Below are positions 1 through 64,000 of a DNA stretch of 64,000 bases, one piece after another. The position numbers and the translations under genes were made by a program. Positions within the stretch are counted from its first letter, which is position 1; every line of letters starts with the position of its first letter. The notes under the pieces were generated by a model. It had not been told where the DNA came from, ran no database searches, and saw only the letters and a program-made list of their open reading frames with translations. Source of the DNA: Acidimicrobiia bacterium (GTDB lineage: Bacteria; Actinomycetota; Acidimicrobiia; Spongiisociales; ZC4RG35); assembly GCA_041746105.1 (NCBI GenBank), contig JBGTHP010000025.1, positions 154,682 to 218,681 of the forward strand, written 5' to 3'.

Positions 1-1
1 G

Positions 2-736
2 GCCTATCCGGCCTGGGATGGGAGCCCTGAGGGGTTTCGGAGAATGCCCGCTTCTTCCGAGCTGAACGTCGAGGGTGATACCCAATACCTCCACGTGACC
101 TCGAATGAAACCATCGGTGGTATCCGGATGGTTTCGCCGCCAGAAACCGAGGTCGCGCTGGTCGCCGACATGTCGTCCGATTATCTGTCTCGACCGATCG
201 ACTGGGATCGGCACGACCTCGTTTATGGAGGTGTTCAGAAAAACCTGGCGCCCGCCGGTATGGCAGTTGTGTTCGTCCGCGACTCGGTGGTCGGAGCCTC
301 AGAGCGCAATCTGCCGAAGTATCTGGACTACCGCTGGCACATCGATTCGAGTTCGCTCGGCAACACGCCGCCGATGTTTCCCATATATGTGATGGGGAAG
401 GTGCTTTCACGAGTCGAGGCGGCAGGAGGTCTTGGCGCGGTGGAGTCGGCATCGATCGAAAAAGCAAGCATGTTGTATGAGGCGATCGATGGATCGGGTG
501 GGTTCTATCGCAATCCTGTGGCCGTTGCCGATCGCAGTCTCATGAACGTCGTATTCAGGTTGCCGAGCGAGGAGCTCGAAGCCAAGTTTCTCGCCGGGGC
601 CGACGCCAGACGGATGATCGGCTTGAAAGGACATCGCAGCGTGGGAGGGTGCCGGGCTTCGCTGTACGCAGCGCTGGAGCTGGCGAGCGTGATGGAGCTG
701 GTGGAGTACATGGAGGAGTTCAGGGCTAGTTACTGA
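2..736 (+). CDS. serC: phosphoserine aminotransferase, C-terminal part (5' truncated at window edge)
   Basis: Frame is open to the window start. C-terminal motif LKGHRSVGGCRASLYAA is typical of SerC. Confidence 0.8.
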   Translation, partial: AYPAWDGSPEGFRRMPASSELNVEGDTQYLHVTSNETIGGIRMVSPPETEVALVADMSSDYLSRPIDWDRHDLVYGGVQKNLAPAGMAVVFVRDSVVGASERNLPKYLDYRWHIDSSSLGNTPPMFPIYVMGKVLSRVEAAGGLGAVESASIEKASMLYEAIDGSGGFYRNPVAVADRSLMNVVFRLPSEELEAKFLAGADARRMIGLKGHRSVGGCRASLYAALELASVMELVEYMEEFRASY

Positions 737-973
737 GGCGGTTGGGAGGGCTATACTCCGGCTGCAGAATTGAAGGACGCTACTGAAGAGGTGGGCGCCC
801 AGCCCACCTCTCGGTGTGTCATGACGACCGTTCTGGCGGCGAATTCCCGCCGGCCTACAACGGGAGTTGTGGGACGTCGAGGTGAGAAGGCGGACCGAGA
901 ACGCGGACCTAGAAGGCGCCGTTCCAGACGATCAGGAGCGGCAGCAGGCCGGAATGAGAATGTGAACGGACTG

Positions 974-1465
974 ATGACAGCAACAAATGAGCAGGAGCTG
1001 CGGGCTCTTCTCGAGCCGTGGCTAGGGGCTGAGGGCCTCGAACTCGATGATCTCGAGTTCGTCGGGGCTGGACGCTCGCGTTCGCTCAGGGTCACCATCG
1101 ACGGGGACGAACTCGATCTCGACCGGATTTCGGATGTGAGCCAGGGCCTTTCTCGGATACTCGATAGTGACGCCGATATCGAAGGCTCATATCAACTTGA
1201 AGTCACGTCGCCGGGACTCGAACGCAAGCTGCGAGTTCCTGCCCATTTTGCCAAGTCGGTCGGCCGAGAAACCAAAGTCAAGATAAGGCGCGACGAGGTC
1301 ACCACGTCGATTACAGGCGTCATCGAATCGGCGACCGATGAGTCCTTCGTCATCGCGACCGACGGCGGCACCGAATCAATCGCATATTCGGACCTGGTCT
1401 CTGCCAAGACCCTGTTCCGGTGGGAAAAGAACCCGAAACCGGGGAAGAAGGAGAATCGACGATGA
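974..1465 (+). CDS. rimP: ribosome maturation factor RimP
   Basis: LEPWLGAEGLELDDLEF...LRVTID...SPGLERKL motifs. Gene order is rimP-nusA-infB. True start is likely the internal ATG at 974; the listed ORF runs from 770. Confidence 0.8.
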   Translation: MTATNEQELRALLEPWLGAEGLELDDLEFVGAGRSRSLRVTIDGDELDLDRISDVSQGLSRILDSDADIEGSYQLEVTSPGLERKLRVPAHFAKSVGRETKVKIRRDEVTTSITGVIESATDESFVIATDGGTESIAYSDLVSAKTLFRWEKNPKPGKKENRR

Positions 1466-2583
1466 AGATCGACGCAGCCGTAATCGAAGCACTCGAGCTG
1501 CTCGAACGTGAACGCGGAGTCACAGTCGACACCATTCTCGACGCACTCGCCAACGCCCTGGTTTCTGCATACAAGCGGTCGCCGGGGGCGGCAGAAGAGG
1601 CGCGTGTGACGATCGACCCCGATTCGGGAGAGATCATCGTCTACGCCCAAGATCTCGATGAAGACGGCAACGTGATCAAGGAGTGGGAAGACACACCTGA
1701 TGGCTTCGGCCGGATCGCGGCCCAAACCGCCAAACAAGTGATCGCTCAACGCCTACGTGAGGCGAAACGGGAGCAGGTTTTTGATGTCTACGAAGGCCGC
1801 GAGGGTGATCTGATCACGGGGATCGTCCAGCAGGTCGACAACAAATTTGTCATTCTCGACCTCGGAGACGCCGAGGCGGTGATGCCGGGGTCCGAGCGGA
1901 TCCCTTACGAGCGACTAGAGCGAGGAAACCGAGCCAAGGCGATCATCCTCGAGGTACGCAACGAGGCCAAGGGTCCCCAGATCGTCGTCAGCCGATCGCA
2001 CCCCGACCTGGTGAGACGTCTGCTGGAACTCGAGGTCCCAGAACTCGTGGATGGCACCATCGAGATCAGCGCCATTGCTCGTGAACCAGGACACAGGACC
2101 AAGATCGCCGTCGTATCACACGATCCGCACGTCGATCCCAAAGGTGCATGTGTGGGCGCCCGGGGCTCGCGTGTGAGACAGGTGGTCAACGAGCTTCGTG
2201 GCGAGAAGGTCGATGTCGTTCAATACCGCGACGATGTCGGCAATTTCATCGCCGAGGCACTCGGACCGGCCAAAGTGCAAGAAGTCATCATCGACGAAGA
2301 AGCGAAGACGGCAACAGTAATAGTTAGCGATCACCAACTCTCCCTTGCGATCGGCAAGGAGGGTCAGAACGCTCGACTGGCAGCGAGGCTCTCCGGCTAC
2401 AAGATCGATATCCGGTCCGATCGCGTCGAGGAAGAGGTGGTCGCCGAGTCCGAGACAGAGGCGGAAGCGATCGCAGCACCCGAGGCGCCAGAAGCTGCCC
2501 CGGTCGAGATGGAGTCCGAGCCGACCGAGGCCGCCGAAGAAGTGTCGGCCATCGATGACGGTTCCGACGGAGAAGAGGAATAG
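1462..2583 (+). CDS. nusA: transcription termination/antitermination factor NusA
   Basis: MKIDAAVIEALELLERERGV... N-terminus. ATGA overlap with the rimP stop. RBS GAAGGAGAA upstream. Confidence 0.9.
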   Translation: MKIDAAVIEALELLERERGVTVDTILDALANALVSAYKRSPGAAEEARVTIDPDSGEIIVYAQDLDEDGNVIKEWEDTPDGFGRIAAQTAKQVIAQRLREAKREQVFDVYEGREGDLITGIVQQVDNKFVILDLGDAEAVMPGSERIPYERLERGNRAKAIILEVRNEAKGPQIVVSRSHPDLVRRLLELEVPELVDGTIEISAIAREPGHRTKIAVVSHDPHVDPKGACVGARGSRVRQVVNELRGEKVDVVQYRDDVGNFIAEALGPAKVQEVIIDEEAKTATVIVSDHQLSLAIGKEGQNARLAARLSGYKIDIRSDRVEEEVVAESETEAEAIAAPEAPEAAPVEMESEPTEAAEEVSAIDDGSDGEEE

Positions 2584-2586
2584 CTC

Positions 2587-4746
2587 TTGGCGAAGATGAG
2601 GATTTACGAGCTCGCTCGCGAGCTCGAATTGGAATCAAAGGACGTTTTGGAAAAAGCGGTAGCCCTCGGCTTCGAGGTGAAGACCGCCTCCTCGAGCATC
2701 GAGGCGACCGAGGCCGACAAACTGCGTAGTGAGTTGGGCGGAGCGCCCGCGGCTGAGACCCCAGCTCCCAAGACGGCTGAAACCGCAGCTCCCAAGACGG
2801 CAAAGACCGCAGTTCCCAAGGCGGCGAAGGCTACGGCACCCAGGGCTGCTTCAGCCGAGATGCCCGTTGAGGCACCCGCCAAGGCCGCGACAGATACGGC
2901 GGCGGCGAAGGCCGAGGAACCACCGGCACCGGCGGCAACAGCCGCCGAAGAGCCTGAGGCGGTGGCGGGCGAAGACGACCTCGAGCTCGTGGAGTTCACT
3001 GCCGGAGGGACCGTAGCCGAGTTTGCCGACGCGCTTGGTCAGCCTGTGAACGCCATCGTCAAGGAGTTGATGGTGAGGGGTCAGGCGGCCGGGGCCATTG
3101 CTGCCATGCCGGCCGAACTGATCGATGAAATTGCCCAGGGGTTCGGTGCCGTTGTTGTGTTGGCAGAGGCGAGCGAAGCACCGGCCGTGATGGCAACGCC
3201 CAAACCAAAGGCAAAGTTCGACGACGCCGAGGCCGATCTTCAACACCGTCCCCCTGTCATCACGGTCATGGGCCACGTCGACCACGGCAAAACAACCCTC
3301 CTCGACACGATTCGCAAGGCGAATGTCGTTTCTGGTGAGCAGGGAGGCATCACTCAGCACATCGGCGCCTATCAGGTCGAGGTGGGCGACAACAAACTCA
3401 CATTCATCGATACACCCGGCCACGCCGCATTCTCCGCCATGCGTGCCAGGGGCGCCGAAGTAACCGACATCGTGGTTCTGGTGGTCGCCGCCAATGACGG
3501 CGTGATGCCGCAAACGATCGAGGCGATCAGCCATGCCAGGGCTGCCGGAGTTCAGCTGGTGGTTGCGATCAACAAAACGGATCTTCCCGGAGCGGATCCG
3601 CTTCGGGTGCGGACAATGCTCACAGAGCACGGAGTCATCACCGAAGAGTTGGGTGGGGATGTACCTTCGGTTGAAGTGTCTGCACTCACCGGCGCAGGCG
3701 TTGACAACTTGCTCGAGGTCATCGATCTGATCTCTCAGTTGCAGGAGTTCAAGGCGAACCCAAAGCCGAAGGCTTCTGGGGTTGTGATCGAATCGCATCT
3801 CGATCCAGGCATGGGTCCGACGGCCACGGTCGTGATTCAGCGCGGAACGCTGAGCCAGGGTGACTCGTTTGTTTCTGGCGCTGTCGCCGGGCGCGCAAGG
3901 GCGATGATGGACCACGCCGGCGAGCGGCTGAAGTCGGCAGGACCGTCCAGCCCTGTTCTGATCATGGGATGGTCCGAGGTTCCGACTGCCGGTGACGCCT
4001 TCGAAGTTGTCGAGAGCGATCGAGAAGCTCGATCGATTGCGTCCGACCGCGAACAGGCGATTCGTGACAGAGATCACCAGATGCCAACTGCGGTCGACCG
4101 CCTCCAGAACCTGCTCGAACAGCTGCGGGGCGAAGACACCGAGCTGAGGGTGGTGGTCAAGGCTGATGCCCACGGTTCGATCGAGGCCCTCCGCGAAGCA
4201 ATCGTGAAGATCAAACGAGAAGACGGGTCGGTCAACATCGTCCACTCCGCGGTGGGTGGCATCAACGAAAACGATGTCACTTTGGCCGAGGTGACGAATG
4301 CCATCATCATCGGATTCAACGTCCGGCCCGAAGGCAAAGCCCGCAAGGCGGCCGAGGCCAAGGGCATCGACATCCGTACCTACGGCATCATCTACGAGCT
4401 GCTCGAGGACATCGAACGAATCCTGGTCGGAAGCCTCACACCCGACAGCCAGGAAGTGATTCTTGGCACCGCAGAAGTCAGGGCGCTCTTCAAGGTGCCA
4501 AAGGCCGGCACCATCGCCGGTTCCTACATCACAGAAGGTGTGATGCAGCGCAACGCCAAGGTTCGACTGATTCGCGATGGCGTCGTGATCCACACCGGGA
4601 CGCTCAGCTCCCTGCGGCGTTTCAAGGACGACGTCAGAGAGGTTGCCTCCGGTTTTGAATGCGGTATCGGGGTCGAGGGTTACAACGACCTCAAGGAATC
4701 CGACGTGATCGAGGCATTCGTTCTGCGGGAGGTTGCTCGCACCTGA
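2587..4746 (+). CDS. infB: translation initiation factor IF-2
   Basis: [13 protein letters not shown]-domain. Ala/Pro/Lys-rich N-terminal low-complexity region. Lies directly after nusA. Confidence 0.95.
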
Positions 4747-5039
4747 TGCAGGCTGCCGCTCTGCGTCTTGAATTGCGGTTCCCTGAAGCTCAATCGCTCA
4801 AGGAGAAGCGCAGGATCCTCAAGCCTCTCAAAGAGGGACTACACAACACTCTGTCGATCAGTTTGGCCGAGGTCGATCACCAAGACGACTGGCAACGAGC
4901 AACTTTGGGCATGGCGATAGTGGCCAGAGATGGTGCGAAGCTGGACCGTCTGATAGATCGGATGAGTGGCTACGTTGACAAGAACAGCGAGATCGAAGTG
5001 ATCGACCTGCGCATCTCATATCTGGAGGACCCGGTTTGA
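4746..5039 (+). CDS. DUF503 (YlxP-like) protein
   Basis: Small ORF between infB and rbfA in the conserved position. Internal ATG at 4746 overlaps the infB stop. Confidence 0.7.
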   Translation: MQAAALRLELRFPEAQSLKEKRRILKPLKEGLHNTLSISLAEVDHQDDWQRATLGMAIVARDGAKLDRLIDRMSGYVDKNSEIEVIDLRISYLEDPV

Positions 5040-5398
5040 GCAATCCCAACTTCTCGCGTATGGAGCGGGTGAACTCGATTGTCAAGGAAGTGGTCGCAGA
5101 AGAGGTGGAGAACCTCAAGGATCCCAGGCTCGAGATGGTCACCATCACCGGCGTCGATACTCATCCGAACCTGCGTGAGGCCACGGTGTATTTTTCGATG
5201 CTCGATCTCAGTCAGGTCGAGGGGGCGAGGGACGCGTTCGAAAAGGCAAGTCCCCGGTTGCGTAAGGTTCTCGGAGATCAGGTCAGGATGAAATACACCC
5301 CTGCCCTGCATTTTCAGGTCGATTCCGGCGTGACATCTGGGAACAGAATCGACATGATCCTGCGGACACTGGCGACGGGTGAGAGCGAGGAAGAGTGA
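5036..5398 (+). CDS. rbfA: ribosome-binding factor A
   Basis: Typical RbfA size and position downstream of infB. MERVNSIVKEVVAEEV motif. Confidence 0.85.
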   Translation: MSNPNFSRMERVNSIVKEVVAEEVENLKDPRLEMVTITGVDTHPNLREATVYFSMLDLSQVEGARDAFEKASPRLRKVLGDQVRMKYTPALHFQVDSGVTSGNRIDMILRTLATGESEEE

Positions 5399-6381
5399 TC
5401 TCCGAAAGCGAAATGAAGCGGGCGGTTGAAGCGATCGAGGGAGCCCGGTCCATCGTTCTCGCCTGCCATGTGGGCCCTGACGGCGACGCCCTTGGTTCGA
5501 TGCTGGGAATGGCCGTCCTGGCACGGCAGGCCGGCAAAGAGGTGTTCCCTTCCTTTGGTGAGCCTTTTGTCGTTGGGGACGCCTACCGATACCTACCGCT
5601 CGACCTACTCGTTCCTCCTGGTTCGGTACCGGCGGCGCCGGAGCTGATGCTGACATTTGACGCCGGATCCGCCGATCGTCTCGGTTCGCTCGCTTCTCAA
5701 GCGGAGAGCGCCAAGACGCTCATAGTTGTCGATCATCACGTGTCGAATACCGGCTTCGGGCATATCAACCTGATCGACGCAAAGGCTGCCGCCACCGCCG
5801 AGGTCTGCCACAGGCTGATCGGGTTTCTCGGATGGGAGATCGATGCGGTGTCGGCTACATGTTTTCACACCGGCCTGGTCACGGACACCGGTCGATTCCA
5901 GTATTCGAACACGAGTCCGTCCACTCTTCGAGTGGCGGCCGACATGGTCGAAGCCGGTGCCCGCCCCGAGGTGGTGGGTCGCCATGTCTACGAAGAAGCG
6001 CCGTTCGGTTATCTGGCCGTAGCCGGGGCCGTACAGGGACGTGCCCAGCTCGATCCCGAGCGGAGACTCGTGTGGTCGACGCTCTTGTTGGACGATCTGG
6101 CCTCGGCCGGGATCGGCCTGGACGATACCGATGGACTGATTGACGCGATCAGGATCGCAACAGAAGCTGACGTTGCGATGCTCCTGAAACAACTCGGAGA
6201 CACCAGGGTAAAAGCGAGCCTCCGCTCACGGGGTCGGGTCGATGTTGGGGCGATTGCGGTCGATTTCGGGGGAGGCGGGCATCACAACGCCAGCGGATTC
6301 ACCTATTCGGGAACACCGGAGCAGGTGGTCGAAGAAGTTCGCAGTCGTCTGGATGCGGTCGGACCGTCAACGGTCAGATGA
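5395..6381 (+). CDS. nrnA: DHH-family phosphoesterase (NrnA-like oligoribonuclease / pAp phosphatase)
   Basis: HVGPDGDALGS and VDHH motifs. Conserved position before truB. Confidence 0.8.
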   Translation: MISESEMKRAVEAIEGARSIVLACHVGPDGDALGSMLGMAVLARQAGKEVFPSFGEPFVVGDAYRYLPLDLLVPPGSVPAAPELMLTFDAGSADRLGSLASQAESAKTLIVVDHHVSNTGFGHINLIDAKAAATAEVCHRLIGFLGWEIDAVSATCFHTGLVTDTGRFQYSNTSPSTLRVAADMVEAGARPEVVGRHVYEEAPFGYLAVAGAVQGRAQLDPERRLVWSTLLLDDLASAGIGLDDTDGLIDAIRIATEADVAMLLKQLGDTRVKASLRSRGRVDVGAIAVDFGGGGHHNASGFTYSGTPEQVVEEVRSRLDAVGPSTVR

Positions 6382-7241
6382 TGGTCGACGGCTTCCTCGT
6401 CGTCGACAAGCCCGCTGGCCGCAGCTCACACGACGTCGTAGCTGCGGTCCGTCGTGTTGTGGGGATGAAGAAGGCGGGCCATGCCGGCACGCTCGATCCG
6501 ATGGCGACCGGAGTATTGGTGGTGGGTCTGGGTCGTTGCACACGCCTGATCAGATTCATCCAGGATCAAGACAAGGTGTACGAAGCAGTTGCCCGCTTCG
6601 GGGTGGCAACCGACAGTCTCGATGCCGACGGCACAGAAACCGGCCGGAACCCGCTCCCGGTGAACCGAGTGGACCTCGAAGCGATCGTGCCTCAATTCCT
6701 CGGGACGATTCTCCAGGTGCCTCCCATGGTGTCTGCGCTCAAACACCGAGGCAAGAGGCTCTACGATCTGGCCCGCGAGGGCGTGGAAGTCGAAAGAGAG
6801 GCGCGACCCGTGGAGATCCACGAACTGACAATCACATCCCTCGAACAGGGCGATTATCCACTGGTGGGGCTTCGGGTGCGTTGTGGTACCGGCACCTACG
6901 TTCGGAGCCTCGCCGACGACATGGCGGCGGCACTGGGAGGAAGGGCGCACCTGACAGCGCTTCGTCGCACGACCACGGGAACGTTGAATCTGGACGACGC
7001 AGTGGCGTGGGACCGGCTCGACGATTGGGAACGACACCTGATCGCCCCGGCACGAGGTCTCAGGCACATGCCTTCCGTCGCCACTGACGATTCCGCGGCT
7101 GTTCGCAGTGGTCGGTCGATCTCGGCCCCTCACGAATTGGCACCAGGAGAGAACTTTCTTGTCGTAGACGCCGATGACAAGCTCCTCGCGGTTTATGGGG
7201 TGGTCGACGACCTGGCACGACCACAAGTGGTCTTGTCATGA
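6378..7241 (+). CDS. truB: tRNA pseudouridine(55) synthase
   Basis: GFLVVDKPAGRSSHDVV...GHAGTLDPMATGVLVVG motif. Confidence 0.9.
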   Translation: MMVDGFLVVDKPAGRSSHDVVAAVRRVVGMKKAGHAGTLDPMATGVLVVGLGRCTRLIRFIQDQDKVYEAVARFGVATDSLDADGTETGRNPLPVNRVDLEAIVPQFLGTILQVPPMVSALKHRGKRLYDLAREGVEVEREARPVEIHELTITSLEQGDYPLVGLRVRCGTGTYVRSLADDMAAALGGRAHLTALRRTTTGTLNLDDAVAWDRLDDWERHLIAPARGLRHMPSVATDDSAAVRSGRSISAPHELAPGENFLVVDADDKLLAVYGVVDDLARPQVVLS

Positions 7242-8173
7242 AGACGGTTTTGACAGGAGACCCGTTCAACTGGAGCGTGGAGCGCCCCACGTCCATCGCG
7301 ATCGGAGTCTTCGATGGTGTTCATCGAGGGCACCAGGCCGTCATGTCGGGCGTCGTCGAGAAGGCCGGCCGACTCGGCCTGATGCCGATTGCGCTCACCT
7401 TTGAGCCCCACCCCCTCGAGTTCTTGGCTCCAGAGCGCGCTCCCAAGCTGCTCACGGCCATCGATCACCGCGTCGAGTTGCTCGGCCAATGTGGGGTAGA
7501 TGTTGTTGGAGTCCTCCCTTTTTTCCAGATTCGTGACCTGCAACCGGAGGTGTTCGCAACCGAGATCCTGAGCAGTCGCCTCAGAGCCGGTTTGGTTGCC
7601 GTCGGTGGGGATTTTCGTTTTGGACAAGAACGGCGAGGCGATGCTGATCTCTTGGGCCGAGTGGGAGAGGTGTCCGGTTTTGAAGTGGAGCTCGTCTCCC
7701 CGGTCACAGCCGCCGACGGCGAGGTGGTGTCCTCGACCAAGATCCGCGCAATCCTGGGAGACGGTGACGTGATCGAGGCAGCCCGTATGTTGGGCAGGCC
7801 GTTTGCAATGCGAAGTGTTGTCATCCACGGCGACGGGCGGGGCCGTCAGATAGGTTTCCCCACGGCGAATCTGCGATCTCAGGAGCGGATGATGGTGCCG
7901 CGGGACGGCGTCTACGCGGCGATGGCCTCCTGGGAAGGTGAGGTTTGGGATGCGGTCGTCAATGTTGGAGTGCGGCCGACCTTTGGAGTAAACCAGCGGA
8001 CTGTTGAGGCCCACGTCATCGGTTTCGACGGTGATCTCTATGGAAGGGAACTCACCCTCTCCTTCGTCCAGAGGATCAGGGAGGAGAAAAAATTCGACAG
8101 TGTCGTTGAACTGTCGAATCAGATCGCTCGCGACCGAGAGGCCGCTCGGATGCTCCTGGGCCACGCTCGATGA
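7238..8173 (+). CDS. ribF: bifunctional riboflavin kinase / FAD synthetase
   Basis: IGVFDGVHRGHQ nucleotidyltransferase motif plus a C-terminal riboflavin kinase domain. Confidence 0.9.
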   Translation: MKTVLTGDPFNWSVERPTSIAIGVFDGVHRGHQAVMSGVVEKAGRLGLMPIALTFEPHPLEFLAPERAPKLLTAIDHRVELLGQCGVDVVGVLPFFQIRDLQPEVFATEILSSRLRAGLVAVGGDFRFGQERRGDADLLGRVGEVSGFEVELVSPVTAADGEVVSSTKIRAILGDGDVIEAARMLGRPFAMRSVVIHGDGRGRQIGFPTANLRSQERMMVPRDGVYAAMASWEGEVWDAVVNVGVRPTFGVNQRTVEAHVIGFDGDLYGRELTLSFVQRIREEKKFDSVVELSNQIARDREAARMLLGHAR

Positions 8174-8547
8174 CTCGGCACATTCATTCTGCCTCGCCAT
8201 TCGAATCCCGTTACGGGTTCAGCCGGGCCCTGCGAGAGGGGTCTCGGATCGAAGTTGCCGGCACCGCGCCCATCCCACAGGACGGGAGCACCGTGCCTCA
8301 GGCCGCTTTCGACCAAATGCTCCTTTGCGGGTCCATCGCGAAGGCAGCGATCGAAAGTCTGGGGGGTGGTCGCGTTATCCGCACGAGAATGTTCATCATC
8401 GATGCCGGCGATGCAGATGAGATCGGTCGCGCCCATCGCCAGCTTTTCGGCACCGACGATCCGGTGGCGACCATGGTTGTCGTCCGGGGTTTGCTCGACG
8501 CTTCCTGGAAGGTCGAAATCGAGGTTGAGGCGGTGGCCACCGACTGA
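8170..8547 (+). CDS. RidA/YjgF-family protein
   Basis: Size and hydrophobic core consistent with RidA. Stop/start overlap with ribF. Confidence 0.65.
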   Translation: MTRHIHSASPFESRYGFSRALREGSRIEVAGTAPIPQDGSTVPQAAFDQMLLCGSIAKAAIESLGGGRVIRTRMFIIDAGDADEIGRAHRQLFGTDDPVATMVVVRGLLDASWKVEIEVEAVATD

Positions 8548-8591
8548 TCGTCGGTGACGCTCAACCCAGGGTTGCTGGCACAATACGGACT

Positions 8592-10652
8592 GTGGAGCGC
8601 CAGTCACGCGACACCGAGGTGATCGCAGCGGTCGTAGTAGGTGACGATCGCCCGGTTCCGGGCGCTCCGGCCGGATTCGAACCGCGCAAGCGCCGGTTGG
8701 CGGCTCTGGTCGTCGTCGCCGGCATTCTGGTCGTCGTCGGCGCTCTTGCGATCAACGTCGAAGGGGAGCCACCTGTCGAGACGAGCGGGGACCTGCAAGC
8801 GCCGGCCGAACCAATACAGGTGCAGCAGGCGCCGATCGTGCCTGCCGTCACCGACCCCGTGCCCGAACTTGCCCGGCGGTGGGCACAACTCGGGCTGCCT
8901 GGTCATGCCGCTTCCGTCGATGGGGGAGACTCCGGCTGGATCGTGGCGTTATCAGGAGACGTGGGGCTATCGGTGGTGACCTCGGCGGATGGGGTCACGT
9001 GGCGTCTCAAAACGATAGACGCCCGCGGCTGGCACACGGTGGTTCATTCCGATTCGCGGGGTCTCTGGCTCGCCACCGCTTCCGAAGCTTCTTCTGAGAT
9101 GTGGCGTTCCGTTGATGGAGGAGGGAATTGGGAGTTGGAACCGCTGCCGGACGAGTCAGGATGGGTGCTCTGGATCGGAGAGGCGGGTGGCGAAACCTAC
9201 GCCGCCGGAATGATCGGATCTCGTCCGTGGACGCCGGGGGAGCCGGCACTCTGGCGGCATCGCCAGGGATGGGAGAGGGTGTCGGTAAAAGGCGGGCGGA
9301 CCGCCCTATATGAGCGACCGAATGCCGACGGTTGGGTTGCGTCTGTCGTCGAATGGCAAGGCGAGGTCTACGCGCTCGGCTCATCGCTGGGTCCGACCGT
9401 CTGGTCGCTCGAATCCGAGAACAGGGTGTTGGTTGGCAACATCGGGTCGGGAGGGTTTGTGAGCGCCGTCGTTCACGATGACAAGTTGTGGGGCACGTTG
9501 GCACTCGAACCATTTGGCGAGGGTCAGCTGATGAAGGGGGCGAGTCCTCAACGTTGGGGGGTGTCACAACCGCTGGCCCAGGGTTCGAGACTCGAGGTCA
9601 TGGACGGTGTTTTGACGATTCTTCGGGGAAATCAGTTGCTGGCGGTTGGTGAGAGTGTGGTCCCGATATACGAGAGATATGAGGGGCTGCCAACCGGTCG
9701 CGAGGGCAGCCATTCGGTATCCGCAATGGCGGGTTGGGGGGCCGACTCGGTGATCGTCGGATATGTGAACGGAGACGTTGCGCTCTGGGTTCGCAAAGAT
9801 GGGAGCGCCTCGGAGCCGGTGTTGGCCCAGAATGAGATGACCTGGGCACCTGTGACCCAGTTGCCCGGTCATGTGATGGGCACGGTGCGCTGGCACGACC
9901 GCGTCTTGTTCAGCACAGAACACGGCGTTTGGGAGGCGACCAGTGATGGGCTCGAGTGGATCGGCCAAATTCAGTCTGGGGGCGGGTGGAACGATTTCCT
10001 CCCCACCGAGGATTCGTTGTTCATCTCCACCCCGATCGGTCTCTGGCGGCTCGACGGTGTGGGCCTCGTCAAGGTCGACGTTCCCCTCGATGCACCGACC
10101 CAGGTGGCCATGGTTGGTGACTCGATGCGGATCGGAACCGTCGACAACCGCCTATGGGAACTGGGAGCTGACGGCTGGGAAGACCTCGGATTTTCCTCGC
10201 AACCCATCGTCGGTTCGGTTCCAGGGGCCTTTGTGGTGGCGAGCTCGGAGGGGTTCGGGCTCACCGACGACGGTCGAGAGATCGTTGTCGCTCCAGAGTT
10301 GTCATGGGGCCAATCCGGGGTTCCCTTCTTCGTGATCGACAGAACCCCGGACTCGACGTTGATTCGTCTGATCGAGGCCTGGCCGGATGGTCGGGAGTTG
10401 AGGGTGCCGACCAGAACACCGAACCAGGTGCTGGTGATCGGTCGAGAGATTCGTGTGCGTTCGGCCACGGAGTTGCTCGTCTCGACCGACGATGGGGCGA
10501 GCTGGCTGGGTTTCCCGGCCGCGCTCGAGTCACACCTGCCGCTCGGGGCGGTGATGTTGCCAACTGATGAGGTAGCCGTCGCCGGCCAGATCGAGGATGG
10601 AAGTGCATGGGTTTTCCATCCGACGTCGGGCCCGAGGCAGTGGCACCGCTAG
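8592..10652 (+). CDS. membrane-anchored BNR/Asp-box repeat protein (Ycf48/sialidase-like beta-propeller)
   Basis: N-terminal transmembrane helix ([19 protein letters not shown]). Several S-x-D-G-x-x-W Asp-boxes ([23 protein letters not shown]). GTG start. Confidence 0.6.
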
Positions 10653-10728
10653 CGTTCAGGATTCGCCCGACGCACGGGCCGTGGTATCATCCGTCCATTC
10701 CATTTCGACGAATTCAGGTTCAACGCGC

Positions 10729-10986
10729 ATGAAGACAACCCAAGAGATCATCACAGAGTTCGGAACACATCCGTCGGACACCGGTTCGCCGGAGGTACAG
10801 GTGGCGCTGATGACCGAGCGGGTCACTCATCTGACCGAACATCTGCGAGAGCACAAACACGACCACCATGGTCGACGCGGCCTGCTCATGATCGTCGGGA
10901 AACGTCGTCGTATGCTCAACTACCTGAAACGTCAAGATGTGGAGCGCTACAGAAAGCTGATCGCGGACCTCGGCCTGCGTCGCTGA
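10729..10986 (+). CDS. rpsO: 30S ribosomal protein S15
   Basis: [12 protein letters not shown]...[34 protein letters not shown]. Upstream of pnp. Confidence 0.9.
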
Positions 10987-10995
10987 AAAAGGTTT

Positions 10996-11030
10996 GAGAG
11001 GAGCGGCTGACCGCTCCTCTCCTGGTTTCG
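10996..11030 (+). terminator. intrinsic terminator-like hairpin after rpsO (in pnp leader)
   Basis: Perfect 11-bp stem GAGAGGAGCGG, loop ctga, then CCGCTCCTCTC followed by tggTTTcgg. Confidence 0.55.
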
Positions 11031-11225
11031 GACAACCCGGCCGTCATTCCGACGGGCCGAGGAACGAAACCGAAGATCCAACCGCAAGGTTGGGATCAGG
11101 TCTGGTCGGTCATCGGCCCACCGGACCACCAACTACACCGAGCCGATACCGGTTGCTAGTTGTGACTCCTCCCCCCGAGGGGTGACCACTGGTAACAGGG
11201 CCGGCTCCAGAATGAAGGAGAAACC

Positions 11226-13670
11226 GTGTCAGAAATCACGGTCAGCGGTGAAGTCGGCGGCAAACAGCTGTCATTCACCACCGGCAAGTTGGCCCTCCAG
11301 GCCGACGGCGCCGTAGTAGCCAGACTCAATGGCACCGAAATGTTGGTTACCGCAACGGCATCCAAGTCGCTCCGCGAAGGGATCGACTTTTTCCCTCTGA
11401 CGGTCGACTTTGAAGAGCGGATGTACGCCGTCGGAAGGATCCCTGGATCTTTCTTCCGTCGGGAGGGACGTCCCAGCGAACAAGCCATCCTCACCTGTCG
11501 CCTGGTCGACCGACCGCTGCGCCCCTCGTTCAAGGAGGGATACCGTTGCGAAACCCATGTGGTGATGACATCACTCTCGGTTGACCCGGAAAATCCGTTC
11601 GATGTGGTCGCGCTCAATGGCGCATCGGCCGCGTTGATGGTGTCACCGATCCCGTTCGAGGGTCCGATCGCCGGCATCCGCCTCGCGCTCAAGAATGGGG
11701 AGTGGGTTCCTTTCCCGACGCACGAGGATCTCGAGCAGTCTGTTTTCGAGCTCGTGGTTGCAGGTGGCAAGAACGATTCTGGCGGCGTGGACATCATCAT
11801 GGTGGAGGCCGGCTCCACCACTGAAGGATTGCGGCTGATCGCCGATGGCGCTCCCGCCTCGGACGAAGAGTCTGTGGCCACAGGACTCGAAGAGTCAAAG
11901 GCCTACATCTCCCAGATCATCGACCTCCAGCTCGAGCTGGCATCCAAGGTCGAGAAGAAGACAGTCGAATACCCGACTGCGATCGATTACACCGACGAGG
12001 TCTACAACAAGGTTCGCAGCGCGGCCGAGGGCCGTGTCACCGAGGCGATAAAAATCGCCGACAAACAACAGCGCAACGCAGCCCAGGATGCAGCCCAAGA
12101 GGGTGTGCTCTCCGAGCTCGGGTACACCGCAGAAGGCAGTGATCCCGCAGAAGCCGCGATGGCCAAACGAGCTTTCAAGTCCGTTGTGAAGGACATGATG
12201 CGAGCCAGGGTCGTGAACGACGGGATTCGCCTTGACGGCCGAGGCGCCGGTGACCTTCGCGAACTCACCTCTGAAGTCGGGGTTGTTGGTCGGGCCCACG
12301 GTTCTGGCCTCTTCCAGCGTGGCGAGACCCAGGTGCTCAACATCACCACTCTCGGCATGCTCAAGATGGAGCAGATGATCGACTCCCTCGCTCCCGAGGA
12401 GTCGAAGCGCTACATGCACCACTACAACTTCCCGCCCTTCTCGACGGGTGAGGTCGGATTCATGCGCGGCCCCAAGCGGCGCGAAATCGGCCACGGTGCT
12501 CTGGCAGAAAGAGCGGTTCATCCGACGATTCCGACACCGGAGCAGTTTCCCTACGCTCTGCGGCTCGTTTCGGAGGTTCTTTCCTCGAACGGGTCGACCT
12601 CGATGGCGTCGGTGTGTTCGTCGACGCTCTCTTTGATGGACGCAGGGGTGCCGATCATGGCTCCTGTAGCCGGGATCGCAATGGGACTGATCCATCGTGA
12701 TGGCAAGTACGTCACGTTGACCGACATCCTTGGAGCCGAGGATGCGCTCGGCGACATGGACTTCAAAGTGGCCGGAACCGCTGACGTGATCACCGCTCTG
12801 CAGATGGACACCAAGCTCCAGGGGCTTCCTTCCGACATCTTGTCGGGAGCACTGTCTCAGGCCAAGGAGGCACGACTCAAGATCCTCGAGGTCATGAAGT
12901 CGGCGATCGCAGAGCCCCGCAGTGAGCTGAATCCCCATGCGCCCCGGATCGAGGCGATCGAAATCCCCAAGGACAAGATCGGCGAAATCATCGGACCCAA
13001 GGGCAAGGTCATCCGCGAGATGGAGGAGCAGACGGGCGCCACCATCGAGATCGAGGAAGAGGGACAGATCGGGATCGTCCGCATCGCCTCCAACGACAAG
13101 GATGTGCTGGCCGCGGCCAAGGCAAGGGTCATGATGATCGCCTTCCCGCCAGAGGCCGAAGTCGGAAAGACGTACGACGGAACCGTCGTCAACATCACGA
13201 AGTTCGGCGCGTTCGTGAACATCCTTCCCGGACGGGATGGGTTGCTTCACATTTCCAAGATGGATCCGAACCGTCGAGTCGAAGCCGCCGAAGACTACGT
13301 GACGCTCGGAGACGTGATCAAGGTCTCGCTCGATTCCGTCGACCCCAAGACGGGCAAACTCTCGCTGGTTCTCGACCAGGAATTGCCGTACAACGGACCG
13401 CCAGAAGGTGAGCGTCGTCCATCGTCGAATGATGATCGCCGTGACGATCGCAGAGGCGGGGGCCGCGACGACCGCGGTGGGCGCGATCGTGATCGTGGTG
13501 GTGACCGCGGCGGCGACCGAGGTGGACGTGGTGGTGATCGTGGCGGCGACCGAGGTGGACGTGACCGCGATAGCGGCAATCGTCAACCACAGTCATCCGG
13601 CAATGACGCCGGCAACCGCAGGGTTGCGCCGTCCTTTGACGAGTCGTTTGACAGCAGCCCCCGCGGCTAA
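11226..13670 (+). CDS. pnp: polynucleotide phosphorylase, with Arg/Gly/Asp-rich C-terminal tail
   Basis: Two RNase PH domains, KH and S1 domains recognisable. GTG start. The last approximately 90 aa are an RD/RG low-complexity repeat. Confidence 0.95.
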   Translation: MSEITVSGEVGGKQLSFTTGKLALQADGAVVARLNGTEMLVTATASKSLREGIDFFPLTVDFEERMYAVGRIPGSFFRREGRPSEQAILTCRLVDRPLRPSFKEGYRCETHVVMTSLSVDPENPFDVVALNGASAALMVSPIPFEGPIAGIRLALKNGEWVPFPTHEDLEQSVFELVVAGGKNDSGGVDIIMVEAGSTTEGLRLIADGAPASDEESVATGLEESKAYISQIIDLQLELASKVEKKTVEYPTAIDYTDEVYNKVRSAAEGRVTEAIKIADKQQRNAAQDAAQEGVLSELGYTAEGSDPAEAAMAKRAFKSVVKDMMRARVVNDGIRLDGRGAGDLRELTSEVGVVGRAHGSGLFQRGETQVLNITTLGMLKMEQMIDSLAPEESKRYMHHYNFPPFSTGEVGFMRGPKRREIGHGALAERAVHPTIPTPEQFPYALRLVSEVLSSNGSTSMASVCSSTLSLMDAGVPIMAPVAGIAMGLIHRDGKYVTLTDILGAEDALGDMDFKVAGTADVITALQMDTKLQGLPSDILSGALSQAKEARLKILEVMKSAIAEPRSELNPHAPRIEAIEIPKDKIGEIIGPKGKVIREMEEQTGATIEIEEEGQIGIVRIASNDKDVLAAAKARVMMIAFPPEAEVGKTYDGTVVNITKFGAFVNILPGRDGLLHISKMDPNRRVEAAEDYVTLGDVIKVSLDSVDPKTGKLSLVLDQELPYNGPPEGERRPSSNDDRRDDRRGGGRDDRGGRDRDRGGDRGGDRGGRGGDRGGDRGGRDRDSGNRQPQSSGNDAGNRRVAPSFDESFDSSPRG

Positions 13671-13822
13671 ACCACAGAACACTGTGCAATGAAGGAGGCC
13701 CTGAATCAGGGCCTCCTTTCTTGTGGGTGCTTGGTTTGCTCCCCGCAGGGTCGGCCACCACGGGCACTTCGTGTCGAATACGCTGGAGGTGGAGGTCAGG
13801 GTCGAGTGGATTGGAGAAGAAC

Positions 13823-14248
13823 GTGAGACGTCTGGCATTGGCGGGACTGTTGTCCGCCCTCTTGTTGTTGCCGGCCGGCGCCGTGGCTGCAGAAGAGTGT
13901 GCGCAGTTGACCGGAGTGGGTCGACTGGATTTCGGAAGAACCGGTTTTGGGGTTCTCCGTCTCAACCTGGATGGCGAAAGGCTCAACGTCGTGTTTGTCG
14001 GCACCGGCTTCGTAGACACCGGCGAGAATACGGCCGACATCTTTTTCGATGTTTTCTTTCCCGAGGGGATCGTGAGCATGGTCGAACATTCAACCAACAC
14101 TCCGCTCACCCCTCCATTGGTTGGCTTCGATTCGACGATCGATGTCCTCGCCGGGGGGAGCGGACAGTGGACATGGTCGGGGACCGCCAACCTCCAGAAG
14201 GGGCGCGCCAACATCCAGCAGTTGTCGGGAACGTTGTGTACCGGCTGA
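13823..14248 (+). CDS. small secreted hypothetical protein (signal peptide)
   Basis: GTG start after GGAGAAG. N-terminal hydrophobic signal-like segment RRLALAGLLSALLLLPAGAVAAEE. No homology recognised. Confidence 0.4.
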   Translation: MRRLALAGLLSALLLLPAGAVAAEECAQLTGVGRLDFGRTGFGVLRLNLDGERLNVVFVGTGFVDTGENTADIFFDVFFPEGIVSMVEHSTNTPLTPPLVGFDSTIDVLAGGSGQWTWSGTANLQKGRANIQQLSGTLCTG

Positions 14249-14376
14249 CCTTCTGATCCACGACAAACAATTCCCGGATGGGGTGGGCCCCACGTGGACG
14301 GGATCAAGGAAGCTCGCGTTGGAGTGTGGTTCGAGGCGTCTCGCCGCAACCGGGCTGTTCTCCTAGCATCGATTCG

Positions 14377-15081
14377 ATGCGGGTCCTCATTCTTCAGCCG
14401 GACGAATACGAGTCGGCAGGTTCCATCGGCGAGGCCTTGGTTGCCGGTGGTGCGTCCCTCGACCACTTCGTCATCCAATCCGATTTCACCTCTCCTCCCG
14501 GCGACGTCGATTTCCCCGACCTGTCTGAGCACGATGTGATCGTTGTGATGGGGAGCCCCTGGTCGGTCTACGACGAGCGGATCGAAGGATGGGTGCAACC
14601 ATTGCTGGCTCATTTGCGGAAGGCGGTCGAAACCGACGTTCCGGTGCTCGGTATCTGTTTTGGGGCCCAGGCGCTGTCAGCAGCGTTTGGCGGAAAAGTT
14701 GAACGCGCCGGCGAGACCGAATTCGGCTGGTACGAACTCGAATCGGAGTCGTCGCTCTTGCGGGGGCCGTGGTTTGAGTTTCATCACGATGTGTTCTCGG
14801 TGCCAACCGGCGCAGAAGAGCTCGCCAGAACATCGGCCGGACCCCAGGTGTTTCGCCTTGGAAGGTCGCTTGCGGTCCAATTTCATCCTGAGCTGGGGCC
14901 GGAGCTTCTGGAGAAGTGGTACCAGTCAGGTGATGAGGGGCGTCTCCAGCGCTCCGGCCTTGACACCGTTTCGGTGATGGAGCAGACAAAGGCGTTCGAA
15001 TCCGAGTCCGCCGATCGCGCCGCCCGTTTGGTCGGCTGGTTCCTCGGAGATTTCGTGGGGGAACCGACCCGATCGGACTGA
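14377..15081 (+). CDS. class-I glutamine amidotransferase-like protein (GATase1 / peptidase C26; possible gamma-glutamyl-amide hydrolase)
   Basis: VLGICFGAQ nucleophile-elbow motif and C-terminal HPE. Internal ATG at 14377 (MRVLILQPDE) is preferred over the ORF start at 14278. Confidence 0.75.
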   Translation: MRVLILQPDEYESAGSIGEALVAGGASLDHFVIQSDFTSPPGDVDFPDLSEHDVIVVMGSPWSVYDERIEGWVQPLLAHLRKAVETDVPVLGICFGAQALSAAFGGKVERAGETEFGWYELESESSLLRGPWFEFHHDVFSVPTGAEELARTSAGPQVFRLGRSLAVQFHPELGPELLEKWYQSGDEGRLQRSGLDTVSVMEQTKAFESESADRAARLVGWFLGDFVGEPTRSD

Positions 15082-15108
15082 TGCCTTCGCCGGGTCAGGT
15101 GTCCCGGG

Positions 15109-16023
15109 TCAGCCCCGGGGCGGTCTGATCCCCCGGAATTCCCAATCGCCGCCAAGTGCGGTCGACAAGACCTCCTCCGATTCAGATGGCTGGGCACCGA
15201 AGGTGTCCGGAATCGGATCCGAGCCCTGGACAACGGTGTTCGTCAACATCCCCAGTCCCTCCACCGCAACCGAAACCTCGTCACCCGGATTTACCGGGCG
15301 CGAGCCGGCCGGAGTGCCCGACAGAATGACGTCGCCTGGCATGAGGGTCATGGTGCGGGCCAGATCGGCCACGAGGTAATACATATCCCATTCCATCTCG
15401 GCAGTCGAGGCATCCTGGACTACCTCTCCGTTGACGGTGGTTCGAATCTTCTTGTTGTGGAAGTCCCAACCTTCGATCAACCCCGGACCAAGCGGGCAGA
15501 AGGTATCCGACCCCTTGACCCTGAGCATCGAGCCGGCGTCGGTGTCACGGAAATCGTGGAGGCCGTAGTCGTTGGCGATGGTGTAGCCGAGGATGTGAGT
15601 CTCAGCCTCGGCCGGAGTGACGCTACGAGTGGTGGATCCGATCACAATTGCGATTTCGCCTTCGTAGTTGAGGTATTTGCAGCCGGCGGGACGTACAACA
15701 TCGCCTCTGTGTCCGTTGAGGGCCGAGGTCGGCTTCTGGAAGTAGGTCGGTGCCGAAGGGAGCTTGGCTCCGAATTCCTCAACCCGGCTGCGGTAGTTGA
15801 GATGGATGGCGATGACCTTGGTCGGTTCGACCGGGGGCAGGTGGATGGCTTTCGCCACGTCTATGACTAGGCCTTCGGCAGTCTCGAAACGCTCGCCGCC
15901 TCCGACGAGCGTCACCGGGGAGCCGTTTAGCAGCACCCTCCGCGTTTCTTTCACCGGTCGACCGCCCTGATCATTCGGGCCCGAACGATAGCTGGTAGCG
16001 TCCACGTATGGCCGTGAGCTCAT
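15109..16023 (-). CDS. fumarylacetoacetate-hydrolase (FAH) family hydratase/decarboxylase
   Basis: Typical FAH-fold sequence (GEIAIVIG...ILGYTIANDY...DVILSGTPAG). Confidence 0.85.
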   Translation of the reverse strand: MSSRPYVDATSYRSGPNDQGGRPVKETRRVLLNGSPVTLVGGGERFETAEGLVIDVAKAIHLPPVEPTKVIAIHLNYRSRVEEFGAKLPSAPTYFQKPTSALNGHRGDVVRPAGCKYLNYEGEIAIVIGSTTRSVTPAEAETHILGYTIANDYGLHDFRDTDAGSMLRVKGSDTFCPLGPGLIEGWDFHNKKIRTTVNGEVVQDASTAEMEWDMYYLVADLARTMTLMPGDVILSGTPAGSRPVNPGDEVSVAVEGLGMLTNTVVQGSDPIPDTFGAQPSESEEVLSTALGGDWEFRGIRPPRG

Positions 16024-17267
16024 TGTTGGGCGATCGTGGTCCTGACTCGGCTGACATCACCGATCACGAGACCTATGTCCGCGGTGTTCCTTATGCCACC
16101 TTCGCCAAACTTGCGGGTAGCGGACCGGTGCTCCGGATTCATGAGTTCGATGGGGGTTGGCACTGGGGTGTCGTCGGCCACGCCGAGATTTCCGAGGTCG
16201 GGAGGGCCTGGGATCGGTTCACCACGACTCGCGGGATTCGCCTGGAGGAAATGGATGAAGAGGCCCTCCATCATCGACGCACGCTGATGGAACACGACCC
16301 ACCCAGCCACACCCGGCTGCGACGAATCCTGCAGGGTGGATTCACCCCCAGAGTTGTCGCGGGATTTGAAGCCGCCTTTCGTGCGCTCACAGGGTTTGTC
16401 CTCGATCCACTGATCATCGAAGGGCGCTTTGATTTCGCAGACAGAGTGGCAAGGGCCCTGCCTGTGCGGCTTCTGTGTCGACTTCTCGGCGTACCCGACG
16501 CAGACGCCGATTTGCTCGTTGGTTGGACCGACCGCCTTGTGTCGAATACCGATCCCGATTTCGTGGTGGGGCAGGACGCCGAAGGAGATTGGCGGCTGCT
16601 TCCGTTTCGGAGCCGGGCGGCGCTGGAGGTATTCCGATATGCGGAGGCTTGTGCGATGGCGCGCCGTGCCGATCCAGGCGACGACGTGGTATCACGGTTG
16701 CTTGGTGCCACCGTCGACGGTCACCCGCTCACCGATCTCGAGTTCAAGAACTTCTTCACGCTCCTCATGGTGGCCGGAAACGAGACGACTCGCCACGCCA
16801 TCAATCACGCCGTGAGTCTGTTGATCGACCACCCGGAACTCTTGGAAGAGGTCCCCCCTTCGTTCGGTTCTGAGGCAGTGGAGGAACTGCTCCGTGCCGC
16901 CTCCGTGACCATGCACTTCCGTCGGACCGCCACGGTTGACACCGAACTCGGGGGGCGAGCGATTCAGGCGGGGGACAAGGTGGTGATGTGGTACGTGGCG
17001 GCCAACGTTGCGCCAGAAGTCTTCGACGATCCCCATGTTTTGAGGATGGACCGTTCACCCAACCCACACTATGCGTTCGGGGTAGGACCCCACCATTGCC
17101 TGGGGGCATCGTTTGCTCGATTGGAATTGAGGGTCGTGATCGAGGAGTTGATTCGACGCGTTTCTGGTATCCGACTCGGAGGTGAGGTCGTTCGCCTTCG
17201 ATCGAATTTCCACAACGGGATCAAACACCTGCCGGTGGTCGTGATGGCACGGGGAGACGGTCAATAA
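16008..17267 (+). CDS. cytochrome P450
   Basis: Heme-binding loop FGVGPHHCLGASFARLE. ETTRH I-helix region. Approximately 419 aa. Confidence 0.85.
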   Translation: MAVSSLLGDRGPDSADITDHETYVRGVPYATFAKLAGSGPVLRIHEFDGGWHWGVVGHAEISEVGRAWDRFTTTRGIRLEEMDEEALHHRRTLMEHDPPSHTRLRRILQGGFTPRVVAGFEAAFRALTGFVLDPLIIEGRFDFADRVARALPVRLLCRLLGVPDADADLLVGWTDRLVSNTDPDFVVGQDAEGDWRLLPFRSRAALEVFRYAEACAMARRADPGDDVVSRLLGATVDGHPLTDLEFKNFFTLLMVAGNETTRHAINHAVSLLIDHPELLEEVPPSFGSEAVEELLRAASVTMHFRRTATVDTELGGRAIQAGDKVVMWYVAANVAPEVFDDPHVLRMDRSPNPHYAFGVGPHHCLGASFARLELRVVIEELIRRVSGIRLGGEVVRLRSNFHNGIKHLPVVVMARGDGQ

Positions 17268-17268
17268 C

Positions 17269-18063
17269 ATGTCCGGAATGGACGGTTTCCTTTTTCCTCG
17301 AACCGCTCGCGGTGAGAGTTCGCTGCTGCCTCCTCCACCGTGGCATTACTCGGGCGAAATGCTCACCGTCGAATACCGGACGGACCCTGTAAATATTCGA
17401 GCGCTGCTCCCCGATGGAGTTGAGCCCCTCGACGATGACCCTGGAGCGGTGGCGCTGATCTGGGCCGACTGGCAGAGTTGTTCCGACCGCTTCGACGAGA
17501 TTCTTGATCCAGTTCGCAGCCAGTACAAGGAGGCGTTCTTCGTTATCCGCTGTCGATATCAGGATCGGCCGTATTCCCGATGTCCATTGATCTGGGTGGA
17601 CAAGGACTTCGCCCTGGTCCGTGGATATCACCAGGGATATCCGAAGAAGCTCGGAGAAATCTGGATGACCCGACCGGTTTCGATCGGGCGCGCCGGACCC
17701 CGGCTGGAACCAGGCGGTCGCTTTGGCGCCACGCTGTCTTCAAATGGCCGCCGGCTGGCCGAGGCGCGTTTTTCGCTGGTTGAGCCCACCGATCGCCCTG
17801 GTTTCGTCAATGCCCATCCCATGCTCCACAACCGCTGGTTTCCGGCGATCGAATCGGACGGTTCCGACAGCGTCGACGAACTGGTGACGATGAGTGGGTA
17901 TGACGGCGCGATCGCCGACGTGTGGCGAGCGGATGCCGAGTTGGCCTTGGGAGCCAGCCCCACCGACGAGTTGGAGCTGCTCACTCCCATTGAGATCATT
18001 GGCGGGTTTTATCACAGAGTTGGTGTCTCGTGGCGTGCGGGCACCACGCTCGAACGCCGATGA
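17269..18063 (+). CDS. acetoacetate decarboxylase-like (ADC superfamily) protein
   Basis: N-terminal PPPWHYSGEML motif characteristic of the ADC-like family (MppR-like). Confidence 0.65.
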   Translation: MSGMDGFLFPRTARGESSLLPPPPWHYSGEMLTVEYRTDPVNIRALLPDGVEPLDDDPGAVALIWADWQSCSDRFDEILDPVRSQYKEAFFVIRCRYQDRPYSRCPLIWVDKDFALVRGYHQGYPKKLGEIWMTRPVSIGRAGPRLEPGGRFGATLSSNGRRLAEARFSLVEPTDRPGFVNAHPMLHNRWFPAIESDGSDSVDELVTMSGYDGAIADVWRADAELALGASPTDELELLTPIEIIGGFYHRVGVSWRAGTTLERR

Positions 18064-18542
18064 GCCAGGATCGCGATGATGACATTCGAAGGGTTGTGGG
18101 CGGCGGCCACGACTTCGAGTCGATGGCTGCGGTCCTCAATGTGTACCGGGCGGCGACCTCGATCCGAAATCAGATCGAGCGAAAACTCCTGAACCGCCAT
18201 GGGCTCAGTTGGGGAGGGTTCACCGCGCTGTTCGTGCTGTGGATCTGGGGGCCGATGGAGTCTCACCGCCTGGCCGACGAATGCGGCCTCGCCAAGGGAA
18301 CGCTCTCGGGCGTGTTGACCACCTTGGAACGACGAGACCTGATTCGACGAAACCGGCTCAGCTCCGATCGCCGGCGAGTCGAGGTCGTGGCCACCGGCGC
18401 CGGGCTCGAGTTGGTCAAGGCCGTCTACCCGGAATTCAACCGGCTCGAAACCGACGTGACATCGTCGTTGACGGGAGAAGAAAAACGTCTCCTTGCCGAC
18501 ATGTTGGGACGGCTCCGTCGAACCGCAGAAGGAATTGGTTGA
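18060..18542 (+). CDS. MarR-family transcriptional regulator
   Basis: Winged-helix region (GPMESHRLADECGLAKGTLSGVLTTLERRDLIRR...DRR). ATGA overlap with the upstream stop. Confidence 0.8.
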   Translation: MSQDRDDDIRRVVGGGHDFESMAAVLNVYRAATSIRNQIERKLLNRHGLSWGGFTALFVLWIWGPMESHRLADECGLAKGTLSGVLTTLERRDLIRRNRLSSDRRRVEVVATGAGLELVKAVYPEFNRLETDVTSSLTGEEKRLLADMLGRLRRTAEGIG

Positions 18543-18600
18543 CGGGACGATCGGTCACAACATATCGTTTGGGGCCGAATGATCGAGAGAGAGGACGGCT

Positions 18601-19476
18601 ATGGGTGAGATCGTCGGCGTCGGATTGGTCAGCCACGTGCCTACCACCATGCTGCCAGAGGCGACTCGCCTCGAGCTGAACGATGGCAAAGAACTGAGCT
18701 TCATTCCAGGCTATGCCAGGCTTCGTCGAGAGGTGCTCGATCCGCTCGAGGCCGACACGATCGTCATTTTCGACTCACACTGGTTCACAACTGTCGAGCA
18801 TGTCGTCTCTTCCCACGAACGACGAGCGGGGGTGTTTACCAGTTCGGAGCTCCCAAGGGGTATGGCCCAACTCACCTATGACTATCCGGGAGACCCAGAA
18901 CTCGGTCGGGCGGCGGCGCGGATCGGCGCCGAGCTTGGAACACCAACACATGCATCAGAAGATCCCTACCTGCCGGTCTACTACGCCACGACCAACCTCG
19001 TTCACTTTCTCCGCCGCGACGAACGAGTTGTTTCGGTGAGTGTGGTCCAAACCGGGGAGACCGAAGATTTTCTCACCATGGGCGCCGCAATCGGAGCGGC
19101 AGTGGCGGAGGTCGACCGGCGGGTAGTGCTCTTTGCCTCCGGAGGCATGAGTCACCGGTTCTGGCGGCTCAAGGAATTGGTCAAGCATGAAGCTTCTGAT
19201 CCGGTTCACATCACCTCGCCAGATGCCCGTGCCGCGGATCTCGAACGGATCGAATGGATGAAACAAGGACGCCACGACTTGATCATCGACGGAATGGACA
19301 ACTATCTCCGGCACCATCCTGAAGGTGACTTCGGGCACTACTTGATGATGGTTGGGGCGGTCGGCGGGAAAGCCTGTGTCGCCCCGGGACGTATGTATTC
19401 GGAGTATGAGAGCTCGGCGGGCACCGGGCAGGTCCACATGTGGTTCGACCGCCCGGATCGGGGTTGGAGCGGCTGA
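18601..19476 (+). CDS. class III extradiol ring-cleavage dioxygenase (LigB family)
   Basis: LigB-family features (VIFDSHWF...GGMSHRF). Approximately 290 aa. Confidence 0.8.
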   Translation: MGEIVGVGLVSHVPTTMLPEATRLELNDGKELSFIPGYARLRREVLDPLEADTIVIFDSHWFTTVEHVVSSHERRAGVFTSSELPRGMAQLTYDYPGDPELGRAAARIGAELGTPTHASEDPYLPVYYATTNLVHFLRRDERVVSVSVVQTGETEDFLTMGAAIGAAVAEVDRRVVLFASGGMSHRFWRLKELVKHEASDPVHITSPDARAADLERIEWMKQGRHDLIIDGMDNYLRHHPEGDFGHYLMMVGAVGGKACVAPGRMYSEYESSAGTGQVHMWFDRPDRGWSG

Positions 19477-19487
19477 GGACGCGCCGG

Positions 19488-20636
19488 TCAGCGCGAGCGG
19501 CCGGTGGGAGAGTCAGACATCGTCAGGGATTGTCGATTTTCGAGTGTGAATCTGTCCTCCGGCTTCCAGCGTCCCATCGCCATTCCGGCAACATATTCGC
19601 CAACCACCGGCGCATGCTTGAAGATCGAGCCCGAACCTCCCCCGGCAAAGATCACGTCCGGTTGCTCTGGATGAAAGTCCAGCAAGAAGTGGGTATCCGG
19701 GGTCATCACGATCTGGCACACCCTCTGGTCCATGATCGGTTGTTGCGCCAACTCCGGGAAGCGATATGAAAGGTACTGCCGGCTCCGGGTGAGGGCACCC
19801 TGGTCCACCACCCGGTCGTCGTTGTCGAGGTCGATGTCCGTTTCGTGCCACGCGATTACGGCCTTGAACCCGCATCCTTCGACATCCGGAATCCCGTAAC
19901 CGGGGTAGCCGTGATCGATCCAAACCGGATGGTTGTCGGCGTGATATCTGGTGCTACCCGGCGGGGGCGCGGTGTAGATCACGTCCTGGCGCACAACCCG
20001 CAGCACTCGTCCCAGGGTTTGTCGATACATCTGGCCCATCCATGCCCCAGTCGCCACCACCGTCCGATCCGCCTTCAGCGGCTCCCCGTCCAGTTGGAGT
20101 CTTTCTTTGGCGCCGGTGCTCGGTCGTCCCAGTCGGAACCGCCCTCCGAGTGTCTGATACTCCTCGAACGCCCTGACCAGCGCTCGTCGTGCCCAGATGA
20201 ATCCTGCCTCGGGTTCGAATATGGCGAACTCGACCCGCTGGAAGTTCATGTGCGGATAACGCTGTTCCAACTCGTCTCTGGCAAGGCGAAAAGCTGGTAT
20301 CCCGAGGCGTTCCAGCGTCGGCAGGGCTGCTGCTTCCCAGGCGGAATGGCCGGTGGCCGCCATCACCAGACCACCGGTCTGGCGGAAGAGTTCGGTGTTC
20401 CAGTCGCGACCCAATTCCAGCCAGCGTTGCCGCGACTCATACTGCCAGCGGGTATACAGCTCGTCTGCGCCGTGAGCAGACCGGGTCACCCGGTGATGAT
20501 CAGAGGAGGCCGCCCTGGCATGTCCCGGCTCCCAGCCGTCGTACAAAACAACGTCACACCCCTGTTTTCGCAGCTCCAATGCAGTCATCACGCCTACGAT
20601 GCCAGCACCGATTACGGCGTATCGAGTGGCGGTCAT
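19488..20636 (-). CDS. FAD-dependent oxidoreductase (DAO family; sarcosine-oxidase-beta / PuuB-like amine oxidase)
   Basis: N-terminal YAVIGAGIVGVMTALEL Rossmann (GxGxxG). Start taken at the internal M (MTATRY...). Confidence 0.8.
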   Translation of the reverse strand: MTATRYAVIGAGIVGVMTALELRKQGCDVVLYDGWEPGHARAASSDHHRVTRSAHGADELYTRWQYESRQRWLELGRDWNTELFRQTGGLVMAATGHSAWEAAALPTLERLGIPAFRLARDELEQRYPHMNFQRVEFAIFEPEAGFIWARRALVRAFEEYQTLGGRFRLGRPSTGAKERLQLDGEPLKADRTVVATGAWMGQMYRQTLGRVLRVVRQDVIYTAPPPGSTRYHADNHPVWIDHGYPGYGIPDVEGCGFKAVIAWHETDIDLDNDDRVVDQGALTRSRQYLSYRFPELAQQPIMDQRVCQIVMTPDTHFLLDFHPEQPDVIFAGGGSGSIFKHAPVVGEYVAGMAMGRWKPEDRFTLENRQSLTMSDSPTGRSR

Positions 20637-20669
20637 GGCTCTCCCGGGGTCGCTTTCACGTCGCTTGAA

Positions 20670-20683
20670 TACTGTATACAGAA
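20670..20683. promoter_or_regulatory. palindromic operator-like motif tACTGTATACAGaa (site 1 of 4) in the divergent promoter region between the FAD-oxidase gene and the GS-like/BMC operon
   Basis: Perfect 10-bp palindrome CTGTATACAG at 20672-20681. Related motifs at 34236, 36346 and 36858. Confidence 0.55.
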
Positions 20684-20722
20684 TAGCTAGGGTCGCGCCA
20701 GCACAACCGAGGAGGATCATTG

Positions 20723-22012
20723 ATGGCGGCGCTCGATGAGGGCATCACAACGGTGGTGATGGGGATTGGCGACCTCAACGGCATCCTCCGCGGCAAGCGC
20801 ATCCCGATCTCGCACTGGCCAACGATCCGCGAGGAGGGGATGGCGCTTTCCAACGCCATCTTCGCCATGGACATGAATTGTGACATCTGGGACACACCCT
20901 ACGCCAACATGGGGACCGGTTACCCCGATGTCAGGGTGTTCCCGCTTTCGGAGAAGCCCCACCTGATGCCCTGGGATCCCGGCGCGGCGTTTGTGATGGG
21001 AAGGGTCGAAAAAGAACACGGCGGCCCACTCGAGATCGACCCGCGCAACGCTTTGGTGAAGGTCACGGAGAAGGCCAGTTCCATGGGACTGAACGTACTG
21101 ATCGGGGCCGAGCTCGAGTTCTTTTTGCTCGATCCGGAAACCCTCCAACCCCGGGACAGCGGCATCCAGGTCTATGGGTTGGAGCGAGCGATGGAACTCG
21201 AACCCGTTCTGGGCCCGATTCGCGACCAGTTGGTGGCGGCGGGCATCCCGATCGAACAGTCCAATCCGGAATATGCTCCCGGCCAGGTCGAGGTGAACAT
21301 CCGGTACTCGGACGCCCTCGAAACCGCCGACAGGGTGGTGGCATTCCGTGGCATGGTCAAACAACTGGCCGTGACGCATGGGTATGTCGCCTCCTTCATG
21401 GCCAAACCGTTCTTCGAACACTCCGGAAACGGCTTCCATGTGCACCATTCGGCAACCGACGATTCGGGCAAGAATCTCTTTGCCTCGGGCGGCCATCTAT
21501 CGGACCTGGGGACGTCGTATCTCGCCGGGTTGCGCAAGCACATGATGGAACTGGCAGTGTTCTCGGCTCCCAACCCAAACGCCTACCGGCGCCGGCAGCC
21601 TTACACCTTTTGCCCGATCAACAACGCATGGGGAGTCGACAATCGTACGGTCGGCCTCCGGGTGATCGAAGGACCGGACAAGATCGTGCGTGTCGAGCAG
21701 CGAGACGCGTCAGCCGACGCCAACCCGTATCTTCTGCTCGCGGGCCAGATCGCCGCCGGTTTGGCCGGCATCGAGGGTGGCTGGGACCCGGGGCCGGCAG
21801 AGACAGGCGATGGATACGCCAACGAAGCTGCAGATCCGCTCCCGCTGGAGTTAGGCTCGGCTATCGCTCTCGCTCAAGACTCAAACCTGATCAAATCCGT
21901 GTTCGACCCTGATCTGTTGGGTATCTATCTCAGTCAGGCGGCGAGAGAGATCGAATTCATCGGTGCCCAGGTCACGCCGCTCGAGCGTGAACGTTATCTC
22001 CGGAGCTTCTGA
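20723..22012 (+). CDS. glutamine-synthetase-like gamma-glutamyl-amine ligase (GlnA3/GlnA4/PuuA/GmaS-like)
   Basis: GS catalytic motifs GAELEFFL, NPEYAPGQVEVN, SGNGFHVHHS, NPNAYRRR and NRTVGLRV. Approximately 430 aa. RBS GAGGAGGA 7 nt before the ATG. Confidence 0.85.
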   Translation: MAALDEGITTVVMGIGDLNGILRGKRIPISHWPTIREEGMALSNAIFAMDMNCDIWDTPYANMGTGYPDVRVFPLSEKPHLMPWDPGAAFVMGRVEKEHGGPLEIDPRNALVKVTEKASSMGLNVLIGAELEFFLLDPETLQPRDSGIQVYGLERAMELEPVLGPIRDQLVAAGIPIEQSNPEYAPGQVEVNIRYSDALETADRVVAFRGMVKQLAVTHGYVASFMAKPFFEHSGNGFHVHHSATDDSGKNLFASGGHLSDLGTSYLAGLRKHMMELAVFSAPNPNAYRRRQPYTFCPINNAWGVDNRTVGLRVIEGPDKIVRVEQRDASADANPYLLLAGQIAAGLAGIEGGWDPGPAETGDGYANEAADPLPLELGSAIALAQDSNLIKSVFDPDLLGIYLSQAAREIEFIGAQVTPLERERYLRSF

Positions 22013-22317
22013 TGAGATTGGCACGCGTCGTCGGTACGGTCACCGCAACCACCAAAGATCGGGCACTGGAAGGGCATCGGTTTCTGGTTGTCGACCTGGT
22101 CGACCCCGACGGTGTCGTCATCGACCCGCATCACGTTGCTGCGGATGCGGTAGGCGCCGGCACCGGCGACTTGGTCCTGGTGACTTCAGGGTCCTCGGCG
22201 AGGCAGGCACAGCGAACAGTCGCCCTTCCCGCGGATTTGGCCGTTGTCATGATCGTTGACGAGATCGCAATGAGCGGACAGGGTGAGGCTTTGTCCAAGC
22301 ACAAGAAAGGAAAATGA
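22012..22317 (+). CDS. bacterial microcompartment vertex protein BMC-P (EutN/CcmL/PduN family)
   Basis: MRLARVVGTVTATTKD...GHRFLVVDLVD...VAADAVGAGTGDLVLVTSGSSAR matches the EutN/PduN pattern. tgATG overlap with the upstream stop. Confidence 0.9.
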   Translation: MRLARVVGTVTATTKDRALEGHRFLVVDLVDPDGVVIDPHHVAADAVGAGTGDLVLVTSGSSARQAQRTVALPADLAVVMIVDEIAMSGQGEALSKHKKGK

Positions 22318-22320
22318 GTG

Positions 22321-22602
22321 ATGGCAGATCAGATTGCCCTGGGCATGATTGAGACGCGGGGGGTGGTGGCGTCGATCGAGGCCGCCGATGCGATGGTGAA
22401 AGCCGCAAACGTGGCACTCGTCGGGCAAGAAAAGGCGGGCGGCGGCCTGGTTGCCGTTTTTGTCCGCGGCGAAGTTGGAGCCGTCAAAGCGGCGGTGGAT
22501 GCCGGCGCAGTCGCTGCGAACAAGGTTGGCGAAGTGATAGCCGTTCACGTTATCCCGCGCCCGGCGACCGAGATCGAGGGCATCCTCCCTCAGACGTCTT
22601 GA
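22321..22602 (+). CDS. bacterial microcompartment shell hexamer protein BMC-H (PduA/EutM/CcmK-like)
   Basis: [58 protein letters not shown]...VHVIPRP is near-identical in pattern to PduA. Confidence 0.95.
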
Positions 22603-22610
22603 ACTGATCG

Positions 22611-23780
22611 ATGACGACCGCGGGTTTCCATGAGGCGGTTGCGGCGTTTTCTGCGCCGGTTTCGGCTCGCCCCGACCCCAGAACGCCGGCTCGGGTCACC
22701 GTGCTCGGCTCGGGGGTTGAGGGTCGCGCCCTCGCGGCATGGTTCCTGGCAGAAGGCGCAGACCAGGTCAGTCTCTTCTCGGTGTACCAAGATGAATTGA
22801 CGGCACTTGCCCGAGGATCGATCACTCTGCGCGGAGACGGGCCGGTGGGGACATTCCGAGTAGGGGGCGAGGCCCCGTCGATCGCGTCGACATCGGTTTT
22901 GGATCGGTCGGTGGAAGGTGCCGATCTGGTCGTGATTTCGGGCCCCGTGCTGAAACAACGGACCTATGGGCTGGTGGTCGCCCCTTACCTACACGACGGT
23001 CAAACAATCTTGGTGGTTCCTGGTCGGTCGCTGGCGGCCCTCGAACTCCTTCAATCGATCCGTGCCGGTGGCAGCACCGCCGATGTGCGCTTGGTGGAGG
23101 TCGATGATCTACCTTTTGACATCGGCGTCGATGGGTCGACTCTGACGTTGACCCGGCGCCGGACCGTCAGAGCCGGTGTCTACCCCGGCTCGGCCACATC
23201 GGTTCTAGAGGGTTTGCGTCGTTTTTTCCCGGAACTGGTTTCCGCCACGTCGGTCCTCGATTCGACCCTTGGCGACGGTTCGGGCATCGTCTCGATCCCG
23301 GCGCTCCTGGTGGGCGGACCCGGCGCACCACCCATCGAAAGTGCAGGACCTCCCGGTGCGGTGTTGCTGAACCCGAACACTTTCCGCGGGCTGATCGGGG
23401 ATGCCCAAATACAATTGGTGGCGGCGTTGGCAGACGAGCGCAGAGAAGTGGCGAGTCGCTTTGGGTTGCGTGCGCTCCCGAGCGACGAAGAATGGTTGGA
23501 TGCCGTGGCAGGCTCCACAGAGGGCACTGGAGTGCGAGCAGTCCCTGACGAAGCCACCGCCCGCAGTCTGCTTCGAGATGCGGTGCTCGGCTCCCTTGTC
23601 CCCTTGACGTCGATGGCGAACGCCGCCGGCGTCGCCGCCCCGGTCACGGAAGCCATGATCGAGTTGTCGGAGCGCGTTCTTGGGACCGCGCTGCGAGCCA
23701 GCGGCAGGAATCTGGATCTCTGCGGGCTAGGGGGCCTGAGTGCGCCCGAGATTCGGGCCCGGCTGGCGGTGGCGTCGTGA
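22611..23780 (+). CDS. NAD(P)-binding oxidoreductase, opine-dehydrogenase-like (Rossmann N-domain plus helical C-domain)
   Basis: VTVLGSGVEGRALAAWFLAEG dinucleotide motif resembles opine DH (VLGLGNGGHAFAAYLALKG). Approximately 389 aa. 8-nt gap after BMC-H. Family assignment is tentative. Confidence 0.5.
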   Translation: MTTAGFHEAVAAFSAPVSARPDPRTPARVTVLGSGVEGRALAAWFLAEGADQVSLFSVYQDELTALARGSITLRGDGPVGTFRVGGEAPSIASTSVLDRSVEGADLVVISGPVLKQRTYGLVVAPYLHDGQTILVVPGRSLAALELLQSIRAGGSTADVRLVEVDDLPFDIGVDGSTLTLTRRRTVRAGVYPGSATSVLEGLRRFFPELVSATSVLDSTLGDGSGIVSIPALLVGGPGAPPIESAGPPGAVLLNPNTFRGLIGDAQIQLVAALADERREVASRFGLRALPSDEEWLDAVAGSTEGTGVRAVPDEATARSLLRDAVLGSLVPLTSMANAAGVAAPVTEAMIELSERVLGTALRASGRNLDLCGLGGLSAPEIRARLAVAS

Positions 23781-25159
23781 CCGATGCCGACCTGAGAAGT
23801 ATCGCCCAGGCGCGGCGCGCAGTAGAGGCCGCCCATGTCGCCCAGCAGCGATTTCTTGCCACCGATCCGTCACGTATCGACGAGATCGTCGAGGCGATGG
23901 CGCGTGCGGTCGAGATCGACGCCGCCCGACTCGGCGCGCTCGCAGCCGAGGAGACCGGCTACGGCAACGCAGAGGACAAACGAATCAAGAACCTCTTCAA
24001 CTCGATCGGAGTCGCAGAGTGGCTGCGCAACGTCAAGACTCTTGGAGTCCTATGGCAAGACCCGGTTACAAAAGTGGTGGCGATAGGCGAACCGATGGGG
24101 GTAGTGGTCGCCCTAATCCCGGTAACCAACCCGACCTCGACCATCATCTTCAAAGTGCTGTCTGCGGTGAAAGCCGGCAATGCCATCGTGTGTGCACCAC
24201 ATCCACGCGGGGTCGGGTGCGGAATGGAAACCGTAAAAGTGATGATGACTGCGGCGGCCGAGCACGGGGCGCCGGACAACCTGATCCAATGTCTTTCCGA
24301 GGTGACCGTCGAGGGCACCCAGGAGCTGATGCGCCACCGCCGGACGTCGGTGGTCATGGCGACCGGGGGATCGGCGATGGTTCGAGCGGCCTATTCCTCC
24401 GGTAAACCGACCCTGGCGGTGGGCCCAGGGAACGTGCCCGTGTACGTCCATGCGTCGATGCGCGACGAGCTTCGCGAAGTCGCCGATCAAATCCTCACGT
24501 CCAAGTCGTTCGACTACGGCACGGCGTGCGCAGCGGAGCAGGCCGTGGTCGTCGACAGGGCCGTCGCCCCGCTGCTCGAACAGGAGGTCCGCCAATTGGG
24601 CGGCTACTTCTGCACGACGGGTGAGGCAGCCAGACTGGCCGATGTGATCTTTGACGACAACCAGGTGATCCGGCCTGGGGGAGTGGGGCAGTCGGCCTCC
24701 GAACTCTCTCGCAGGGCAGGTTTTGGAGTTCCCCCCAACACCCGTGTTCTCCTCGCCCGTGAGAGCGAGGTCGGACGAAACCGCCCACTCTCGCTCGAGA
24801 AACTGAATCCGGTGCTGGCCTGGTACGACGCCCCGAGTGAGGATCAGGCGTATGAACTGTGCTTCCAGATCTTGCGATTCGGCGGTAGGGGTCACACTTC
24901 GGCGATCCACACCAAAGATCCCGCCATTGTCGCCCGGTTTGGCCGCCTACCGGCAGGAAGGGTCCTGATCAACCAACCGGCGCTGATGGGGGCAATGGGA
25001 TACTCGGCCGACCTCGAACCGAGCTTCATGCTGGGCACGGGGACCGTATCTGGCTCGATCGTGTCAGACAATGTGACCGCCTTGCATCTGATCAACATCA
25101 AACGTGTCGCCTACGAGTCGAGACCGTGGCGCAGCATCTACGACGTATACGGAGCGTGA
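23777..25159 (+). CDS. CoA-acylating aldehyde dehydrogenase (EutE/PduP family)
   Basis: Approximately 460 aa with FDYGTACAAEQ active-site region (cf. FDNGxxCxSEQ). Lacks the ELGGKSP/GQxC motifs of hydrolytic ALDHs. Sits between shell genes. Confidence 0.85.
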   Translation: MTDADLRSIAQARRAVEAAHVAQQRFLATDPSRIDEIVEAMARAVEIDAARLGALAAEETGYGNAEDKRIKNLFNSIGVAEWLRNVKTLGVLWQDPVTKVVAIGEPMGVVVALIPVTNPTSTIIFKVLSAVKAGNAIVCAPHPRGVGCGMETVKVMMTAAAEHGAPDNLIQCLSEVTVEGTQELMRHRRTSVVMATGGSAMVRAAYSSGKPTLAVGPGNVPVYVHASMRDELREVADQILTSKSFDYGTACAAEQAVVVDRAVAPLLEQEVRQLGGYFCTTGEAARLADVIFDDNQVIRPGGVGQSASELSRRAGFGVPPNTRVLLARESEVGRNRPLSLEKLNPVLAWYDAPSEDQAYELCFQILRFGGRGHTSAIHTKDPAIVARFGRLPAGRVLINQPALMGAMGYSADLEPSFMLGTGTVSGSIVSDNVTALHLINIKRVAYESRPWRSIYDVYGA

Positions 25160-25161
25160 CC

Positions 25162-25791
25162 ATGAACCGACCTGGAACCGTGGTCAGAGCCCTGCTTCAG
25201 ATCGATCGACTTCAGCCAAAATTCGCCGCCTACAACGGTGCCACCGTTCAGGGGTCTATTCCCCTCGCCGGGGACACGATCCTCGTTGGCGAGATGGCGC
25301 CAGGCAACGAGGTGTTCAGATTGATCGACACCGCCTTGAAAGCAGCCACCATCGAGGCGACCAGCCAGATCGTGGAGCGCGAATTCGGGTTCTTCATCCT
25401 CCGATCACCCAGTAATGCGGAGATCAGCGCAGCCCGCGACGCGATTCTGGCCCATCTCGGGATCACGATGTCCGATCGGCTGAAACCGGTCGTGGAATCT
25501 ACCCAGATCATCACCTCGGTTGAGCCCTATCAGGCCCAACTTCTCAACAAATGGCGCAAAGGGTCCCTTCTGGTACCCGGCCAAACTCTCGGCATCGTCG
25601 AATGCGCTCCCGCTGCCTATATCTCGATAGCGGCCAACGAGGCCGAGAAGTCGGCCGATATCGACATCGTCGAGGTACGCGCGGTCGGCCGTTTCGGTCG
25701 ATTCTTCATGTCGGGATCGGAAGCGGCGGTTGAGACCGCAATGGAGGCGGCCGTCATCGCACTCCAAGCGGTAGAAGGAAGGGCCCAGTGA
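25162..25791 (+). CDS. tandem-domain BMC shell protein (BMC-T-like)
   Basis: Two approximately 90-aa BMC-like halves. The second half (TLGIVECAPAAYISIAANEAEKSADIDIVEV...GSEAAVETAMEAAV) is a clear BMC domain. Confidence 0.7.
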   Translation: MNRPGTVVRALLQIDRLQPKFAAYNGATVQGSIPLAGDTILVGEMAPGNEVFRLIDTALKAATIEATSQIVEREFGFFILRSPSNAEISAARDAILAHLGITMSDRLKPVVESTQIITSVEPYQAQLLNKWRKGSLLVPGQTLGIVECAPAAYISIAANEAEKSADIDIVEVRAVGRFGRFFMSGSEAAVETAMEAAVIALQAVEGRAQ

Positions 25792-26999
25792 CCTCTGGTC
25801 GACCGGTGATTCACCCCGGGGCCGGGGTGATCGGCGAGGTCGATGTGCTCGGCGCGTTCCGGCAGGGACGCCGTACGCTCCATGTCCAGCCAAGCGCCCT
25901 GGTCACCAATCAGGCGGCGGAGGCGGCTCAGCGGCTCGGTGTTTCCATTGTTGTGGGGGCTCCGACGGCGGCGGCAGTGCCCGCCACCGACGGGGCCGCG
26001 GTACTCCGCCGATCGCTTTACCGACGCAGCCCGAAGTTTGTACCGTCGGAAAAGCCCAGAGGCCTCCAACCATCGACGCTGGGACGACTCGTTATCGTGG
26101 GAGCGGGCGGTGTCGGATCCAATACGGCCCATCTGGCGGCTTCGCGCTCGCTTGCCCACGAGATCGTGCTCATCGACGTGGTTCCAGGATCGGCGGCCGC
26201 CACTGCCCTCGACCTCGAACATTCGGCCGGCATCACCGGTTCAACATCGCGTTTGAGTGGAGGAACCGACCTGGCGATGATCGAGGGGGCCGACGTCGTG
26301 GTCATAACCGCCGGTCGGCCCCGGTCCCCTGGCATGTCCAGAAGTGATCTGGTCGGGACCAATGGCAGGGTTGTACGCCAGGTGTCGGAACAAGTGGCGT
26401 CGGTTGCCCCGGGATCCGTCGTGATCGTTGTCACGAACCCACTAGACGAGATGACCGTGGAGGCGCTACGTGCAACCGGCTTTCCCAGAGAGCGCGTTCT
26501 GGGGATGGCGGGCACTCTCGACTCCGCACGATTCAGGTCGTCCTTGGCGAGAGCCGCCGGCGTTGACCCTGGCGATGTCGAGGCGATCACTCTGGGTAGC
26601 CATGGCGAGGAGATGGTCCCGATCATCAGCACCGCCACGGTACGCGGCCGTCCGCTTGACACGGTGCTGACTCCCGAGCAGATCGACCGCTGCGTCGCCG
26701 AAACCGTTGCGGGAGGTGGTCAAATCGTCGCGCTTCGCAAATCGGGCTCCGCAACCTTGGCTCCGGCCCACGCAACGCTCGAGGTTCTCGAGTCGATTCG
26801 AGGCGCCCGGGCGGGAGCCATCCCGGTTTCGATTCGCTTGGAAGGCGAATACGGGATCAGCGGCACGGTGGTGGGTGTTCCAACAATATTGGGCTCGGCC
26901 GGCGTGATCGAGATCGTCGAGTTGCCGCTGGCCTCAGGAGAAATGTCTGCACTGGCTCGCGCCGCGGCCGCCGTCGCCGCCCGAGTAGCCTCGGTCTGA
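25788..26999 (+). CDS. L-lactate/malate dehydrogenase-family oxidoreductase with approximately 95-aa N-terminal extension
   Basis: LVIVGAGGVGSNTAHL Rossmann, VVITAGRPRSPGMSRSDL and GSHGEEMVPI LDH/MDH motifs start at about aa 100. GTGA overlap with the BMC-T stop supports the long N-terminus. Confidence 0.8.
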   Translation: MTSGRPVIHPGAGVIGEVDVLGAFRQGRRTLHVQPSALVTNQAAEAAQRLGVSIVVGAPTAAAVPATDGAAVLRRSLYRRSPKFVPSEKPRGLQPSTLGRLVIVGAGGVGSNTAHLAASRSLAHEIVLIDVVPGSAAATALDLEHSAGITGSTSRLSGGTDLAMIEGADVVVITAGRPRSPGMSRSDLVGTNGRVVRQVSEQVASVAPGSVVIVVTNPLDEMTVEALRATGFPRERVLGMAGTLDSARFRSSLARAAGVDPGDVEAITLGSHGEEMVPIISTATVRGRPLDTVLTPEQIDRCVAETVAGGGQIVALRKSGSATLAPAHATLEVLESIRGARAGAIPVSIRLEGEYGISGTVVGVPTILGSAGVIEIVELPLASGEMSALARAAAAVAARVASV

Positions 27000-27526
27000 T
27001 GGGTTTCGAAGAAGTCGAGTTCGGGTCTCGCAAGGTTGTGGCCGTGAGCCGGCCTTCCAAGCCGCGTAAGCGTGAGGGCCGGGCAAGCACGCAGAAGCCC
27101 GATCCATCGGAGCCGCCGGCCGACACGGGAGCGGTCCTGGTTCCCCTTGATCAGTGGACGAGTATTCTCAACCAACTCGGAAACCTCCACCAGGCGGGTC
27201 AGCAGATGGCCGACGCCAGGGAACGGGCGGCGAAGGCCGAAACGGAAGCCTTTTTCCTCAAGGAGCGGCTGCGGGAATTACGAGAGGAACTTGCCAAGGC
27301 GAGAGCTGCGGCCACGGAATTCGTCAACAGCACCGCATCCGTCGACACCGAAGTGGCTCCAACCGACACCGGGGTCACTGCGACCGGCGATCCGGCAAGC
27401 GGCGCAAGCGAAATCGGCCAAGTCCAAGAAGACGAAGACGTCGCCATTGACCTCACCACCGACCGGGTGCTCATTGTCAGGCTTCCGAGCAGAGTCACCA
27501 AATGGTGGCTCGAGCGGCGGACCTGA
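26999..27526 (+). CDS. hypothetical coiled-coil protein
   Basis: ATGA overlap with the upstream stop. E/K/R-rich helical composition. An alternative-frame ORF (27072-27545) looks like an Arg-rich translation artefact. Confidence 0.45.
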   Translation: MGFEEVEFGSRKVVAVSRPSKPRKREGRASTQKPDPSEPPADTGAVLVPLDQWTSILNQLGNLHQAGQQMADARERAAKAETEAFFLKERLRELREELAKARAAATEFVNSTASVDTEVAPTDTGVTATGDPASGASEIGQVQEDEDVAIDLTTDRVLIVRLPSRVTKWWLERRT

Positions 27527-27545
27527 TGAGAAAGCCGACGGCGCT

Positions 27546-28457
27546 GTGAGAGTGGCAGCAGTTCAGGCGGCTCCTGTTTGGCTCGACCGCGCCAAAACGA
27601 TCGAGGTCGTCGTCGATTCGATCGCGGCGGCGGCCGCCGGGGGAGCAGAAGTGGTCGCCTTCCCGGAGACGTTCTTACCCGGATATCCGGTATGGGTCGA
27701 CATGACCGACGCCGCCAGTTGGGAAAATCCGCGTCAAAAGGACGCATACGCCTGGTATGTGGACCAGGCGGTTGATCTGGCGGGCGCCGAGTTCGAGTTG
27801 GTGGTCAATGCCGTGAAAGACCATGGCGTGTTCGCCTATGTCGGGGTGGTGGAGCGATCAGCTTCTGCTGGTTCGGTCTACTGCACCTTGGTGGCGATTC
27901 ATCCAGACGAAGGTGTGGTGGGAGCACACCGCAAGCTCAAGCCGACCTTTGGGGAGCGTTTGGTCTGGGCCGACGGCGATGGAGCCGGCCTGAAAGCCCA
28001 CAGATGGAAGGAGGCGACCCTCACCGGATTGAACTGTTGGGAGAACTGGATGCCACTGGCGCGAGCAGCCATGTACTCGCTCGGGTCACAGATTCACATC
28101 GCGACGTGGCCCGGATCGACGAAACTGACCCAGGACATCACCCGGTTCATCGCCAAGGAGGGCAGAGTGTTCGCAGTCAGCGTCGGCGGTGTCTATCGGG
28201 CAGAAGATATCCCCTCGTCATTCCCACTTGCCGAGCAAATGCTGGCGCACGCCTCTGAGTTCTACAACGGTGGTTCGATGATTGTTGCTCCGGACGGGTC
28301 TGTCATCGTCGGGCCGGTGGCGTCGGAAGAGGGGCTGTTGTTCGCCGATCTCGATCTTGCGATGGTTACGCGGGAACGCCAGAACTTCGACCCGTCAGGT
28401 CACTACTCCCGTCCCGACGTGCTACACCTAGCCGTCGACAGGAAACGAAACGCCTGA
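27546..28457 (+). CDS. carbon-nitrogen hydrolase (nitrilase/amidase superfamily)
   Basis: VAAVQAAPVWLD...AFPETFLPGYP (Glu), HRKLKP (Lys) and LNCWENWMP (Cys) form the Glu-Lys-Cys triad. GTG start. Confidence 0.8.
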   Translation: MRVAAVQAAPVWLDRAKTIEVVVDSIAAAAAGGAEVVAFPETFLPGYPVWVDMTDAASWENPRQKDAYAWYVDQAVDLAGAEFELVVNAVKDHGVFAYVGVVERSASAGSVYCTLVAIHPDEGVVGAHRKLKPTFGERLVWADGDGAGLKAHRWKEATLTGLNCWENWMPLARAAMYSLGSQIHIATWPGSTKLTQDITRFIAKEGRVFAVSVGGVYRAEDIPSSFPLAEQMLAHASEFYNGGSMIVAPDGSVIVGPVASEEGLLFADLDLAMVTRERQNFDPSGHYSRPDVLHLAVDRKRNA

Positions 28458-28488
28458 TCGGACTGCCGGTCCGATTGGGTCGGATTCG

Positions 28489-29658
28489 ATGCCTACGGTA
28501 TCTTCGAAACTGATGGCCAAACCGCTCAAAATCGCTTTGCTCGGTACCAAGTTCATGGGAAAGGCGCACTCTCATGCTTGGGCCAATGCCGCCAAATTCT
28601 TCGATCTGCCCCGCCGACCGCTCCTCCACGTCGTAGCCGGGAGAAACCCGGAAGAAACGAGCGCATTTGCCGATCGCTGGGGGTGGCAGAGCAATACGAC
28701 CCGCTGGATGGATGTTGTCGAAGACCCCGACGTCGACCTCGTCGACATCGGGACCCCCAACTCGCTTCACGCAGGTCAGGCGATCGCGGCGCTCGAGGCG
28801 GGCAAACATGTGGCGTGCGAGAAGCCAATGGCGGGAACTCTGGCCGATGCGCGTGAGATGATGAAGGCTGCAAAGAAGGCGCATACTCAGACCTTCGTCT
28901 GGTACACGTATCGTCGTGTGCCTGCCGTCGGTCTGGCCCACCAATTGGTCAAAGAGGGCAGGCTCGGACGGATCTACCACGTGCGCGCCAGTTATCTCCA
29001 GAGCTGGGGAGGGCCGGAGACGCCGTTGCTGTGGCGTTTCCGGGGTGAAGAGGCCGGTTCCGGGGCTCATGGTGATCTCAACGCCCACATCATCGACATG
29101 GCGCGTTTCATCACGGGGGACGAGATCTTCGAGGTGTCGGGTGCGATCGAGCAGACGTTCATCAAGGATCGGGCGCTTCCGGGTGACCCGGCCAGAAGGG
29201 GCCGGAGCACGGTCGACGATGCCGTGTTGTTTCTTGCCCGCTTCCAGGGGGGAGCGGTCGGTTCTTTTGAGGCCACGAGGCTGGCGACCGGCATCAAGAA
29301 TTCGAATCGGATCGAGGTCCACGGCGAGCTGGGTGCCATCGCTTTCGATTTCGAGCGGATGAATGAACTGCGCTTCTTCGACGCGACCGCGCCAACCCGG
29401 CTGCAAGGTTGGCAAACCATCCTCACCACCCACGAGACACATCCCTACGCCGGATCGTGGTGGCCGGATGGGCACTGGCTAGGTTACGAACACACGTTCA
29501 CGAACCAGGCAGCCGACATCGCCCGGTCGCTTTCGCGCCGCAAGCCCGAGCTGCCGCTTCCTGACTTTGCCGATGCCTACCTCACCCAGCGAGTGATGGA
29601 GGCGGCGATCACCTCGGCGCGTGAACGGACACCGGTCAAGCTGTCTGAGATCAAATAA
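28489..29658 (+). CDS. Gfo/Idh/MocA-family NAD(P)-dependent oxidoreductase
   Basis: LKIALLGTKFMGKAHSHAW N-terminal Rossmann and EKPMAGT motif. Confidence 0.85.
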   Translation: MPTVSSKLMAKPLKIALLGTKFMGKAHSHAWANAAKFFDLPRRPLLHVVAGRNPEETSAFADRWGWQSNTTRWMDVVEDPDVDLVDIGTPNSLHAGQAIAALEAGKHVACEKPMAGTLADAREMMKAAKKAHTQTFVWYTYRRVPAVGLAHQLVKEGRLGRIYHVRASYLQSWGGPETPLLWRFRGEEAGSGAHGDLNAHIIDMARFITGDEIFEVSGAIEQTFIKDRALPGDPARRGRSTVDDAVLFLARFQGGAVGSFEATRLATGIKNSNRIEVHGELGAIAFDFERMNELRFFDATAPTRLQGWQTILTTHETHPYAGSWWPDGHWLGYEHTFTNQAADIARSLSRRKPELPLPDFADAYLTQRVMEAAITSARERTPVKLSEIK

Positions 29659-29673
29659 CAATCCGGGTCCTGG

Positions 29674-30105
29674 TTGAATCCGGGGATGACAACAAAACCG
29701 CGACTGGGTCACCAGCAGGCGAAGCTGATCGTGGACGAGATCGGAAAGCAGCTCGAGGCACATGACGAAGGGGCGGCCGTCGCCGTGGTCGACGATCACG
29801 GCGAGCTGATGGCATTCTTCCGGACGGACCGATGCCGGCTTCCGTCGATCCAGATCGCGATCAACAAGGCGTACGCCGCCGCCAGAGAACAAATCGAATC
29901 GGCCGAACTGGGAGCGCGCTCACGGGAGGAGGGCTGGCCGATGACCAACTTCGGTGATCTGCGGTATCCGAGCTGGGGCGGGGGTGTTCCGATCCGGATC
30001 GACGGGGTGGTGGTCGGTGCGGTAGGGGTGAGCGGGCTGGCAGAGGCCCGCGACATCGAGCTGGCGCGGGCCGGGGTGCGGGCAGGCGTCCGTGCCGACG
30101 GCTGA
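29674..30105 (+). CDS. GlcG/DUF336 heme-binding-like protein
   Basis: GAAVAVVDDHGELMAFFRTD...GGGVPIRIDGVVVGAVGVSG pattern of DUF336 (also found as the PduO C-terminal domain). Confidence 0.7.
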   Translation: MNPGMTTKPRLGHQQAKLIVDEIGKQLEAHDEGAAVAVVDDHGELMAFFRTDRCRLPSIQIAINKAYAAAREQIESAELGARSREEGWPMTNFGDLRYPSWGGGVPIRIDGVVVGAVGVSGLAEARDIELARAGVRAGVRADG

Positions 30106-30149
30106 CCGGATATACAGTTCTGCCACGGACCCGCAGGATCGTTTCGGAT

Positions 30150-30422
30150 GTGGTCGTAGGGCTGAGCGACTTCGAAGAGATCATCGCCGCACTGGACGGG
30201 GAAGCCTGGCATGGCACGGACGAGGACTATTTCATGGCGCTGATGATGCATGCGATTGACAAGTTGCCGGTTGCTCGAGTCGTCGAGCTGGGTGCCACCG
30301 TCTTAGAACAACACGACAACCACTGGGGCAAGCGAACGGCCGCAAACATTCTTCAAGAACTGGCCTGGGAAAGCCCAACCGAGCTCTCTCCGCCGCTCCT
30401 TCGAACTACATGTTGCAGTTGA
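30150..30422 (+). CDS. hypothetical small protein
   Basis: ORF only. No motif recognised. 3' end overlaps the convergent toxin gene. Confidence 0.3.
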   Translation: MVVGLSDFEEIIAALDGEAWHGTDEDYFMALMMHAIDKLPVARVVELGATVLEQHDNHWGKRTAANILQELAWESPTELSPPLLRTTCCS

Positions 30423-30735
30423 CGGCGACCGCCAAGGCCGCGCACACCGCCCGCATGCGCCCGTCACTCAACCTGCCGAGGCGTTCGGTCAGCGTTCCGA
30501 TCGAAACACTCTCCAGCGAGTCGAGATTGACAGCAGACTGGAGGGGGATCGGATCCTCTCCGGGCTCCAGCAGCACCTCGCTCGCAAGCCCGCGGATCGT
30601 TGTCGTGCATGGAGCGATCAGCGCTCTTCGAAGGCGGGGGATCGCCACGTCTCGAGAAAGAACCACCACTGGGCGACGACGGATGTCAGGCAACTCGCAC
30701 CACCACACCTCGCCCCTCGCCGGTAGATCCTTCAC
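30406..30735 (-). CDS. MazF/PemK-family toxin (mRNA interferase)
   Basis: [11 protein letters not shown]...RPVVVLSRD...[12 protein letters not shown] pattern. GTG start at 30735 gives a 4-nt overlap with the antitoxin stop. Confidence 0.7.
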
Positions 30736-30968
30736 GAAGAGGCTGCCGCCTCTCGAAACGACGCCAGGTCGCCCCATTCATCAATCTCATCGAGGGGACG
30801 TTCGTCGTAGGCGGCGTATCCGGCGTCGATCTCGGCTGCGCGATGTTTGGCTACCAATGCACCGAGAGCTTCATCGAGCAGGGCGGCGTCGTTCAGATCC
30901 GACCTCAGGTTCCTCGCGTTCTCCAAGAGCGACTCGTCTACCGTGGTGCTAACCCGTATGCGTGACAT
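30732..30968 (-). CDS. antitoxin (MazE/ribbon-helix-helix-like) of the adjacent toxin
   Basis: Small acidic ORF ([16 protein letters not shown]...) immediately upstream of and overlapping the toxin. Confidence 0.55.
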
Positions 30969-31179
30969 GGCATAACTATGCCACAATATGTGATCTTTTC
31001 AAGACCCCGGTCTGTCACGGCCTCGAAGCCCGCCCCGGCGGACGGCGACCAAGATCCTCCCAACAACCGAGGCGTGGAGCGGAACCTGAGTCTTCGGGTG
31101 AAGAACCCCACGAGTGTCAGCCGGGAATTCCACTCCGCCCACCAGGGACGGGTCGAACCAGCCGCGCAGGCGGCTACGG

Positions 31180-32601
31180 TCACCAGGTGAAGGGCCGGTC
31201 GATACCGGCCATCTTGACGCCGGTGAACGCGCTCGCCTCCAGGCTCAGTGCACGGAGATCCTCGACCTCGAGGTTGTGCACCGAACTTTTGCCGCAAGCC
31301 TTGGCCAGCAGCGTGATCTCCATCGTCATCGCCGTCAGGTAGCGAGCCACCCTTTCGGCCCCGGCTGCGACCTGCATGCGTTTCTCCAGCTCGGGGTCTT
31401 GTGTCGTGATTCCGACCGGACAGCGTCCGGTGTGACAGTGGTGACACTGCCCGGGAGCGGTACCCAACGCTTCGTAGTCGTCGAGATACCTTGGACTGTT
31501 GCACCCCAGTGCCATCAGAGCCGCGGTGCCGATCATGACACAGTCGGCGCCGAGGGCGAGAGCCTTGGCCGCATCAACACCGGAGCGGATTCCACCGGCG
31601 GCCACCAACTTGACCTCGTCGGCCATGCCGCAATCTTCCAGCGCCTGTCTGGCGGCTCTGATCGCGGACAGGGTGGGAATGCCGGTGTGGTCGAGCAGCA
31701 GTTCTGGTGAGGCGCCGGTCCCTCCCTCGGCCCCATCGACCACGATCACGTCGGCGCCGGCCTTGGCGGCGATGGCCACATCAAAACGAGGCCGGGTGGC
31801 CCCCATCTTGACAAACATCGGGATCTTGTAGTCGGTCGCCTCCCTCAGTTCCTCGATCTTCACCTGGAGATCGTCGGCGCCGAGAAAATCTGGGTGACGT
31901 ACGGTCGAACGTTGATCCACACCCAGCGGCAACGAACGCATCTTGGCCACTCGTTCAGAAACCTTCATCCCGAGCAGGATTCCACCGGTCCCCGGCTTGG
32001 CCCCCTGGCCAACGACTATCTCGATTGCGTCTGCCCTTCGCAGATGATCCAGGTCGAGCATGTAACGCGACGGGGTCATCTGGTAGACGAGTTTGTTGGA
32101 TGCCTCGCGTTCGTCTTCGAGCATCCCGCCCTCGCCGGTACACGTCATCGATCCGACCTTTGAGGCGCCGTATCCGAGGGCGGCCTTGGCCGACGCCGAG
32201 AGAGCGCCAAAAGACATCGATGCGATGTATATCGGGATCCCCAGGTCGAGTGGCTGTGAAACAAGACCCTTGCGGTCGCCGAGGACTGTGCGGGTGTCAC
32301 AGCTCTCTCGGTATCCTTCGAGAGGGAGTCGAGTCATCGAAGCCGGAACAAAAACGAGGTCGTCAAAGGTGGGAAAACTCTTGTTTGCGGTGGTGAAACC
32401 ACGAATCTGATAGCGGCCGAGCCTCGACAGTGCGTGGACCTCCGATATCGACTCCGGGGTCCACCGGATCGACTTTCCTGGTGCGTACGAGGATGGGACC
32501 CCGGCCGGGCGCCCGCCGATTCCGCCGTCGGTCATCGCCACCGCGTCTTCGTCTGGCATCGGGAATGGGTACTGGTACCCCTGGGTCAGATCATCAGCCA
32601 T
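31180..32601 (-). CDS. glutamate-synthase-family FMN-binding protein (GltB domain 2-like; MgsC-like)
   Basis: Glu_synthase FMN/Fe-S domain (GGTGASP, CxxGxC cluster region). Approximately 473 aa. Confidence 0.85.
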   Translation of the reverse strand: MADDLTQGYQYPFPMPDEDAVAMTDGGIGGRPAGVPSSYAPGKSIRWTPESISEVHALSRLGRYQIRGFTTANKSFPTFDDLVFVPASMTRLPLEGYRESCDTRTVLGDRKGLVSQPLDLGIPIYIASMSFGALSASAKAALGYGASKVGSMTCTGEGGMLEDEREASNKLVYQMTPSRYMLDLDHLRRADAIEIVVGQGAKPGTGGILLGMKVSERVAKMRSLPLGVDQRSTVRHPDFLGADDLQVKIEELREATDYKIPMFVKMGATRPRFDVAIAAKAGADVIVVDGAEGGTGASPELLLDHTGIPTLSAIRAARQALEDCGMADEVKLVAAGGIRSGVDAAKALALGADCVMIGTAALMALGCNSPRYLDDYEALGTAPGQCHHCHTGRCPVGITTQDPELEKRMQVAAGAERVARYLTAMTMEITLLAKACGKSSVHNLEVEDLRALSLEASAFTGVKMAGIDRPFTW

Positions 32602-33278
32602 GCGCTCGCATCCCTACTCTCGAAGTGCCACAACCGTTGCCCCGACACGATTTTCTTCCAGTCGAACGAACCCGTTATGTCGAGGCCGGCCAGCAGCTGG
32701 GATACGTCGGCAACCTCTTCTGCCGTCGGCTCGACGACATCCGTATCCACGCCGAGAGACTTGATCGGCCCTGCCACCCACACCTCGCCACCCCACAACG
32801 AATCACCGCACGCGTCCTCTGTGCCCTCGAGGGCGATGATGCGACCGGCGTGGGCCATGAACCCCGTCAAAAACCCGACCTTCCCCTCCACGACGATGTC
32901 GCCGCCCTTCATTGCCACACCGCAGCGGGGTCCGGCGTCGCCTTTGACATGGATCAGTCCGCCCCGCATGGAGGCGCCAACGCTCATCCCTGCGTACCCG
33001 TCCACGGTGACGGATCCCTTGGCCATGGCCTCACCGGTACCCCAGCCGGCGTTGCGGGTGACCCTGATCGTCGCCCCGTTGTTGAGGCCGCCGCAGTAAT
33101 AACCGACCGAACCGTCGAAGAGGATGTCGGCGCCTTCCGGCAGCGCAACCCCGAGGTTGTGTCGCGAGAGGGTGTCGCGAACCATGACCCGTTCACCTTC
33201 TGCGATTGCCATACGGATCTCGGCGTTCACCTCTCGGATCGGCCTGTCGCCGACAACCACCTCCACGCGATCGGTCAT
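32586..33278 (-). CDS. glutamate synthase GXGXG-domain protein (MgsB-like)
   Basis: Repeated GxGxG beta-helix motifs (GDAGPRCGVAMKGGDIVVEG). Confidence 0.8.
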   Translation of the reverse strand: MTDRVEVVVGDRPIREVNAEIRMAIAEGERVMVRDTLSRHNLGVALPEGADILFDGSVGYYCGGLNNGATIRVTRNAGWGTGEAMAKGSVTVDGYAGMSVGASMRGGLIHVKGDAGPRCGVAMKGGDIVVEGKVGFLTGFMAHAGRIIALEGTEDACGDSLWGGEVWVAGPIKSLGVDTDVVEPTAEEVADVSQLLAGLDITGSFDWKKIVSGQRLWHFESRDASAWLMI

Positions 33279-34219
33279 ACGCCGACTCCCACCCCGGTGT
33301 GGTAGATGTGGCTTTCGAGAGGCCCGTCGTAATTGATGACCGACACTTCATCCCGGTAGATCTTTCGGATCGCCTGTTCTTCTGTTGCGATGGCGACATT
33401 GCCGTCCGCCTCATCGACGACGACGAGCGGCTTGATGGCGAATCGATCCTTGGCGAAACCGACCATGTCCTCGGTTGACAGGATGTAGGTGAAACATCCG
33501 TCGAGCGCCGACTTGGACATCTCCAATGACTCGGTCAGTGAATTCCCTGCCGCCATCTGATCCGAAAGCCAGACCGCAATGACCTCGGAGTCGTTTTGGG
33601 TCTTGAAGTCATAACCCTTCCGTTTCAGGCGATCGGTGAGGAGGTAATAGTTGGTCAATTGGCCGTTGTGGACGATGGCGATGTCTGGATAGGGGCGCGC
33701 CCAGAACGGATGGGAGGCGGTGGGGGATACGAAGGACTCTGTGGCCATTCTGGCGTTGCCAACACCGTGAGTTCCCCGAAAGTCCCGTACCCCATGTTTG
33801 TCGGCTACCTCGTAGGCATCTCCGAGGTCCTTGATGATTTCGAGGGATCGACCAACCGATTGCAGCTCGAGGCCAGGGATGTGGTCTGCTTCGGCCAACC
33901 AGCGTTCTAGCCCGCTCTCGGGGTCGCCAACGATTGCCCTGATCGACACGTGACGTTGATTCAGCGAATCCCACGTCGGGTCTTCGAGGAAATCGGAGCC
34001 GTGTTCGCGGCTTACGGCGAGAAAGGTGTCCAACACCGAGGAGATGTCAGAGCGATCGGCGGCCACCGCTCTGATGACATAACCAGACTCACGCCTCGGC
34101 CCGTAGAGACCGAATCCGGTGGAATCGGCGCCACGATGGCGCTGGGCCTGCATCATTTCGACGAGGTCTTGTCCCAGTGATCCATCTAGGGAGCAGATTC
34201 TGGCGGCTATTCCGCACAT
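33275..34219 (-). CDS. class-II glutamine amidotransferase (GltB N-terminal domain-like; MgsA-like)
   Basis: MCGIAARI N-terminal nucleophile Cys. True start taken at the internal M (34219) so that Cys is residue 2. Confidence 0.85.
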   Translation of the reverse strand: MCGIAARICSLDGSLGQDLVEMMQAQRHRGADSTGFGLYGPRRESGYVIRAVAADRSDISSVLDTFLAVSREHGSDFLEDPTWDSLNQRHVSIRAIVGDPESGLERWLAEADHIPGLELQSVGRSLEIIKDLGDAYEVADKHGVRDFRGTHGVGNARMATESFVSPTASHPFWARPYPDIAIVHNGQLTNYYLLTDRLKRKGYDFKTQNDSEVIAVWLSDQMAAGNSLTESLEMSKSALDGCFTYILSTEDMVGFAKDRFAIKPLVVVDEADGNVAIATEEQAIRKIYRDEVSVINYDGPLESHIYHTGVGVGV

Positions 34220-34235
34220 TCCAACCTCCGGTGTG

Positions 34236-34249
34236 TACTGAATACAGTA
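34236..34249. promoter_or_regulatory. palindromic operator-like motif TACTGAATACAGTA (site 2) upstream of the split glutamate-synthase-like operon
   Basis: 5-bp inverted arms TACTG/CAGTA with AATA spacer, 17-20 nt upstream of the corrected start. Confidence 0.5.
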
Positions 34250-34278
34250 TACCATCTGCCTTGGCCACCGCGGAAGCC

Positions 34279-34881
34279 CTAGACGGCGAGGAGGTGGTCG
34301 AGAAGCTCGAGATGGTCGCGGGCTTCTGCAGGTTTGATCGGAATCGAGTAGGGCGGCATCGGAGGGAAATACACCGCGGTGATGGTGCCGGGAAGCGGAG
34401 TGATCACGATGCGCCGGCCACCCTGGTCGCTTTCGACAACGATCGACTTCAGTTCGGAACGGCCTGCAAGCCTTGTCGTGGTCTCGTCCGACAACCGCGC
34501 CCCGAGTCCGTCGTCGAGGCCCTTCTTGCGAACGAATCGTTTCTTGTCGAAGCGATATTCAAACCGGCTCGGGTCGGGACCGAGGGTCCCCGTGATCCCA
34601 ACCCATTGGGTGTCGATCAGTGCGCCGAACATCCGGTATCGCCCATGAAACCCGACTTCAATCGTGCGATCGGTCAGTTCGACCCTGGCCGACTGGAAAA
34701 GCGTGTCATCGATGTCGACTGCTTCGCCAAAACGTTGCAGCAGGGCGGCGGTCGGAACCTCCATCAACGTCTGGCGGCGCTGTCGATATAGCCGGCGCGC
34801 CCGTCGGCGCAGGCTCAGCGGGATGGAGCCGGTCTTGCGACCGGCTCCATCTGGCAAAACCTCGTCTCCGCTCGAGGTCAT
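34279..34881 (-). CDS. hypothetical protein, translationally coupled to the upstream permease
   Basis: ATGA overlap with the permease stop. No confident family. Confidence 0.5.
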   Translation of the reverse strand: MTSSGDEVLPDGAGRKTGSIPLSLRRRARRLYRQRRQTLMEVPTAALLQRFGEAVDIDDTLFQSARVELTDRTIEVGFHGRYRMFGALIDTQWVGITGTLGPDPSRFEYRFDKKRFVRKKGLDDGLGARLSDETTTRLAGRSELKSIVVESDQGGRRIVITPLPGTITAVYFPPMPPYSIPIKPAEARDHLELLDHLLAV

Positions 34882-36293
34882 ATCTTCTGTTCCACCTCTT
34901 CGCTGAGATGGTCTACGACGCCAGAGCTCGATCGCAGGAGCCAGCAGAGCACCGCGCCGACGAAGGATCCGCCCACCATCCACAAGGCCCTCCGGCCGAA
35001 GAAGGCGTGACCGTCGGAGACGGGGAGGAAGGCATTCCACCAGACATACAGCGTCATCGCAAGACCGAGCGCCGGTACCACCAGCGGGAGTTTGAATGGC
35101 CTATCCACACTCGAATTGGTGAACCGGGAGACGATCACCAAGACGTGGTAGACGGCATAGAGCAGGATCCAGGTGTAGGCCGCCGTGAATATCTGCTCGA
35201 TCACGCCGCCGTAGGCGATCGCAACCCAGGTGTAGACCACTGCGGTGACGATTGTCGCCACCCAGGGCGTCCGGTAGCGCGGATGGATATGGCCGAATAC
35301 TCTGGACAGGGGTCCAAAGAAGTGGCCGTTACGTGCGATCCCGTAGATGATGCGAGGCATTGCTGCATAAACGATGGTCATCGAGGCGAAGGTCGCCAGC
35401 ACCGAGGCCAGAGCCATCAGGACCCGGCCGCTGCTGCCAAACATCGCGATTCCGACATCGAGTTGGGGAGCGTCCTCGGACACCTGTGAGATCCAGTCGG
35501 CATTGATTCCGCTGACACCAAGCCCCATGAACAACGACGTAGCGAGGATGGCAAAAATGCCGTACACGATCCCTCGCGGGATCGACCGGGTCGGGTCCTT
35601 GGTCTCCTCGGCCAACGGGGCGACAAACTCGATACCGACGAAACTCCAGAAGGCAAAACCGCCGGTCAGTGCCAACAATCCGGCGTAGCCCCCGAAATCA
35701 GGGATGGCTGCCGGAACCGCAGACCATGACCAGCTTCCGAGGTCGGAGAAACCACCAAACGCCGCTGCTCCGAAAAACCAGCGGATGCCGAGCATGCCGA
35801 CGAGCAACGTCAGTTCGAGGCGCGCCAGGGCTTCGATTCCGATCAGGTTGGGAACCACCGCCAGGATGGTGAGGATGACGATCCACATCGACACCGACCC
35901 CGCATTGAAGAGTCCCTGCGCGCCAAACGCGCCGGCGGTGGTCTCTCCGCCACCGGCGAAGGCGAACATCACATAAAACAGAAAGCCGAGGAACACCCCG
36001 ACGATCGTTTTTCCGGCCTGACCTCCCGGAGTTGCAGCGGCCCCGTAGTCGTATAGGGCCCCGGCCTTGGGGTAAGTCGTGGAGAGTTCGGCCGCCGACA
36101 GGCCCAACAACAGGTTGAGCACTGCCGAGGCGACCAGCGCCAGGGCAAAAGTCCTTCCGCCAAGGAACCAGCCTTGGAAGTCGGACACCAGGGTGCTGGC
36201 GGCGACCACAAGGCCGACTCCAGCCGCAAAGATGTCCCACGTTCCGAGTGCCTTGACCAGGCTCTCGGATTGCTCGATGTCTACTTTTGCCAT
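34878..36293 (-). CDS. APC-superfamily amino acid/amine permease
   Basis: Approximately 12 predicted transmembrane segments. Typical APC N-terminal region. Confidence 0.85.
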   Translation of the reverse strand: MAKVDIEQSESLVKALGTWDIFAAGVGLVVAASTLVSDFQGWFLGGRTFALALVASAVLNLLLGLSAAELSTTYPKAGALYDYGAAATPGGQAGKTIVGVFLGFLFYVMFAFAGGGETTAGAFGAQGLFNAGSVSMWIVILTILAVVPNLIGIEALARLELTLLVGMLGIRWFFGAAAFGGFSDLGSWSWSAVPAAIPDFGGYAGLLALTGGFAFWSFVGIEFVAPLAEETKDPTRSIPRGIVYGIFAILATSLFMGLGVSGINADWISQVSEDAPQLDVGIAMFGSSGRVLMALASVLATFASMTIVYAAMPRIIYGIARNGHFFGPLSRVFGHIHPRYRTPWVATIVTAVVYTWVAIAYGGVIEQIFTAAYTWILLYAVYHVLVIVSRFTNSSVDRPFKLPLVVPALGLAMTLYVWWNAFLPVSDGHAFFGRRALWMVGGSFVGAVLCWLLRSSSGVVDHLSEEVEQKI

Positions 36294-36345
36294 GCCTCCT
36301 CCTCGTTTGGCCGGCGTCCAGTTTGTTTCTCTCCACCAAACTGAA

Positions 36346-36359
36346 TCCTGTATACAGTC
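36346..36359. promoter_or_regulatory. palindromic operator-like motif tCCTGTATACAGtc (site 3) upstream of the APC permease
   Basis: Same 10-bp palindrome CTGTATACAG as site 1, preceded by ACTGAAT. Confidence 0.5.
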
Positions 36360-36425
36360 GGTAAAGTTAGCCGGTCGCCGAACGCGAGGTCGGCCAAATC
36401 GGGCATCTTCTGGCGAACGGGCGGC

Positions 36426-36821
36426 TCAGAGAATGCTGGAGATTATGGCGTCGACTTCAACCTCGACCACCATGCCAGGTGTGGTGAGGCCAACGGCAAC
36501 ACCGGTGGTCACGGGGCGTATCCCGGCAAAAACCTCTCCGTGGGCCCGGATGGCGTCGTTGGAGACCGCCATGTCGGAGAAGTAGAGACGGGTACGGACC
36601 ACATCGCCGAGAGCGGCGCCGACGTCGGCGAGAGCCTTGGCGACACGAGCGAAGGCATAGATGGTTTGGGCGTACCCGTCCCAGGGTGCATGCAATTTGC
36701 CAGAGGGTTCGATCGCGGTGGTGCCGGCAACAAAAACAAAGGCACCCACTCGTTTGACCCTTGCGTACGAGCCGATCTCTTCGAACCGGCCGCCGCCACC
36801 GACGGTCTGAATCTCCACCAT
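36426..36821 (-). CDS. RidA/YjgF-family deaminase
   Basis: AGTTAIEPSGK...YFSDMA...VTTGVAVGLTTPGMVVEVEVDA pattern. Confidence 0.8.
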   Translation of the reverse strand: MVEIQTVGGGGRFEEIGSYARVKRVGAFVFVAGTTAIEPSGKLHAPWDGYAQTIYAFARVAKALADVGAALGDVVRTRLYFSDMAVSNDAIRAHGEVFAGIRPVTTGVAVGLTTPGMVVEVEVDAIISSIL

Positions 36822-36852
36822 CGTGGTTACGTTAGTGACGGTTAGTCTTACT

Positions 36853-36871
36853 CTGCATACTGAATGCAGAA
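36853..36871. promoter_or_regulatory. operator-like inverted repeat CTGCAT-actga-ATGCAG / TACTGAATGCAGAA (site 4) in the RidA-GntR divergent promoter region
   Basis: 6-bp inverted arms. Differs from site 2 by one base. Confidence 0.5.
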
Positions 36872-36906
36872 TGCGGTCCGGTCTACAGACAGATGGCGGT
36901 GATCCG

Positions 36907-37602
36907 ATGAAGTTCGAGCGACTCGAACGAAGCAGTGTTCGGTTGGCCGACTTCGTCTACGAGCAGATCTTTGCCGCCGTCCTGAGCGGCCAGATCTCGC
37001 CAGGGGAGAGATTGGTCCAGGAGGTTCTGGCCGACCAGATGGACGTCTCCCGGACGCCGGTGCGGGAGGCACTCCTTCGGCTGGAGTCCGAAGGCATCCT
37101 CGAGTCGTCGGATCGCGGTGGATTCATGGTGCGTTCGTTGGACGTTGGTGAAATTCGGGGAACCTACGAACTTCGGGCTGCGGTAGAGGGTTTTGCCGCT
37201 CGGCTCGCTGCGGAACGGGGCCGGCCGGAATCGATAGCTCACATCAAATCTGCAATTGCCGCCGCCGATGCCAGACCCACCACGCTGGACGCCGGTTTTG
37301 AACTGAACCGTCTCGTCCATCGTGCGATAGTCGAGGCGGCCGACAACCCCGCTTTTCTCGATTCCTTCGATTCGGTGTGGGGTCGGTCTCAATCATTCAG
37401 GATGTTCGCCAAGCTCCACGAAACCGAGCTCCGTTTTCTCGACGCCGAACCCGACCATCATGCAGTACTCGACGCAATTCTGGCCGGCGACGGTAGCCGT
37501 GCCCAGCAAGCGCTGACCGACCACATCCTCTCGGGGCTCGAACTCCAGCTCGGTGTGCTCGAGTCGGCCATGGCAGTTGAAGCCGGCACCGACCCAGTCT
37601 GA
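36907..37602 (+). CDS. GntR-family (FadR/FCD subfamily) transcriptional regulator
   Basis: N-terminal winged HTH (PGERLVQEVLADQMDVSRTPVREALLRLESEGIL) and C-terminal FCD-like helical domain. Confidence 0.85.
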   Translation: MKFERLERSSVRLADFVYEQIFAAVLSGQISPGERLVQEVLADQMDVSRTPVREALLRLESEGILESSDRGGFMVRSLDVGEIRGTYELRAAVEGFAARLAAERGRPESIAHIKSAIAAADARPTTLDAGFELNRLVHRAIVEAADNPAFLDSFDSVWGRSQSFRMFAKLHETELRFLDAEPDHHAVLDAILAGDGSRAQQALTDHILSGLELQLGVLESAMAVEAGTDPV

Positions 37603-38826
37603 TCAACCGACGACGATCGGGAGGTGCTTGACGCCGTGGATGAAGTTTGATCGAAGTCGTTCGGCCGGGGCGGCGAGGTGCATGCGCTCGAGGTGGGGGA
37701 GCAGTGCTTCCAGGGTGACCTGAACCTGAAGACGGGCAAGGCCGGCGCCGAGGCAATAGTGAGGGCCTGCCTTGCCGAACGAGACATGATCGTTGGGGTC
37801 GCGGCCGATGTCGAAGGTGAGCGGGTCGGGGAAGACGGTTTCGTCGAAATTGGCAGAGACGTACCACATCGTGACCTTGTCACCGGCACGAATCGTTTCG
37901 CCGTGCATGGTCACGTCCTCGGTTGCGGTACGACGAAAGTGGTAGATGGGACTGGCCCAGCGGATGATTTCCTCGACGGCGCCGGCGAGCCCATCTGGGT
38001 TCGCCTGCAGCTTCGCCACCACCGCCGGCCGTTCGAGCAAGGCGAGAGTTCCTTGAGATATGGAGTGTCGCGATGCCTCCTGGCCGGCGATCATCAGAAC
38101 GGTAAAGAAATTTTTGAACTCGGCGTCGGTCAGGGGTTGGCCATCAGGTTCGGATTGGAGGATCGCGGTGAGGACATCGTCGCGGGGGCGGGCGCGGCGC
38201 TCGGACGCGAGTTCTGCCGCATATTCGTAGGCCTCAAGCCCGGCAATCGTTCCAAACGGTGCAAATCGGGCGCGTTCGTCCGAACCGGCTTCGAGGTAGT
38301 CGGGGTCGCTCTGCCCGAGCATTCGGTCTGTCCAATCGATCAGGCGAGATGAGTCCGATTCGCTGACGCCGAGGTGGCCGCACAACCACAACACCGGCAA
38401 GGGTTTGGCGATCGCCGAAACGAGATCGAACGAGGTCTTCTCCATCGCCTCGTTGACGACCTCTGTGGTGAGAAGGCGAAAGGCGGTTTCGTAACTGCGC
38501 ACGACTTTGGGGGTGAAGCCCGGGGTCACCAGCCTCCTCAACCTTGTGTGTTCAGGCGGGTCGAGGTCCAACATCGAGCGTCGGACCGCAAGCTGGTCAT
38601 CGTCGAGTTGCTCGAGGGTTGAACCGTGAGCCGAAGAAAACCGGCGCCAATCGCGTCCGACCTCGACAACATCCTCGTATCGAACGAATGCCCAGAATCC
38701 AGCGCCATCGGGTTCTTGGTGGAAGCTCAGTGGTTGTTCGGTTCGGAGGCGACGGAATCTCTCGTGCGGGACCGCTTCGACATAGAGATCGGGATCGGCG
38801 ATATCGACCAGCGTCGCCGCTTTCAT
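37603..38826 (-). CDS. cytochrome P450 (second copy, paralogous to 16008-17267)
   Basis: FGKAGPHYCLGAGLARLQ heme loop. Shares RSNFIHGVKHLP C-terminus with the first P450. Confidence 0.85.
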   Translation of the reverse strand: MKAATLVDIADPDLYVEAVPHERFRRLRTEQPLSFHQEPDGAGFWAFVRYEDVVEVGRDWRRFSSAHGSTLEQLDDDQLAVRRSMLDLDPPEHTRLRRLVTPGFTPKVVRSYETAFRLLTTEVVNEAMEKTSFDLVSAIAKPLPVLWLCGHLGVSESDSSRLIDWTDRMLGQSDPDYLEAGSDERARFAPFGTIAGLEAYEYAAELASERRARPRDDVLTAILQSEPDGQPLTDAEFKNFFTVLMIAGQEASRHSISQGTLALLERPAVVAKLQANPDGLAGAVEEIIRWASPIYHFRRTATEDVTMHGETIRAGDKVTMWYVSANFDETVFPDPLTFDIGRDPNDHVSFGKAGPHYCLGAGLARLQVQVTLEALLPHLERMHLAAPAERLRSNFIHGVKHLPIVVG

Positions 38827-40280
38827 CCGACAGAACCCGTGAGGATCTGGAGGGTCTTGAGGTCTGAGTGGAAGTCGAGGGCATAGTCGCCACCCTCACG
38901 GCCAATGCCGGAGATACCACATCCTCCGAAGGGAGCAGTGAGGTCCCGCACCAGAAAACAGTTGGTCCACACGATGCCAGAGCGGAGTTCGCGGCCAACC
39001 CTTTCTGCCCGTTCGGCCGAACCGGTGTACACGATGGAAGCCAACCCGTAGCGGGTTGAATTGGCGAGCGTGATGGCATCCGCCTCATCTTCGAACGTCT
39101 GAAATGTCAACACCGGGCCAAACACCTCACGTTGAACCACCTCTGAGTCATTGGAGCCGGGAACGATGACCGTCGGTCGATACCAGAGCCCCTCGTCGGT
39201 GAGTCGCCCTCCGCCGATCAGGATCTCATCGCCGCCGATACGAGCGCGCTCAACAAATCCCTCGACCCTCTCCATGTGGTCCGGGTGGATCAGCGGAGAG
39301 ATGGTGGTTGCGGACTCCCTGCTGTCACCGAGTACGTGTGAGTCGGTGTACGCCAGAAACGCCGACAGAAATTCGTCGGCTATGTCCCGTTGGACCAATA
39401 GTCGAGTTCCTGCCAAACACACCTGACCGGCGTCGTCGAACTGACCGGCGGCCTTCTTGGCTGCAGAGTCGATGTCGGCGTCGTCAAAAACCAGGAATGG
39501 CCCTTTGCCACCCAACTCGCCGGTGAACGGAACGATGTTGGCGGCGGCGGCGGCACCGATGAGGCGCGCCGTTTCGGGCGAGCCTGTGAACGAGATCCGT
39601 CTGACGGCGGGATTGGCCACGAGGGCTGCTCCCGCTTCTTCGCCGTGACCTTGGACGAGGTTGAAGACACCGGGAGGGAACCCTGCCTCCATCACCAGGT
39701 CGGCGAGCAGAGACGCCGAGAGCGGGGCCCACTCCGCCGGCTTCAGAATCACTGGATTTCCGGCCGCCAGGGCAGGGGCCAGCTTCCACGTGGACAGCAG
39801 CCATGGTGCGTTCCAAGGCGTGATGATCACCGCCGGACCCGCCGGCATCCGAATGACGAGATTGTCCGTCCCCTTTGAGGCCCAATTCCGCTCCTGGTAG
39901 GCCGTCGTCAGGTCCGCATAGTTACGAAAGTTTTCGGCTCCACGGTGGATGACTCTGGCCAAAAGGCTCTCCAGCAACATCGCCATGTCGAGACACTCCA
40001 CCGTGGCAATGTCGTCGATGCGATTGTCGATGAGGTCGGCGAGCCGGTGGAGAAGTGCCGCTCGTTCTGCTACCGGAGTCCGGCCCCACGCCGGAGCGGC
40101 CCGCATGGCGGATTCCACCGCGGCTTCCGCGATCGTGGCGTCGCCTCGTGACACGTCGGCCAGTTTCAAGTCCCAATCCAGGGGTGAACGGACCTCAAAA
40201 GTTGCATCCGAATCCACACGGTATCCATCGATCAGGTGGCCGGTGGCGACCGAGATGCCCTCGATTTCGATTCGGTTCAT
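38823..40280 (-). CDS. NAD-dependent aldehyde dehydrogenase (hydroxymuconic-semialdehyde / betaine-aldehyde DH-like)
   Basis: GELGGKGP, FDDAGQVCLAGTR catalytic Cys and ITPWNAP motifs. Approximately 485 aa. Confidence 0.9.
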   Translation of the reverse strand: MNRIEIEGISVATGHLIDGYRVDSDATFEVRSPLDWDLKLADVSRGDATIAEAAVESAMRAAPAWGRTPVAERAALLHRLADLIDNRIDDIATVECLDMAMLLESLLARVIHRGAENFRNYADLTTAYQERNWASKGTDNLVIRMPAGPAVIITPWNAPWLLSTWKLAPALAAGNPVILKPAEWAPLSASLLADLVMEAGFPPGVFNLVQGHGEEAGAALVANPAVRRISFTGSPETARLIGAAAAANIVPFTGELGGKGPFLVFDDADIDSAAKKAAGQFDDAGQVCLAGTRLLVQRDIADEFLSAFLAYTDSHVLGDSRESATTISPLIHPDHMERVEGFVERARIGGDEILIGGGRLTDEGLWYRPTVIVPGSNDSEVVQREVFGPVLTFQTFEDEADAITLANSTRYGLASIVYTGSAERAERVGRELRSGIVWTNCFLVRDLTAPFGGCGISGIGREGGDYALDFHSDLKTLQILTGSVG

Positions 40281-40319
40281 GTGAGTCCAGTCGTTCGGTG
40301 CCGAACTATATGCGATCGT

Positions 40320-41249
40320 CTAGACCAGGGATTGGTGGAGGAGTCTCAGGAATCCTTCACGAGAGGCTTCGAGAACCACATCGGTATTTGGGACTTCTCC
40401 CGTATTACGGAGATGGTCAACCACTGTTTGGCCGCGGCTCCATCGCCCTTCGGTTTCAATTCCCACGAAGAGGCGTTCCACCCGGGTGGCAATGGACGGT
40501 TCTATCGCCACCGCCATCGCGATCGGGTCGGGGAGATCGAAGCCGGATATCTTCGTCTCCCTGTTGGAGAAATCCTCGAGGACAGCCTGGATATCTACGG
40601 CAAAACTGGCGAGATCGGTACCAAGTGCTCGAATGGCCGCCTGATCGTCGGTGTCGAATACAGCGTATTTGTAAGAGATGTCCCAGCCAACCATTGTGAT
40701 CGGGATTCGTGACCTGAAAACCATGTCGGCCGCATGCGGATCCGCCCAGAGGTTGTATTCGGATACAGGCGTGACGTTTCCACGACCGTCACCGACCCCA
40801 CCCATCATGACAAAACGGGAACAGATGGATGCGAGGTCCGGTCGGCGCTCCAACACTTTGGCGACGTTGGTGAGAGGGCCAAGCGACACAAGGGTCAATT
40901 CGGGTCCCCACCGGTCGAAGGTATCGATGATCACGTCGATGGCGTCGCCATCTGCCGGCTCGCGCCCGGACAGAAGGAGACCGACATCGCCCATACCGTC
41001 GAAACCATGCGTTTCCTCGGCCGTTTCGAGAGGGATGGACAGTGGTTGGGAGGCGCCGGCGTATACGGGTACCTCGGACCGACACAGGTCGACCACGTAA
41101 AGGGCGTTTTGGACCCCCTGCTCGAGCGGGACGTTGCCGGCGACGACGGTGATTGCCTCGACCGTCAACTCGGGGTTTCTCAACGCCATTATCAATGCGA
41201 CGGCGTCGTCTGAGGCGGTGTCCGTGTCGATCAGGAATCGCCGGGTCAT
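40320..41249 (-). CDS. nucleoside hydrolase (IU-NH family)
   Basis: N-terminal DTDTASDDAVAL aspartate cluster. Confidence 0.8.
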   Translation of the reverse strand: MTRRFLIDTDTASDDAVALIMALRNPELTVEAITVVAGNVPLEQGVQNALYVVDLCRSEVPVYAGASQPLSIPLETAEETHGFDGMGDVGLLLSGREPADGDAIDVIIDTFDRWGPELTLVSLGPLTNVAKVLERRPDLASICSRFVMMGGVGDGRGNVTPVSEYNLWADPHAADMVFRSRIPITMVGWDISYKYAVFDTDDQAAIRALGTDLASFAVDIQAVLEDFSNRETKISGFDLPDPIAMAVAIEPSIATRVERLFVGIETEGRWSRGQTVVDHLRNTGEVPNTDVVLEASREGFLRLLHQSLV

Positions 41250-41314
41250 CACCGGACGGTAGCGGTCCCGTCCACGCCCGATAAGGTTCATTCAAAGTCG
41301 AGCCAGGAGTGCGA

Positions 41315-42499
41315 ATGCGTCGAGCTGTCATTGTGTCCACGGCCAGAACCCCAATCGGGAAGGCCTATAGGGGAGCGTTCAACGACACACCGGCACCGAC
41401 GCTGGCCGGTCACGCGATTCGTGCCGCGGTCGAGAGGGCCAGTGTCATGGGGGAAGAAGTCGACGACGTGATTCTGGGTTGCGCGATGCAACAAGGCACT
41501 CAAGGACTCAACGTTGCCAGGGTGGCGGCGATCGCGGCGGGTCTCCCCACTTCGGTGTCGGGCATGTCGATCGACCGCCAATGTTCTTCCGGCCTGATGG
41601 CCGTTGCCACCGCCGCCAAACAGGTGGTCATCGACGGAGCGCCGGTTGTCGTAGCCGGTGGGGTGGATTCGATCAGCCTCGTCCAGAACGAGCACATGAA
41701 CATGTATCGCGCAGCCGATCCGGCCGTCCTCGAATCACGGCCTGATATGTACATGCCGATGATCGACACCGCCGAGGTTGTCGCCAAACGTTACGGCGTC
41801 ACCCGCGACGCGTGCGACGAATATGCGCTCCAGTCTCAGGCGCGCACCGCCCAAGCCCAGAACCTCGGAAGATTTGCAGAAGAGATCATCGAGGTCTCGG
41901 CTCAGAAGGCCATCGTGAATCGTGAAACGGGTGAGACCACCTATTCGGATGTGAGTTTGTCACTCGATGAAGGAAACCGACCCGAAACCACGCTCGATGC
42001 GCTCGGCTCTCTTCAACCGGTGAGAGGAGCAGGTGGCAATGTGACCGCGGGTAACGCCTCTCAGCTTTCTGACGGGGCGGCGGCGATGGTGTTGATGGAG
42101 GCGGGCGAAGCCGAACGTCGAGGGCTGGAGCCGCTCGGTGCCTATCTCGGGATGGCGGTAGCCGGAGTTGACCCCGACGAGATGGGGATTGGGCCGGTGT
42201 TTGCAGTGCCGAAGCTGTTGGAGCGGACCGGCAAAACAATCGATGACATAGATCTATGGGAACTCAACGAGGCGTTCGCGGTCCAGACTCTCTACTGCCG
42301 TGACCAACTCGGCATCGACAATGAGGTGTTCAACGTGAACGGGGGTGCAATCTCGATTGGTCATCCCTACGGAATGAGCGGCGCCAGGATGGTCGGCCAG
42401 ATCCTCCTCGAAGGCAAGAGGAGGAAGGCCCGCTACGGGGTTGTGACGATGTGTGTTGGCGGAGGGATGGGGGCCGCCGGGCTGTTCGAGATCTTCTGA
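41315..42499 (+). CDS. acetyl-CoA C-acyltransferase (thiolase)
   Basis: [19 protein letters not shown]-terminus. C-terminal [11 protein letters not shown] motif. Confidence 0.9.
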
Positions 42500-42526
42500 T
42501 CCGCCTCAACGATCCGGGGTCGAGGT

Positions 42527-43732
42527 TCAGCCGACAGATTCGACCAGGATCGCGATCCCCTGACCGACACCGATGCACATGGTGGCCAGTGCGAACCGGC
42601 CGTCGCGGCGTTTGAGTTCTTGGATCGCAGTGCCGGTGATGCGTGCGCCGCTCATCCCAGTCGGGTGACCGAGGGCAATGGCTCCGCCGTTCGGATTCAG
42701 GTGCTGCGCGGTCTCGGCGACGCCGAGGGCTCTGGCACACGCCAGCACCTGAGACGCGAACGCCTCGTTGATTTCGACAACGTCCATCTCGGCAATCGAG
42801 CGTCCGGTGAACTCCATCAATTTCTGGGTTGCCGGAATCGGACCGGTGCCCATCAGGCGAGGTGCCACCCCGGCCGTCGCCACCGAGACCACACGGGCGA
42901 GTGGCCGAAGCGAATAATGCTCGACAGCGCTCTCTGATGCGAGCAACAAGCCGGCGGAGCCGTCGTTTATGCCTGAGCTGTTGCCGGCTGTCACCGAACC
43001 GCCTTCCCGGAAAGCCGGGCGCAGCTTGCCCAACGATTCGGCGTCGGTCCCTGGCCTTGGGTGTTCATCGAGGTCGACGACAGAGCTGTCAGCACCCCGG
43101 CCGGTGGCGACGGCAACGATCTCTTCTGCGAGGATCCCGGCCTTGATGGCGGCGGCGGTCCGGTCCTGGCTTCTGACAGCAAAAGCATCCTGGTCGGCGC
43201 GGCTGATTCCAAACTCGGTTGCGACATTCTCGGCGGTCTCGCCCATCGAATCCGTGTGGCCGGCTGCAGTCATCAAAGGGTTCGTGAACCGCCATCCGAG
43301 TGTGGTGCCCTCGATTTCGGCGGTGGTCGCATATGCCCGTTCGGCTTTCGGGATCACGAAGGGCGCACGTGACATCGACTCCACGCCACCGGCAATGATC
43401 AGGTTGGCCTCACCGGTTCGAATGGCCCTTGCCGCCTGTGCGATCGCCTCCATTCCCGATCCGCAAAGCCGGTTGACCGTCGCTCCGGGAACGGAGATCG
43501 GGAGGCCTGCCAGCAGCAGCGCCATTCTGGCGACGTTGCGGTTGTCCTCCCCTGCCTGGTTGGTGGCACCCAGGTAGACGTCGTCGAGGTCTTCCCAGGA
43601 GACATCTGGATTGCGATCCATCAATGCCTTTATCGGCACCGCCGCCAGGTCGTCGGTTCGAACTCCGGCGAGGGCGCCTCCGTAGCGGCCAACGGGAGTT
43701 CGGATGTAGTCGACGACAAATGCCTCGCCCAC
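42527..43732 (-). CDS. acetyl-CoA C-acetyltransferase (thiolase), second copy
   Basis: VVDYIRTPVGRYGGAL...CIGVGQGIAILVE motifs. GTG start at 43732 chosen. Confidence 0.85.
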   Translation of the reverse strand: MGEAFVVDYIRTPVGRYGGALAGVRTDDLAAVPIKALMDRNPDVSWEDLDDVYLGATNQAGEDNRNVARMALLLAGLPISVPGATVNRLCGSGMEAIAQAARAIRTGEANLIIAGGVESMSRAPFVIPKAERAYATTAEIEGTTLGWRFTNPLMTAAGHTDSMGETAENVATEFGISRADQDAFAVRSQDRTAAAIKAGILAEEIVAVATGRGADSSVVDLDEHPRPGTDAESLGKLRPAFREGGSVTAGNSSGINDGSAGLLLASESAVEHYSLRPLARVVSVATAGVAPRLMGTGPIPATQKLMEFTGRSIAEMDVVEINEAFASQVLACARALGVAETAQHLNPNGGAIALGHPTGMSGARITGTAIQELKRRDGRFALATMCIGVGQGIAILVESVG

Positions 43733-43734
43733 GT

Positions 43735-45411
43735 TCAGTTCCTCGCCAGGGGTTTGTATTTGATCCGATGTGGTTCGGTCGCAGCCTCGCCGAACTCCCG
43801 CTTCATGAAGTCCTCGTACTCGGAGTAGTTGCCCGTGAAGAACCGTACCTGTGATTCTCCCTCGAAAGCAATGATGTGTGTGGCGATTCGATCGAGGAAC
43901 CAGCGGTCGTGGCTGATAACCAGCACACATCCCGGGTAGGCCTCGATCGCCTGCTCCAGGGCTCTCAGCGTGTCGACATCGAGGTCGTTGGAAGGTTCGT
44001 CCAAGAGGAGGACGTTGCCCCCCCGACGAAGCATCTTGCCCAGATGGACCCTGTTTCTCTCTCCACCGGAAAGGGAGCCAACGGTTTTTTGTTGATCCGA
44101 TCCCTTGAAGTTGAGAGATGCCACATACGCCCTGGCATTTACCTCTCGTTTGCCAATCCGAAGTAACTCGTTTCCGCCGGAGATCTCGTCAAAGACGGTC
44201 TTGTCGGCATCCAATGCATCCCGGCTTTGATCGACATAGGCGAGGTCGACAGTCGACCCGATTTCGATCGTTCCGGTGTCGGGAGCGTCCTCCCCCGTGA
44301 TCATGCGAAAGAGGGTCGTCTTACCGGCACCATTGGCCCCGATGATGCCGACCACGCCGGCAGGAGGTATCTGGAAGGTCAGGTCCTCGATCAAGAGTTT
44401 GTCCCCGAACCCCTTGGACACGCCATCGGCCCTGATCACCAGATCGCCGAGTCGCTGAGTGAACGGGATCTCGAGAGCGAGAGCAACCTGTCGCTGTTCG
44501 GTCGACTGTGCCTCGGCGACCAGTCGCTCATAGGCACCGAGACGTGCCCTTCCCTTGGCCTGTCTCGCCTTGGGCGACATCCTGACCCATTCCAGCTCCC
44601 GTTCGATTTCTCGCCGGCGCGCTGAAGTCTGTTTTTCCTCCAGAGCGAGCCTGGCCTGTTTCTGCTCCAGCCACGACGAATAGTTGCCCTCAAACGGCAT
44701 ACCTCGGCCGGAATCGAGCTCGAGGATCCAGCCGGCCACATTGTCGAGAAAGTAACGATCGTGGGTGACCGCGATCACCGATCCGGGGTAGTCGGCCAAG
44801 AACCGCTCCAGCCACGCGACCGACTCGGCGTCGAGGTGGTTGGTCGGCTCGTCGAGCAAAAGCAGGTCGGGTGCGGACAGCAGCAGCCGGCACAACGCAA
44901 CTCTTCTTCGTTCGCCGCCAGACAGCGTCTTGACGCTCGATTCTGCAGGGGGAACCCGGAGGGCATCCATCGCGATCGCCACCTTGCGATCGAGGTCCCA
45001 GGCATCGGCGGCCTCGATCCTCTTCTCTAGCGCCGCCTGCTCCTCTCCGAGCTTTTCGTAGTCCGCCTCCGGATCGGCCCATGAGGCCAGAACTGCGTTG
45101 TATCGATCGATCAACGACTGGGTCTGCCCGACCCCATCCATGATGTTGCCGAGGACGTCTTTGTCGTCGTCCAGATGAGGCTCCTGCTCGAGCAACCCGG
45201 CGGTGTAGCCGGGTAGTAGCTGGGCCTCACCGGTGAACGAATCATCGCGCCCGGCCATGATGTTCAGAAGTGTGGATTTCCCGGCCCCGTTGTGACCGAG
45301 AACGCCGATCTTGGCGCCGTAGTAGAAGGAAAGAGAGATGTCCTTGAGGATGTCGCGACTTGGAGGCACATGTTTTGAACACTTGTACATCTGATAGATG
45401 AATTCGGGCAT
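43735..45411 (-). CDS. ettA: ABC-F ATPase, energy-dependent translational throttle EttA-like
   Basis: MPEFIYQMYKCSKHV N-terminus. Two ABC domains (GHNGAGKST; second Walker A GANGAGKTT). Start at internal M (45411). Confidence 0.9.
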   Translation of the reverse strand: MPEFIYQMYKCSKHVPPSRDILKDISLSFYYGAKIGVLGHNGAGKSTLLNIMAGRDDSFTGEAQLLPGYTAGLLEQEPHLDDDKDVLGNIMDGVGQTQSLIDRYNAVLASWADPEADYEKLGEEQAALEKRIEAADAWDLDRKVAIAMDALRVPPAESSVKTLSGGERRRVALCRLLLSAPDLLLLDEPTNHLDAESVAWLERFLADYPGSVIAVTHDRYFLDNVAGWILELDSGRGMPFEGNYSSWLEQKQARLALEEKQTSARRREIERELEWVRMSPKARQAKGRARLGAYERLVAEAQSTEQRQVALALEIPFTQRLGDLVIRADGVSKGFGDKLLIEDLTFQIPPAGVVGIIGANGAGKTTLFRMITGEDAPDTGTIEIGSTVDLAYVDQSRDALDADKTVFDEISGGNELLRIGKREVNARAYVASLNFKGSDQQKTVGSLSGGERNRVHLGKMLRRGGNVLLLDEPSNDLDVDTLRALEQAIEAYPGCVLVISHDRWFLDRIATHIIAFEGESQVRFFTGNYSEYEDFMKREFGEAATEPHRIKYKPLARN

Positions 45412-45460
45412 GACGACGAGGGTAGACCGCCCCGGTTGCTCCCCGGCCGATGACCTCCAA

Positions 45461-45597
45461 ACCGCTTTTATTGAGGTGAGGGGTGCGTCAGCCCCCGCTT
45501 CGCGCGCCAAAACGGTGTGGGGCATCCGACCCGGCTTTTTATGAGGTGAGCGGGGCGTCGGCCTCCGCTTCGCGCGCTAGAACCGCTGGGGAACCGC
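45461..45597. repeat. approximately 70-bp imperfect tandem direct repeat (2 copies) in the ettA-metallopeptidase intergenic region
   Basis: gcttttattgaggtgaggggtgcgtcagcccccgcttcgcgcgccaaaac versus gctttttatgaggtgagcggggcgtcggcctccgcttcgcgcgctagaac. Each copy has a GC hairpin and a GAGGTGA element. Confidence 0.6.
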
Positions 45598-45635
45598 TCA
45601 CAGATCATCCAGGTTTGTCGAAATAGGCCGATAGA

Positions 45636-47609
45636 TTGTCATCGATGCGCCGGATCGTTCTGGCCGCCATGATTCTCGGCGGCACCCTCGCAGTTGCTCC
45701 ACTTCCTGTCATGGCGGCAGAGGAGGGCCTCGAGGTGGCCGCAGTCGCAACCTACCGGCTCGAGGAGTCCGCGGTGTCGGTATCCGTCGTTCTCACCCTC
45801 GAGAACACGCTCCCGACCCGCGAGGAGGGAGGGGTCACCTTCCAATACTTCTTCGATCACATCGTTATTCCAATCCCGGCATCGGCCGTGGCGATCGGCG
45901 CCACCAATGAAGGCGGTAGGCGGCTCGCCCTGGAAACGACGGAGGGGACGGGAGTGCTCCAAGTTGATGTCGCGCTCGCCGGCCCGCTCTTGTTCGGGGA
46001 GACGACCGAAGTGAGGCTCGAATTTGATCTAGAAGGTGCTGAGGCGCGATCGGAGGGGCCTATCAGGGTGAATCCCGCCTACGCGTGGTTTTTTGCATGG
46101 GCATACGGAGACCCTGGGCGGTCAGAAGTCGCAATCGAGCTGCCGAGCGCGTACACGTTCGAATGGTTGGGTGGCCCAGTCGTCGAAACAGAAGGGGACG
46201 GCGTCGTTCGATTGGTGGCGCCGGCGATCGCCGATCCGGATCAGTGGTTCGTTGCGGTGAGCGCCAGACGGGATGCGTCCTTGGACTCGGGTTCCGTGAG
46301 TTTTTCCGGCGGGACGCTCAACATCCGGTCCTGGCCTGCAGACACGGAATGGGCGACCTTCGTCAGCGACACTGCCCGCCGAGCGCTGCCTCGCCTGATC
46401 GAGGCGGTTGGCCTCGACTGGCCCAAAAATTCGATCGAAATCCTGGAGGCATACACCCCGACCATCTATGGATACGCCGGGTGGTATCTGCCGGATCGCG
46501 GCCGAATAGAGATCGGTGAAGATCTCGACGCCCACGTCATCTTGCATGAGGCATCTCACGTTTGGTTCAACCAGACACTCTTTCAGGAGCGATGGATCAA
46601 CGAGGGCATGGCCGAGGAGTACGCCTTTCGCGCCAGGACGGCGGTTGGCCTGCCCGGTCCCGATGTACCGGATTCACTCGACGAAACCGCCCCCTTTTCA
46701 CTCAATAGGTGGGAGGTTCCGACCTTCTTGCGGGACGACTCCTTCGAAGACGAGTTATACGGCTATGGAGCTTCTTGGTTCGTAACTCACCTGCTGGTCG
46801 AAGATATCGGACTAGAAGCGATGCAAGAAGTGATCGCGGCAGCCGATGCGGATCTGATCTCCTATCGCGGCGCGGGGCAAGCCGAAATCGTGGATGCCCG
46901 AGACGACTGGCGCCGATACCTCGACCTTCTTGAAGAAATCGGCGGGTCACAAAAAGCAGAGCAGATCTTTAGGGATCTGGTGACGACTCGTATCGAGGAG
47001 GAGGCTCTCGACCGTCGCGCCCGAGCCCGAGCCGGCTACCGGGAACTCGAACTGATAGCGGGCGAGTGGGCGCTCCCGACCGTGTTGCGGATGGCGATGA
47101 ACGAATGGGATTTCGGGCTGGCCGAAAGCCTCATTCCTCAACTTTCGGTGATGCTCGAGAACCGGAACAAACTGGTCGAGACCGCCGCACGTCTCGACCT
47201 CAACCCGCCTGATCTGGAGAGAATGTTCGAGACCGCTACGGACCTGCGCCTCGTGGCGGGCGAGTTGCACGACCAGTTGGCCGCGATCGGAACAGTCGAG
47301 CAGAGTGCGTTGGCGATCGCCCGCCCAAGGAATCTCTTCGAGTCGGTGGGGATGTGGGGTGACAGCGTTGAAGAGGAGTTCGAACAGGCTCAGCTCGCAT
47401 TCGAGGCAAACGACCTGGTGGGCGCCGTCCAATACTCTGGGCTGATCTCACAAACCCTGAGTGGTGCAGAAGTTGTCGGAGAGAGAAGGCTGGCTGTTGG
47501 TGTCGGGATCATGTTGACGCTGGCGGCCGGCGTCTGGTTGGTCGCACTGGGGAGGCGTCGGCCTCAAGGCACGTCGATCACCCAGACATCCTCTTCGCCC
47601 AACGATTGA
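45636..47609 (+). CDS. membrane/secreted HExxH zinc-metallopeptidase-like protein (gluzincin-type HEASH...NEGMAEE)
   Basis: N-terminal signal sequence. HEASHVWFN...WINEGMAEEY motif. C-terminal transmembrane helix. Exact peptidase family not resolved. Confidence 0.55.
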   Translation: MSSMRRIVLAAMILGGTLAVAPLPVMAAEEGLEVAAVATYRLEESAVSVSVVLTLENTLPTREEGGVTFQYFFDHIVIPIPASAVAIGATNEGGRRLALETTEGTGVLQVDVALAGPLLFGETTEVRLEFDLEGAEARSEGPIRVNPAYAWFFAWAYGDPGRSEVAIELPSAYTFEWLGGPVVETEGDGVVRLVAPAIADPDQWFVAVSARRDASLDSGSVSFSGGTLNIRSWPADTEWATFVSDTARRALPRLIEAVGLDWPKNSIEILEAYTPTIYGYAGWYLPDRGRIEIGEDLDAHVILHEASHVWFNQTLFQERWINEGMAEEYAFRARTAVGLPGPDVPDSLDETAPFSLNRWEVPTFLRDDSFEDELYGYGASWFVTHLLVEDIGLEAMQEVIAAADADLISYRGAGQAEIVDARDDWRRYLDLLEEIGGSQKAEQIFRDLVTTRIEEEALDRRARARAGYRELELIAGEWALPTVLRMAMNEWDFGLAESLIPQLSVMLENRNKLVETAARLDLNPPDLERMFETATDLRLVAGELHDQLAAIGTVEQSALAIARPRNLFESVGMWGDSVEEEFEQAQLAFEANDLVGAVQYSGLISQTLSGAEVVGERRLAVGVGIMLTLAAGVWLVALGRRRPQGTSITQTSSSPND

Positions 47610-48520
47610 CGTAGTTTTGTCAACGTCCGCTCCACCAGCGGATCTCTACCGTCCCATGCGACGATGGCTTCGTCGACGGCTGCGGCGACCCAGCCATCCC
47701 GTCGGCCTATGGCGGCCCCGGCTTGGCGCCTGTCGGACGGCGCCTTTCGCTCACGGATGGACACAGAAGTTGCCCTTTCCAACAGGCTTCGAAAAACTGT
47801 CTGGCTGGCGGCGGGCCACGTCGACTCATAAAGCGGAAACGGCAGAACCACGGCCAGTGCGATTCCGGCTTCGATCGCGGCCTCGGCCGCCATTGTCTCC
47901 ACTCCAAGCCCCAAGCCGGAGACCACAACCAGGTCAGGATGCATCTCGCGTTTGGCTTTGATCACCCTGGTCAGTTCTGATCGGACGTGACGAGACGTCA
48001 GGTTTTCCTCGTAGCCGCCGAGTTCTGGTGGTTTCTGGCCCGTCACCAGGATTCGATACCCAGGGGCGAGACCGTCGGACTTCGCAGGTCCAGAAGCGCC
48101 TTTTGGGAGTTTTTCGACCTCGGCCACCGCAAGTTGGTCGGCAGCGTCGTTCCATCGATCGCCTGAATGCCCCTTTACCCACTTGAAATTGATGCCACCG
48201 GATTGATATGCCATCACTATCGGTTCCCACAGATCGCGGTTTGCCACAGGTTTGCGCTGGCTGTTGACCCACCCTCGCGCAAGCCAGCCTTTCCACCAAC
48301 CATCACGAAAACAGTTGACAAGGTATGTGGAGTCAGAAACGATCTCGAGTGGTCGTTCAAGGGTCGAGATCGCCTCGAGGGCGGCCCGCAGCTCCATGCG
48401 CTGATTGGTGGTCGGGTTCTCGCTCCCCGATGCCGACTCGCCGCCCGGCACCACCCACGCCCACCCTCCCGGGCCCGGGTTTCCGGAGCACGCCCCATCG
48501 GTGTAGACGGTTGTGGTCAT
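47564..48520 (-). CDS. rnhA: RNase HI fused to a C-terminal SLOG/Rossmann-like domain
   Basis: MTTTVYTDGACSGNPGPGGWAWVV...TNQRMEL...KGHSG RNase H motifs. C-terminal approximately 150 aa LVVVSGLGLGVETMAAEAA resembles a SLOG/YpsA-like fold (tentative). Confidence 0.75.
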   Translation of the reverse strand: MTTTVYTDGACSGNPGPGGWAWVVPGGESASGSENPTTNQRMELRAALEAISTLERPLEIVSDSTYLVNCFRDGWWKGWLARGWVNSQRKPVANRDLWEPIVMAYQSGGINFKWVKGHSGDRWNDAADQLAVAEVEKLPKGASGPAKSDGLAPGYRILVTGQKPPELGGYEENLTSRHVRSELTRVIKAKREMHPDLVVVSGLGLGVETMAAEAAIEAGIALAVVLPFPLYESTWPAASQTVFRSLLERATSVSIRERKAPSDRRQAGAAIGRRDGWVAAAVDEAIVAWDGRDPLVERTLTKLRQSLGEEDVWVIDVP

Positions 48521-48555
48521 GAGCTCATGATGGCAGCGCCACGAAGATCCTCGGA

Positions 48556-49431
48556 ATGATCGGTTCAGTCGACCAGTATTTGCGCATGGAGCGAAAAGCA
48601 GATTGGTACCCCGACCCCTCGCGCCGTCATCAGGTGAGGTATTGGGATGGGACCGGGTGGACAGAACACGTTGCCAATGACGGTGTGTCAGGCAGTGATC
48701 CGGTCGACGGACTCGATCGCCTCGATGCAGCCCTGACCCTCGACGAGGCCAATGATCCGGAGAAGATCCGGCGACAGGTCTCCGAAACAGGGGCGAGGGG
48801 GGCGGGTTTGGGTGAAACCGCATCGGGAGGAGGGACACTTTTCACGGAGCCTGTTCTCGTCGTGAATCAGAAGGCAAAGTTGATCGAACTGGCTGCTCAG
48901 TATGGGATATTCGATTCCAAAGGGAATCAGATCGGATCGGTGAACCAGACCGGTCAGAGCGCCCTCAAAAAAGCGGCGAGGCTGTTGCTCGACGTCGATC
49001 AATACATGACGCACCATTACGAAGTCCTCGACCGTTCTGGTCAGCTCGTCATGCGCCTCACCAGACCCCGCAAGATCTTCAAGTCGAAAATTCTCGTGAC
49101 CGATGCGAACGGATCCGAGATCGGCGGTATCAGCCAGGAGAACATGATCGGGAAGATCAATTTCGGGCTGCACGCCGGAGGCAACCGACTCGGAGCGATC
49201 AAGGCAGAAAACTGGCGAGCTTGGAATTTCAGGATCGAGGACGCCGGCGGCGAGGAGATCGCGAGAATCACCAAAACGTGGGAGGGGATCGCCAAGACTC
49301 TCTTCACCACGGCCGACAACTACGTCGTGCAAATCCATCGTCCGATAGAGCAACCGCTCCTATCGATTGTGATTGCCGCTGCGGTTTCGATCGACACTGC
49401 TCTGAAACAAGACGAGCGAGGACTGAACTGA
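48556..49431 (+). CDS. DUF2510 (WYPDP...RYWDGTxWT) N-terminal domain protein with LURP-one/scramblase-like C-terminal domain
   Basis: DWYPDPSRRHQVRYWDGTGWTEH motif. C-terminal tubby/LOR-like repeat pattern. Confidence 0.55.
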   Translation: MIGSVDQYLRMERKADWYPDPSRRHQVRYWDGTGWTEHVANDGVSGSDPVDGLDRLDAALTLDEANDPEKIRRQVSETGARGAGLGETASGGGTLFTEPVLVVNQKAKLIELAAQYGIFDSKGNQIGSVNQTGQSALKKAARLLLDVDQYMTHHYEVLDRSGQLVMRLTRPRKIFKSKILVTDANGSEIGGISQENMIGKINFGLHAGGNRLGAIKAENWRAWNFRIEDAGGEEIARITKTWEGIAKTLFTTADNYVVQIHRPIEQPLLSIVIAAAVSIDTALKQDERGLN

Positions 49432-49454
49432 CCGCCGTCCGGTAGCCTCGGAGC

Positions 49455-50354
49455 GTGCCAGAGTTGCCGGATATCGTTGTCTACCTCGAAGCGCTGGAAC
49501 GTCATGTCGTCGGTAAGCCGATTGCGGCGTTCAAGGTGGCATCCCCTTCTTTGTTGAGGACGTTCAAGCCGTCGTATCAGGCGATCGAGGGTCGCGCCGT
49601 GGCCGGGGTGTCCCGCATCGGGAAACGAATCGTGTGGGATGTTGAGGGAGGTCTATACCTTGTCATCCACCTGATGATCGCCGGCCGGCTCAAATGGACC
49701 GACAAGCCGGGAGGTGCCGTGCCCAAAAAGGTGGGGCTCGCCGCCTGGGACTTTGACGACGGGCGCCTGCTCCTGACCGAACAGGGCACCCACAAACGCG
49801 CCGGAGTCTGGTTATTCGACGACGTTGAGGTCTTGCGGGCCGAAAACCGGGGTGGGATCGAACCGCTGGATTCCGACTTGGCTGCCTTTTCTTCTGCATT
49901 GACAGCGGAGAACCGAACGCTGAAAAGGGCGCTGACCGACCCCAGGATCTTCTCAGGAATCGGCAATGCATACTCCGACGAAATCCTCTGGGAGGCATTT
50001 CTGTCGCCTGTGAAAAGAACAGGGCAGATGTCGGCTGATGAAATCCAGCGTCTCCACATCGCCACCGGGGTGTCGTTGCGAAAGTGGACGGACCTGCTCC
50101 GCCGAGAGGTGGGGGATGGATGGCCCACAAAAGTCACTGCGTTTCGGCCAGAAATGGCGGTTCACGGAAAATTCGGTGAAGCGTGTCCTCGATGTGGAGA
50201 CCCGGTCCAGAGGATCGTTTACGCATCGAACGAGACGAATTATTGCGCCACCTGCCAGACCGGAGGAAAGTTGCTGGCAGACCGATCACTGTCCAGGCTT
50301 CTGGGCGAGGATTGGCCAAAGACACTGGAAGAACTCGAGGAGCGACGTTCGTGA
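49455..50354 (+). CDS. Fpg/Nei-family DNA glycosylase/AP lyase
   Basis: MPELPDIVVY N-terminal PE-catalytic motif. C-terminal CPRCG...CATCQ zinc finger. Confidence 0.85.
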   Translation: MPELPDIVVYLEALERHVVGKPIAAFKVASPSLLRTFKPSYQAIEGRAVAGVSRIGKRIVWDVEGGLYLVIHLMIAGRLKWTDKPGGAVPKKVGLAAWDFDDGRLLLTEQGTHKRAGVWLFDDVEVLRAENRGGIEPLDSDLAAFSSALTAENRTLKRALTDPRIFSGIGNAYSDEILWEAFLSPVKRTGQMSADEIQRLHIATGVSLRKWTDLLRREVGDGWPTKVTAFRPEMAVHGKFGEACPRCGDPVQRIVYASNETNYCATCQTGGKLLADRSLSRLLGEDWPKTLEELEERRS

Positions 50355-50399
50355 GGCCGTAGATCTTGGTAACGGCGAACTCACCGAATCAGTCGCGGC

Positions 50400-52868
50400 C
50401 TATTCCGCCCCGATCAATTTTGCCACTTCGGCGCGTGCCAGTTCCGCCACACCCTGGGCTTTGAGCAACCGGCGCGCTACGGACGTAGCCCGTGCCTCGG
50501 CCTCTTCGAAACCGGCGGCGTCTGGCCCGGACTGGTCGGTCCCGTTGGTCCGGAGAGAATCGAGTTCGGCTTCGGCCTGAGCCATTTGCACCTCGAGCGT
50601 TCTCAACCTCTCGACCGCGGTTTCGGCTCGTTCTTCTGCTTCGGCCAAAAGGCCGTGGCGTCCTGTCTCCGGTCCGGCGTTCAGCTCAACCGGCGCAGCA
50701 GCCATCACGGCTGCCGCCAGGGGAAGGCGGGCGATGAGGGCGTCCACGGGCTGATCGAACAGAGTGATCAGTTCGTTCTGCCGGACCTTTGCGGGCAGTA
50801 GCACCAGGGCGGCGTCTGCTGATTCGCCCGCAACCGCGGTTGCAAACGCGCCACGCACGGCTCGGAGGGTGGCGGGGATTCGCGCTTCTTCCAACACGTC
50901 TGCCAGTTGGCTCTCGATCTCGGCTTGTTCGTCGGCGTTGGTGGCGCTGGCGAGGAGGCGGATCTTCGAGTCCGCCCAGTCCGGGGTCCGGGTGAACAAG
51001 TATGCTGCCAACAGGGCGAGTCGACTGGCGTCATCGTCACGCCACCAGACATCGATACGCCGGTCCTGCCTGGCTTCCGAGATAGTCCAACGGGCCTGAT
51101 CGGTGGTTGCACACACCACGTTTGAACCAAACCGGATCACATTTGCCACTGCCCGTCCAAAAGAACGGTGGGGATCGCTGCCGGTCAGCTCGCTCCAGCC
51201 GAACAGGACCGTGTTCGCCTTCAGCGGACCCACCCCAAATGACTGGACGATGACGGGCAAAGCCTCCATCGCATCGGGGGCGAGGACAGCCAATGGAAAA
51301 ACGTCGAGGTCGAGTGACTCCACTTGTTTCTCCAACTCACGCTGGACTTCCTGGCGGTGCCGGCGCATGATTGCCCCCTCACCGCTCAACACCTGCACGA
51401 CGGCGGCCAGTCCACTGCCTCCTTCCAGCCAGCCTGCAAAACGCATCAGTCTTTCGCGTCGGTCGGCATCGGCCGAGAACGCAAGAACCTGTGGACGCCA
51501 GTTGCGAGCGTGCTCCTGCTCCCCGGACAGCGCCCGGATGCTCTCGACGGCTCGTGAGAAGTAGTGGGCGTGTGAGGCGTCGGCCCAACGTTCTGGCCGG
51601 CTTGTGCCCCTCAGATACTGGTAGATGCCAAAGATCACGATGACGGCGGCCACGCCGGCGGTGGGGCTGATCGCCAGCATGGCTCCGAGGCAGGCGATCG
51701 CTCCCAGCAGGCTCAGTCGTTTGTCGAAGAAGCGGAACCTCGGGCGGAATGAAGGGCTTGCGGCTCTTGCCTCGTAGTAGGTGGCGTAGTTGATCAGCCC
51801 GTATGAGATGAGGAAAAACATCGAAACGACCGGGGCGATGACATTCAGGCTGCCAAGAGCGATGGTGGCCAAAGCCAGTCCGAGTGAGAGAAGAACGGCT
51901 CGACGTGGGTTGGCACTTGGCCCGTATCCCTTGGCAAAGGGGTTGAGCACGGAAAAAACGCGGTCCGACGCCAGAGATTGGAGGATGCGAGGCGCTCCCA
52001 GGAAGGAAGCCATCGCAGAAGACAAGGTGGCCGCGATGACGCCGGCATCGATGAGAAGGGGAATCCAGGCGACACCTCGCATTGCCCCGGTTTCGACGGC
52101 GAGGGTCTCGAGCGAAATAGAACCGGCGAGGAGGACGGTGATGCTCAAATAGACGACGGTCGAGATCCCCACTGCGGCGAAGGTCCCAATCGGCAAGCTC
52201 TTGCCCGGGTTTTTCAAGTCACCCGACATGCTTACACCTTGAGTGAAACCTGTCACGGCTGGAAAGAAGATTGCAAAAAGGGCCCAGAAACCGAGGGCGG
52301 TTTTTGGTCCGGCCCAGGAATCGGCGAGGATCGAACCATCGAATTCGCCGACGGTCCCGACGTAGATCGATGCGAGCGCACCGACCAGTAGTGCCATTAC
52401 GACAAACTGAAATCGGCTGGCCACGTCGGCTCCGAGCCAGGCAAGCAGGAACAAACCGGCAACCGCGATTGCCGCGATGAATTGAGGCGCTCGTGCCGCC
52501 TCCCAGCCGACGATGTCCGATATCGCTTCACCAAACCCGATCGCGTAGAACGAGATCGATACCGATTGTGCAAGGAAGAGGACTATGCCGATGGCCCCAC
52601 CGAACTCAACCCCAAGCGTGCGTGAGATGAGGTAGTAGTCCCCGCCGGCCTTGACGTCGATGTTGGTCGAGATTGCAGCCAAGGAGATGCTGGTCAGGAT
52701 CGACACCGCGGTCGCGACTCCAATGATGGCGAGGGTGTTTCCGAGGCCTCCGTTTCCCACCACATAACCAAGGCGGAGGAAGAGGATGATGCCAAGGATC
52801 GTGAGGATCGACGGGGTGAAGACACCGGCGAAAGTGCCGAGTGTGCCTTTCCCGTTTGTTCGATCCAC
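50400..52868 (-). CDS. cation-chloride cotransporter (SLC12/CCC)-family transporter with large C-terminal cytoplasmic domain
   Basis: N-terminus closely matches the CCC family. GTG start at 52868 with AGGAGA RBS. The listed ORF extends to 53000 across a LexA box, which is unlikely to be coding. Confidence 0.8.
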   Translation of the reverse strand: MDRTNGKGTLGTFAGVFTPSILTILGIILFLRLGYVVGNGGLGNTLAIIGVATAVSILTSISLAAISTNIDVKAGGDYYLISRTLGVEFGGAIGIVLFLAQSVSISFYAIGFGEAISDIVGWEAARAPQFIAAIAVAGLFLLAWLGADVASRFQFVVMALLVGALASIYVGTVGEFDGSILADSWAGPKTALGFWALFAIFFPAVTGFTQGVSMSGDLKNPGKSLPIGTFAAVGISTVVYLSITVLLAGSISLETLAVETGAMRGVAWIPLLIDAGVIAATLSSAMASFLGAPRILQSLASDRVFSVLNPFAKGYGPSANPRRAVLLSLGLALATIALGSLNVIAPVVSMFFLISYGLINYATYYEARAASPSFRPRFRFFDKRLSLLGAIACLGAMLAISPTAGVAAVIVIFGIYQYLRGTSRPERWADASHAHYFSRAVESIRALSGEQEHARNWRPQVLAFSADADRRERLMRFAGWLEGGSGLAAVVQVLSGEGAIMRRHRQEVQRELEKQVESLDLDVFPLAVLAPDAMEALPVIVQSFGVGPLKANTVLFGWSELTGSDPHRSFGRAVANVIRFGSNVVCATTDQARWTISEARQDRRIDVWWRDDDASRLALLAAYLFTRTPDWADSKIRLLASATNADEQAEIESQLADVLEEARIPATLRAVRGAFATAVAGESADAALVLLPAKVRQNELITLFDQPVDALIARLPLAAAVMAAAPVELNAGPETGRHGLLAEAEERAETAVERLRTLEVQMAQAEAELDSLRTNGTDQSGPDAAGFEEAEARATSVARRLLKAQGVAELARAEVAKLIGAE

Positions 52869-52973
52869 GTTTGTTCTCCTGTCGAAATCGAGTCTGCGAG
52901 GCGCAACGTTACAAGGCCCCACCGTGATTGAGAGGCAGAGTGACCATGGCAGTTTTTTGTGTAGGTATCGACC

Positions 52974-53001
52974 TTGACATCGAACATACGTTCGATACAA
53001 T
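52974..53001 (+). promoter_or_regulatory. sigma70-like promoter TTGACA-N16-TACAAT with embedded LexA/SOS box TCGAACATACGTTCGA
   Basis: -35 TTGACA at 52974-52979. Perfect Actinobacteria/Gram-positive-type LexA palindrome at 52980-52995. -10 TACAAT at 52996-53001. Located upstream of imuA'-imuB. Confidence 0.7.
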
Positions 53002-53209
53002 CACTTGCCCTCAACTCGAGTGAGTTTCGGCTTTTAGAGCCTCAAACACGGGCTCGTCACCCTGTGCCACGAACAAGGCATGAGGCCAGAAGGAGGTTGG
53101 AGTGGGCGAGGTTGGAGTGGGTATTGAGTCAAATTCGATTTGACCAGGAAAGTATGCAAACCGAGTCAATAGGTTTGGATGCCAACCGGATCGCCGTAGC
53201 GAGGGCAAG

Positions 53210-53905
53210 ATGCTCGAACATTCGCTTTTGAGTTCCGTTCTCACCGATGGATCATCGAGTGGGCAGATGTTCGACCGTTGGGATCTCTCAACTCGTATCC
53301 AGGATCCCGTTCAGGATCTGTTGAGATTGCAGCCGGGTCGTCCGGTCGAACTGATCGGACCGCTTGGTTTCGGGTTGTCGCGTCTGGGTTATCGCCTTCT
53401 TGCCGAGCCATCCCAGCAGGCGCCTGTGGTCGTCCTGGATGTGAGAGGTTGGGTTTCGCCTCAGGCTGTCTGGGAAGCGGGAGTTGAACAAGACCGATTG
53501 GTCATCGTCTCATGTCCTGATGAACGAGTGTGGCCCAAGGTTGTCGCTGCTTTGTGCGAAGGAGTGAAAGCCATCTATGCCGAAGTACCGACCGGTGTCA
53601 AAGATCAGGACCTAAGACGACTGGCAGCCTTGGTCAGGGCGCGCCAGGTAGGTCTGGGTCTCAGGCCTTTGGGCGGTCCGCTTCCTTCAGGGATAGCCCA
53701 TCTTCGGTTGCGTCCCATAGAGGTGCGTTGGTCGGGAAATGACCGGGGTCATGGCCGTTTGAGTAAGCGAACCCTGGTTCTGGAGGCCGAAGGCCGAGGG
53801 GTTTCAGGGATCACACGAAGAATCGAGGTGGAAGACGATGGCACGGACACTGTGCGTGTGGTTTCCGGATTGGTCACTGGGAGCCCCAGGCACGCCGTCG
53901 GGTGA
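53210..53905 (+). CDS. imuA': ImuA'-like SOS mutagenesis cassette protein
   Basis: Position upstream of imuB downstream of a LexA box. Size approximately 230 aa. No strong motif. Confidence 0.6.
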   Translation: MLEHSLLSSVLTDGSSSGQMFDRWDLSTRIQDPVQDLLRLQPGRPVELIGPLGFGLSRLGYRLLAEPSQQAPVVVLDVRGWVSPQAVWEAGVEQDRLVIVSCPDERVWPKVVAALCEGVKAIYAEVPTGVKDQDLRRLAALVRARQVGLGLRPLGGPLPSGIAHLRLRPIEVRWSGNDRGHGRLSKRTLVLEAEGRGVSGITRRIEVEDDGTDTVRVVSGLVTGSPRHAVG

Positions 53906-55304
53906 ACCGGTGATGGTGGTGGGCGAGGCCGGTCGCGTGGTGGCGGCTTCGGCTCAGGCACGCCTGACCGGCGTCGATTTGGGTATGCCTCGGCGGCAGG
54001 CGGAGATGACGGCTCCTGGAGCCAAGGTGCTTTCCCGTGATGTGGCCGAGGAGTGGCAGCGATTCGAAGCCGTGGTTGCTGCCATCGAGGAGATCGTTCC
54101 CAAGGTCGAGGTGGTGGAACCCGGTCTTGCTTTTGTCCCTCTGGCCGGTGCCATCCGCTACTACGGCGGTGAAGAAACGTTGATCGAGATCCTCTCATCA
54201 AAGCTGGAACTCCATGGTCCGCGGTTGGGTGTGGCCGACGGACCATTCGCGGCATCTTGGGCAGCAAGGGAATCTTCGGCCGGCTCGCCAAACATCGTGT
54301 ATGACACCAAGCAGTTCCTGGCCGATCTGGATGTCGCCGCCCTCACCGGCGAAAGCCCTGATGCCGAACATCTGGTCGCAACTTTTCGGTGGCTGGGAGT
54401 GACCACCCTTGGCGCTTTGGCGCAACTCCCGCGCGAGGCATTGGCTTCGCGTTTTGGTGCATCAGGACTCGTCATGCACCGACTTGCCCACGGCGAGGAT
54501 CGGATGCTCGACCCAAGGGACATTCCAGTCGAACTGGCGGTGGAGGCCGTTTACGAGGACCCATTGGAAAATCTCGATCAGGCCGGTTTTGCGGCAAGGG
54601 CAACAGCGGCGCGACTCATGAATGGACTACACGGCCGTGGTTTGGCACCTCACCGTGTCGTGATCGAAATGGAATCGGCTCGAGGTGAGATTCGAAACAG
54701 AGTTTGGCGCTCGCTCGATCCGTTCACAGAGAACGCCCTGGCCGATCGAATCTGGTGGCAGTTGCGAGCTTGGTTGGAAGCAGGTCAGATCCAAGGGGGG
54801 ATTACTCGTCTGAAACTCGACCCTTCCGATACATCGGGGAGCGGGCGTCAATTGGCATTTTTTGAAGATGTTGGAGCAAGACTCGAGGCAGAACGTGCCT
54901 TGGCGAGGGCTCAGGCCCTGCTCGAACCCAATTCCGTCCGTCAAGCCGTGCCAAAAGGAGGAAGGATGCCAGATGAGCAGGTTGTCTGGTATCGGTGGGG
55001 AGAGCCTCCTCCGCCACGTGATCTTGAAGCTCCCTGGCCTGGTCGAACCCCTCGCCCCACACCCAGTCTGATCCCTCCAAGACCTCATCCGCTCGAAATC
55101 GAGTGGGACGAGGGGCATCCAGTTCGGATCCGGCTCGGCTCACGTTGGGAGCCGGTGATCAATTGGAGTGGCCCCTGGCGTCTCGTCCGCAAATGGTGGG
55201 CCGGTGAACAACCGGTTGACCGTTATCAGTTGGTGACGTCGGCGGGAGCGTTTTTGTGTCTTGTTGATGGTGATGGAGCTCGTTTGGTCGGTGTTTATGA
55301 CTGA
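53838..55304 (+). CDS. imuB: ImuB, Y-family-polymerase-like inactive paralog
   Basis: MARTLCVWFPDW N-terminus typical of ImuB. Y-family palm/finger-like sequence without the DE catalytic dyad obvious. Overlaps the imuA' 3' end in another frame. Confidence 0.8.
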   Translation: MARTLCVWFPDWSLGAPGTPSGEPVMVVGEAGRVVAASAQARLTGVDLGMPRRQAEMTAPGAKVLSRDVAEEWQRFEAVVAAIEEIVPKVEVVEPGLAFVPLAGAIRYYGGEETLIEILSSKLELHGPRLGVADGPFAASWAARESSAGSPNIVYDTKQFLADLDVAALTGESPDAEHLVATFRWLGVTTLGALAQLPREALASRFGASGLVMHRLAHGEDRMLDPRDIPVELAVEAVYEDPLENLDQAGFAARATAARLMNGLHGRGLAPHRVVIEMESARGEIRNRVWRSLDPFTENALADRIWWQLRAWLEAGQIQGGITRLKLDPSDTSGSGRQLAFFEDVGARLEAERALARAQALLEPNSVRQAVPKGGRMPDEQVVWYRWGEPPPPRDLEAPWPGRTPRPTPSLIPPRPHPLEIEWDEGHPVRIRLGSRWEPVINWSGPWRLVRKWWAGEQPVDRYQLVTSAGAFLCLVDGDGARLVGVYD

Positions 55305-55352
55305 CGATCGATCACCCGGACCTCAGCAGTTCTCCGTCCCTGCGAACACCTT

Positions 55353-56087
55353 CTAGCGCAGCGCCATTTCCCGTAGCCGGCTCTCGATCAACGCGTGAGT
55401 CTCGGACCGGAGCCGATCGATATCGCCTCGCCCGAGTCCTTCGGTAGGGATCGGTGTGTCGATCATGACATCCACTCGACCTGGTCGGATGGTCATGGCG
55501 CCTGGTTGCCACATCTCCCAGGTACCTTTGATCGTCACCGGAAGAATCGGCATCCCCGCAGCAACCGCCATCGTGAAGGCTCCCTTCTTGAAGGTCCGCA
55601 GCTCACCGTTTCGACTCCGAGTTCCCTCCGGATAGATGATCAGCGAGTGTCCCCGTGCGATCACCTGCGAGGACTGAAAATTGACCGAGTCGATCGCTGC
55701 ACCCTTCGCTTGACGGTCCACCTCGACAATTCCGATCGCCTTCATCGCAGTTCGCAAGAGAGGGATCGCAAACAATTCCTTTTTTGCCAGGTAGCGGATC
55801 GGGATCGGCAGAGCCTGGAAACAGACCATTACATCGAAGTTCGAAACGTGGTTTGCCACGACCACATACGAATGTGTCGGATCGACGTTTTCTGTCCCCG
55901 AAATCGTCAGCTCGCACCCGGCCGGCACCAGCCATGACCGCGCCCACGCCTTGATCAGGGATTCGATGAAATGACCGTCCGGTCGTACCCGCGAATAGGC
56001 GATGACAGCGATTGCTATGAACCCTGTGGATAACAGCCCCGAGAGCAGGGTGAGCAGCGTGCGAGGTACAGCGATTATGGCTCGCAT
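55353..56087 (-). CDS. plsC: 1-acyl-sn-glycerol-3-phosphate acyltransferase
   Basis: VVANHVSNFD (HX4D) and YPEGTRS motifs. Confidence 0.8.
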   Translation of the reverse strand: MRAIIAVPRTLLTLLSGLLSTGFIAIAVIAYSRVRPDGHFIESLIKAWARSWLVPAGCELTISGTENVDPTHSYVVVANHVSNFDVMVCFQALPIPIRYLAKKELFAIPLLRTAMKAIGIVEVDRQAKGAAIDSVNFQSSQVIARGHSLIIYPEGTRSRNGELRTFKKGAFTMAVAAGMPILPVTIKGTWEMWQPGAMTIRPGRVDVMIDTPIPTEGLGRGDIDRLRSETHALIESRLREMALR

Positions 56088-56142
56088 CGAAAGGGACGAT
56101 AGCGAGGTGATGCCACAGCAACTAGCTCGTTAGCGTGGTCGG

Positions 56143-56694
56143 ATGGACAAACCTTCACTGCGGACATGGGCAATGCACCTGACGCCGCCGAGCACTGCGG
56201 AGAATCGGGACGTCGTCGAAAACCTGGTGCGCTGGTTGTCCCTCCAGCCGGCCACGACCGTGCTCGTGTACTTGTCGATGGCGGGAGAACTGGCTGCAGA
56301 GCAGGTTGTCCCCCGCAGTCCGCAGCACAGATTCGCCACGACACGAACACCGGCCAAAGGTCCTTTGACGATTCACGACTTCGACGCCCCACGAGAGCGG
56401 CATCGTTTCGGCTACGAGCAGCCCTCGGAGGAGTCATCGGTGCTGGACGGCAGAGAAATCGGAATCGTATTGGCTCCGGGACTTGCGTTCGACGGCCAAG
56501 GCAATCGTCTGGGATGGGGCAAAGGTTATTACGACCAGTTGCTCGCCTCCCTGAAGGCAGAAGTTGTCGGCGTCACGTTGGATCGGCGCATGGCAAAGGT
56601 GGTGCCACACGAGGCGCACGATGTCAGAGTGGACTGGCTGGCCACGGAATCAGGAGTTGTTCTGGCGATTCAGCCGGCAGACGCAGACCAGTGA
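56143..56694 (+). CDS. 5-formyltetrahydrofolate cyclo-ligase
   Basis: GWGKGYYDQLL signature. Confidence 0.8.
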   Translation: MDKPSLRTWAMHLTPPSTAENRDVVENLVRWLSLQPATTVLVYLSMAGELAAEQVVPRSPQHRFATTRTPAKGPLTIHDFDAPRERHRFGYEQPSEESSVLDGREIGIVLAPGLAFDGQGNRLGWGKGYYDQLLASLKAEVVGVTLDRRMAKVVPHEAHDVRVDWLATESGVVLAIQPADADQ

Positions 56695-57074
56695 GTTGAC
56701 CTTTCGACCGTGATCCTGATCCCCGACCCTCGCGGCGGACGATCTCGATAGGGCTCATATTTCGACACCAGAGCCGCGGTGTCGGCCGAGCTGAGGAGGT
56801 TGACGACGGTGGCCCGTCCGTCCAGTCGATACCACCAGAGAGCGGTCCAATCATCGTCATAGTGATCGACGAGGATGCTGACTCGCGGATCGTCTTCGAT
56901 GTTCTCAATACGTTGGAGGGCGGATGTCGTCTTCGGCTTGTGGTCGATGGGTGAAATGATTCCGCCATCGACCACTGCGAAGACGATCGGCACGAGGTGA
57001 GGCGTCCCGTCAGGGGTGACCGTGGCAAGTCGGGCGATCGGGGCCGAGAAGACTCGGCCGGGAATGGTGATCAT
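56670..57074 (-). CDS. PPOX-class (pyridoxamine-5'-phosphate-oxidase-like, probably F420-dependent) protein
   Basis: Split-barrel FMN/F420-binding family pattern (RLATVTPDGTPHLVPIVF...DHYDDDW). Start at internal M. Confidence 0.6.
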   Translation of the reverse strand: MITIPGRVFSAPIARLATVTPDGTPHLVPIVFAVVDGGIISPIDHKPKTTSALQRIENIEDDPRVSILVDHYDDDWTALWWYRLDGRATVVNLLSSADTAALVSKYEPYRDRPPRGSGIRITVERSTHWSASAG

Positions 57075-57790
57075 CAGGTCGCTGCGAATGCGGCGCCAAG
57101 AGCGAGATCGACGGCGTCGGCCCAAACGGTGTGACCGGCGGCAGTCGGGTGGAAACGATCAACGGAGAATATTTCCGGGTCCTGGAAACTGTTGCGAAAC
57201 GCCCAATGGTCGGCCTTGAGAATCCCTTCGGCCGCCGATATGTCGGTGGCAACACGATCAATGCGGGCGGCCCGGGCGGTCATCAGGCGGCTGAGCGGCT
57301 GACGGAGCCGAGGGATCGTTCCGAGGTCGCCAACTCCCATCAACATGGTGCAGCGCGAATGGTGGCGAACCGCTCTCACGATCTCCTCGAGGTTCGCGCG
57401 AAAACGGTTGGTTGAAATCCCTCTCAACGCGTCGTTGCTCCCGACGGCGATGAACGCCAAGTCGAACTGGCCAGAAATGTGAGGGATCTGATCTCTGAGC
57501 AATGACGATGAGGTCGCCCCACCTTTGGCCAACGAAACGATGTCGATCGTTTGTCCCTGCCTCCGAGCGAGCTGGGTGATCCAGATGTCCTCGGCCGTGT
57601 CGAGTCCGGGACCGGTAGTTGTCGAGTCTCCGAGCGCAAGCCAACGCCGATCAGGAGGACCCGCGCCCACTCTTCCTGAAGCGTCGAATTCGGGCAGTTC
57701 CGGAACTGGTTCGAGAATTGCGAGCAGCATCTCTGCTGCCAACAAACCCGTCCCGGCCAGCGCCGCCGATCGAATCAGTGAACCTGCCAT
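57074..57790 (-). CDS. SGNH/GDSL hydrolase
   Basis: LALGDSTTTG block I and IAVGSNDALRG block III. Start at internal M (MAGSLIRSAALAG). Confidence 0.7.
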   Translation of the reverse strand: MAGSLIRSAALAGTGLLAAEMLLAILEPVPELPEFDASGRVGAGPPDRRWLALGDSTTTGPGLDTAEDIWITQLARRQGQTIDIVSLAKGGATSSSLLRDQIPHISGQFDLAFIAVGSNDALRGISTNRFRANLEEIVRAVRHHSRCTMLMGVGDLGTIPRLRQPLSRLMTARAARIDRVATDISAAEGILKADHWAFRNSFQDPEIFSVDRFHPTAAGHTVWADAVDLALGAAFAAT

Positions 57791-57836
57791 TGCCACGTGA
57801 CAATTTTTGTACCTCGGAGACCCATCGGCAAGTGAA

Positions 57837-57862
57837 ATGGGGGGCCGCCGATCGGCGGCCCC
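57837..57862 (-). terminator. GC-rich perfect hairpin (GGGGGGCCGCCGATCGGCGGCCCCCC) downstream of the secreted repeat-protein gene
   Basis: 11-bp G/C stem with 4-nt loop located 18 nt after the stop of the minus-strand gene. No clean U-tract. Confidence 0.45.
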
Positions 57863-57879
57863 CCATTCGCCCCACGATT

Positions 57880-58956
57880 TCAGTGGATTTCTGCACCCAC
57901 TTTTGTGAACGTGAAGACCTTGCGATGTCCCTCGCTGGTCTCGAGGATGACCTCGAACGTCTTCCCGACCGGTGCGGTGTCGAATACCACTTTGAGGTCC
58001 CATCCCCCCCCGTCACCGATTTCCGTCCGTCCCGATCCGTAATCGGAGAAGATTTCGATCACCGTTCCTGGTTTGCCCTCTCCGTAGAAGACGTCATACG
58101 GCGGGTCCTCCGAGCATGACCCGTATTTCTGGGCTGCCCAGAACTCGTGGACCGCCTCAACCCGAGTGAAGTTGAAGGTCTTGGAGTGTCCGGCGGCGTC
58201 GGAGATCGTGACCGGGAACGTGACGCCGACAGGCGCCTCGAACCAGATCTTCATGTCCCATTCGCCGCCGTCTGAGGCTTCGGTGGAAGCACTCCCGTAC
58301 TTCGAGGTGCCGGTGATCTTGGTCCCGGGTGATCCCGTGCCCCAGAACTTGTCGTAAGAATCGGCGTTCTCGCCATACTTCTGGTTGGCGCTGAACTCGA
58401 CCACCTTCGGCGCCGACACTTCGTAGACGACGGTGACCGACGCACTCGACACGTTGCCTGCGGCATCGTGGGCCTTGAAGGTCACCGTTGTTTTGCCTTG
58501 GTTCACGTTCAACGTGATCTTCCAATGGCCGTCGGCACCGACCTCGGCCTTGTGTTCTCCGGCCGTCACCTTGGCTCCGGGCTCGGTCTCCCCGGAGAAG
58601 GCCACTGTCTTCTCCGCGACAACGGTTCCATTGGCCGGTTTCAGGATGACCAACTCGGGCGGGGTGGTGTCTTTGACCGAAATCTCGGGATCGACCTTTT
58701 TTGCCACGTCGGTCTTGGTCTCTTTTTTGGCGCTCTCGACGGCAGCGCTCTTGTCCTCCGACTTTTTGGTGAACTCGTGGGACTCTGGGGCTGGTTGTAC
58801 GGCGACCTCTGCGGAAGCCGTCGGCTTCTCTAGCGGCGTGTCGCGGGGTGGGGGCGCCTCTGAGGCGCCTGGGAGGGGCGATCCGACCTGTGCCACTGCG
58901 ATCCCGGCGATGAGCACCGTGCAAAAGCCGACCACGAAGGAGGTCGTCTTCTTCAT
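57880..58956 (-). CDS. secreted protein with Ig-like domain and two tandem approximately 75-aa repeats
   Basis: Signal peptide MKKTTSFVVGFCTVLIAGIAVA. Internal repeat KYG...D..(F/Y)GxGxPGT.I......G...TE..DGG.WD.K..F...PVG.TF.V.....GH.K.F.FT.V. Big-like segment VTFKAHDAAGNVSSASVTVVYEV. Confidence 0.6.
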   Translation of the reverse strand: MKKTTSFVVGFCTVLIAGIAVAQVGSPLPGASEAPPPRDTPLEKPTASAEVAVQPAPESHEFTKKSEDKSAAVESAKKETKTDVAKKVDPEISVKDTTPPELVILKPANGTVVAEKTVAFSGETEPGAKVTAGEHKAEVGADGHWKITLNVNQGKTTVTFKAHDAAGNVSSASVTVVYEVSAPKVVEFSANQKYGENADSYDKFWGTGSPGTKITGTSKYGSASTEASDGGEWDMKIWFEAPVGVTFPVTISDAAGHSKTFNFTRVEAVHEFWAAQKYGSCSEDPPYDVFYGEGKPGTVIEIFSDYGSGRTEIGDGGGWDLKVVFDTAPVGKTFEVILETSEGHRKVFTFTKVGAEIH

Positions 58957-59057
58957 CTCATTTCCTTTCCCTGGCTGTGGCCCACCCACTTACCCTCTCA
59001 CTCGTCCCAGGAAGCAAATTGGTTTACTCGGACCCCCAATCTGCCGACAGAAATCAC

Positions 59058-60581
59058 ATGGCTCAGGCTTCTCGAGTTGAATTGACAGTTCCCATGACCA
59101 TCGCGAAGGTCGGTGGGAGCGCCCAACCGTCGCTGGCAGCGATCCGAAGGAACGCCGATCACCTGCTGTCGGGTGAACTTGCCGAGGAACAGAGGGCGGC
59201 GTTGGTCGAAATCGAGGGCGCGGTCATGCGTTTGCAGACCATGTTCAGCGACCTCGCCGACCTGGCGGCTCTCGAAGCCGGTTCTTTCCTGCCTACCGAA
59301 ACCGAATTCCACCTCGCCGATGCGATGAGAGAGGCGGTTCGAGTAATGCGCCCCCAGGCGATGGAGCGCGGCATCGATCTTTCGGCTGCGGGGCTCCGAA
59401 CGCTCCCCAAGATGGTCATCGGCGATCCCGGTCGGTTGCGTCAGGTACTCCAGCACCTTCTTTCGAATGCGATCGAGGCGACGGCGTCGGGAGTTGTGAG
59501 TCTTACCACCTCCACCATCGCCGACCGGGCCGACGGTGCCGCGGTTCGATTCGAGATCTGGGACACCGGATCCGGCATCGCCACCGATGACCTCGAGCGA
59601 ATATTCGATCCATTTGAAACTGCGTCGAACTTCCCAACATTTGGCGGACCCGGTCTGGGGCTGACGGTCGCCGACAGACTCGTACAGGCCATGGGCGGGA
59701 CGATCTCGGTCCAGAGCCGACCAGACACCGGTTCGGTGTTTTCGTTTGAACTGACGTTCCAAAAGCCCGAGCAGCCGAGCACTCGGATCGATCTGAAGCA
59801 GGGCCCTGCATGGATTGTCGTGATCTCGGATGCCGCCGGTCCCAGCCACCTCGCTCCGCTACTAGAACGTTTCGGGCACACCGTCACCGCTTTCGCCGCC
59901 CCCGAGACGGCGGCCGCTTCTCTCGGCCTCGACGAGAGCCTGCTTCCCGACCTGATCATCATTGCTCCCACCGGGCGACCGTTCGATATGGCTCGGCGTG
60001 TCGCGGAATCCCCGATGCTGGGGCGAGTACCCATGCTGATGGTGGCGCCGGACGGGATCAGGGGAGAAGCGGTCACATGCGAGGCGCTGGGCCTCGACGG
60101 ATACCTCGCTCAGCCGGTGTCTCCGGTCGATCTCATGGAGTCGGTCGATCTGCTGCGCAGCCGCAATCGTCGGGCGGGCTCGCTCGTGACACGCCATCTG
60201 CTGCGCGAGCGGCGTGGATCCCTCAAGATATTGGTGGTCGACGGATCCCCGACTCGCCGAGGAGCACTGTTGCGCAACCTCGAACCGCTCGGACATCGGG
60301 TGGAGGCGGTAACGAATGGTTCGCTTGGCCTGGCAGCGATAACCACAGGGGGCTACGACGCAGTGATCATCGATGACGAGATCGACGATCTCGACTGTTT
60401 GTCACTGGCGAGGGCCATCCGTCGCTGGCAGGTCGGAGTCGGACAGAAGATCCGACTGGTCGGAGTGGTTCCCCTCGGCCGTGCCGTAGATGAACGCCGC
60501 TATCGGGCGGCAGGTCTGGACGACGTGGTTCCAAGAAGCGCCGGTCTCGAGCACGTCCACTCTGCTCTGGTCGCCCGTTGA
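59058..60581 (+). CDS. hybrid sensor-kinase-like protein (HATPase_c plus two REC domains) with degenerate phospho-sites
   Basis: HATPase_c (EIWDTGSGI...GGPGLGLTVADRL). DHp-like region lacks the conserved His (VGGSAQPSLAAI in place of HELRTPL). REC1 lacks the acceptor Asp. REC2 retains VIIDDEID. Confidence 0.7.
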   Translation: MAQASRVELTVPMTIAKVGGSAQPSLAAIRRNADHLLSGELAEEQRAALVEIEGAVMRLQTMFSDLADLAALEAGSFLPTETEFHLADAMREAVRVMRPQAMERGIDLSAAGLRTLPKMVIGDPGRLRQVLQHLLSNAIEATASGVVSLTTSTIADRADGAAVRFEIWDTGSGIATDDLERIFDPFETASNFPTFGGPGLGLTVADRLVQAMGGTISVQSRPDTGSVFSFELTFQKPEQPSTRIDLKQGPAWIVVISDAAGPSHLAPLLERFGHTVTAFAAPETAAASLGLDESLLPDLIIIAPTGRPFDMARRVAESPMLGRVPMLMVAPDGIRGEAVTCEALGLDGYLAQPVSPVDLMESVDLLRSRNRRAGSLVTRHLLRERRGSLKILVVDGSPTRRGALLRNLEPLGHRVEAVTNGSLGLAAITTGGYDAVIIDDEIDDLDCLSLARAIRRWQVGVGQKIRLVGVVPLGRAVDERRYRAAGLDDVVPRSAGLEHVHSALVAR

Positions 60582-60775
60582 CGGTTGTCGACCCGGCCAC
60601 TGGACTGCAAGCCATCCTCAGAGCATTGGTTGTCAGGGCGCCGACCCATCGACGCTCACATGACGTGGGTGGCCGGCCGAGGATTTGGAGCAAAGGCCAT
60701 CTGGCAACATCGAGCGGAACTTGACCAGGGCGCTGAGCTACAGAGGGGCCGAATCGATGGCCGACCGAGTTCCCC

Positions 60776-61123
60776 CTACGGTTCCCGACTGGCGGCGGCC
60801 GCCCGTTCTTCTGCCCGTTCTGCAAGTGCGGCTTTCACACGATCACCGAGTCCGAACCGGGTCTTTGGTCTCAAATCGATCACAGCTCCGATTGCGTCGG
60901 AGAACCCGTTCGGATCGTCGGGATTGAAGGTGTGGAGGACTCCATCGAGGGTCATCTGGAAGCGGAACACGGTGAGGCGCTCGACTTTGAGATCCACCGC
61001 GGTCCACGCGCCATACCGTTTGTACTCGCTATAGATCCGGACCCACTCCTCGTCTATCTGGACCGTGACGACACTGGCGTGGCCCACCTCGTGAGAAAGC
61101 AGCCTGCCGCGATACAGTTGCAC
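60776..61123 (-). CDS. hypothetical protein
   Basis: ORF with protein-like composition. No motif recognised. Confidence 0.4.
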   Translation of the reverse strand: MQLYRGRLLSHEVGHASVVTVQIDEEWVRIYSEYKRYGAWTAVDLKVERLTVFRFQMTLDGVLHTFNPDDPNGFSDAIGAVIDLRPKTRFGLGDRVKAALAERAEERAAAASREP

Positions 61124-61277
61124 GTCCGTCCTCCTTGCCCAATCCGTCTCTGCCCTTGGGACAGGCTACTCGTCCGGGGCGTCTAGGTCCAGAGACCCAC
61201 GCTGGAGCGGCCTCCCGTGGTTTGCGCTTCTGGCAGCGGTGCCGGTCCGCTTGAATGGTTGGAACATGAGGAGACCG

Positions 61278-62069
61278 ATGGAATTCGAACACCTGACGTT
61301 CAGTGTTGACGATGGGGTTGCCGAGGTGACCATCAGTCGACCGGATGCAGCCAATGCCATGGACCGTCAGTTGATGTATGAGTTGATGCATGCCGCCATT
61401 CACTGTGATGAGGATGATGACGTCAGATCGGTCATCATCACCGGCGCAGGCGACCGGTTCTTTTCGGCGGGAGGTGACCTGGCGTCGTTTCGTGATGCCG
61501 AAGACGGTGCCGGGTCGCTTCTGAAGGAAATGACCACCTACTTTCACGCCGCCATTTCGCGATTTTCGCGTATGAATGCGCCGGTTGTGGCGGCAGTCAA
61601 CGGTGTTGCGGCGGGGGCCGGTCTGTCGCTGGTCGCAGCATGCGATTTGGCCATCGCGGCCGACAGTGCACGCTTCGTTTCTGCCTATACCGCTTCGGCG
61701 CTCACTCCTGACGGCAGCTCCACGTATTTCCTGCCGAGGCTGATCGGAGTGCGGCGCAGTATGGAATTGATGATCACCAACCGCCGCCTCAGTGCCACCG
61801 AGGCGCTCGAATGGGGCATCGTCAACGAGGTCGTTCCGGCAGCCGAACTCCTTCCCACTGCGCGGGCGCTCGCCGCCTCGCTGGCGACTGGAGCTACGGT
61901 GGCATTCGGCGCCGTGAAGGCCATGCTCCATCAATCACTCGGTGGGACGCTGGAATCCCAGATGGAGATGGAGGCCAGATCGATCGCGGCGATGAGCCAC
62001 ACCGTCGATGGCCGCGAAGGGATCAAAGCATTCTTCGACAAACGTCCACCAGTCTTCGAGGGCAGGTGA
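61278..62069 (+). CDS. enoyl-CoA hydratase/isomerase (crotonase family)
   Basis: VIITGAGDRFFSAGGDL oxyanion-hole motif. Confidence 0.85.
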   Translation: MEFEHLTFSVDDGVAEVTISRPDAANAMDRQLMYELMHAAIHCDEDDDVRSVIITGAGDRFFSAGGDLASFRDAEDGAGSLLKEMTTYFHAAISRFSRMNAPVVAAVNGVAAGAGLSLVAACDLAIAADSARFVSAYTASALTPDGSSTYFLPRLIGVRRSMELMITNRRLSATEALEWGIVNEVVPAAELLPTARALAASLATGATVAFGAVKAMLHQSLGGTLESQMEMEARSIAAMSHTVDGREGIKAFFDKRPPVFEGR

Positions 62070-62074
62070 CCTAG

Positions 62075-64000
62075 TTGTATCAGCCCATCAACAAGGTCCG
62101 TTTCGTCACTGCGACCACCCTCTTCGACGGTCACGATGCGTCCATCAACATCTTCCGGCGAATGCTCCAGGCGTCGGGAGCGGAAGTGATCCACCTCGGC
62201 CACAACCGCAGTGGCATCGACATGGTGGAGGCCGCCATCCAAGAGGACGCCCAAGCCATCGCGGTCACCTCGTATCAGGGCGGGCACATGGAGTTCTTCC
62301 GATACCTCCGTGACCTTCTGGTGGAAAGAGGGGCTCATCACATCAGGCTTTTTGGCGGGGGTGGTGGCACCATCCTTCCGTCCGAAGGTGCCGAGTTGAT
62401 GGACTACGGGATCACCCGCATCTACTCGCCGGACGACGGCCGCCAGCTGGGTTTGCAAGGAATGATCGACGACATGCTCGAACGATCCGATTTCCCAACC
62501 GGCGAACTCGATGCCGATTTCACCCTCCCGACGCCGGCCACACCGGCGGCAGCCCTGGCGAGACTGATCTCGGCGGCAGAAAATCATCCGGACAAGTATT
62601 CGGAGATCCTCGATCGGATCAGTCGCTCCGCGGCCGGCACCCACGTCCCGGTTCTCGGGGTGACCGGTACCGGCGGATCAGGCAAGTCTTCGTTGGTGGA
62701 CGAAATCGTCGCCAGGATGATCAACGACTTCGACGACCGCCGCGTCGCCATCATTTCGGTCGATCCGTCCAAGAGAAAGACCGGTGGCGCCCTTCTGGGC
62801 GATCGGATCCGTTTCAACTCCTTGCCGCACGAACGTTTGTTCATGAGGTCGCTGGCAACTCGCCAGTCGCACCTCGCATTGTCGCCGGCTGTCAGGGCGG
62901 CCGTTGAGATCGTCAAGCTCGGCGGTTTTGATCTCGTAATCCTCGAGACGTCCGGCATTGGTCAGTCCGACACGGAGATCATCGACCATTCGACTATCTC
63001 CATGTACGTGATGACCCCGGAGTATGGCGCCGCAAGCCAGCTGGAAAAGATCGACATGCTCGACTTTGCCGACCTGATCGCCATCAACAAGGCCGATAAA
63101 CAGGGAGCCGCGGACGCCGAACGAGAGGTAAAAAAGCAGATAAGGCGCAACCGTGGTCAGTTCGATGGTCCGGACGAGGAGCTCGGTGTCTTTCGGACGG
63201 TCGCATCGGATTTCAACGACCCCGGCACCAACCGTTTCTATCGAGCGGTGCTTGAGCGGCTCGATCAAGCGGGTCCGAGCTCATGGATGAGCAGGCACCG
63301 TATGTCGGAATCGGATGGAGACAAGCAACCGATTGTCCCGATTGATCGAAGGGACTATCTGGCCACCATCACCCGCCATACACGGGAATACCGGCGATGG
63401 CTCGACGAGCAGGTCGAAAACGCCGACATCCTGCAAGCCCTGCTCAAAACCGCCGAAGTCATCGATGATCAAGCTCCGCTCGTCTCCGCCATCGAGGCCG
63501 GTCGGAAACGGTTGACGGCGGAGAACCGTCAAATGATCGATAGATGGGACGACATGATCGCCCGTTACTCGGCCTCTCGCCTCGAATACACGGTTCGTGG
63601 CCAAACCGTCAGCGGCGATCTCCTTCATGAAACGCTGTCCCAGCTATCTATTCGAAAGGTGGCAATGCCGCGATATCGGAGTTGGGGTGACCGGCTGCGA
63701 TGGCTGCACCAAGAGAACGTTCCTGGTGAGTATCCGTTCACGGCGGGCATCTACCCACTCAAGCGGACCACAGAGGACCCGACTCGGATGTTCGCGGGCG
63801 AGGGCCCACCGGAGCAGACCAATCTCCGTTTCCACTACCTGGCCAAAGGTATGGAAGCCAAACGGCTTTCAACGGCGTTCGACTCTGTCACGTTGTACGG
63901 GGAGGATCCGAGCGAACGGCCCGACATATATGGGAAGGTCGGGAACTCCGGCGTATCGGTCGCAACTCTCGATGACGCCAAGAAGCTCTACTCGGGTTTT
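62075..64000 (+). CDS. icmF: fused isobutyryl-CoA mutase IcmF (B12-binding domain, MeaB-like GTPase, mutase domain), 3' truncated at window edge
   Basis: Self-translated frame, not in the supplied ORF list because there is no stop in the window. KVRFVTATTLFDGHDASINIFRRMLQASGAEVIHLGHNRS (B12 DxHxxG), GVTGTGGSGKSS P-loop, then GEYPFTAGIYPLKR...EDPTRMFAGEGPPEQTNLRFHYL mutase region. TTG start directly after an in-frame TAG. Confidence 0.85.
   Translation, partial: MYQPINKVRFVTATTLFDGHDASINIFRRMLQASGAEVIHLGHNRSGIDMVEAAIQEDAQAIAVTSYQGGHMEFFRYLRDLLVERGAHHIRLFGGGGGTILPSEGAELMDYGITRIYSPDDGRQLGLQGMIDDMLERSDFPTGELDADFTLPTPATPAAALARLISAAENHPDKYSEILDRISRSAAGTHVPVLGVTGTGGSGKSSLVDEIVARMINDFDDRRVAIISVDPSKRKTGGALLGDRIRFNSLPHERLFMRSLATRQSHLALSPAVRAAVEIVKLGGFDLVILETSGIGQSDTEIIDHSTISMYVMTPEYGAASQLEKIDMLDFADLIAINKADKQGAADAEREVKKQIRRNRGQFDGPDEELGVFRTVASDFNDPGTNRFYRAVLERLDQAGPSSWMSRHRMSESDGDKQPIVPIDRRDYLATITRHTREYRRWLDEQVENADILQALLKTAEVIDDQAPLVSAIEAGRKRLTAENRQMIDRWDDMIARYSASRLEYTVRGQTVSGDLLHETLSQLSIRKVAMPRYRSWGDRLRWLHQENVPGEYPFTAGIYPLKRTTEDPTRMFAGEGPPEQTNLRFHYLAKGMEAKRLSTAFDSVTLYGEDPSERPDIYGKVGNSGVSVATLDDAKKLYSGF

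Follow-up and report, generated by a model that had tools for sequence, protein, structure and literature searches.

A MIC2-type microcompartment locus in an Acidimicrobiia bacterium and a candidate route for glutamate-mediated amine oxidation

The window analysed here, a 64,000-nucleotide stretch of DNA from an Acidimicrobiia bacterium, carries a bacterial microcompartment (BMC) locus that is an Acidimicrobiia member of the known type MIC2, not a new BMC type. Together with its GntR-controlled neighbours, this operon probably serves a glutamate-mediated oxidation of amines modelled on the N-methylglutamate (NMG) pathway, a reading held with moderate confidence. MIC2, an orphan organelle in the catalogue of such compartments, would thereby gain a testable function, namely the degradation of small amines via attachment to glutamate. 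The type is defined in the catalogue of Sutter et al. (2021, Nat Commun, supplementary type descriptions; PMC8217296), where its entry names a pfam00120 glutamine synthetase (GS) gene and assigns no function. An earlier note on this DNA had regarded the coupling of gamma-glutamylation to a microcompartment as uncharacterised; a literature search found no paper describing it, but the compartment itself is catalogued and its description already names the GS gene.

The MIC2 operon and its regulon

The BMC operon comprises the following genes, the last four of which form its co-directional tail (26999..30105, + strand).

20723..22012, + strand: GS-like ligase, predicted gamma-glutamyl-amine type, first gene of the operon (Gln-synt_C, E 5.8e-84)
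22012..22317, + strand: BMC-P vertex protein, EutN/CcmL family (PF03319, E 1.7e-25)
22318..22602, + strand: BMC-H hexamer shell protein (PF00936, E 2e-27; EutM-like, 110 bits)
22611..23780, + strand: NAD(P) oxidoreductase resembling opine dehydrogenases, bearing an encapsulation-peptide-like helix at its N terminus (fold and profile match)
23777..25159, + strand: CoA-acylating aldehyde dehydrogenase, EutE-like (TIGR02518, 480 bits)
25126..25791, + strand: BMC-T, double-domain CcmP/CsoS1D type, start codon uncertain (PF00936; CcmP model 207 bits)
25788..26999, + strand: LDH-like malate dehydrogenase extended N-terminally by ~100 residues (PRK06223, 324.8 bits, cut-off 283)
26999-27526, + strand: orf175, partly conserved in loci L008 and L011
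27072-28457, + strand: CN_hydrolase/nitrilase-like ORF, true start probably near 27540, also in L007, L008 and L011
28489-29658, + strand: GFO/IDH/MocA oxidoreductase, in the window only among the loci compared
29674-30105, + strand: HbpS/GlcG-like gene, likewise in the window only among the loci compared

The window matches the catalogue text for MIC2 in its shell set and pfam00120 GS gene, in an aldehyde dehydrogenase without extension or encapsulation peptide, in a pfam02866 LDH/MDH protein with an N-terminal extension, and in a protein of the 6PGDH superfamily that bears a short helix at its N terminus. The window and the Ruegeria sp. ANG-R locus, labelled MIC2 in the catalogue, are collinear, their proteins sharing 57-79% identity, and homologues of the window BMC-T carry a CsoS1D_N domain. 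The catalogue text mentions neither the Mgs-like trio, MSOX-like oxidase, RidA and GntR operator described below, nor the opine-dehydrogenase nature of the '6PGDH-like' protein. Compared with catalogued MIC2, the Acidimicrobiia version has an APC permease and a DUF3156-like gene instead of an ABC system, and in some Acidimicrobiia loci there are also a nitrilase-like gene and the pair GATase1-P450. The genes of the operon tail are lineage-specific additions.

Conservation was compared over 11 loci, among them that of Ruegeria (L017). The GS-like gene heads the BMC operon in all 11; in the window it starts with the ATG at 20723, preceded by GAGGAGGA, and its stop codon overlaps the BMC-P start. 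It is conserved across loci together with a divergent oxidase gene and a transporter. The neighbouring genes and regulatory sites are as follows.

19488..20636, - strand: FAD amine oxidase of the DAO family (PF01266, E 8e-44), MSOX-like, transcribed divergently from the GS-like gene
20671..20682: operator O1, ACTGTATACAGA, within the divergent promoter of the oxidase and GS-like genes
31180..32601, - strand: MgsC-like FMN subunit, glutamate-synthase domain (PF01645, E 2e-94)
32586..33278, - strand: MgsB-like GXGXG subunit (PF01493)
33275..34219, - strand: MgsA-like class-II amidotransferase subunit (GATase_6/7)
34237..34248: operator O2, upstream of the MgsA-like gene
34279..34881, - strand: DUF3156-like protein of ~200 residues, found in Acidimicrobiia loci only
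34878..36293, - strand: APC-family permease (PF13520)
36340..36358: operator O3, in front of the permease gene, with half-overlapping sites in tandem
36426..36821, - strand: RidA-family imine/enamine deaminase (PF01042, E 3.5e-19)
36859..36870: weak operator-like site with 3 mismatches, between RidA and GntR
36907..37602, + strand: GntR/FCD regulator (PF00392, PF07729)

The start of the regulator is revised from 36823, as its homologues align from MKFERLE; it is 59% identical to the protein of L003 and 41-44% identical to the Proteobacteria and M. loti copies. Judged from its sequence and placement, ACTGTATACAGT is a candidate GntR operator. The palindrome marks four promoters of the window (oxidase/GS-BMC, MgsA, permease and GntR). 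It has seven matches against 0.85 expected, a number reached in 0 of 100 shuffles. It recurs at equivalent positions in two phyla, in Acidimicrobiia and Proteobacteria loci: the O1 palindrome lies in the same intergenic region of L001, L003, L007, L008, L010, L011 and L017, with variants in L014 and L018, and sites equivalent to O2 occur in L001, L003, L007, L008, L011, L014, L015 and L017.

Against NCBIfam, the permease comes closest to models for generic amino-acid transporters and ethanolamine permeases, with scores far below cut-off. Proteobacteria loci instead carry either a transporter of the BCCT family or an ABC system of the Peripla_BP_6 type; the binding protein of the latter resembles PDB entries only weakly, these being Leu/Ile/Val-type binding proteins. 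Because the families differ by lineage (APC, BCCT, ABC), the transporters offer no consistent hint of a substrate. Homologues of the DUF3156-like protein (51-61%) lie between the permease and MgsA in L001, L003, L007, L008 and L011, and a Pfam search of the window protein gave no match. All six genes listed by the earlier note are present, with the coordinates and families it gave; its list omitted the Mgs-like trio, RidA, GntR, the DUF3156-like gene and the enzymes of the BMC operon.

An amine-conjugating module resembling the N-methylglutamate pathway

The GS-like protein keeps the residues for metal, ATP and glutamate (E129, E131, E212, E220, H269, H271, R321, R339, R344, E357 and R359), so that the claim of a full set of glutamine-synthetase catalytic motifs stands for these; it fails at the ammonium site, where S, I, V and F stand in place of all four residues, D50, S53, Y179 and E327. 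Loss of these four is also the pattern of IpuC, GmaS and PuuA. The protein forms a separate clade with 100% bootstrap, apart from GlnA, GmaS, IpuC, TdnQ and PuuA, and scores under all NCBIfam equivalog cut-offs (TIGR03105, TIGR00653 and NF045547), with 192 bits against 429 for the type-I GS model, 228.6 against 469.6 for the GmaS/GlnT model and 182 against 650 for NF045547. It shares 25% identity with E. coli GlnA, 31% with PuuA, 33% with GmaS and 35-38% with IpuC, and in the PDB it matches GS-like ligases best, among them NpaA1 (8wwu). The nearest plasmid homologue (53% identity) is encoded on M. loti pML2037, accompanied by a P450, a reductase, an APC permease and a PuuD-like hydrolase. Because the catalytic residues are kept, the ammonium-site residues lost and the clade its own, the protein is predicted to be a gamma-glutamyl-amine-type ligase; the view that it is not a GlnA1 enzyme is borne out by this placement, the replaced ammonium site and the NCBIfam scores.

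The genes at 31180-34219 form a three-subunit set resembling N-methylglutamate synthase; its three families and their order agree with the canonical pRL11 cluster. To MgsC of canonical NMG clusters (pRL11, Paracoccus) the MgsC-like protein is 55-56% identical, and the Ruegeria MIC2 protein shares 79% with it; for the MgsB-like protein the two values are 36% and 67%, and for the MgsA-like protein 33% and 55%. The last begins with MCGIA, which provides the N-terminal nucleophile Cys, and is preceded by GGAGG. The low identity of the MgsA- and MgsB-like subunits to their canonical counterparts (33-36%) means that the complex may carry out different chemistry. The trio is present in 9 of 9 loci whose flanks extend to its position. 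Relatives that lack a BMC have it directly upstream of the GS-like gene; since they keep ligase and trio without any opine dehydrogenase, the ancestral core is the amine module. RidA is also found in L003, L014, L015 and L018, and the window copy is 53% identical to the RidA that closes the BMC operon in Ruegeria.

The oxidase had been described as PuuB- or sarcosine-oxidase-like. Only the second likeness holds: the protein matches monomeric sarcosine oxidase (MSOX, 1el5) with 123 bits and keeps the equivalents of Cys315, the flavinylation Cys, and Lys348, whereas comparison with PuuB and SoxB gave no match. Against NCBIfam it reaches 183 bits for N-methyl-Trp oxidase and 163 bits for soxA_mon, both below cut-off, and it is present in 10 of 10 loci reaching its position.

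Like the NMG pathway (GmaS, MgsABC and MgdABCD; Rhizobium johnstonii pRL11), the window combines a GS-like ligase with an A, B, C-ordered complex, a flavin enzyme of the sarcosine-oxidase superfamily and FCD/GntR regulators nearby. It differs in that identity reaches only 33-36% for the ligase and MgsA/B and 55% for MgsC, in that the monomeric oxidase takes the place of heterotetrameric MgdABCD without folate-linked genes, and in the addition of shell proteins, an acylating aldehyde dehydrogenase, a malate dehydrogenase (MDH) and the opine-dehydrogenase-like enzyme.

A proposed route from amine to acyl-CoA

What the analysis shows directly is the set of gene families and how they are conserved, the operator they share, the active-site pattern of the ligase and the opine-dehydrogenase fold; from these genes we infer a sequence of reactions, together with enzyme locations and a substrate class. 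The permease would import a small primary amine, which the ligase would convert with ATP to its gamma-glutamyl amide. The Mgs-like complex would then shift the alkylamine to the alpha-carbon of glutamate, its N-terminal-Cys amidotransferase, GXGXG and FMN subunits jointly giving an N-alkyl-L-glutamate, while stray imines would be cleared by RidA. Oxidative cleavage of the N-alkylglutamate would return glutamate and release an aldehyde, to be converted to acyl-CoA in the BMC; with oxaloacetate, the fused malate dehydrogenase would re-oxidise NADH and so recycle NAD+.

Two conserved enzymes could cleave the secondary amine and thus make the aldehyde, the opine-dehydrogenase-like protein and the MSOX-like oxidase. 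Its encapsulation-type helix makes the former the favoured source of the aldehyde inside the shell; the oxidase would then be a cytosolic enzyme of the same or a side specificity. The opine-dehydrogenase-like protein is the '6PGDH-like' protein of MIC2 and the candidate signature enzyme of the type. Among the 11 loci, its family was found only in MIC2 operons. Its AF2 model (pLDDT 90) has a helix at residues 3-14 followed by a disordered linker. Foldseek places 1bg6 (CENDH) first (E 7e-22, TM 0.74/0.82), with octopine, yersinopine and pseudopaline dehydrogenases among the further matches, and the family profile matches 1bg6 over its full length (E 5.7e-54). The enzyme shares fold and sequence profile over the full length with opine dehydrogenases (CENDH 1bg6; octopine dehydrogenase 3c7a), and the carboxylate-binding Arg (Arg292 of CENDH) is kept; unlike them, it carries an N-terminal extension of ~25 residues with an amphipathic helix, and the catalytic His (His202 of CENDH) aligns with a near-invariant Glu228.

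The aldehyde dehydrogenase has its catalytic Cys within FDYGTACAAEQ and no N-terminal extension, since residues 3-449 match positions 1-446 of the TIGR02518 profile. The catalogue places the MIC2 enzyme nearest the AldDh of MIC1 and RMM1 (PMC8217296), and this EutE-like, RMM1-related character suggests that the amine is short-chain and aliphatic. The malate dehydrogenase shows the motif GRPRSPGMSR with the Arg102 equivalent, its Ldh_1_N domain starting at residue 100. The scheme resembles the EUT and RMM1 compartments (ethanolamine; 1-amino-2-propanol/aminoacetone) in that a short-chain aldehyde derived from an amine would be confined, an acylating dehydrogenase turning it into acyl-CoA. The aldehyde comes from a B12 lyase in EUT and from a kinase and phospho-lyase in RMM1, whereas here it would come through glutamate conjugates; alcohol dehydrogenase and phosphotransacylase are lacking, and MDH occupies the redox-recycling slot.

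Several points count against the NMG-like model. Known opine dehydrogenases oxidise the carboxyl-bearing carbon, and such oxidation of an N-alkylglutamate would futilely yield 2-oxoglutarate and free amine. The opine-dehydrogenase-like family, as aligned, has Glu228 in place of the catalytic His of CENDH. GATase1 and one P450 recur among the loci yet have no role in the scheme, and CoA recycling is not accounted for, given that phosphotransacylase is absent.

Alternative readings

The earlier note had proposed a Puu/Ipu-type pathway, in which the gamma-glutamyl amide undergoes hydroxylation by a P450, oxidation by the DAO-family enzyme, or both, GATase1 removes the glutamate, and an aldehyde or amino-aldehyde enters the BMC; a second P450 and an NAD aldehyde dehydrogenase (ALDH) were included. 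It involves four further genes.

14377..15081, + strand: GATase1, class-I glutamine amidotransferase/C26-like hydrolase (PF00117, E 2.6e-14)
16008..17267, + strand: cytochrome P450 'a' (PF00067)
37603-38826, - strand: P450 'b', membership not supported
38823-40280, - strand: NAD ALDH, HpaE-like (best match HpaE, 475 bits, cut-off 638)

This scheme is unlikely, although parts of it have counterparts elsewhere. The Ipu isopropylamine pathway runs through the ligase IpuC, a monooxygenase and the hydrolase IpuF, and in its P450 version, on Paenarthrobacter aurescens pTC1/pTC2, the P450 system is assigned to hydroxylation of gamma-glutamyl-isopropylamide (PMC6776027). GATase1, with a partial Peptidase_C26 match and a visible triad of Cys (GICFG) and His-Glu (FHPE), has homologues (43-46% identity) adjoining the oxidase gene in L001, L007, L008, L010 and L011, and a 34% homologue after MgsC within the Ruegeria operon. 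P450a homologues (69-70%) directly follow it in L008, L010 and L011, the gene order of the pTC1/pTC2 clusters. The M. loti cluster, with its 53%-identical ligase, P450, reductase, permease and PuuD-like hydrolase, also encodes a GntR protein of 43% identity, and an operator-like TTGAATACTGAATTCAGT precedes the cluster's P450 gene; both window P450s are 40% identical to this P450.

With Ipu the window shares a GS-like ligase whose ammonium site is replaced in the same way, an amino-acid-type permease, GATase followed by P450, and aldehyde dehydrogenases nearby; it differs in that IpuC (35-38% identical) falls in another clade, the window P450s share only 27-28% identity with that of pTC2, genes for a ferredoxin or a reductase are absent from the window, and Ipu clusters have neither Mgs-like trio nor shell genes. 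With E. coli Puu (PuuA, B, C, D) it would share ATP-dependent gamma-glutamylation of an amine, then oxidation and glutamate removal, but PuuA is 31% identical (NF045547, 182 bits against 650), the oxidase lacks PuuB similarity, GATase1 reaches only 31 bits to PuuD, and the ALDH, 38% identical to PuuC, is not conserved elsewhere.

The two P450s are paralogues as described (44.6% identity). P450b and the NAD ALDH, however, occur in none of the other loci compared and are surrounded by homoprotocatechuate-pathway-like genes, and P450a is missing from L001, L003, L007 and all Proteobacteria MIC2 loci. An operator search of the window found none at either P450, GATase1 or the NAD ALDH. P450b and the ALDH are therefore not supported as pathway members; P450a and GATase1, which recur in part of the family, are plausible accessories outside the core, P450a of some Acidimicrobiia loci only and GATase1 as a candidate gamma-glutamyl-amide hydrolase. 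The Puu/Ipu-type scheme also leaves the universally conserved Mgs-like trio and also the opine-dehydrogenase-like enzyme without a role. Instead, the conserved partners are this trio, the MSOX-like oxidase, the opine-dehydrogenase-like enzyme, RidA and one GntR operator, and because of the trio, RidA, the GntR regulon and the opine-dehydrogenase-like enzyme the core resembles NMG more than Puu/Ipu.

It is rather improbable that the cell takes up an opine-type compound (an N-carboxyalkyl amino acid) and cleaves it with the opine-dehydrogenase-like and DAO-family enzymes, the GS-like and Mgs-like proteins only re-assimilating or detoxifying the released amine. The opine-dehydrogenase fold with its encapsulation-type helix and the amino-acid-type transporters would suit such a substrate, and the LDH/MDH-family enzyme could reduce the released keto acid. 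Classical opine cleavage, however, yields a keto acid and not the aldehyde needed by the conserved acylating dehydrogenase; the ligase heads the operon, its stop overlapping the next start; and non-BMC relatives keep ligase and trio without an opine dehydrogenase.

More doubtful still is a true methylamine pathway with formaldehyde confined by the compartment. Its enzyme families are the same, and relatives of MSOX and N-methyl-Trp oxidase typically demethylate N-methyl amino acids; against it stand the ligase, far under the GmaS/GlnT cut-off and in a clade other than that of GmaS, the divergent MgsA/MgsB subunits, the absence of MgdABCD and of the folate-linked genes found beside the canonical cluster, and an aldehyde dehydrogenase nearest acetaldehyde-type EutE and, in the catalogue, MIC1/RMM1 AldDh. 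Least credible, to the point of being very improbable, is an ordinary glutamine synthetase capturing ammonia from the compartment, which the intact metal, ATP and glutamate residues and the public naming of homologues as 'glutamine synthetase' would allow, but which the wholly replaced ammonium site, the type-I GS score, the distance from E. coli GlnA and the separate clade contradict.

Locus architecture and compartment type

The locus is a member of MIC2, a bacterial microcompartment (BMC) type, in an Acidimicrobiia variant form. MIC2 was defined from 22 loci in Proteobacteria plus two Actinobacteria and was assigned neither a function nor a signature enzyme (Sutter et al. 2021, PMC8217296, supplementary type descriptions). 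Membership follows from the catalogue tree file, in which the BMC-P of Ruegeria sp. ANG-R is labelled MIC2; that locus (RA27_04045) is collinear with the window, at 57% identity for the glutamine-synthetase-like (GS-like) ligase, 67% for the aldehyde dehydrogenase AldDh and 79% for MgsC. In the window (G+C ~61%), the genes are arranged as follows.

14377-15081: class-I glutamine amidotransferase (GATase1)
15109-19476: HpaG-like FAA hydrolase, MppR/ADC-fold enzyme, HpaR-like MarR regulator, HpaD-like LigB dioxygenase
16008-17267: cytochrome P450 (P450a)
19488-20636, divergent from the ligase: FAD oxidase (DAO) resembling monomeric sarcosine oxidase (MSOX)
20723-22012: GS-like ligase (pfam00120), followed by BMC-P
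3' of BMC-P, same strand: BMC-H, 389-aa oxidoreductase (22611-23780), EutE-like AldDh (23777-25159), CcmP-like BMC-T, LDH-like malate dehydrogenase (MDH)
3' of MDH as far as 30105, same strand: four lineage-specific genes
36821-31180, minus strand: RidA, APC permease (34878-36293), conserved 200-aa protein, and GATase_6/7, GXGXG and Glu_synthase genes
36907, revised start from alignment with homologues: GntR/FCD regulator
37603-40280: P450b (37603-38826) beside an HpaE-like, NAD-dependent aldehyde dehydrogenase (NAD ALDH, 38823-40280)

Each gene named in the earlier note was confirmed by ORF listing and Pfam/NCBIfam scans, with GATase1, both P450s, NAD ALDH and the permease at the positions it had reported; its list had left out RidA, the Mgs-like trio, the GntR regulator and the operator palindrome described below. 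The ligase gene starts at ATG 20723, preceded by the ribosome-binding site GAGGAGGA, and its stop codon overlaps the start of BMC-P.

The gene content matches the MIC2 description. PF00936, PF03319 and a CcmP-like double-BMC protein make up the shell set, and no additional shell genes occur from 11 to 42 kb of the window. The pfam00171 enzyme AldDh is EutE-like (480 bits) and carries no encapsulation peptide: residues 3-449 of its 460 cover profile positions 1-446, a near-full-length match that leaves no terminal extension. The pfam02866 protein, MDH (403 aa), scores above the PRK06223 cut-off, with an Arg102-type motif; its Ldh_1_N domain begins at residue 100, giving an N-terminal extension of ~100 residues (about 70 aa in the catalogue) that has no Pfam match and in which the catalogued cupin/EutQ likeness was not reproduced. 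The 389-aa oxidoreductase corresponds to the catalogue's '6PGDH-like' protein, and its AF2 model has the short N-terminal helix typical of encapsulation peptides. Additionally, the GS-like gene is orthologous to that of the catalogued member. The earlier note held that the coupling of an amine pathway to a microcompartment was uncharacterised. The locus type had in fact been catalogued, but a literature search returned nothing on MIC2 function, on BMCs with N-methylglutamate (NMG) or gamma-glutamylation, or on N-alkylglutamate; the extended regulon, its apparent NMG-like logic and the opine-dehydrogenase-like character of the '6PGDH-like' protein likewise appear in no paper found.

The operon was compared in 11 loci: the window, seven Acidimicrobiia MAG loci (L001, L003, L007, L008, L010, L011, L013) and three with Proteobacteria-type gene sets (L014, L017, L018), L017 being the cultured Ruegeria sp. 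ANG-R. Where flanks reach, the order is DAO, GS-like ligase, BMC-P, BMC-H, oxidoreductase, AldDh, BMC-T, MDH, and the Mgs-like trio, a transporter, RidA and GntR are also common to the loci. The transporter is an APC permease in Acidimicrobiia and a BCCT or Peripla_BP_6 ABC system elsewhere; the Ruegeria substrate-binding protein, compared with the PDB for a clue to its ligand, gave only weak Leu/Ile/Val-type matches. The ~200-aa protein between permease and MgsA (34279-34881) is present in all Acidimicrobiia loci and absent from the Proteobacteria loci; a weak DUF3156 match was obtained for the family in L003 only, and the window gene had none in the Pfam scan.

Directly after the MDH gene lies an orf of 175 aa (26999-27526) with a coiled-coil stretch and zero Pfam matches in the scan; its first ~98 residues are kept in L008 and L011, both of which carry the nitrilase-like gene, and it might be a BMC-associated protein. 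In its maximal form the nitrilase-like ORF (27072-28457) would have 160 extra residues at the N-terminus, but these were rejected as artefactual: the stretch overlaps 26999-27526 in another frame and homologues do not conserve it, so the true start is probably near 27540. Upstream of the locus is a PNPase gene (11226-13670), found likewise in the Acidimicrobiia MAG loci L010 (1957-4131) and L011 (1-1512) at 76-78% identity, which suggests that the chromosomal position of the locus is stable in this lineage.

A candidate GntR operator

The 86-bp spacer between DAO and the ligase contains the palindrome ACTGTATACAGA. Close copies precede MgsA (34237) and the permease (36347, in tandem), and a weak copy is found between RidA and GntR (36859). 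Seven matches occur in the window against 0.85 expected, a number reached in 0 of 100 shuffles. Equivalent promoters carry the element again in both phyla; in Ruegeria it occupies the GntR/MgsA spacer, the DAO/GS spacer and the region upstream of the ABC genes. ACTGTATACAGT is a candidate GntR operator sequence. The conserved element links the shell operon to the ligase, the NMG-synthase-like complex, the MSOX-like oxidase, RidA and the transporter in two phyla, turning the 'unknown function' of MIC2 into a specific biochemical hypothesis that is testable in cultured Ruegeria sp. ANG-R. Near GATase1/P450a and P450b/ALDH, zero sites were found, even at three mismatches. In L018, the DAO/GS intergenic region (7344-7763) measures 420 bp, with two ~190-nt direct repeats ahead of the operator.

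Enzymes of the operator-linked gene set

The GS-like ligase reaches the cut-off of none of the GmaS/GlnT, GlnA and PuuA models, with 228.6 bits against 469.6 for TIGR03105 (GmaS 'type III'), 192 against 429 for TIGR00653 (GlnA) and 182 against 650 for NF045547 (PuuA); it is placed in neither the GmaS nor the type-I GS family. Aligned to E. coli GlnA, the protein retains every metal, ATP and glutamate residue, and the ammonium-site residues D50, S53, Y179 and E327 are replaced by S, I, V and F; IpuC, GmaS, PuuA and a TdnQ-like protein show replacement of the same kind. In the PDB it is matched best by GS-like ligases, NpaA1 (8wwu) among them. In a neighbour-joining tree (200 bootstraps; small, distance-based and weak at its deeper nodes), the MIC2 ligases form one clade of 100% bootstrap with non-BMC relatives encoded directly after an Mgs-like trio (62% identity to the window ligase) and a Mesorhizobium loti plasmid protein (53%). 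Outside it fall IpuC (35-38%), GmaS/GlnT (33%), the TdnQ-like protein (32%), PuuA (31%) and GlnA (25%). Clustering with GlnA1, the phylogenetic outcome that the earlier note had named as refuting, was not seen in this tree. The non-BMC relatives are on marine metagenome contigs (L004 and L015/L016) that have the trio and RidA and no shell genes, L015/L016 also having GntR and an ABC transporter; this set represents a paralogous, widely distributed version of the methylamine pathway. The ligase sequence P0042 alone turns up in 112 indexed blocks of the contig collection.

The GATase_6/7, GXGXG and Glu_synthase genes reproduce the subunit set and order of the NMG synthase MgsABC. A start at 34219 gives MgsA the N-terminus MCGIA, with the nucleophile cysteine present. 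Compared with their canonical counterparts from pRL11 and Paracoccus, subunits A, B and C are 33%, 36% and 55% identical, which marks them as paralogues; divergence is greatest in the subunit that is expected to bind the gamma-glutamyl amide. The heterotetrameric NMG dehydrogenase MgdABCD is absent from the window region, where, in contrast to the NMG pathway, only the monomeric MSOX-like enzyme takes its place, with no SoxB/MgdB match. This oxidase resembles monomeric sarcosine oxidase (1el5, 123 bits), keeping the flavinylation Cys and carboxylate-binding Lys, and has no similarity to PuuB (E 1e-3) or SoxB.

The 389-aa oxidoreductase has the opine dehydrogenase/ketopantoate reductase fold. 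Its AF2 model (pLDDT 90) shows an N-terminal helix at residues 3-14 followed by a disordered linker, and the best structural match is CENDH (1bg6, E 7e-22), then octopine, yersinopine and pseudopaline dehydrogenases; the family profile aligns with 1bg6 over its full length (E 5.7e-54). The catalytic His202 of CENDH aligns with a near-invariant Glu228, the Arg is kept, and the Asp equivalent lies one column off in the HMMER alignment. The close family accounts for ~114 of 117 matching protein clusters, and each member examined sits in a MIC2 operon. As the sole enzyme with an encapsulation-type helix, it is placed inside the shell.

A glutamate-conjugate route and its alternatives

The best-supported reading of MIC2 function, we infer, is a five-step glutamate-conjugate route. 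An amine would be imported and trapped as a gamma-glutamyl amide, which would be converted to an N-alkylglutamate; cleavage of this would yield glutamate and an aldehyde, the aldehyde would be turned into acyl-CoA inside the shell, and the NADH would be re-oxidised by MDH. For the NAD-dependent cleavage of an N-alkylglutamate to glutamate and aldehyde, the glutamate-forming saccharopine dehydrogenase offers a precedent from a different family. To judge by the EutE-like, RMM1-related AldDh, the aldehyde may be C2-C3 or another short aliphatic one. It could be made not by the opine-dehydrogenase-like enzyme but by the MSOX-like oxidase, chemically the more natural N-alkyl-amino-acid oxidase.

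It is possible, if on balance doubtful, that MIC2 is the first BMC whose substrate is readied by ATP-dependent glutamate conjugation, with an encapsulated, aldehyde-releasing opine-dehydrogenase-like enzyme and malate/oxaloacetate NAD+ recycling. Enzymes paralogous to those of the methylamine (NMG) route would make the N-alkylglutamate from a short-chain amine; this dicarboxylate would enter the shell, where the opine-dehydrogenase-like enzyme would act as a new BMC signature enzyme and free the aldehyde. The malate/oxaloacetate couple, not an alcohol dehydrogenase, would recycle NAD+, and shell traffic apart from CoA would consist entirely of dicarboxylates. If the hypothesis of a glutamate-conjugate route is right, BMC chemistry would be broadened to include amines conjugated to glutamate, the marine methylamine pathway would prove to have a widespread paralogue for another amine, and the opine-dehydrogenase fold and malate dehydrogenase would become BMC core enzymes.

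An Ipu-like branch may credibly serve as an accessory route of this ligase clade, by analogy with two systems. In the M. loti cluster, the 53%-identical ligase is accompanied by a P450, a reductase, an APC permease, a PuuD-like hydrolase and a 43%-identical GntR, and the operator-like TTGAATACTGAATTCAGT lies upstream of the P450. In the Ipu clusters of pTC1 and pTC2, a GATase is followed by a P450 assigned to hydroxylating gamma-glutamyl-isopropylamide (PMC6776027); their IpuC proteins are 35-38% identical to the window ligase and belong to another clade. GATase1 lies beside DAO in five Acidimicrobiia loci and after MgsC, within the operon, in Ruegeria, and P450a directly follows it in L008, L010 and L011. 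GATase1 and P450a, which the earlier note had counted in the amine gene set, are patchily conserved, and the window copies have neither an operator nor redox-partner genes. Between P450a and DAO, L008 and L011 encode GAF or GGDEF proteins, not redox partners. GAF genes adjoin the GATase1-P450 pair in L008 (3628-4509) and L011 (5152-6873, GAF-GGDEF), and also the Ipu genes of pTC1 and pTC2 (L020, 14506-16290; L025, 9366-11270).

A Puu pathway, one of the examples given in the earlier note, is not supported: the PuuA score is far below its cut-off, DAO lacks PuuB similarity and GATase1 matches PuuD at 31 bits. The Roseobacter ethanolamine gamma-glutamylation route (PMC10132767), also considered, is Puu-like and has no Mgs trio. 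An aromatic-substrate (ARO) BMC was considered because LigB, FAA-hydrolase and ALDH genes lie at the flanks, and was rejected: in ARO loci the shell genes adjoin a two-subunit 2-aminophenol dioxygenase, the regulator is of the IclR family and the shell proteins are ARO-type, whereas the window has one LigB gene, apart from the shell genes, and MarR and GntR regulators. GS, P450 and LDH go unmentioned in the ARO paper.

P450b (44.6% identical to P450a) and NAD ALDH, which the earlier note had counted as pathway members, have no operator, are absent from the other ten loci and sit among HpaG-, HpaR-, HpaD- and HpaE-like genes. The FAA hydrolase, ADC-fold, MarR, LigB, GFO and HbpS genes are likewise confined to the window among the 11 loci. 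Judged by its gene content, the P450b/ALDH neighbourhood looks like a separate aromatic-acid pathway. Homoprotocatechuate-meta-cleavage-like genes, found in none of the other ten loci, lie on both sides of the MIC2 regulon, at 15109-19476 and 37603-40280.

Follow-up and report, generated by a model that had tools for sequence, protein, structure and literature searches.

Genes that resemble an aromatic ring-cleavage pathway lie directly beside a microcompartment (BMC) operon in a genome of the Acidimicrobiia, and this raises the question of how the two are related. A sequence-only reading of the 64,000-nucleotide stretch analyzed here (the window) had proposed a meta-cleavage pathway of the catechol or 2-aminophenol type in the interval 15109-19476, whose final acetaldehyde and pyruvate would be consumed by an acylating ALDH and an LDH-like enzyme of the BMC. 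All of the genes that it listed are present at the positions given here, each with a significant family match, and the interval also contains a cytochrome P450 gene (P450a) that was missing from its list. The features of the ring-cleavage segment are as follows:

14278-15081, plus strand: class-I glutamine-amidotransferase (GATase)/Peptidase_C26-like hydrolase, candidate gamma-glutamyl-amide hydrolase (PF00117, E 2.6e-14; PF07722)
15109-16023, minus strand: FAH-family enzyme, HpcE/HpaG type (Hpa decarboxylase/isomerase; PF01557, E 2.9e-58)
16008-17267, plus strand: cytochrome P450 (P450a), first gene of a P450-ADC-MarR operon, candidate hydroxylase (PF00067, E 3.6e-22)
17269-18063, plus strand: ADC-superfamily protein, MppR/Sbi00515 (aldolase-dehydratase) group (PF06314, E 7e-56)
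18060-18542 (start 18030 or 18060), plus strand: MarR-family regulator, best match HpaR (PF01047, E 1.5e-11)
18601-19476, plus strand: LigB-type (class III) extradiol dioxygenase, single-subunit, HpaD-like (PF02900, E 6.7e-25)
37603-38826, minus strand: second cytochrome P450 (P450b; PF00067, E 1.3e-23)
38823-40280, minus strand: NAD(P)-dependent ALDH, HpaE-like (PF00171, E 1.9e-140; best NCBIfam match HpaE)

The best matches of the LigB, FAH, ALDH (38823-40280) and MarR products are HpaD, HpcE/HpaG, HpaE and HpaR of the homoprotocatechuate (Hpa) pathway. All four scores are under the NCBIfam equivalog cut-offs (HpaD_Fe, 138 bits versus 316; HpaG-C-term, 192 versus 276; HpaE, 474.9 versus 638; HpaR, 53.7 versus 121), so that the substrate may be other than homoprotocatechuate. 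The best PDB match of the LigB protein is 8iq8, a 3,4-dihydroxyphenylacetate 2,3-dioxygenase (E 1.1e-23), and its metal-ligand and catalytic residues His12, His60, His185 and Glu241 are aligned with identical residues of that enzyme. The FAH protein matches HpcE best (1gtt, E 9e-64), and its assignment to the DmpH/DmpE type was rejected on the basis of these matches. Thus, a coherent extradiol module with an aromatic substrate is supported, but it is of the Hpa type rather than of the catechol/2-aminophenol type that had been suggested. No HpaF, HpaH or HpaI was found.

We also scanned about 55 ORFs of the window for an aldolase of the DmpG/HpaI type and found none, in agreement with the sequence-only reading, which had recognized no aldolase. 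However, the ADC-like protein falls into the aldolase-dehydratase branch (PDB matches 4jm3 MppR, E 4.8e-57, and 4zbo, E 2e-52), and its Lys126 is aligned with Lys156 of MppR, so that the Schiff-base lysine is conserved. Pyruvate aldolase activity has been reported for MppR-type enzymes, and ADC-like genes of S. solfataricus are induced beside a catechol 2,3-dioxygenase (PMC7820114). The ADC-like protein is therefore likely to be the missing enzyme, a candidate hydratase-aldolase of the pathway. In 16 LigB loci of relatives, a second, succinate-semialdehyde-dehydrogenase (SSADH)-like ALDH gene follows ADC; in one of them (L009) the pair shares a 4-bp overlap, and the SSADH subfamily is by far the top match of the second product (561.6 bits). 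Given this arrangement, the expected end aldehyde is succinic semialdehyde and not acetaldehyde.

Around LigB homologues, these genes recur as a cluster in 80 loci of three lineages, the Acidimicrobiia, Nitriliruptoria and Vicinamibacteria. Among the 53 LigB loci whose upstream sequence extends over at least 8 kb, ADC occurs in 92%, ALDH in 85%, a PLP enzyme of the aromatic-amino-acid-decarboxylase family in 66%, a GS-like ligase in 57%, MarR in 53%, P450 in 45%, FAH in 36% and a BMC in 8%. A GATase-type hydrolase is also carried by clusters of relatives, where it adjoins FAH in L002 and L136. The amine connection made earlier is thus plausible: the PLP enzyme, ligase and GATase suggest that the catechol would come from an aromatic amino acid or amine, for example tyrosine, tyramine or dopamine. 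In BMC-less LigB clusters, the orthologue of the HpaE-like ALDH stands between ADC and MarR. The ALDH of the window (72% identical to that of the L002 cluster) stands beyond the BMC block, where it is abutted on the same strand by P450b, which is 45% identical to P450a and belongs to the same P450 type as those of the Nitriliruptoria LigB clusters. Judging from this distribution, the predicted ring-cleavage module is an old, self-standing cluster in the three lineages.

Next, the putative operators of the window were compared:

15970-15989: 20-bp operator-like palindrome ATCATTCGGGCCCGAACGAT, putative MarR site 1, in the divergent FAH/P450 promoter region
18564-18583: second copy with 2 mismatches, putative MarR site 2, just upstream of LigB
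20670-20683: putative GntR-type operator palindrome TACTGTATACAGAA, in the DAO/GS intergenic region
34236-34249, 36346-36359 and 36858-36871: further GntR-type copies

The two copies of the 20-bp palindrome are the only ones in the window and both lie in the flagged interval (0.03 expected by chance). Related palindromes occur between FAH and ADC in Nitriliruptoria loci, and an equivalent of site 2 is found 37-78 bp upstream of LigB in 11 loci (L005, L029, L036, L043, L051, L072, L074, L081, L136, L137 and L140). The start of the MarR gene overlaps the stop codon of ADC. The clustering in 80 loci together with the palindrome count shows that the grouping of the flagged genes is beyond chance. 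The GntR-type palindrome gave seven strand-matches at its four sites, against 0.00 expected by chance, and occupies the corresponding intergenic position in L136, L137, L140, L103, L087, L089, L097 and L102. There are thus two separate sets of predicted operators, the MarR-type (two sites) for ring cleavage and the GntR-type (four sites) for the BMC. The BMC set and the RidA genes are as follows:

8170-8547, plus strand: RidA (PF01042)
19488-20636, minus strand: monomeric-sarcosine-oxidase-like flavoenzyme (MSOX-like, DAO), divergent from the GS-BMC operon (PF01266, E 8.1e-44; PDB 1el5 MSOX, E 1.5e-34)
20720-30105, plus strand: MIC2-type BMC operon
20720-22012, plus strand: GS-like ligase
22012-22317, plus strand: BMC-P
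22318-22602, plus strand: BMC-H
22611-23780, plus strand: opine-DH/6PGDH-like protein
23777-25159, plus strand: acylating ALDH, EutE/AdhE-N type (acetylating acetaldehyde DH model, 480 bits)
25162-25791, plus strand: BMC-T(dp)
25788-26999, plus strand: MDH-like protein with an N-terminal extension of ~100 aa
26999-27526, plus strand: conserved 175-aa ORF
about 27540-28457, plus strand: nitrilase
28489-29658, plus strand: Gfo/Idh/MocA
29674-30105, plus strand: HbpS-like protein
31180-37602: remaining GntR/MIC2 gene set
31180-34255, minus strand: MgsC/B/A-like proteins
34878-36293, minus strand: amino-acid/ethanolamine-type permease
36426-36821, minus strand: RidA (PF01042)
36823-37602, plus strand: GntR/FCD regulator

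The BMC operon noticed beside the flagged genes is real, as BMC-P, BMC-H, BMC-T and the acylating ALDH were all found, and its composition fits the catalogued orphan MIC2 type, as described in the supplement of PMC8217296. Its supposed LDH-like enzyme is of the MDH family (324.8 bits to an NCBIfam malate dehydrogenase subfamily, above the cut-off of 283; L-LDH was rejected at 211 versus 304), and hence a pyruvate sink is not indicated. Wherever the upstream side of a MIC2 locus is covered, the MSOX-like gene adjoins GS, and the MgsC/B/A-like, permease, RidA and GntR/FCD genes also flank MIC2 in L085, L087, L089, L095, L097, L099, L102 and L142. The constant partners of MIC2 are the GS-like ligase, the sarcosine-oxidase-like flavoenzyme, the MgsABC-like proteins, RidA and the transporter, a set for amine oxidation; LigB is not one of them. 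These partners are the same in marine Acidimicrobiia, Sulfitobacter and Immundisolibacterales (Proteobacteria included), and within 10 kb on either side of MIC2 none of these loci has LigB. Both RidA genes had been linked to the aromatic pathway; that at 36426 belongs to the BMC/GntR set conserved in LigB-less BMC loci, and that at 8170 lies among housekeeping genes.

If the two modules are separate in regulation and in most genomes, is their link real? The adjacency of LigB and BMC is kept in the clade of the window (L136, L137 and L140). In a second clade (L065, L067-L069 and L101), the BMC operon continues, by fusion at its end, into the genes for the HpaE-like ALDH and LigB; the ALDH start lies 13 bp past the MDH-like gene, and the ALDH stop is overlapped by the start of LigB. 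The two groups are not sisters in the LigB tree, so that there were two independent juxtapositions, although in the tree of BMC ALDHs the two LigB-bearing MIC2 clades stand next to each other and part of the association could be inherited. The sole GS-like gene of the window is that of MIC2, a paralogue with 29% identity to the GS of LigB clusters, and the window has no PLP decarboxylase; the PLP enzyme is found in none of eight MIC2-joined LigB clusters versus 35 of 49 others, a contrast with only two independent events behind it. We conclude that the link is probably real, and this part of the sequence-only reading stands, as does the ring-cleavage module itself, whereas the acetaldehyde/pyruvate end-game is not supported.

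With moderate confidence, we propose that 15109-19476 together with the ALDH/P450 pair (37603-40280) forms a MarR-controlled Hpa-type ring-cleavage module downstream of a separate MIC2 amine module. The MIC2 partners would convert an amine via a gamma-glutamyl-amide and an N-alkylglutamate to an aldehyde, which the acylating ALDH would trap. A P450 would supply or complete the catechol, the HpaD-like LigB dioxygenase would open the ring, the HpaE-like ALDH would oxidize the ring-fission semialdehyde and the HpcE-like FAH enzyme would decarboxylate and isomerize the product; the ADC-like enzyme, replacing HpaH/HpaI, would then release pyruvate and succinic semialdehyde. Given that the ring-cleavage block sits within the MIC2 super-locus and has neither its own ligase nor a PLP enzyme, a sequential relation is most likely, in which the BMC handles an aldehyde (or acid) derived from an (aryl)alkylamine upstream of cytosolic ring cleavage. 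The data show the gene identities (by homology), their conservation, the two operator sets and the two independent juxtapositions; from these we infer the substrate, which way flux runs from module to module, and each enzymatic step.

The reverse order, an adjusted version of the end-game of the sequence-only reading, in which the ADC-type aldolase delivers a 2-oxo acid and succinic semialdehyde or acetaldehyde, the BMC ALDH forms succinyl- or acetyl-CoA and the MDH-like and opine-DH-like enzymes regenerate NAD+ in the shell, seems quite unlikely to us. It would suit the acylating type of the BMC ALDH, the predicted co-transcription of ALDH and LigB with shell genes in L065-type loci, the N-terminal extensions of the two NAD-dependent reductase-type BMC enzymes and the lack of an SSADH-like gene after ADC in the clade of the window, which leaves the role of aldehyde consumer vacant there, in contrast to the 16 BMC-less relatives. 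However, the fused operons lack the ADC/aldolase gene, the Hpa route gives no oxaloacetate for an MDH-family enzyme, and the operators are separate. The ring-cleavage enzymes carry no BMC-specific extension, and there is no direct sign of their physical association with the BMC. Moreover, the LigB-cluster genes are missing from most orthologous BMC loci (L087, L089, L095, L097, L099, L102, L103, Sulfitobacter L142 and Immundisolibacterales L143), an outcome that the sequence-only reading itself had named as refuting its end-game proposal. In at least nine other lineages, Proteobacteria among them, the MIC2 loci lack LigB, ADC and FAH within 10 kb, although each homologue was viewed at ±10 kb only, and a cluster elsewhere in these genomes would leave room for this order. 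Those loci always contain GS, MSOX-like and Mgs-like genes, so that an aldehyde source is already there. We also considered that the modules are independent catabolic units sharing a variable genomic island. A BMC is absent from 92% of LigB loci, LigB is absent from most MIC2 loci, the regulators and operators are separate, and in L103, the closest relative for MIC2, the chromosomal site is the same (PNPase ... DAO-GS-BMC) but holds no FAH, ADC, MarR or LigB and no remnants of them. Nevertheless, we consider this explanation unlikely: two non-sister LigB lineages are joined to MIC2, each in its own arrangement and one of them through an operon fusion in which genes overlap or abut, and the clusters so joined have lost the GS-like and PLP genes of their own. 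By our own estimate, random placement within 10 kb in a genome of 2.5-3 Mb would occur in less than 1% of lineages. In addition, the module in the window has MIC2-set genes on both sides and its own ALDH across the BMC block.

Aniline and 1-naphthylamine dioxygenase systems are known to be built from a GS-like enzyme, a GATase-like enzyme and an oxygenase (PMC11335346). By analogy, the ligase could form a gamma-glutamyl-arylamide, a P450 (in place of a Rieske dioxygenase) hydroxylate it, the GATase-type enzyme hydrolyze it and LigB cleave catechol or 2-aminophenol. The compact Nitriliruptoria order GATase-P450-GS-ALDH-FAH-ADC-LigB would fit, LigB has 2-aminophenol dioxygenase beta subunits as its second-best PDB matches, and NpaA1 (PDB 8wwu) is among the top PDB matches of the window GS. 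However, AmnAB is an alpha/beta subunit pair whereas the window has one LigB gene, FAH is of the HpcE type and not of the 4-oxalocrotonate decarboxylase/hydratase type, and the ALDH matches HpaE over the 2-hydroxymuconic semialdehyde DH model. A C7 chain of the Hpa type agrees with the SSADH-like partner of ADC, the pairing of GS with a PLP decarboxylase-family gene points to an amine from an amino acid and not to aniline, and in 17 loci the PLP enzyme, ADC and LigB occur together without a GS gene within 10 kb. An aniline-type pathway thus appears quite unlikely.

That scheme is the one nearer to the earlier 2-aminophenol suggestion. P450a homologues occur at 52-57% identity in LigB clusters, and one at 70% adjoins MIC2 in L103; GATase homologues are also present in the MIC2 loci L103, L097 and L142. 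Since P450a and GATase stay beside MIC2 in L103 although LigB, ADC and FAH are missing there, they may be parts of the amine module rather than of ring cleavage.

We examined the genes by homology and gene context throughout, on MAG-derived sequence. The G+C content of the window is about 61%, and the closest homologues of its proteins came from Acidimicrobiia MAGs. The genes named in the sequence-only reading were all present where it had placed them, and its BMC operon is real; two cytochrome P450 genes (P450a and the second P450 below) had been missed. The genes relevant to ring cleavage, with the two RidA genes, are as follows.

8170-8547 (+), RidA protein
15109-16023 (-), FAH-family enzyme (FAH) of the HpcE/HpaG type
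16008-17267 (+), cytochrome P450 (P450a), first gene of the P450-ADC-MarR operon
17269-18063 (+), ADC-like protein, PF06314
18060-18542 (+), MarR regulator, best match HpaR
18601-19476 (+), LigB-type dioxygenase (LigB), PF02900
36426-36821 (-), RidA protein
37603-38826, second cytochrome P450, abutting the ALDH gene
38823-40280 (-), aldehyde dehydrogenase (ALDH), best match HpaE

The P450-ADC-MarR operon is tightly packed, with a 1-bp gap followed by a 4-bp overlap. LigB, a single gene lying 58 bp further on, is convergent with the gene for a monomeric-sarcosine-oxidase (MSOX)-like flavoenzyme (DAO). LigB matched PF02900 over residues 9-282 of 291 (88.1 bits; gathering score 26.3). Its His12, His60, His185 and Glu241, which from LigAB numbering we take to be the Fe(II) ligands (two His and one Glu) and the catalytic His, were invariant among 24 homologues and identical in the aligned HpaD structure 8iq8. 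This 3,4-dihydroxyphenylacetate 2,3-dioxygenase was the best solved structure for LigB (E 1.1e-23), and 2-aminophenol dioxygenase beta subunits came second in the PDB ranking. The sole NCBIfam match was HpaD_Fe (TIGR02298), at 138.1 bits against an equivalog cut-off of 315.95. Given that the score lies under this cut-off and that no other NCBIfam model matched, we regard LigB as HpaD-like, not as an HpaD equivalog. Assignment as a DOPA dioxygenase was rejected, the PDB match being marginal only (E 0.012).

The neighbouring enzymes gave the same type of result. FAH scored 192 bits against the HpaG C-terminal domain (cut-off 276) and matched E. coli HpcE (1gtt) at E 9e-64, ALDH scored 475 bits against HpaE (cut-off 638), and MarR scored 54 bits against HpaR (cut-off 121). 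HpaD, HpaE, HpcE/HpaG and HpaR were thus the best database matches of four components, as in the homoprotocatechuate (4-hydroxyphenylacetate) meta-cleavage pathway (Hpa pathway) of E. coli C/W and Klebsiella (HpaD/E/F/G/H/I and HpaR). Every one of these matches fell under its equivalog cut-off; therefore, the real substrates may differ from those of the named model enzymes. The window also differs from the Hpa pathway in having P450s instead of the HpaBC flavin hydroxylase. In a Pfam scan of its approximately 55 ORFs, we found no HpaF isomerase, HpaH hydratase or HpcH/HpaI-family aldolase (HpaI), and an ADC-superfamily protein resembling MppR and Sbi00515 stands in their place.

The sequence-only reading had noted that a 4-hydroxy-2-oxovalerate aldolase was missing. 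Our scan agreed in that none of the approximately 55 ORFs encodes a DmpG/HpaI-type aldolase, and for this reason the ADC-like protein becomes the best candidate for the missing enzyme. It scored 189.8 bits against PF06314 and showed full-length similarity to MppR (4jm3, E 4.8e-57) and Sbi00515 (4zbo, E 2e-52; also 6eej), the latter an aldolase-dehydratase. The Schiff-base lysine is kept, Lys126 aligning with MppR Lys156. By PF06314, closest structures and this lysine, the protein belongs to the MppR/Sbi00515 group; its 216 bits against the MppR equivalog lie under the cut-off of 380. Pyruvate aldolase activity has been reported for MppR, and in S. solfataricus two ADC-like genes, induced by phenol, lie beside a catechol 2,3-dioxygenase (PMC7820114). 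Whereas MppR acts in enduracididine biosynthesis, the ADC-like gene here is locked to a ring-cleavage dioxygenase, and this coupling suggests a catabolic hydratase-aldolase role.

A second ALDH gene follows ADC in 16 LigB loci of other genomes. In one of them (L009), this ALDH and ADC have ORFs with a 4-bp overlap, and the ALDH was assigned to the SSADH subfamily at 561.6 bits, far over its other matches. Such a gene fits an Hpa-type aldolase reaction yielding pyruvate and succinic semialdehyde, the end products predicted from the Hpa pathway, rather than acetaldehyde. The earlier model of a compartmentalised acetaldehyde/pyruvate end-game finds no support. In the literature that we covered, which was a part of the whole, we found no description of an ADC-family protein substituting for HpaH/HpaI.

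To describe the module in other genomes, neighbourhoods of LigB homologues were mapped using the window proteins, with 10 kb on either side of each homologue in view. Reference genomes of Acidimicrobiia, Nitriliruptoria and Vicinamibacteria contained 80 loci with LigB homologues (59-71% identity). Among the 53 of these whose sequence reached 8 kb or more upstream of LigB, ADC was found in 92%, the HpaE-like ALDH in 85%, a PF00282 PLP decarboxylase-family gene in 66%, a GS-like ligase in 57%, MarR in 53%, P450 in 45%, FAH in 36% and BMC genes in 8%. A typical order, seen in the complete chromosome at L002, is GATase-FAH-x-P450-PLPdc(-)-GS-ADC-ALDH(-)-MarR-LigB, and a compact order in Nitriliruptoria is GATase(-)-P450-GS-ALDH-FAH(-)-ADC-LigB. 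Relative to the Hpa pathway, the clusters of these relatives add the PLP enzyme, the GS-like ligase and a GATase-type hydrolase. The LigB-ADC-ALDH cluster, widespread among uncultured members of the three groups, points to a version of the homoprotocatechuate pathway that uses an ADC-family aldolase, which bears on how aromatic carbon turnover is annotated in soils and oceans.

The PLP enzymes of these clusters are nearest to aromatic amino-acid decarboxylases (tryptophan decarboxylase 4obu, E 4.6e-59). We compared 31 of them (L002:4382-5770 (-) and 30 orthologues) with a DOPA decarboxylase sequence. At the position of Tyr332, which we take to be the catalytic large-loop tyrosine, this alignment showed Ile in 28, Phe in two, Pro in one and Tyr in none, and the small-loop His192 equivalent and the PLP lysine were invariant. 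In plants, a decarboxylase that loses that tyrosine becomes an aromatic acetaldehyde synthase (bioRxiv 10.1101/404970). As a lead, the cluster enzyme may by analogy be such a synthase and not a plain decarboxylase.

The BMC operon lies next to the LigB end of the module, within a MIC2 gene set spanning 19488-37602. The operon genes, preceded by the divergent DAO, are as follows.

19488-20636 (-), DAO, the MSOX-like flavoenzyme
20720-22012, GS-like ligase (GS)
22012-22317, BMC-P shell protein
22318-22602, BMC-H shell protein
22611-23780, opine-DH/6PGDH-like protein, best PDB match 1bg6 (E 1.4e-16)
23777-25159, acylating ALDH, scoring 480 bits against the acetylating acetaldehyde DH model
25162-25791, BMC-T(dp) shell protein
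25788-26999, LDH/MDH-fold protein, extended at the N-terminus by about 100 aa

The last protein had been read as LDH-like; it scored over the malate dehydrogenase subfamily cut-off, and we reassign it to the MDH family. Judged against the catalogue description, the composition of 20720-26999 exactly matches MIC2, a type that the supplement of Sutter et al. 2021 (PMC8217296) lists and leaves with no function assigned. The BMC-T proteins of L136, L137 and L140, three loci of the window's own clade, have the CsoS1D_N+BMC architecture.

We surveyed the partners of MIC2 by scanning metagenomes with the BMC ALDH and by looking up MDH-like homologues in Sulfitobacter aestuariivivens and in one MAG of the Immundisolibacterales. 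The constant partners were a divergent MSOX-like flavoenzyme (in the window DAO, E 1.5e-34 to PDB 1el5), MgsA/B/C-like genes, a GATase/Peptidase_C26 hydrolase, RidA, a GntR regulator and a transporter. Within 10 kb of the homologues in this survey, LigB, ADC and FAH were absent. The proteobacterial loci of S. aestuariivivens (L142, JACTAG010000002.1) and the Immundisolibacterales MAG (L143) kept both layout and partners: MgsABC-like, GATase, DAO(-), GS, BMC-P, BMC-H, 6PGDH-like, ALDH, BMC-T, MDH-like, RidA and an ABC transporter. Since cultured Sulfitobacter and Ruegeria strains also carry this locus, MIC2 is directly testable in culture. In the consulted sections of the catalogue (PMC8217296), the MgsABC-like, sarcosine-oxidase-like, RidA and GntR partners and the ring-cleavage genes go unmentioned, and in the literature that we found on Acidimicrobiia BMCs, microcompartments were named in reference lists only.

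Several smaller features accompany the BMC genes. A strong homologue of the PuuD gamma-glutamyl-GABA hydrolase occurs at L089:13239-14831 (-) (222 bits, cut-off 266), and in marine MIC2 loci a PuuD-like homologue and an SDR come shortly after the MDH-like gene, which reinforces a gamma-glutamyl-amine theme. Directly after the MDH-like gene of the window, a 175-aa coiled-coil-like ORF without a Pfam match (26999-27526 (+)) is conserved in five other loci (L136, L137, L140, L083 and L085). It is overlapped by a nitrilase ORF (27072-28457 (+)) whose long, basic, low-complexity N-terminus is probably spurious, the true start lying near 27540. The operon tail (27540-30105) encodes this Nit6803-family-like nitrilase, a Gfo/Idh/MocA oxidoreductase and an HbpS/GlcG-like protein. 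In the other MIC2 loci compared, these three had no match; the L136, L137 and L140 contigs of the window's own clade stop just past the MDH-like gene. As a speculation, the nitrilase could supply the arylacetate pathway from arylacetonitriles.

Two distinct sets of putative operators were found in the window, which counts against a single unit. A MarR-type palindrome, ATCATTCGGGCCCGAACGAT, 20 bp with a 4-nt spacer, was located by exact-sequence search at 15970 (FAH/P450 region) and 18564 (upstream of LigB) and nowhere else in the window, with 0.03 occurrences expected by chance. A palindrome search with a 6-nt spacer gave no matches because the true spacer is 4 nt. In other lineages, LigB is likewise preceded by related sites, and it is moderately well supported that MarR governs the ring-cleavage module through this putative operator. 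A GntR-type palindrome, TACTGTATACAGWA (core CTGTATACAG), occurs at four sites, against 0.00 expected by chance.

20670-20683, DAO-GS intergenic region
34236-34249, mgsA 5' end
36346-36359, upstream of the permease
36858-36871, RidA-GntR region

This palindrome is kept at equivalent places in other Acidimicrobiia MIC2 loci and appears to define the MIC2 microcompartment regulon. Together, the conserved partners and the common GntR-type operator offer a first, testable functional lead for MIC2, the conversion of an amine to an aldehyde through an N-alkylglutamate.

How the two modules relate was judged from the same neighbourhoods (10 kb on either side of each homologue). Most MIC2 loci are without ring-cleavage genes, and a BMC is missing from most LigB clusters, which speaks against a single unit; the proposed link between the modules nevertheless gains comparative support from two clades. 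In the window clade (L136, L137 and L140; LigB 83-88% identical), FAH-(P450)-ADC-MarR-LigB directly adjoins DAO-GS-BMC. In a second Acidimicrobiia clade (L065, L067, L068, L069 and L101), the BMC operon has an HpaE-like ALDH and LigB fused at its end. The ALDH follows the MDH-like gene after 13 bp, LigB begins within the ALDH stop, and ilvC comes next. LigB-type genes attached in this way set both clades apart from MIC2 as catalogued. In the LigB tree, the proteins of these clades do not group as sisters, and given also the differing arrangements, we infer that LigB of different origin was recruited at least twice. In the BMC ALDH tree, the two clades are neighbours. In the part of the literature covered, an association of MIC2 with LigB was not found described.

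In the window itself, the ring-cleavage module is embedded in a MIC2 super-locus, its ALDH, orthologous to that of the clusters and 72% identical to the L002 protein, lying beyond the BMC block. The closest MIC2 relative, L103 (Ga0224510_10001167, 779-8229), shares the chromosomal site, with PNPase upstream, and has the order PNPase-GATase-P450a(70%)-DAO-GS-BMC. Between PNPase and DAO-GS-BMC, this locus contains neither FAH, ADC, MarR or LigB nor remnants of them; therefore, the block was either gained in the window clade or cleanly lost in L103. The sole GS-like gene of the window is the MIC2 paralogue and, at 29% identity, was ruled out as an orthologue of the cluster GS. The window also has no gene of the PLP decarboxylase family, and the PLP enzyme was found in 0 of 8 MIC2-attached LigB clusters as against 35 of 49 others (Fisher p 2e-4, with just two independent events behind the difference). 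Since no ring-cleavage enzyme bears a BMC-specific extension, these enzymes are presumed to be cytosolic.

Two known systems combining aromatic chemistry with similar genes had to be considered. The ARO BMC, a 2-aminophenol/catechol meta-cleavage compartment, resembles the present locus in being an actinobacterial BMC locus with genes for a pfam02900 ring-opening dioxygenase and a semialdehyde dehydrogenase. However, in ARO a two-subunit AmnAB-type dioxygenase is encoded directly ahead of the shell genes, and the regulator is of the IclR type (Doron et al. 2023, PMC10470539). ARO also has its own remote shell-protein clades and ALDH type, and occurs in Micromonosporales, Pseudonocardiales and Streptosporangiales (PMC10470539). 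Here we found a single-subunit HpaD-like dioxygenase, MarR and GntR regulators with no IclR, and a MIC2 shell and core in an Acidimicrobiia host, and ARO membership was rejected. A catechol/2-aminophenol-type lower pathway (DmpE/H/G/F, AmnC-F) had been suggested from the LigB, FAH and RidA genes. An aromatic or aromatic-amine substrate is still plausible, but this type of pathway fits neither the HpcE-type FAH, whose HpaG/HpcE best matches place it outside the 4-oxalocrotonate decarboxylase/hydratase branch, nor the lack of DmpG in the window. Nor do the RidA genes fit as 2-aminomuconate deaminases: that at 36426 goes with the MIC2/GntR set of LigB-less loci, and that at 8170 lies among truB, rpsO and pnp.

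For the MIC2 genes, the closest parallels are the N-methylglutamate pathway (GmaS, MgsABC and NMG dehydrogenase) and the gamma-glutamylation pathways for amines (Puu/Pau, Ipu, GlnA4 and the aniline/naphthylamine enzymes AtdA1/NpaA1), which have in common with them a GS-like ligase, the GATase/GXGXG/FMN trio, a sarcosine-oxidase-family flavoenzyme and a Peptidase_C26-type hydrolase. The GS-like protein matches GmaS and NpaA1 structures. The scores here all lie under the equivalog cut-offs. In contrast to these pathways, a monomeric MSOX-like enzyme replaces MgdABCD, and there is a coupling to a BMC that has an acylating ALDH. The aniline-dioxygenase-type gamma-glutamyl arylamine system likewise has the GS-like and GATase genes, but its Rieske two-component dioxygenase is unmatched: the window contains no Rieske oxygenase and has P450s instead.

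Based on these comparisons, we propose a route for each module. For ring cleavage, a P450 would form the catechol, LigB would perform extradiol cleavage, the HpaE-like ALDH would oxidise the ring-fission product, the HpcE-like FAH would carry out decarboxylation/isomerisation, and the ADC-family enzyme would hydrate the product and cleave it by a retro-aldol reaction to pyruvate and succinic semialdehyde; this order of steps is moderately well supported. For MIC2, conserved context supports, by resemblance to the GmaS/MgsABC/N-methylglutamate route, a sequence in which an amine would be taken up, glutamylated to a gamma-glutamyl-amide and turned into an N-alkylglutamate, which the MSOX-like enzyme would oxidise to an aldehyde. 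The acylating ALDH would capture the aldehyde, and NAD+ recycling may fall to the MDH-like and opine-DH-like enzymes.

Where the two modules are linked, in both clades, MIC2 with its amine genes may take over from the PLP-enzyme/GS route of the BMC-less relatives as supplier of the aromatic acid or aldehyde entering ring cleavage, and tyramine/dopamine-type substrates would fit the coupled locus best. In its fullest form, which we consider unlikely to hold as a whole, MIC2 would be an amine-oxidising organelle, passing through a gamma-glutamyl-amide and an N-alkylglutamate to a toxic aldehyde and wired to Hpa-type ring cleavage in two Acidimicrobiia lineages, so that the locus would catabolise a biogenic arylalkylamine of the tyramine/dopamine type via a compartmentalised arylacetaldehyde. 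If this proposal is true, an ADC-superfamily hydratase-aldolase would act in place of HpaH/HpaI, and the Tyr-less PLP enzyme of the BMC-less relatives would be an aromatic acetaldehyde synthase of bacterial type. The repeated attachment of Hpa-type genes would also be the second link between a BMC and aromatic ring cleavage after ARO, with different shell and core types.

We also noted two features elsewhere in the window. A long repeat tail rich in Arg, Gly and Asp (GGDRGGRD...), encoded at 13300-13670, forms the end of the polynucleotide phosphorylase (11226-13670), and a single ORF of 424 aa at 47564-48838 (-) fuses an RNase H domain with a YpsA/SLOG-like domain.

Follow-up and report, generated by a model that had tools for sequence, protein, structure and literature searches.

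Four copies of a palindromic element in the window (the whole 64-kb stretch of DNA analysed here) are very probably, at roughly 85%, operators of the GntR/FCD regulator encoded at 36907-37602, as judged by comparative sequence analysis. Operator and regulator together are predicted to constitute a cross-phylum regulon of the MIC2 microcompartment locus, not an island-specific one. The gene island is laid out as follows.

19488-20636, - strand: FAD oxidoreductase of the DAO family (PF01266), predicted target
20723-26999, + strand: core MIC2 operon, predicted target (Pfam, ORF translation, NCBIfam and the MIC2 description in the PMC8217296 supplement), comprising the next seven genes
20723-22012, + strand: GS-like protein
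22012-22317, + strand: BMC-P
22318-22602, + strand: BMC-H
22611-23780, + strand: 6PGDH/octopine-DH-like protein
23777-25159, + strand: acylating aldehyde dehydrogenase
25126-25791, + strand: BMC-T
25788-26999, + strand: MDH/LDH-like protein with N-terminal extension
31180-34219, - strand: split glutamate-synthase-like (GltB-like) operon, predicted target (Pfam), comprising the next three genes
33275-34219, - strand: GATase
32586-33278, - strand: GXGXG
31180-32601, - strand: Glu_synthase
34279-36293, - strand: APC-family permease and 200-aa protein, predicted target (Pfam, L002 gene list)
34878-36293, - strand: APC permease (Pfam)
34279-34881, - strand: 200-aa protein with a weak DUF3156 match
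36426-36821, - strand: RidA, enamine/imine deaminase family (PF01042), divergent from the GntR gene, predicted target
36907-37602, + strand: GntR-family regulator with FCD effector domain (PF00392, PF07729), the proposed binder

The MIC2 transcript may extend over the co-directional genes up to 30105. The DAO oxidase resembles monomeric sarcosine oxidase and N-methyltryptophan oxidase, and its score of 183 bits against the NCBIfam N-methyl-L-tryptophan oxidase model lies under the model cut-off. The split GltB-like operon resembles the three-subunit N-methylglutamate synthase.

Four candidate operators in the window

The sequence-only reading had reported four palindromes in the 5' non-coding DNA of island genes. 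All four sequences were found where it had placed them, each just upstream of a start codon.

20666-20687: candidate operator 1, TGAATACTGTATACAGAATAGC, between the divergently transcribed DAO oxidase (start 20636, - strand) and GS-like/BMC operon (start 20723), which are 86 bp apart
34232-34253: candidate operator 2, TGTGTACTGAATACAGTATACC, upstream of the GATase gene of the split GltB-like operon (start codon 34219, - strand)
36342-36363: candidate operator 3, TGAATCCTGTATACAGTCGGTA, preceding the APC permease start (36293, - strand) by 48 nt
36854-36875: candidate operator 4, TGCATACTGAATGCAGAATGCG, at the centre of the 85-bp divergent region between RidA (36821, - strand) and the GntR gene (36907); putative autoregulatory site

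Operator 2 is separated by 12 nt from the GATase start codon (the protein's N-terminus reads MCGI) and lies 25 nt past the stop codon of the gene for the 200-aa protein, the one after the permease gene.

A scan of the 64-kb window located CTGWATRCAG at 20672, 34238, 36348 and 36860 only. These four places give six strand matches against 0.12 +/- 0.36 expected from 100 dinucleotide shuffles, none of which reached six (0/100). With a position weight matrix (PWM) derived from orthologous sites, the window sites scored 26.5, 27.9, 20.8 and 21.6 (operators 1 to 4), their 7-bp-shifted shadows 14-16, and the best unrelated match in the window 8.8. The 15-bp skeleton TGnATnCnGnATnCA had three exact matches in the window (0.045 expected), and with one mismatch allowed, six of its seven matches fell inside the four sites. 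A fifth copy is thus absent from the 64 kb, in agreement with the earlier observation by eye that other intergenic regions lack the motif.

The 14-mer consensus proposed earlier was right in its core, which recurs at all four places, and too short in its extent. The full element is a 22-bp palindrome, TGnATACTGTATACAGTATnCA, in which 8-bp boxes resembling TGTATACA repeat every 7 bp and so overlap. Two boxes, forming the 15-bp palindrome TGwATAC-n-GTATwCA, are the minimum present in all sites found, and three boxes give the 22-mer, so that element length ranges from 15 to 22 bp.

Conservation across Acidimicrobiia and distant loci

Seven related Acidimicrobiia genomes carry regulators with 59-86% identity. 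In the four intergenic alignments (A1-A4, one for each operator in order; A1 includes L090, L089, L010 and L009) mean column identity is only 44-65%, and the motif forms the main invariant block. In one relative (L094) the BMC operon lies on the other side of the regulator, and four sites still occupy the four promoters. In another locus (L007) a ydhR-like gene is inserted between RidA and GntR, and the site still adjoins the GntR gene. The synteny of the split GltB-like operon is kept in nearly all related loci. This retention at all four orthologous promoters supports the proposal of the sequence-only reading that the regulator would control its own gene, the BMC operon, the permease and the GltB-like genes.

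A second set of ~60 distant loci, mostly Pseudomonadota-like by source names and with a GC content of 40-69%, carries the motif at matching promoter classes: oxidase/GS-like, split GltB-like, regulator gene and transporter. The oxidase/GS-like divergent pair with an operator between its genes was found in 33 loci, and the operator 1 position is filled in 38 unique regions, most from distant loci. Orthologous GATase-upstream sites occur in 24 loci, with the motif centre at a median of 34 nt from the start codon. RidA is a constant cluster member in other phyla. The transporter is non-orthologous across lineages while the motif is kept: an APC permease is the target here, and the equivalent of operator 3 in distant loci lies upstream of an ABC transporter (Peripla_BP_6 or ABC permease).

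The 1.04 Mb of DNA fetched contained 90 strong sites (PWM >= 20), all of them at promoters of the cluster: 73 stand no more than 400 bp upstream of a mapped cluster gene, and the other 17 precede the transporter gene that follows RidA. Regulator ortholog and motif occur together in 27 of the 28 ortholog-carrying loci, and in the single exception the sites score slightly below threshold. The motif is absent from homologous GS/GltB-like loci with no regulator ortholog in range, and it was not found in the oxidase/GS-like region of one MIC2-type locus (L036).

The candidate regulator and its homolog Atu1419

The product of 36907-37602 was correctly placed in the FadR subfamily by the sequence-only reading, as PF00392 and the FCD domain PF07729 were both found. 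It is assigned to the Zn-type FCD GntR proteins, in the VanR-like group. Its closest PDB homolog is 6Z74, Atu1419, with a similarity that is modest overall (E 8e-19). The recognition helix SRTPVREAL is identical in the two proteins; R49, T50 and R53 align with the Atu1419 DNA-contact residues (Arg/Thr/Arg), and N134, H138, H184 and H206 with its Zn ligands (Asn and three His). The recognition-helix and Zn-site residues are invariant in 26 regulator orthologs. Since this helix sequence is common in GntR proteins that bind other operators, its identity is suggestive and not proof.

Atu1419 of Agrobacterium fabrum (PDB 6Z74 and related entries) is an FCD-type GntR repressor of the VanR group; its binding site is ATGTATACAT, where Arg45 recognizes an essential G (PMC7797058). 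Its targets are its own gene and nearby catabolic genes, which it represses from palindromes that overlap the -10 box or sit between -10 and -35 (PMC7797058). Its site and the island operators have the TGTATACA core in common. This core and the co-occurrence of orthologs and motif (27/28) favour the adjacent GntR protein as the binder, as the sequence-only reading had suggested. The arrangement differs: Atu1419 binds isolated 10-bp palindromes separated by 109-190 bp and loops the DNA as a tetramer (PMC7797058), whereas each island site consists of two or three boxes that overlap at a 7-bp spacing. The Atu1419 regulon, hydroxycinnamate degradation, is a different one, and the Atu1419 effector is methylene-tetrahydrofolate (PMC7797058).

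Promoter geometry and alternative readings

Around operator 1, conserved elements outline one putative promoter.

20665-20693, + strand: putative GS-like/BMC promoter, TTGAAT (20665-20670), 17 nt, TAGGGT (20688-20693), enclosing operator 1

In alignment A1, TTGA(A/G)T and TA(G/T)GGT are invariant at fixed spacing. An E. coli-type promoter scan, applied to this Acidimicrobiia host, returned nothing at any of the four window sites, so promoter overlap in the window is inferred from conserved TANNNT-like and TTG-like elements only. Distant oxidase/GS-like regions show TTGnnn-17-TACTGT on one strand and TTGnnn-17-TACAGT on the other, which places both predicted -10 boxes inside the operator; the 17-bp spacing is exact in 21/36 and 27/36 unique regions on the two strands.

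The regulator might bind these sites as an activator or in a dual role, since dual roles are known for some FCD and GntR proteins. We consider this unlikely. Operator 2 stands only 12 nt before its start codon, operators 1 and 4 occupy the centre of their 85-86-bp divergent regions, and the operator covers the predicted -10 boxes in distant loci; such positions are typical of repression and count against activation. The closest characterised homolog, Atu1419, is moreover a repressor (PMC7797058).

The geometry in distant loci also suggests that the palindrome could be promoter DNA alone, created by overlapping divergent promoters with TACTGT and TACAGT as -10 boxes; TANNNT hexamers do occur in nearly all sites. 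One element can be promoter and operator at once, which leaves only the version without an operator as a true rival. The -10 boxes themselves could account for part of the core conservation in distant loci. As a full explanation, promoter DNA alone is improbable. Conservation spans 15-22 bp, well beyond the requirement of a -10 hexamer, and the motif also occurs at the one-directional GATase and permease promoters, where the geometry is different. In Acidimicrobiia the likely -10 lies outside the core. The motif also tracks one regulator family, and the motif core coincides with the site determined experimentally for the closest solved member of that family (PMC7797058).

Equally improbable is recognition by a different protein, for instance a global regulator of nitrogen or stress responses or a LexA-like one, the latter considered because of the CTG...CAG look of the motif. 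The E. coli SOS box is TACTG(TA)5CAGTA, to which TACTGTATACAGTA is superficially similar, but the spacing is CTG-N4-CAG here and CTG-N10-CAG in the SOS box. The targets are one catabolic cluster, not DNA-repair genes, with zero strong sites outside it in 1.04 Mb. The motif always accompanies the GntR ortholog, a site lies directly upstream of the GntR gene itself, and the locus gene lists examined contain no second regulator gene within the cluster.

A transcribed palindrome could also fold as a 5'-leader RNA hairpin (attenuator or stability element), a reading with almost no remaining likelihood: complementarity does not exceed chance at positions 3/20 (17/50 against 0.32 expected) and 6/17 (22/50 against 0.54), symmetric variable positions do not covary, the AT-rich stems have no T-tract after them, the sites serve divergent genes on both strands, and Rfam has no match in 19000-39000.

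Relation to known systems

By gene content, the island is assigned to the MIC2 microcompartment type of the Sutter et al. 2021 catalog, as described in the MIC2 passages of its supplement (PMC8217296). Both have an aldehyde dehydrogenase, a PF02866 MDH/LDH with N-terminal extension, a 6PGDH-like protein, a PF00120 GS-like protein and BMC-H, BMC-P and BMC-T. These passages report MIC2 hosts in Proteobacteria and two Actinobacteria and do not state a function; the terms 'GntR' and 'glutamate synthase' are absent from the catalog text and supplements searched (PMC8217296). To the MIC2 functional unit the regulon would add the oxidase, the split GltB-like genes, RidA and the transporter.

N-methylglutamate clusters (gmaS, mgsABC) likewise combine a GS-like enzyme with a three-subunit GltB-like enzyme. 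The Ruegeria pomeroyi cluster includes TmoR, a GntR-family repressor, but TmoR acts on tmm only, and the activator of the gmaS-mgs operon is TmaR, of the AraC type; no shared motif is described there (PMC13390433). The oxidase of the island is single-subunit and sarcosine-oxidase-like, whereas the R. pomeroyi cluster has a four-gene mgdABCD operon (PMC13390433).

The island sites resemble the classical operators of FadR-subfamily GntR proteins in type and placement. These operators, such as ATACTTGTATACAAGTAT of the Bacillus subtilis gnt operon and the PdhR, LldR and UxuR/ExuR boxes, are short AT-rich palindromes with a GT...AC core, located in the promoters of the regulator gene and of the catabolic operon beside it; repression there is lifted by a pathway metabolite. 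They differ from the island sites in exact sequence and in box phasing, which is 7 bp at the island sites. CsiR, PdhR, LldR, NanR, UxuR and GlcC were rejected as identities for the regulator, whose scores with these NCBIfam equivalog models fall far under the cut-offs; it is thus not an ortholog of those classical regulators.

Proposed regulation and its significance

For the repressor model we infer binding, sign of regulation, effector and the number of protein dimers per site. When no inducer is present, the regulator would occupy the box arrays through its winged helix-turn-helix, with R49 of the recognition helix predicted, from Atu1419, to read the G of each half-box. The arrays appear to lie on or between core promoter elements of four transcription units, so the bound regulator would block RNA polymerase. 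The units controlled would be the oxidase with the GS-like/microcompartment operon (one common site), the split GltB-like operon, the permease, and RidA with the regulator gene (one common site). Given this overlap, inducer-relieved repression is the likely mechanism: a small molecule in the Zn-containing FCD domain, probably a carboxylate intermediate of the pathway or a downstream product, would release the regulator and switch on the whole pathway together.

In distant genomes, most of them Pseudomonadota-like, the same pair would also control the orthologous MIC2 clusters. It would likewise control related GltB-like/GS-like clusters without a microcompartment. The value of the predicted regulon is that it would tie an amine-pathway module and a transporter to MIC2. 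A regulator-and-site pair common to several phyla would thereby offer a practical route to the function of MIC2 clusters.

A palindromic element recurs at four promoters of the island

The island genes proposed by the sequence-only reading were borne out by Pfam, and the four palindromes it had quoted were all recovered at their positions in 5' non-coding DNA. The genes and the four 22-bp sites are listed below.

Island genes and candidate operators (window coordinates)
19488-20636, minus strand: DAO-family FAD oxidoreductase (Pfam)
20666-20687: site 1, within the 86-bp divergent oxidase/GS-like region
20723-22012, plus strand: GS-like protein, Gln-synt_C (PF00120)
22012-22317, plus strand: BMC-P (PF03319)
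22318-22602, plus strand: BMC-H (ORF)
22611-23780, plus strand: octopine-DH/6PGDH-like protein, weak Octopine_DH match (6PGDH-like fold)
23777-25159, plus strand: aldehyde dehydrogenase (Aldedh)
25126-25791, plus strand: BMC-T (PF00936)
25788-26999, plus strand: LDH/MDH-like protein, Ldh_1_N from residue 100 of 403, N-terminal extension of ~100 aa
After the LDH/MDH-like gene, up to 30105, plus strand: further co-directional genes
31180-34219, minus strand: split GltB-like genes, namely GATase (product begins MCGI), GXGXG and Glu_synthase
34232-34253: site 2, its end 12 nt ahead of the GATase start codon
34279-34881, minus strand: 200-aa protein
34878-36293, minus strand: APC permease
36342-36363: site 3, 48 nt ahead of the permease start codon
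36426-36821, minus strand: RidA
36854-36875: site 4, in the middle of the 85-bp divergent RidA/GntR region
36907-37602, plus strand: GntR + FCD regulator

The core CTGWATRCAG occurs in the whole window only at 20672, 34238, 36348 and 36860. Dinucleotide shuffles of this 61%-GC sequence gave 0.12 matches by chance, and none of them reached the observed count. The skeleton TGnATnCnGnATnCA had three exact matches against 0.045 expected. A relaxed 12-mer search that allowed three mismatches was uninformative, with 7 hits where 5.35 were expected. A position weight matrix (PWM) made from the orthologous sites and then run on the window scored sites 1-4 at 20.8-27.9, their own 7-bp-shifted shadows at 14-16 and the next unrelated sequence at 8.8. 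The window therefore holds no fifth copy, as had been judged by eye. The sequence TGGTTTCTGCATACA at 1559-1573, one mismatch from the 15-mer skeleton, lies inside an ORF (1420-2583) and was taken as a chance match.

Two other features of the island were recorded. A PemK/MazF-type toxin gene with a small upstream ORF (30406-30968, minus strand), likely a toxin-antitoxin pair, lies between the end of the BMC operon and the Glu_synthase gene and is absent from the gene lists of the orthologous loci L003 and L004. Directly after the GntR gene, a P450 and an aldehyde dehydrogenase are encoded on the minus strand (37603-40280), with no site nearby.

The element is an array of 8-bp boxes

A symmetrised count matrix of 77 unique sites showed that 22 bp carry information: TGnATACTGTATACAGTATnCA. 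Some lineages have a reduced version of 15 bp, for example the perfect palindrome TGAATACTGTATTCA in L009-L011 and TGAATACAGTATACA at a number of distant loci. The arrangement is best read as two or three TGTATACA-like boxes of 8 bp, each sharing 1 nt with the next, which sets a 7-bp phase. The central box is the best box at all four window sites (TGTATACA twice, TGAATACA and TGAATGCA).

A palindrome of this kind could also act as an RNA hairpin. However, complementarity at the variable symmetric positions was not above the chance expectation, and an Rfam search of window positions 19000-39000 at E values up to 1 matched no RNA family, which argues for a protein reading DNA and against structured RNA. 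The gammaproteobacterial SOS box bound by LexA, CTG-N10-CAG upstream of DNA-repair genes, can be dismissed because the spacing here is CTG-N4-CAG and the targets are all catabolic or transport genes.

Orthologous promoters in Acidimicrobiia relatives carry the element

Regulator orthologs were taken from the protein database and from metagenome contigs. In Acidimicrobiia relatives, the same gene neighbourhood was found on contigs with regulators 59-86% identical, and the orthologous promoters carry the motif. In alignments of the four intergenic regions, where mean column identity is 44-65%, the motif is the main invariant block. At one of these loci (L007), a ydhR-like gene (9593-9883) separates RidA from GntR, yet the site is still directly upstream of GntR, which supports autoregulation. 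At another (L094), the BMC operon lies on the opposite side of the regulator gene and four sites occupy the same four promoters. The orthologous BMC-T proteins combine CsoS1D_N and BMC domains. A scan of genome contigs with the regulator protein returned only a 29%-identical Paracoccaceae relative, in which the motif is absent.

L007 also contains a weaker site (TGTATTCAGTACACA, 16457-16478, PWM 17) some 60 nt ahead of a MerR-family gene, at a distance of 6 kb from the cluster, which may represent either an additional target of the regulator or chance. In L006 (2686-3744), a DDE_3 transposase splits the CN_hydrolase gene of the orthologous cluster in two.

The same predicted regulon recurs across phyla

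A search of metagenomes with the GS-like protein gave 80 loci (56-68% identity, GC content 40%-69%), and mapping the window proteins onto them revealed one cluster in about 60. It comprises the regulator, the split GltB-like genes, RidA and an oxidase divergent from the GS-like gene, which is followed by shell genes, the 6PGDH-like gene, aldehyde dehydrogenase, BMC-T and the MDH-like gene. Homologs of the regulator and of the GS-like protein carry mostly Pseudomonadota names (Alpha- and Gammaproteobacteria), which are those of the homologs and not of these contigs.

At these distant loci, the motif occupies the divergent oxidase/GS-like region, precedes GATase (often where GATase and the regulator gene diverge), adjoins the regulator gene or RidA and, past RidA, precedes a Peripla_BP_6 or permease/ATPase gene of an ABC transporter (Pfam). 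The window has an APC permease at the last of these positions, so the transporter target is non-orthologous between lineages while the motif is kept. At PWM scores of at least 20, 90 sites were found in 1.04 Mb: 73 precede a mapped cluster gene by no more than 400 bp, 17 belong to the transporter class, and none occurs elsewhere. A site accompanies the regulator ortholog in 27 of 28 loci, and the sites of the exception fall just under the threshold. Loci with GS/GltB-like genes and no regulator in range have no motif, and it is also absent from L036, a MIC2-type locus (MIC2 being a microcompartment locus type in the catalog PMC8217296).

In L021 (12791) and L029 (13467), the motif separates the gene of a DAO-type oxidase from that of a non-BMC-type aldehyde dehydrogenase. 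These two clusters lack microcompartment genes, which suggests that the regulator also acts on a form of the pathway that has no shell.

The GntR/GATase intergenic region of the distant loci often holds an extra, weaker site. In L059, L064, L073 and L077, this is a two-box site on the GntR side, with about 60 bp between it and the main GATase operator. Such second sites recall the paired palindromes used for DNA looping by the tetramer of Atu1419, an Agrobacterium fabrum repressor.

The regulator is a predicted zinc-binding FCD repressor

The regulator consists of an N-terminal winged helix-turn-helix of the GntR type (PF00392, E 1.6e-18, residues 14-75) and a C-terminal, all-helical FCD effector domain (PF07729, E 6.8e-25, residues 87-207). 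No NCBIfam equivalog model names it. Its closest solved homolog is Atu1419 (PDB 6Z74, E 8e-19), a VanR-group FCD repressor that binds ATGTATACAT, reads an essential G with Arg45 and holds zinc through Asn137, His141, His192 and His214 (PMC7797058). Aligned pairwise, the two proteins share the recognition helix SRTPVREAL, and R49, T50 and R53 of the regulator correspond to Arg45, Thr46 and Arg49 of Atu1419. Likewise, N134, H138, H184 and H206 align with the four zinc ligands, so that the Asn/Asp + 3 His metal site of the Zn-binding FCD group is predicted to be present. The predicted DNA-contacting residues of the recognition helix and the predicted zinc ligands are invariant among 26 orthologs (40-100% identity).

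Boxes of the TGTATACA type, palindromes with the GT...AC core typical of GntR/FCD operators, stand at four promoters including the regulator's own. While Atu1419 uses single 10-bp palindromes, the candidate sites of the regulator are 7-bp-phased box arrays, a less common detail of this regulation.

Operator positions fit repression by promoter occlusion

The oxidase/GS-like regions of the distant loci are stereotyped, with CTTGC and GCAAG boxes on either side of the operator. They read TTGnnn-17-TACTGT rightward and TTGnnn-17-TACAGT leftward, and the exact 17-bp spacing holds on the two strands in 21/36 and 27/36 unique regions. With such boxes running both ways, there appear to be two fully overlapping divergent promoters whose -10 boxes both lie inside the operator core, a second less common detail. 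At the GATase promoters, a TTGCnn box precedes the operator by 5-6 nt and a TAC(A/T)GT hexamer falls within it, with the start codon about 20-25 nt further on.

Around operator 1, the window and its relatives share invariant TTGA(A/G)T and TA(G/T)GGT elements at a 17-nt spacing, and operator 2 contains a TGGTATACT element. An E. coli-type promoter scan of positions 20000-38000 called nothing at the four sites, so the placement of the window promoters is inferred from the conserved TTGAAT/TAGGGT-like elements. The palindromes of Atu1419 lie over the -10 box or between the -10 and -35 boxes (PMC7797058). The operator positions here fit repression by promoter occlusion, the mechanism of Atu1419; as in the family generally, an effector bound to the FCD domain would then release the regulator. 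The regulation itself is ordinary, a predicted local GntR-type repressor with a palindromic operator.

Cultured carriers and published systems

Two cultured bacteria carry a regulator-motif pair. In Hoeflea poritis, the GntR gene is divergent from the GltB-like genes. In Mesorhizobium loti NZP2037, plasmid pML2037 (L092) encodes a 42%-identical GntR homolog in a related but different cluster, with a GS-family protein, an APC permease, a P450 and a gamma-glutamyl hydrolase. Exact matches to the 15-mer skeleton precede its own GntR gene and separate the P450 gene from the hydrolase gene (14901 and 27825). L092 was treated as a related regulon and not as an ortholog, and its sites suggest a sister regulon for another gamma-glutamylation pathway.

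In the literature searched, the operator string was found only in primers and never in this context, and no account of this regulon came up in searches linking microcompartments to N-methylglutamate, gamma-glutamyl or GntR. In methylamine clusters, the AraC-type TmaR activates gmaS-mgs and the GntR-type TmoR acts only on tmm; both were rejected as counterparts because they belong to different systems. An FCD-type GntR repressor, as predicted here, with a TGTATACA-type operator is thus of a known kind, and its regulon is new to the searched literature.

The regulon as a candidate front end of the MIC2 pathway

The island matches MIC2. Its shell comprises BMC-H, BMC-P and a double-domain BMC-T, and its enzymes are an aldehyde dehydrogenase, a PF02866 MDH/LDH, a 6PGDH-like protein and a PF00120 GS-like protein. 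In the passages of the catalog supplement consulted, the MIC2 definition comprises these four enzymes, with an N-terminal extension of ~70 aa or more on the MDH/LDH; the type counts 22 loci, found in Proteobacteria and in two Actinobacteria, and is assigned no function there (PMC8217296). The catalog places it among the types without an obvious signature enzyme, and neither 'GntR' nor 'glutamate synthase' was found in the portions of text and supplements searched (PMC8217296).

Among the regulator and pathway enzymes, only an MDH subfamily model scored above the NCBIfam cut-off. Below it, the nearest likenesses are to N-methyltryptophan oxidase and monomeric sarcosine oxidase for the oxidase, and to acylating EutE-type enzymes for the aldehyde dehydrogenase. 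With the GS-like enzyme, the split GltB-like enzyme and RidA also in the regulon, these family similarities and the co-regulation suggest a possible route from amine to gamma-glutamyl amide, N-alkyl-glutamate and aldehyde, and then into the microcompartment.

We tentatively propose, with a probability of roughly 0.4, that the operator-defined regulon is the missing front end of the MIC2 pathway, an N-methylglutamate-type route governed by a regulator acting on 7-bp-phased arrays. A primary amine would be imported by the transporter and joined to glutamate by the GS-like enzyme; the split GltB-like enzyme would convert the product to an N-alkyl-glutamate, from which the sarcosine-oxidase-like enzyme, helped by RidA, would free an aldehyde for the acylating aldehyde dehydrogenase of the microcompartment. 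The regulator would sense a pathway carboxylate or downstream product, and its binding mode on box arrays would differ from that described for the single 10-bp palindromes of Atu1419.

Independent evidence that the oxidase, both the GS-like and split GltB-like enzymes, RidA and the transporter act in concert with the shell and its aldehyde dehydrogenase comes from the operator they have in common. Such co-regulation extends across phyla, even with an unrelated replacement transporter, and points to an amine that enters by way of gamma-glutamyl and N-alkyl-glutamate intermediates. The regulon delimits the functional unit of MIC2 across phyla, and in the cultured carriers these promoters could be used as reporters to find the inducer, and hence the MIC2 substrate.
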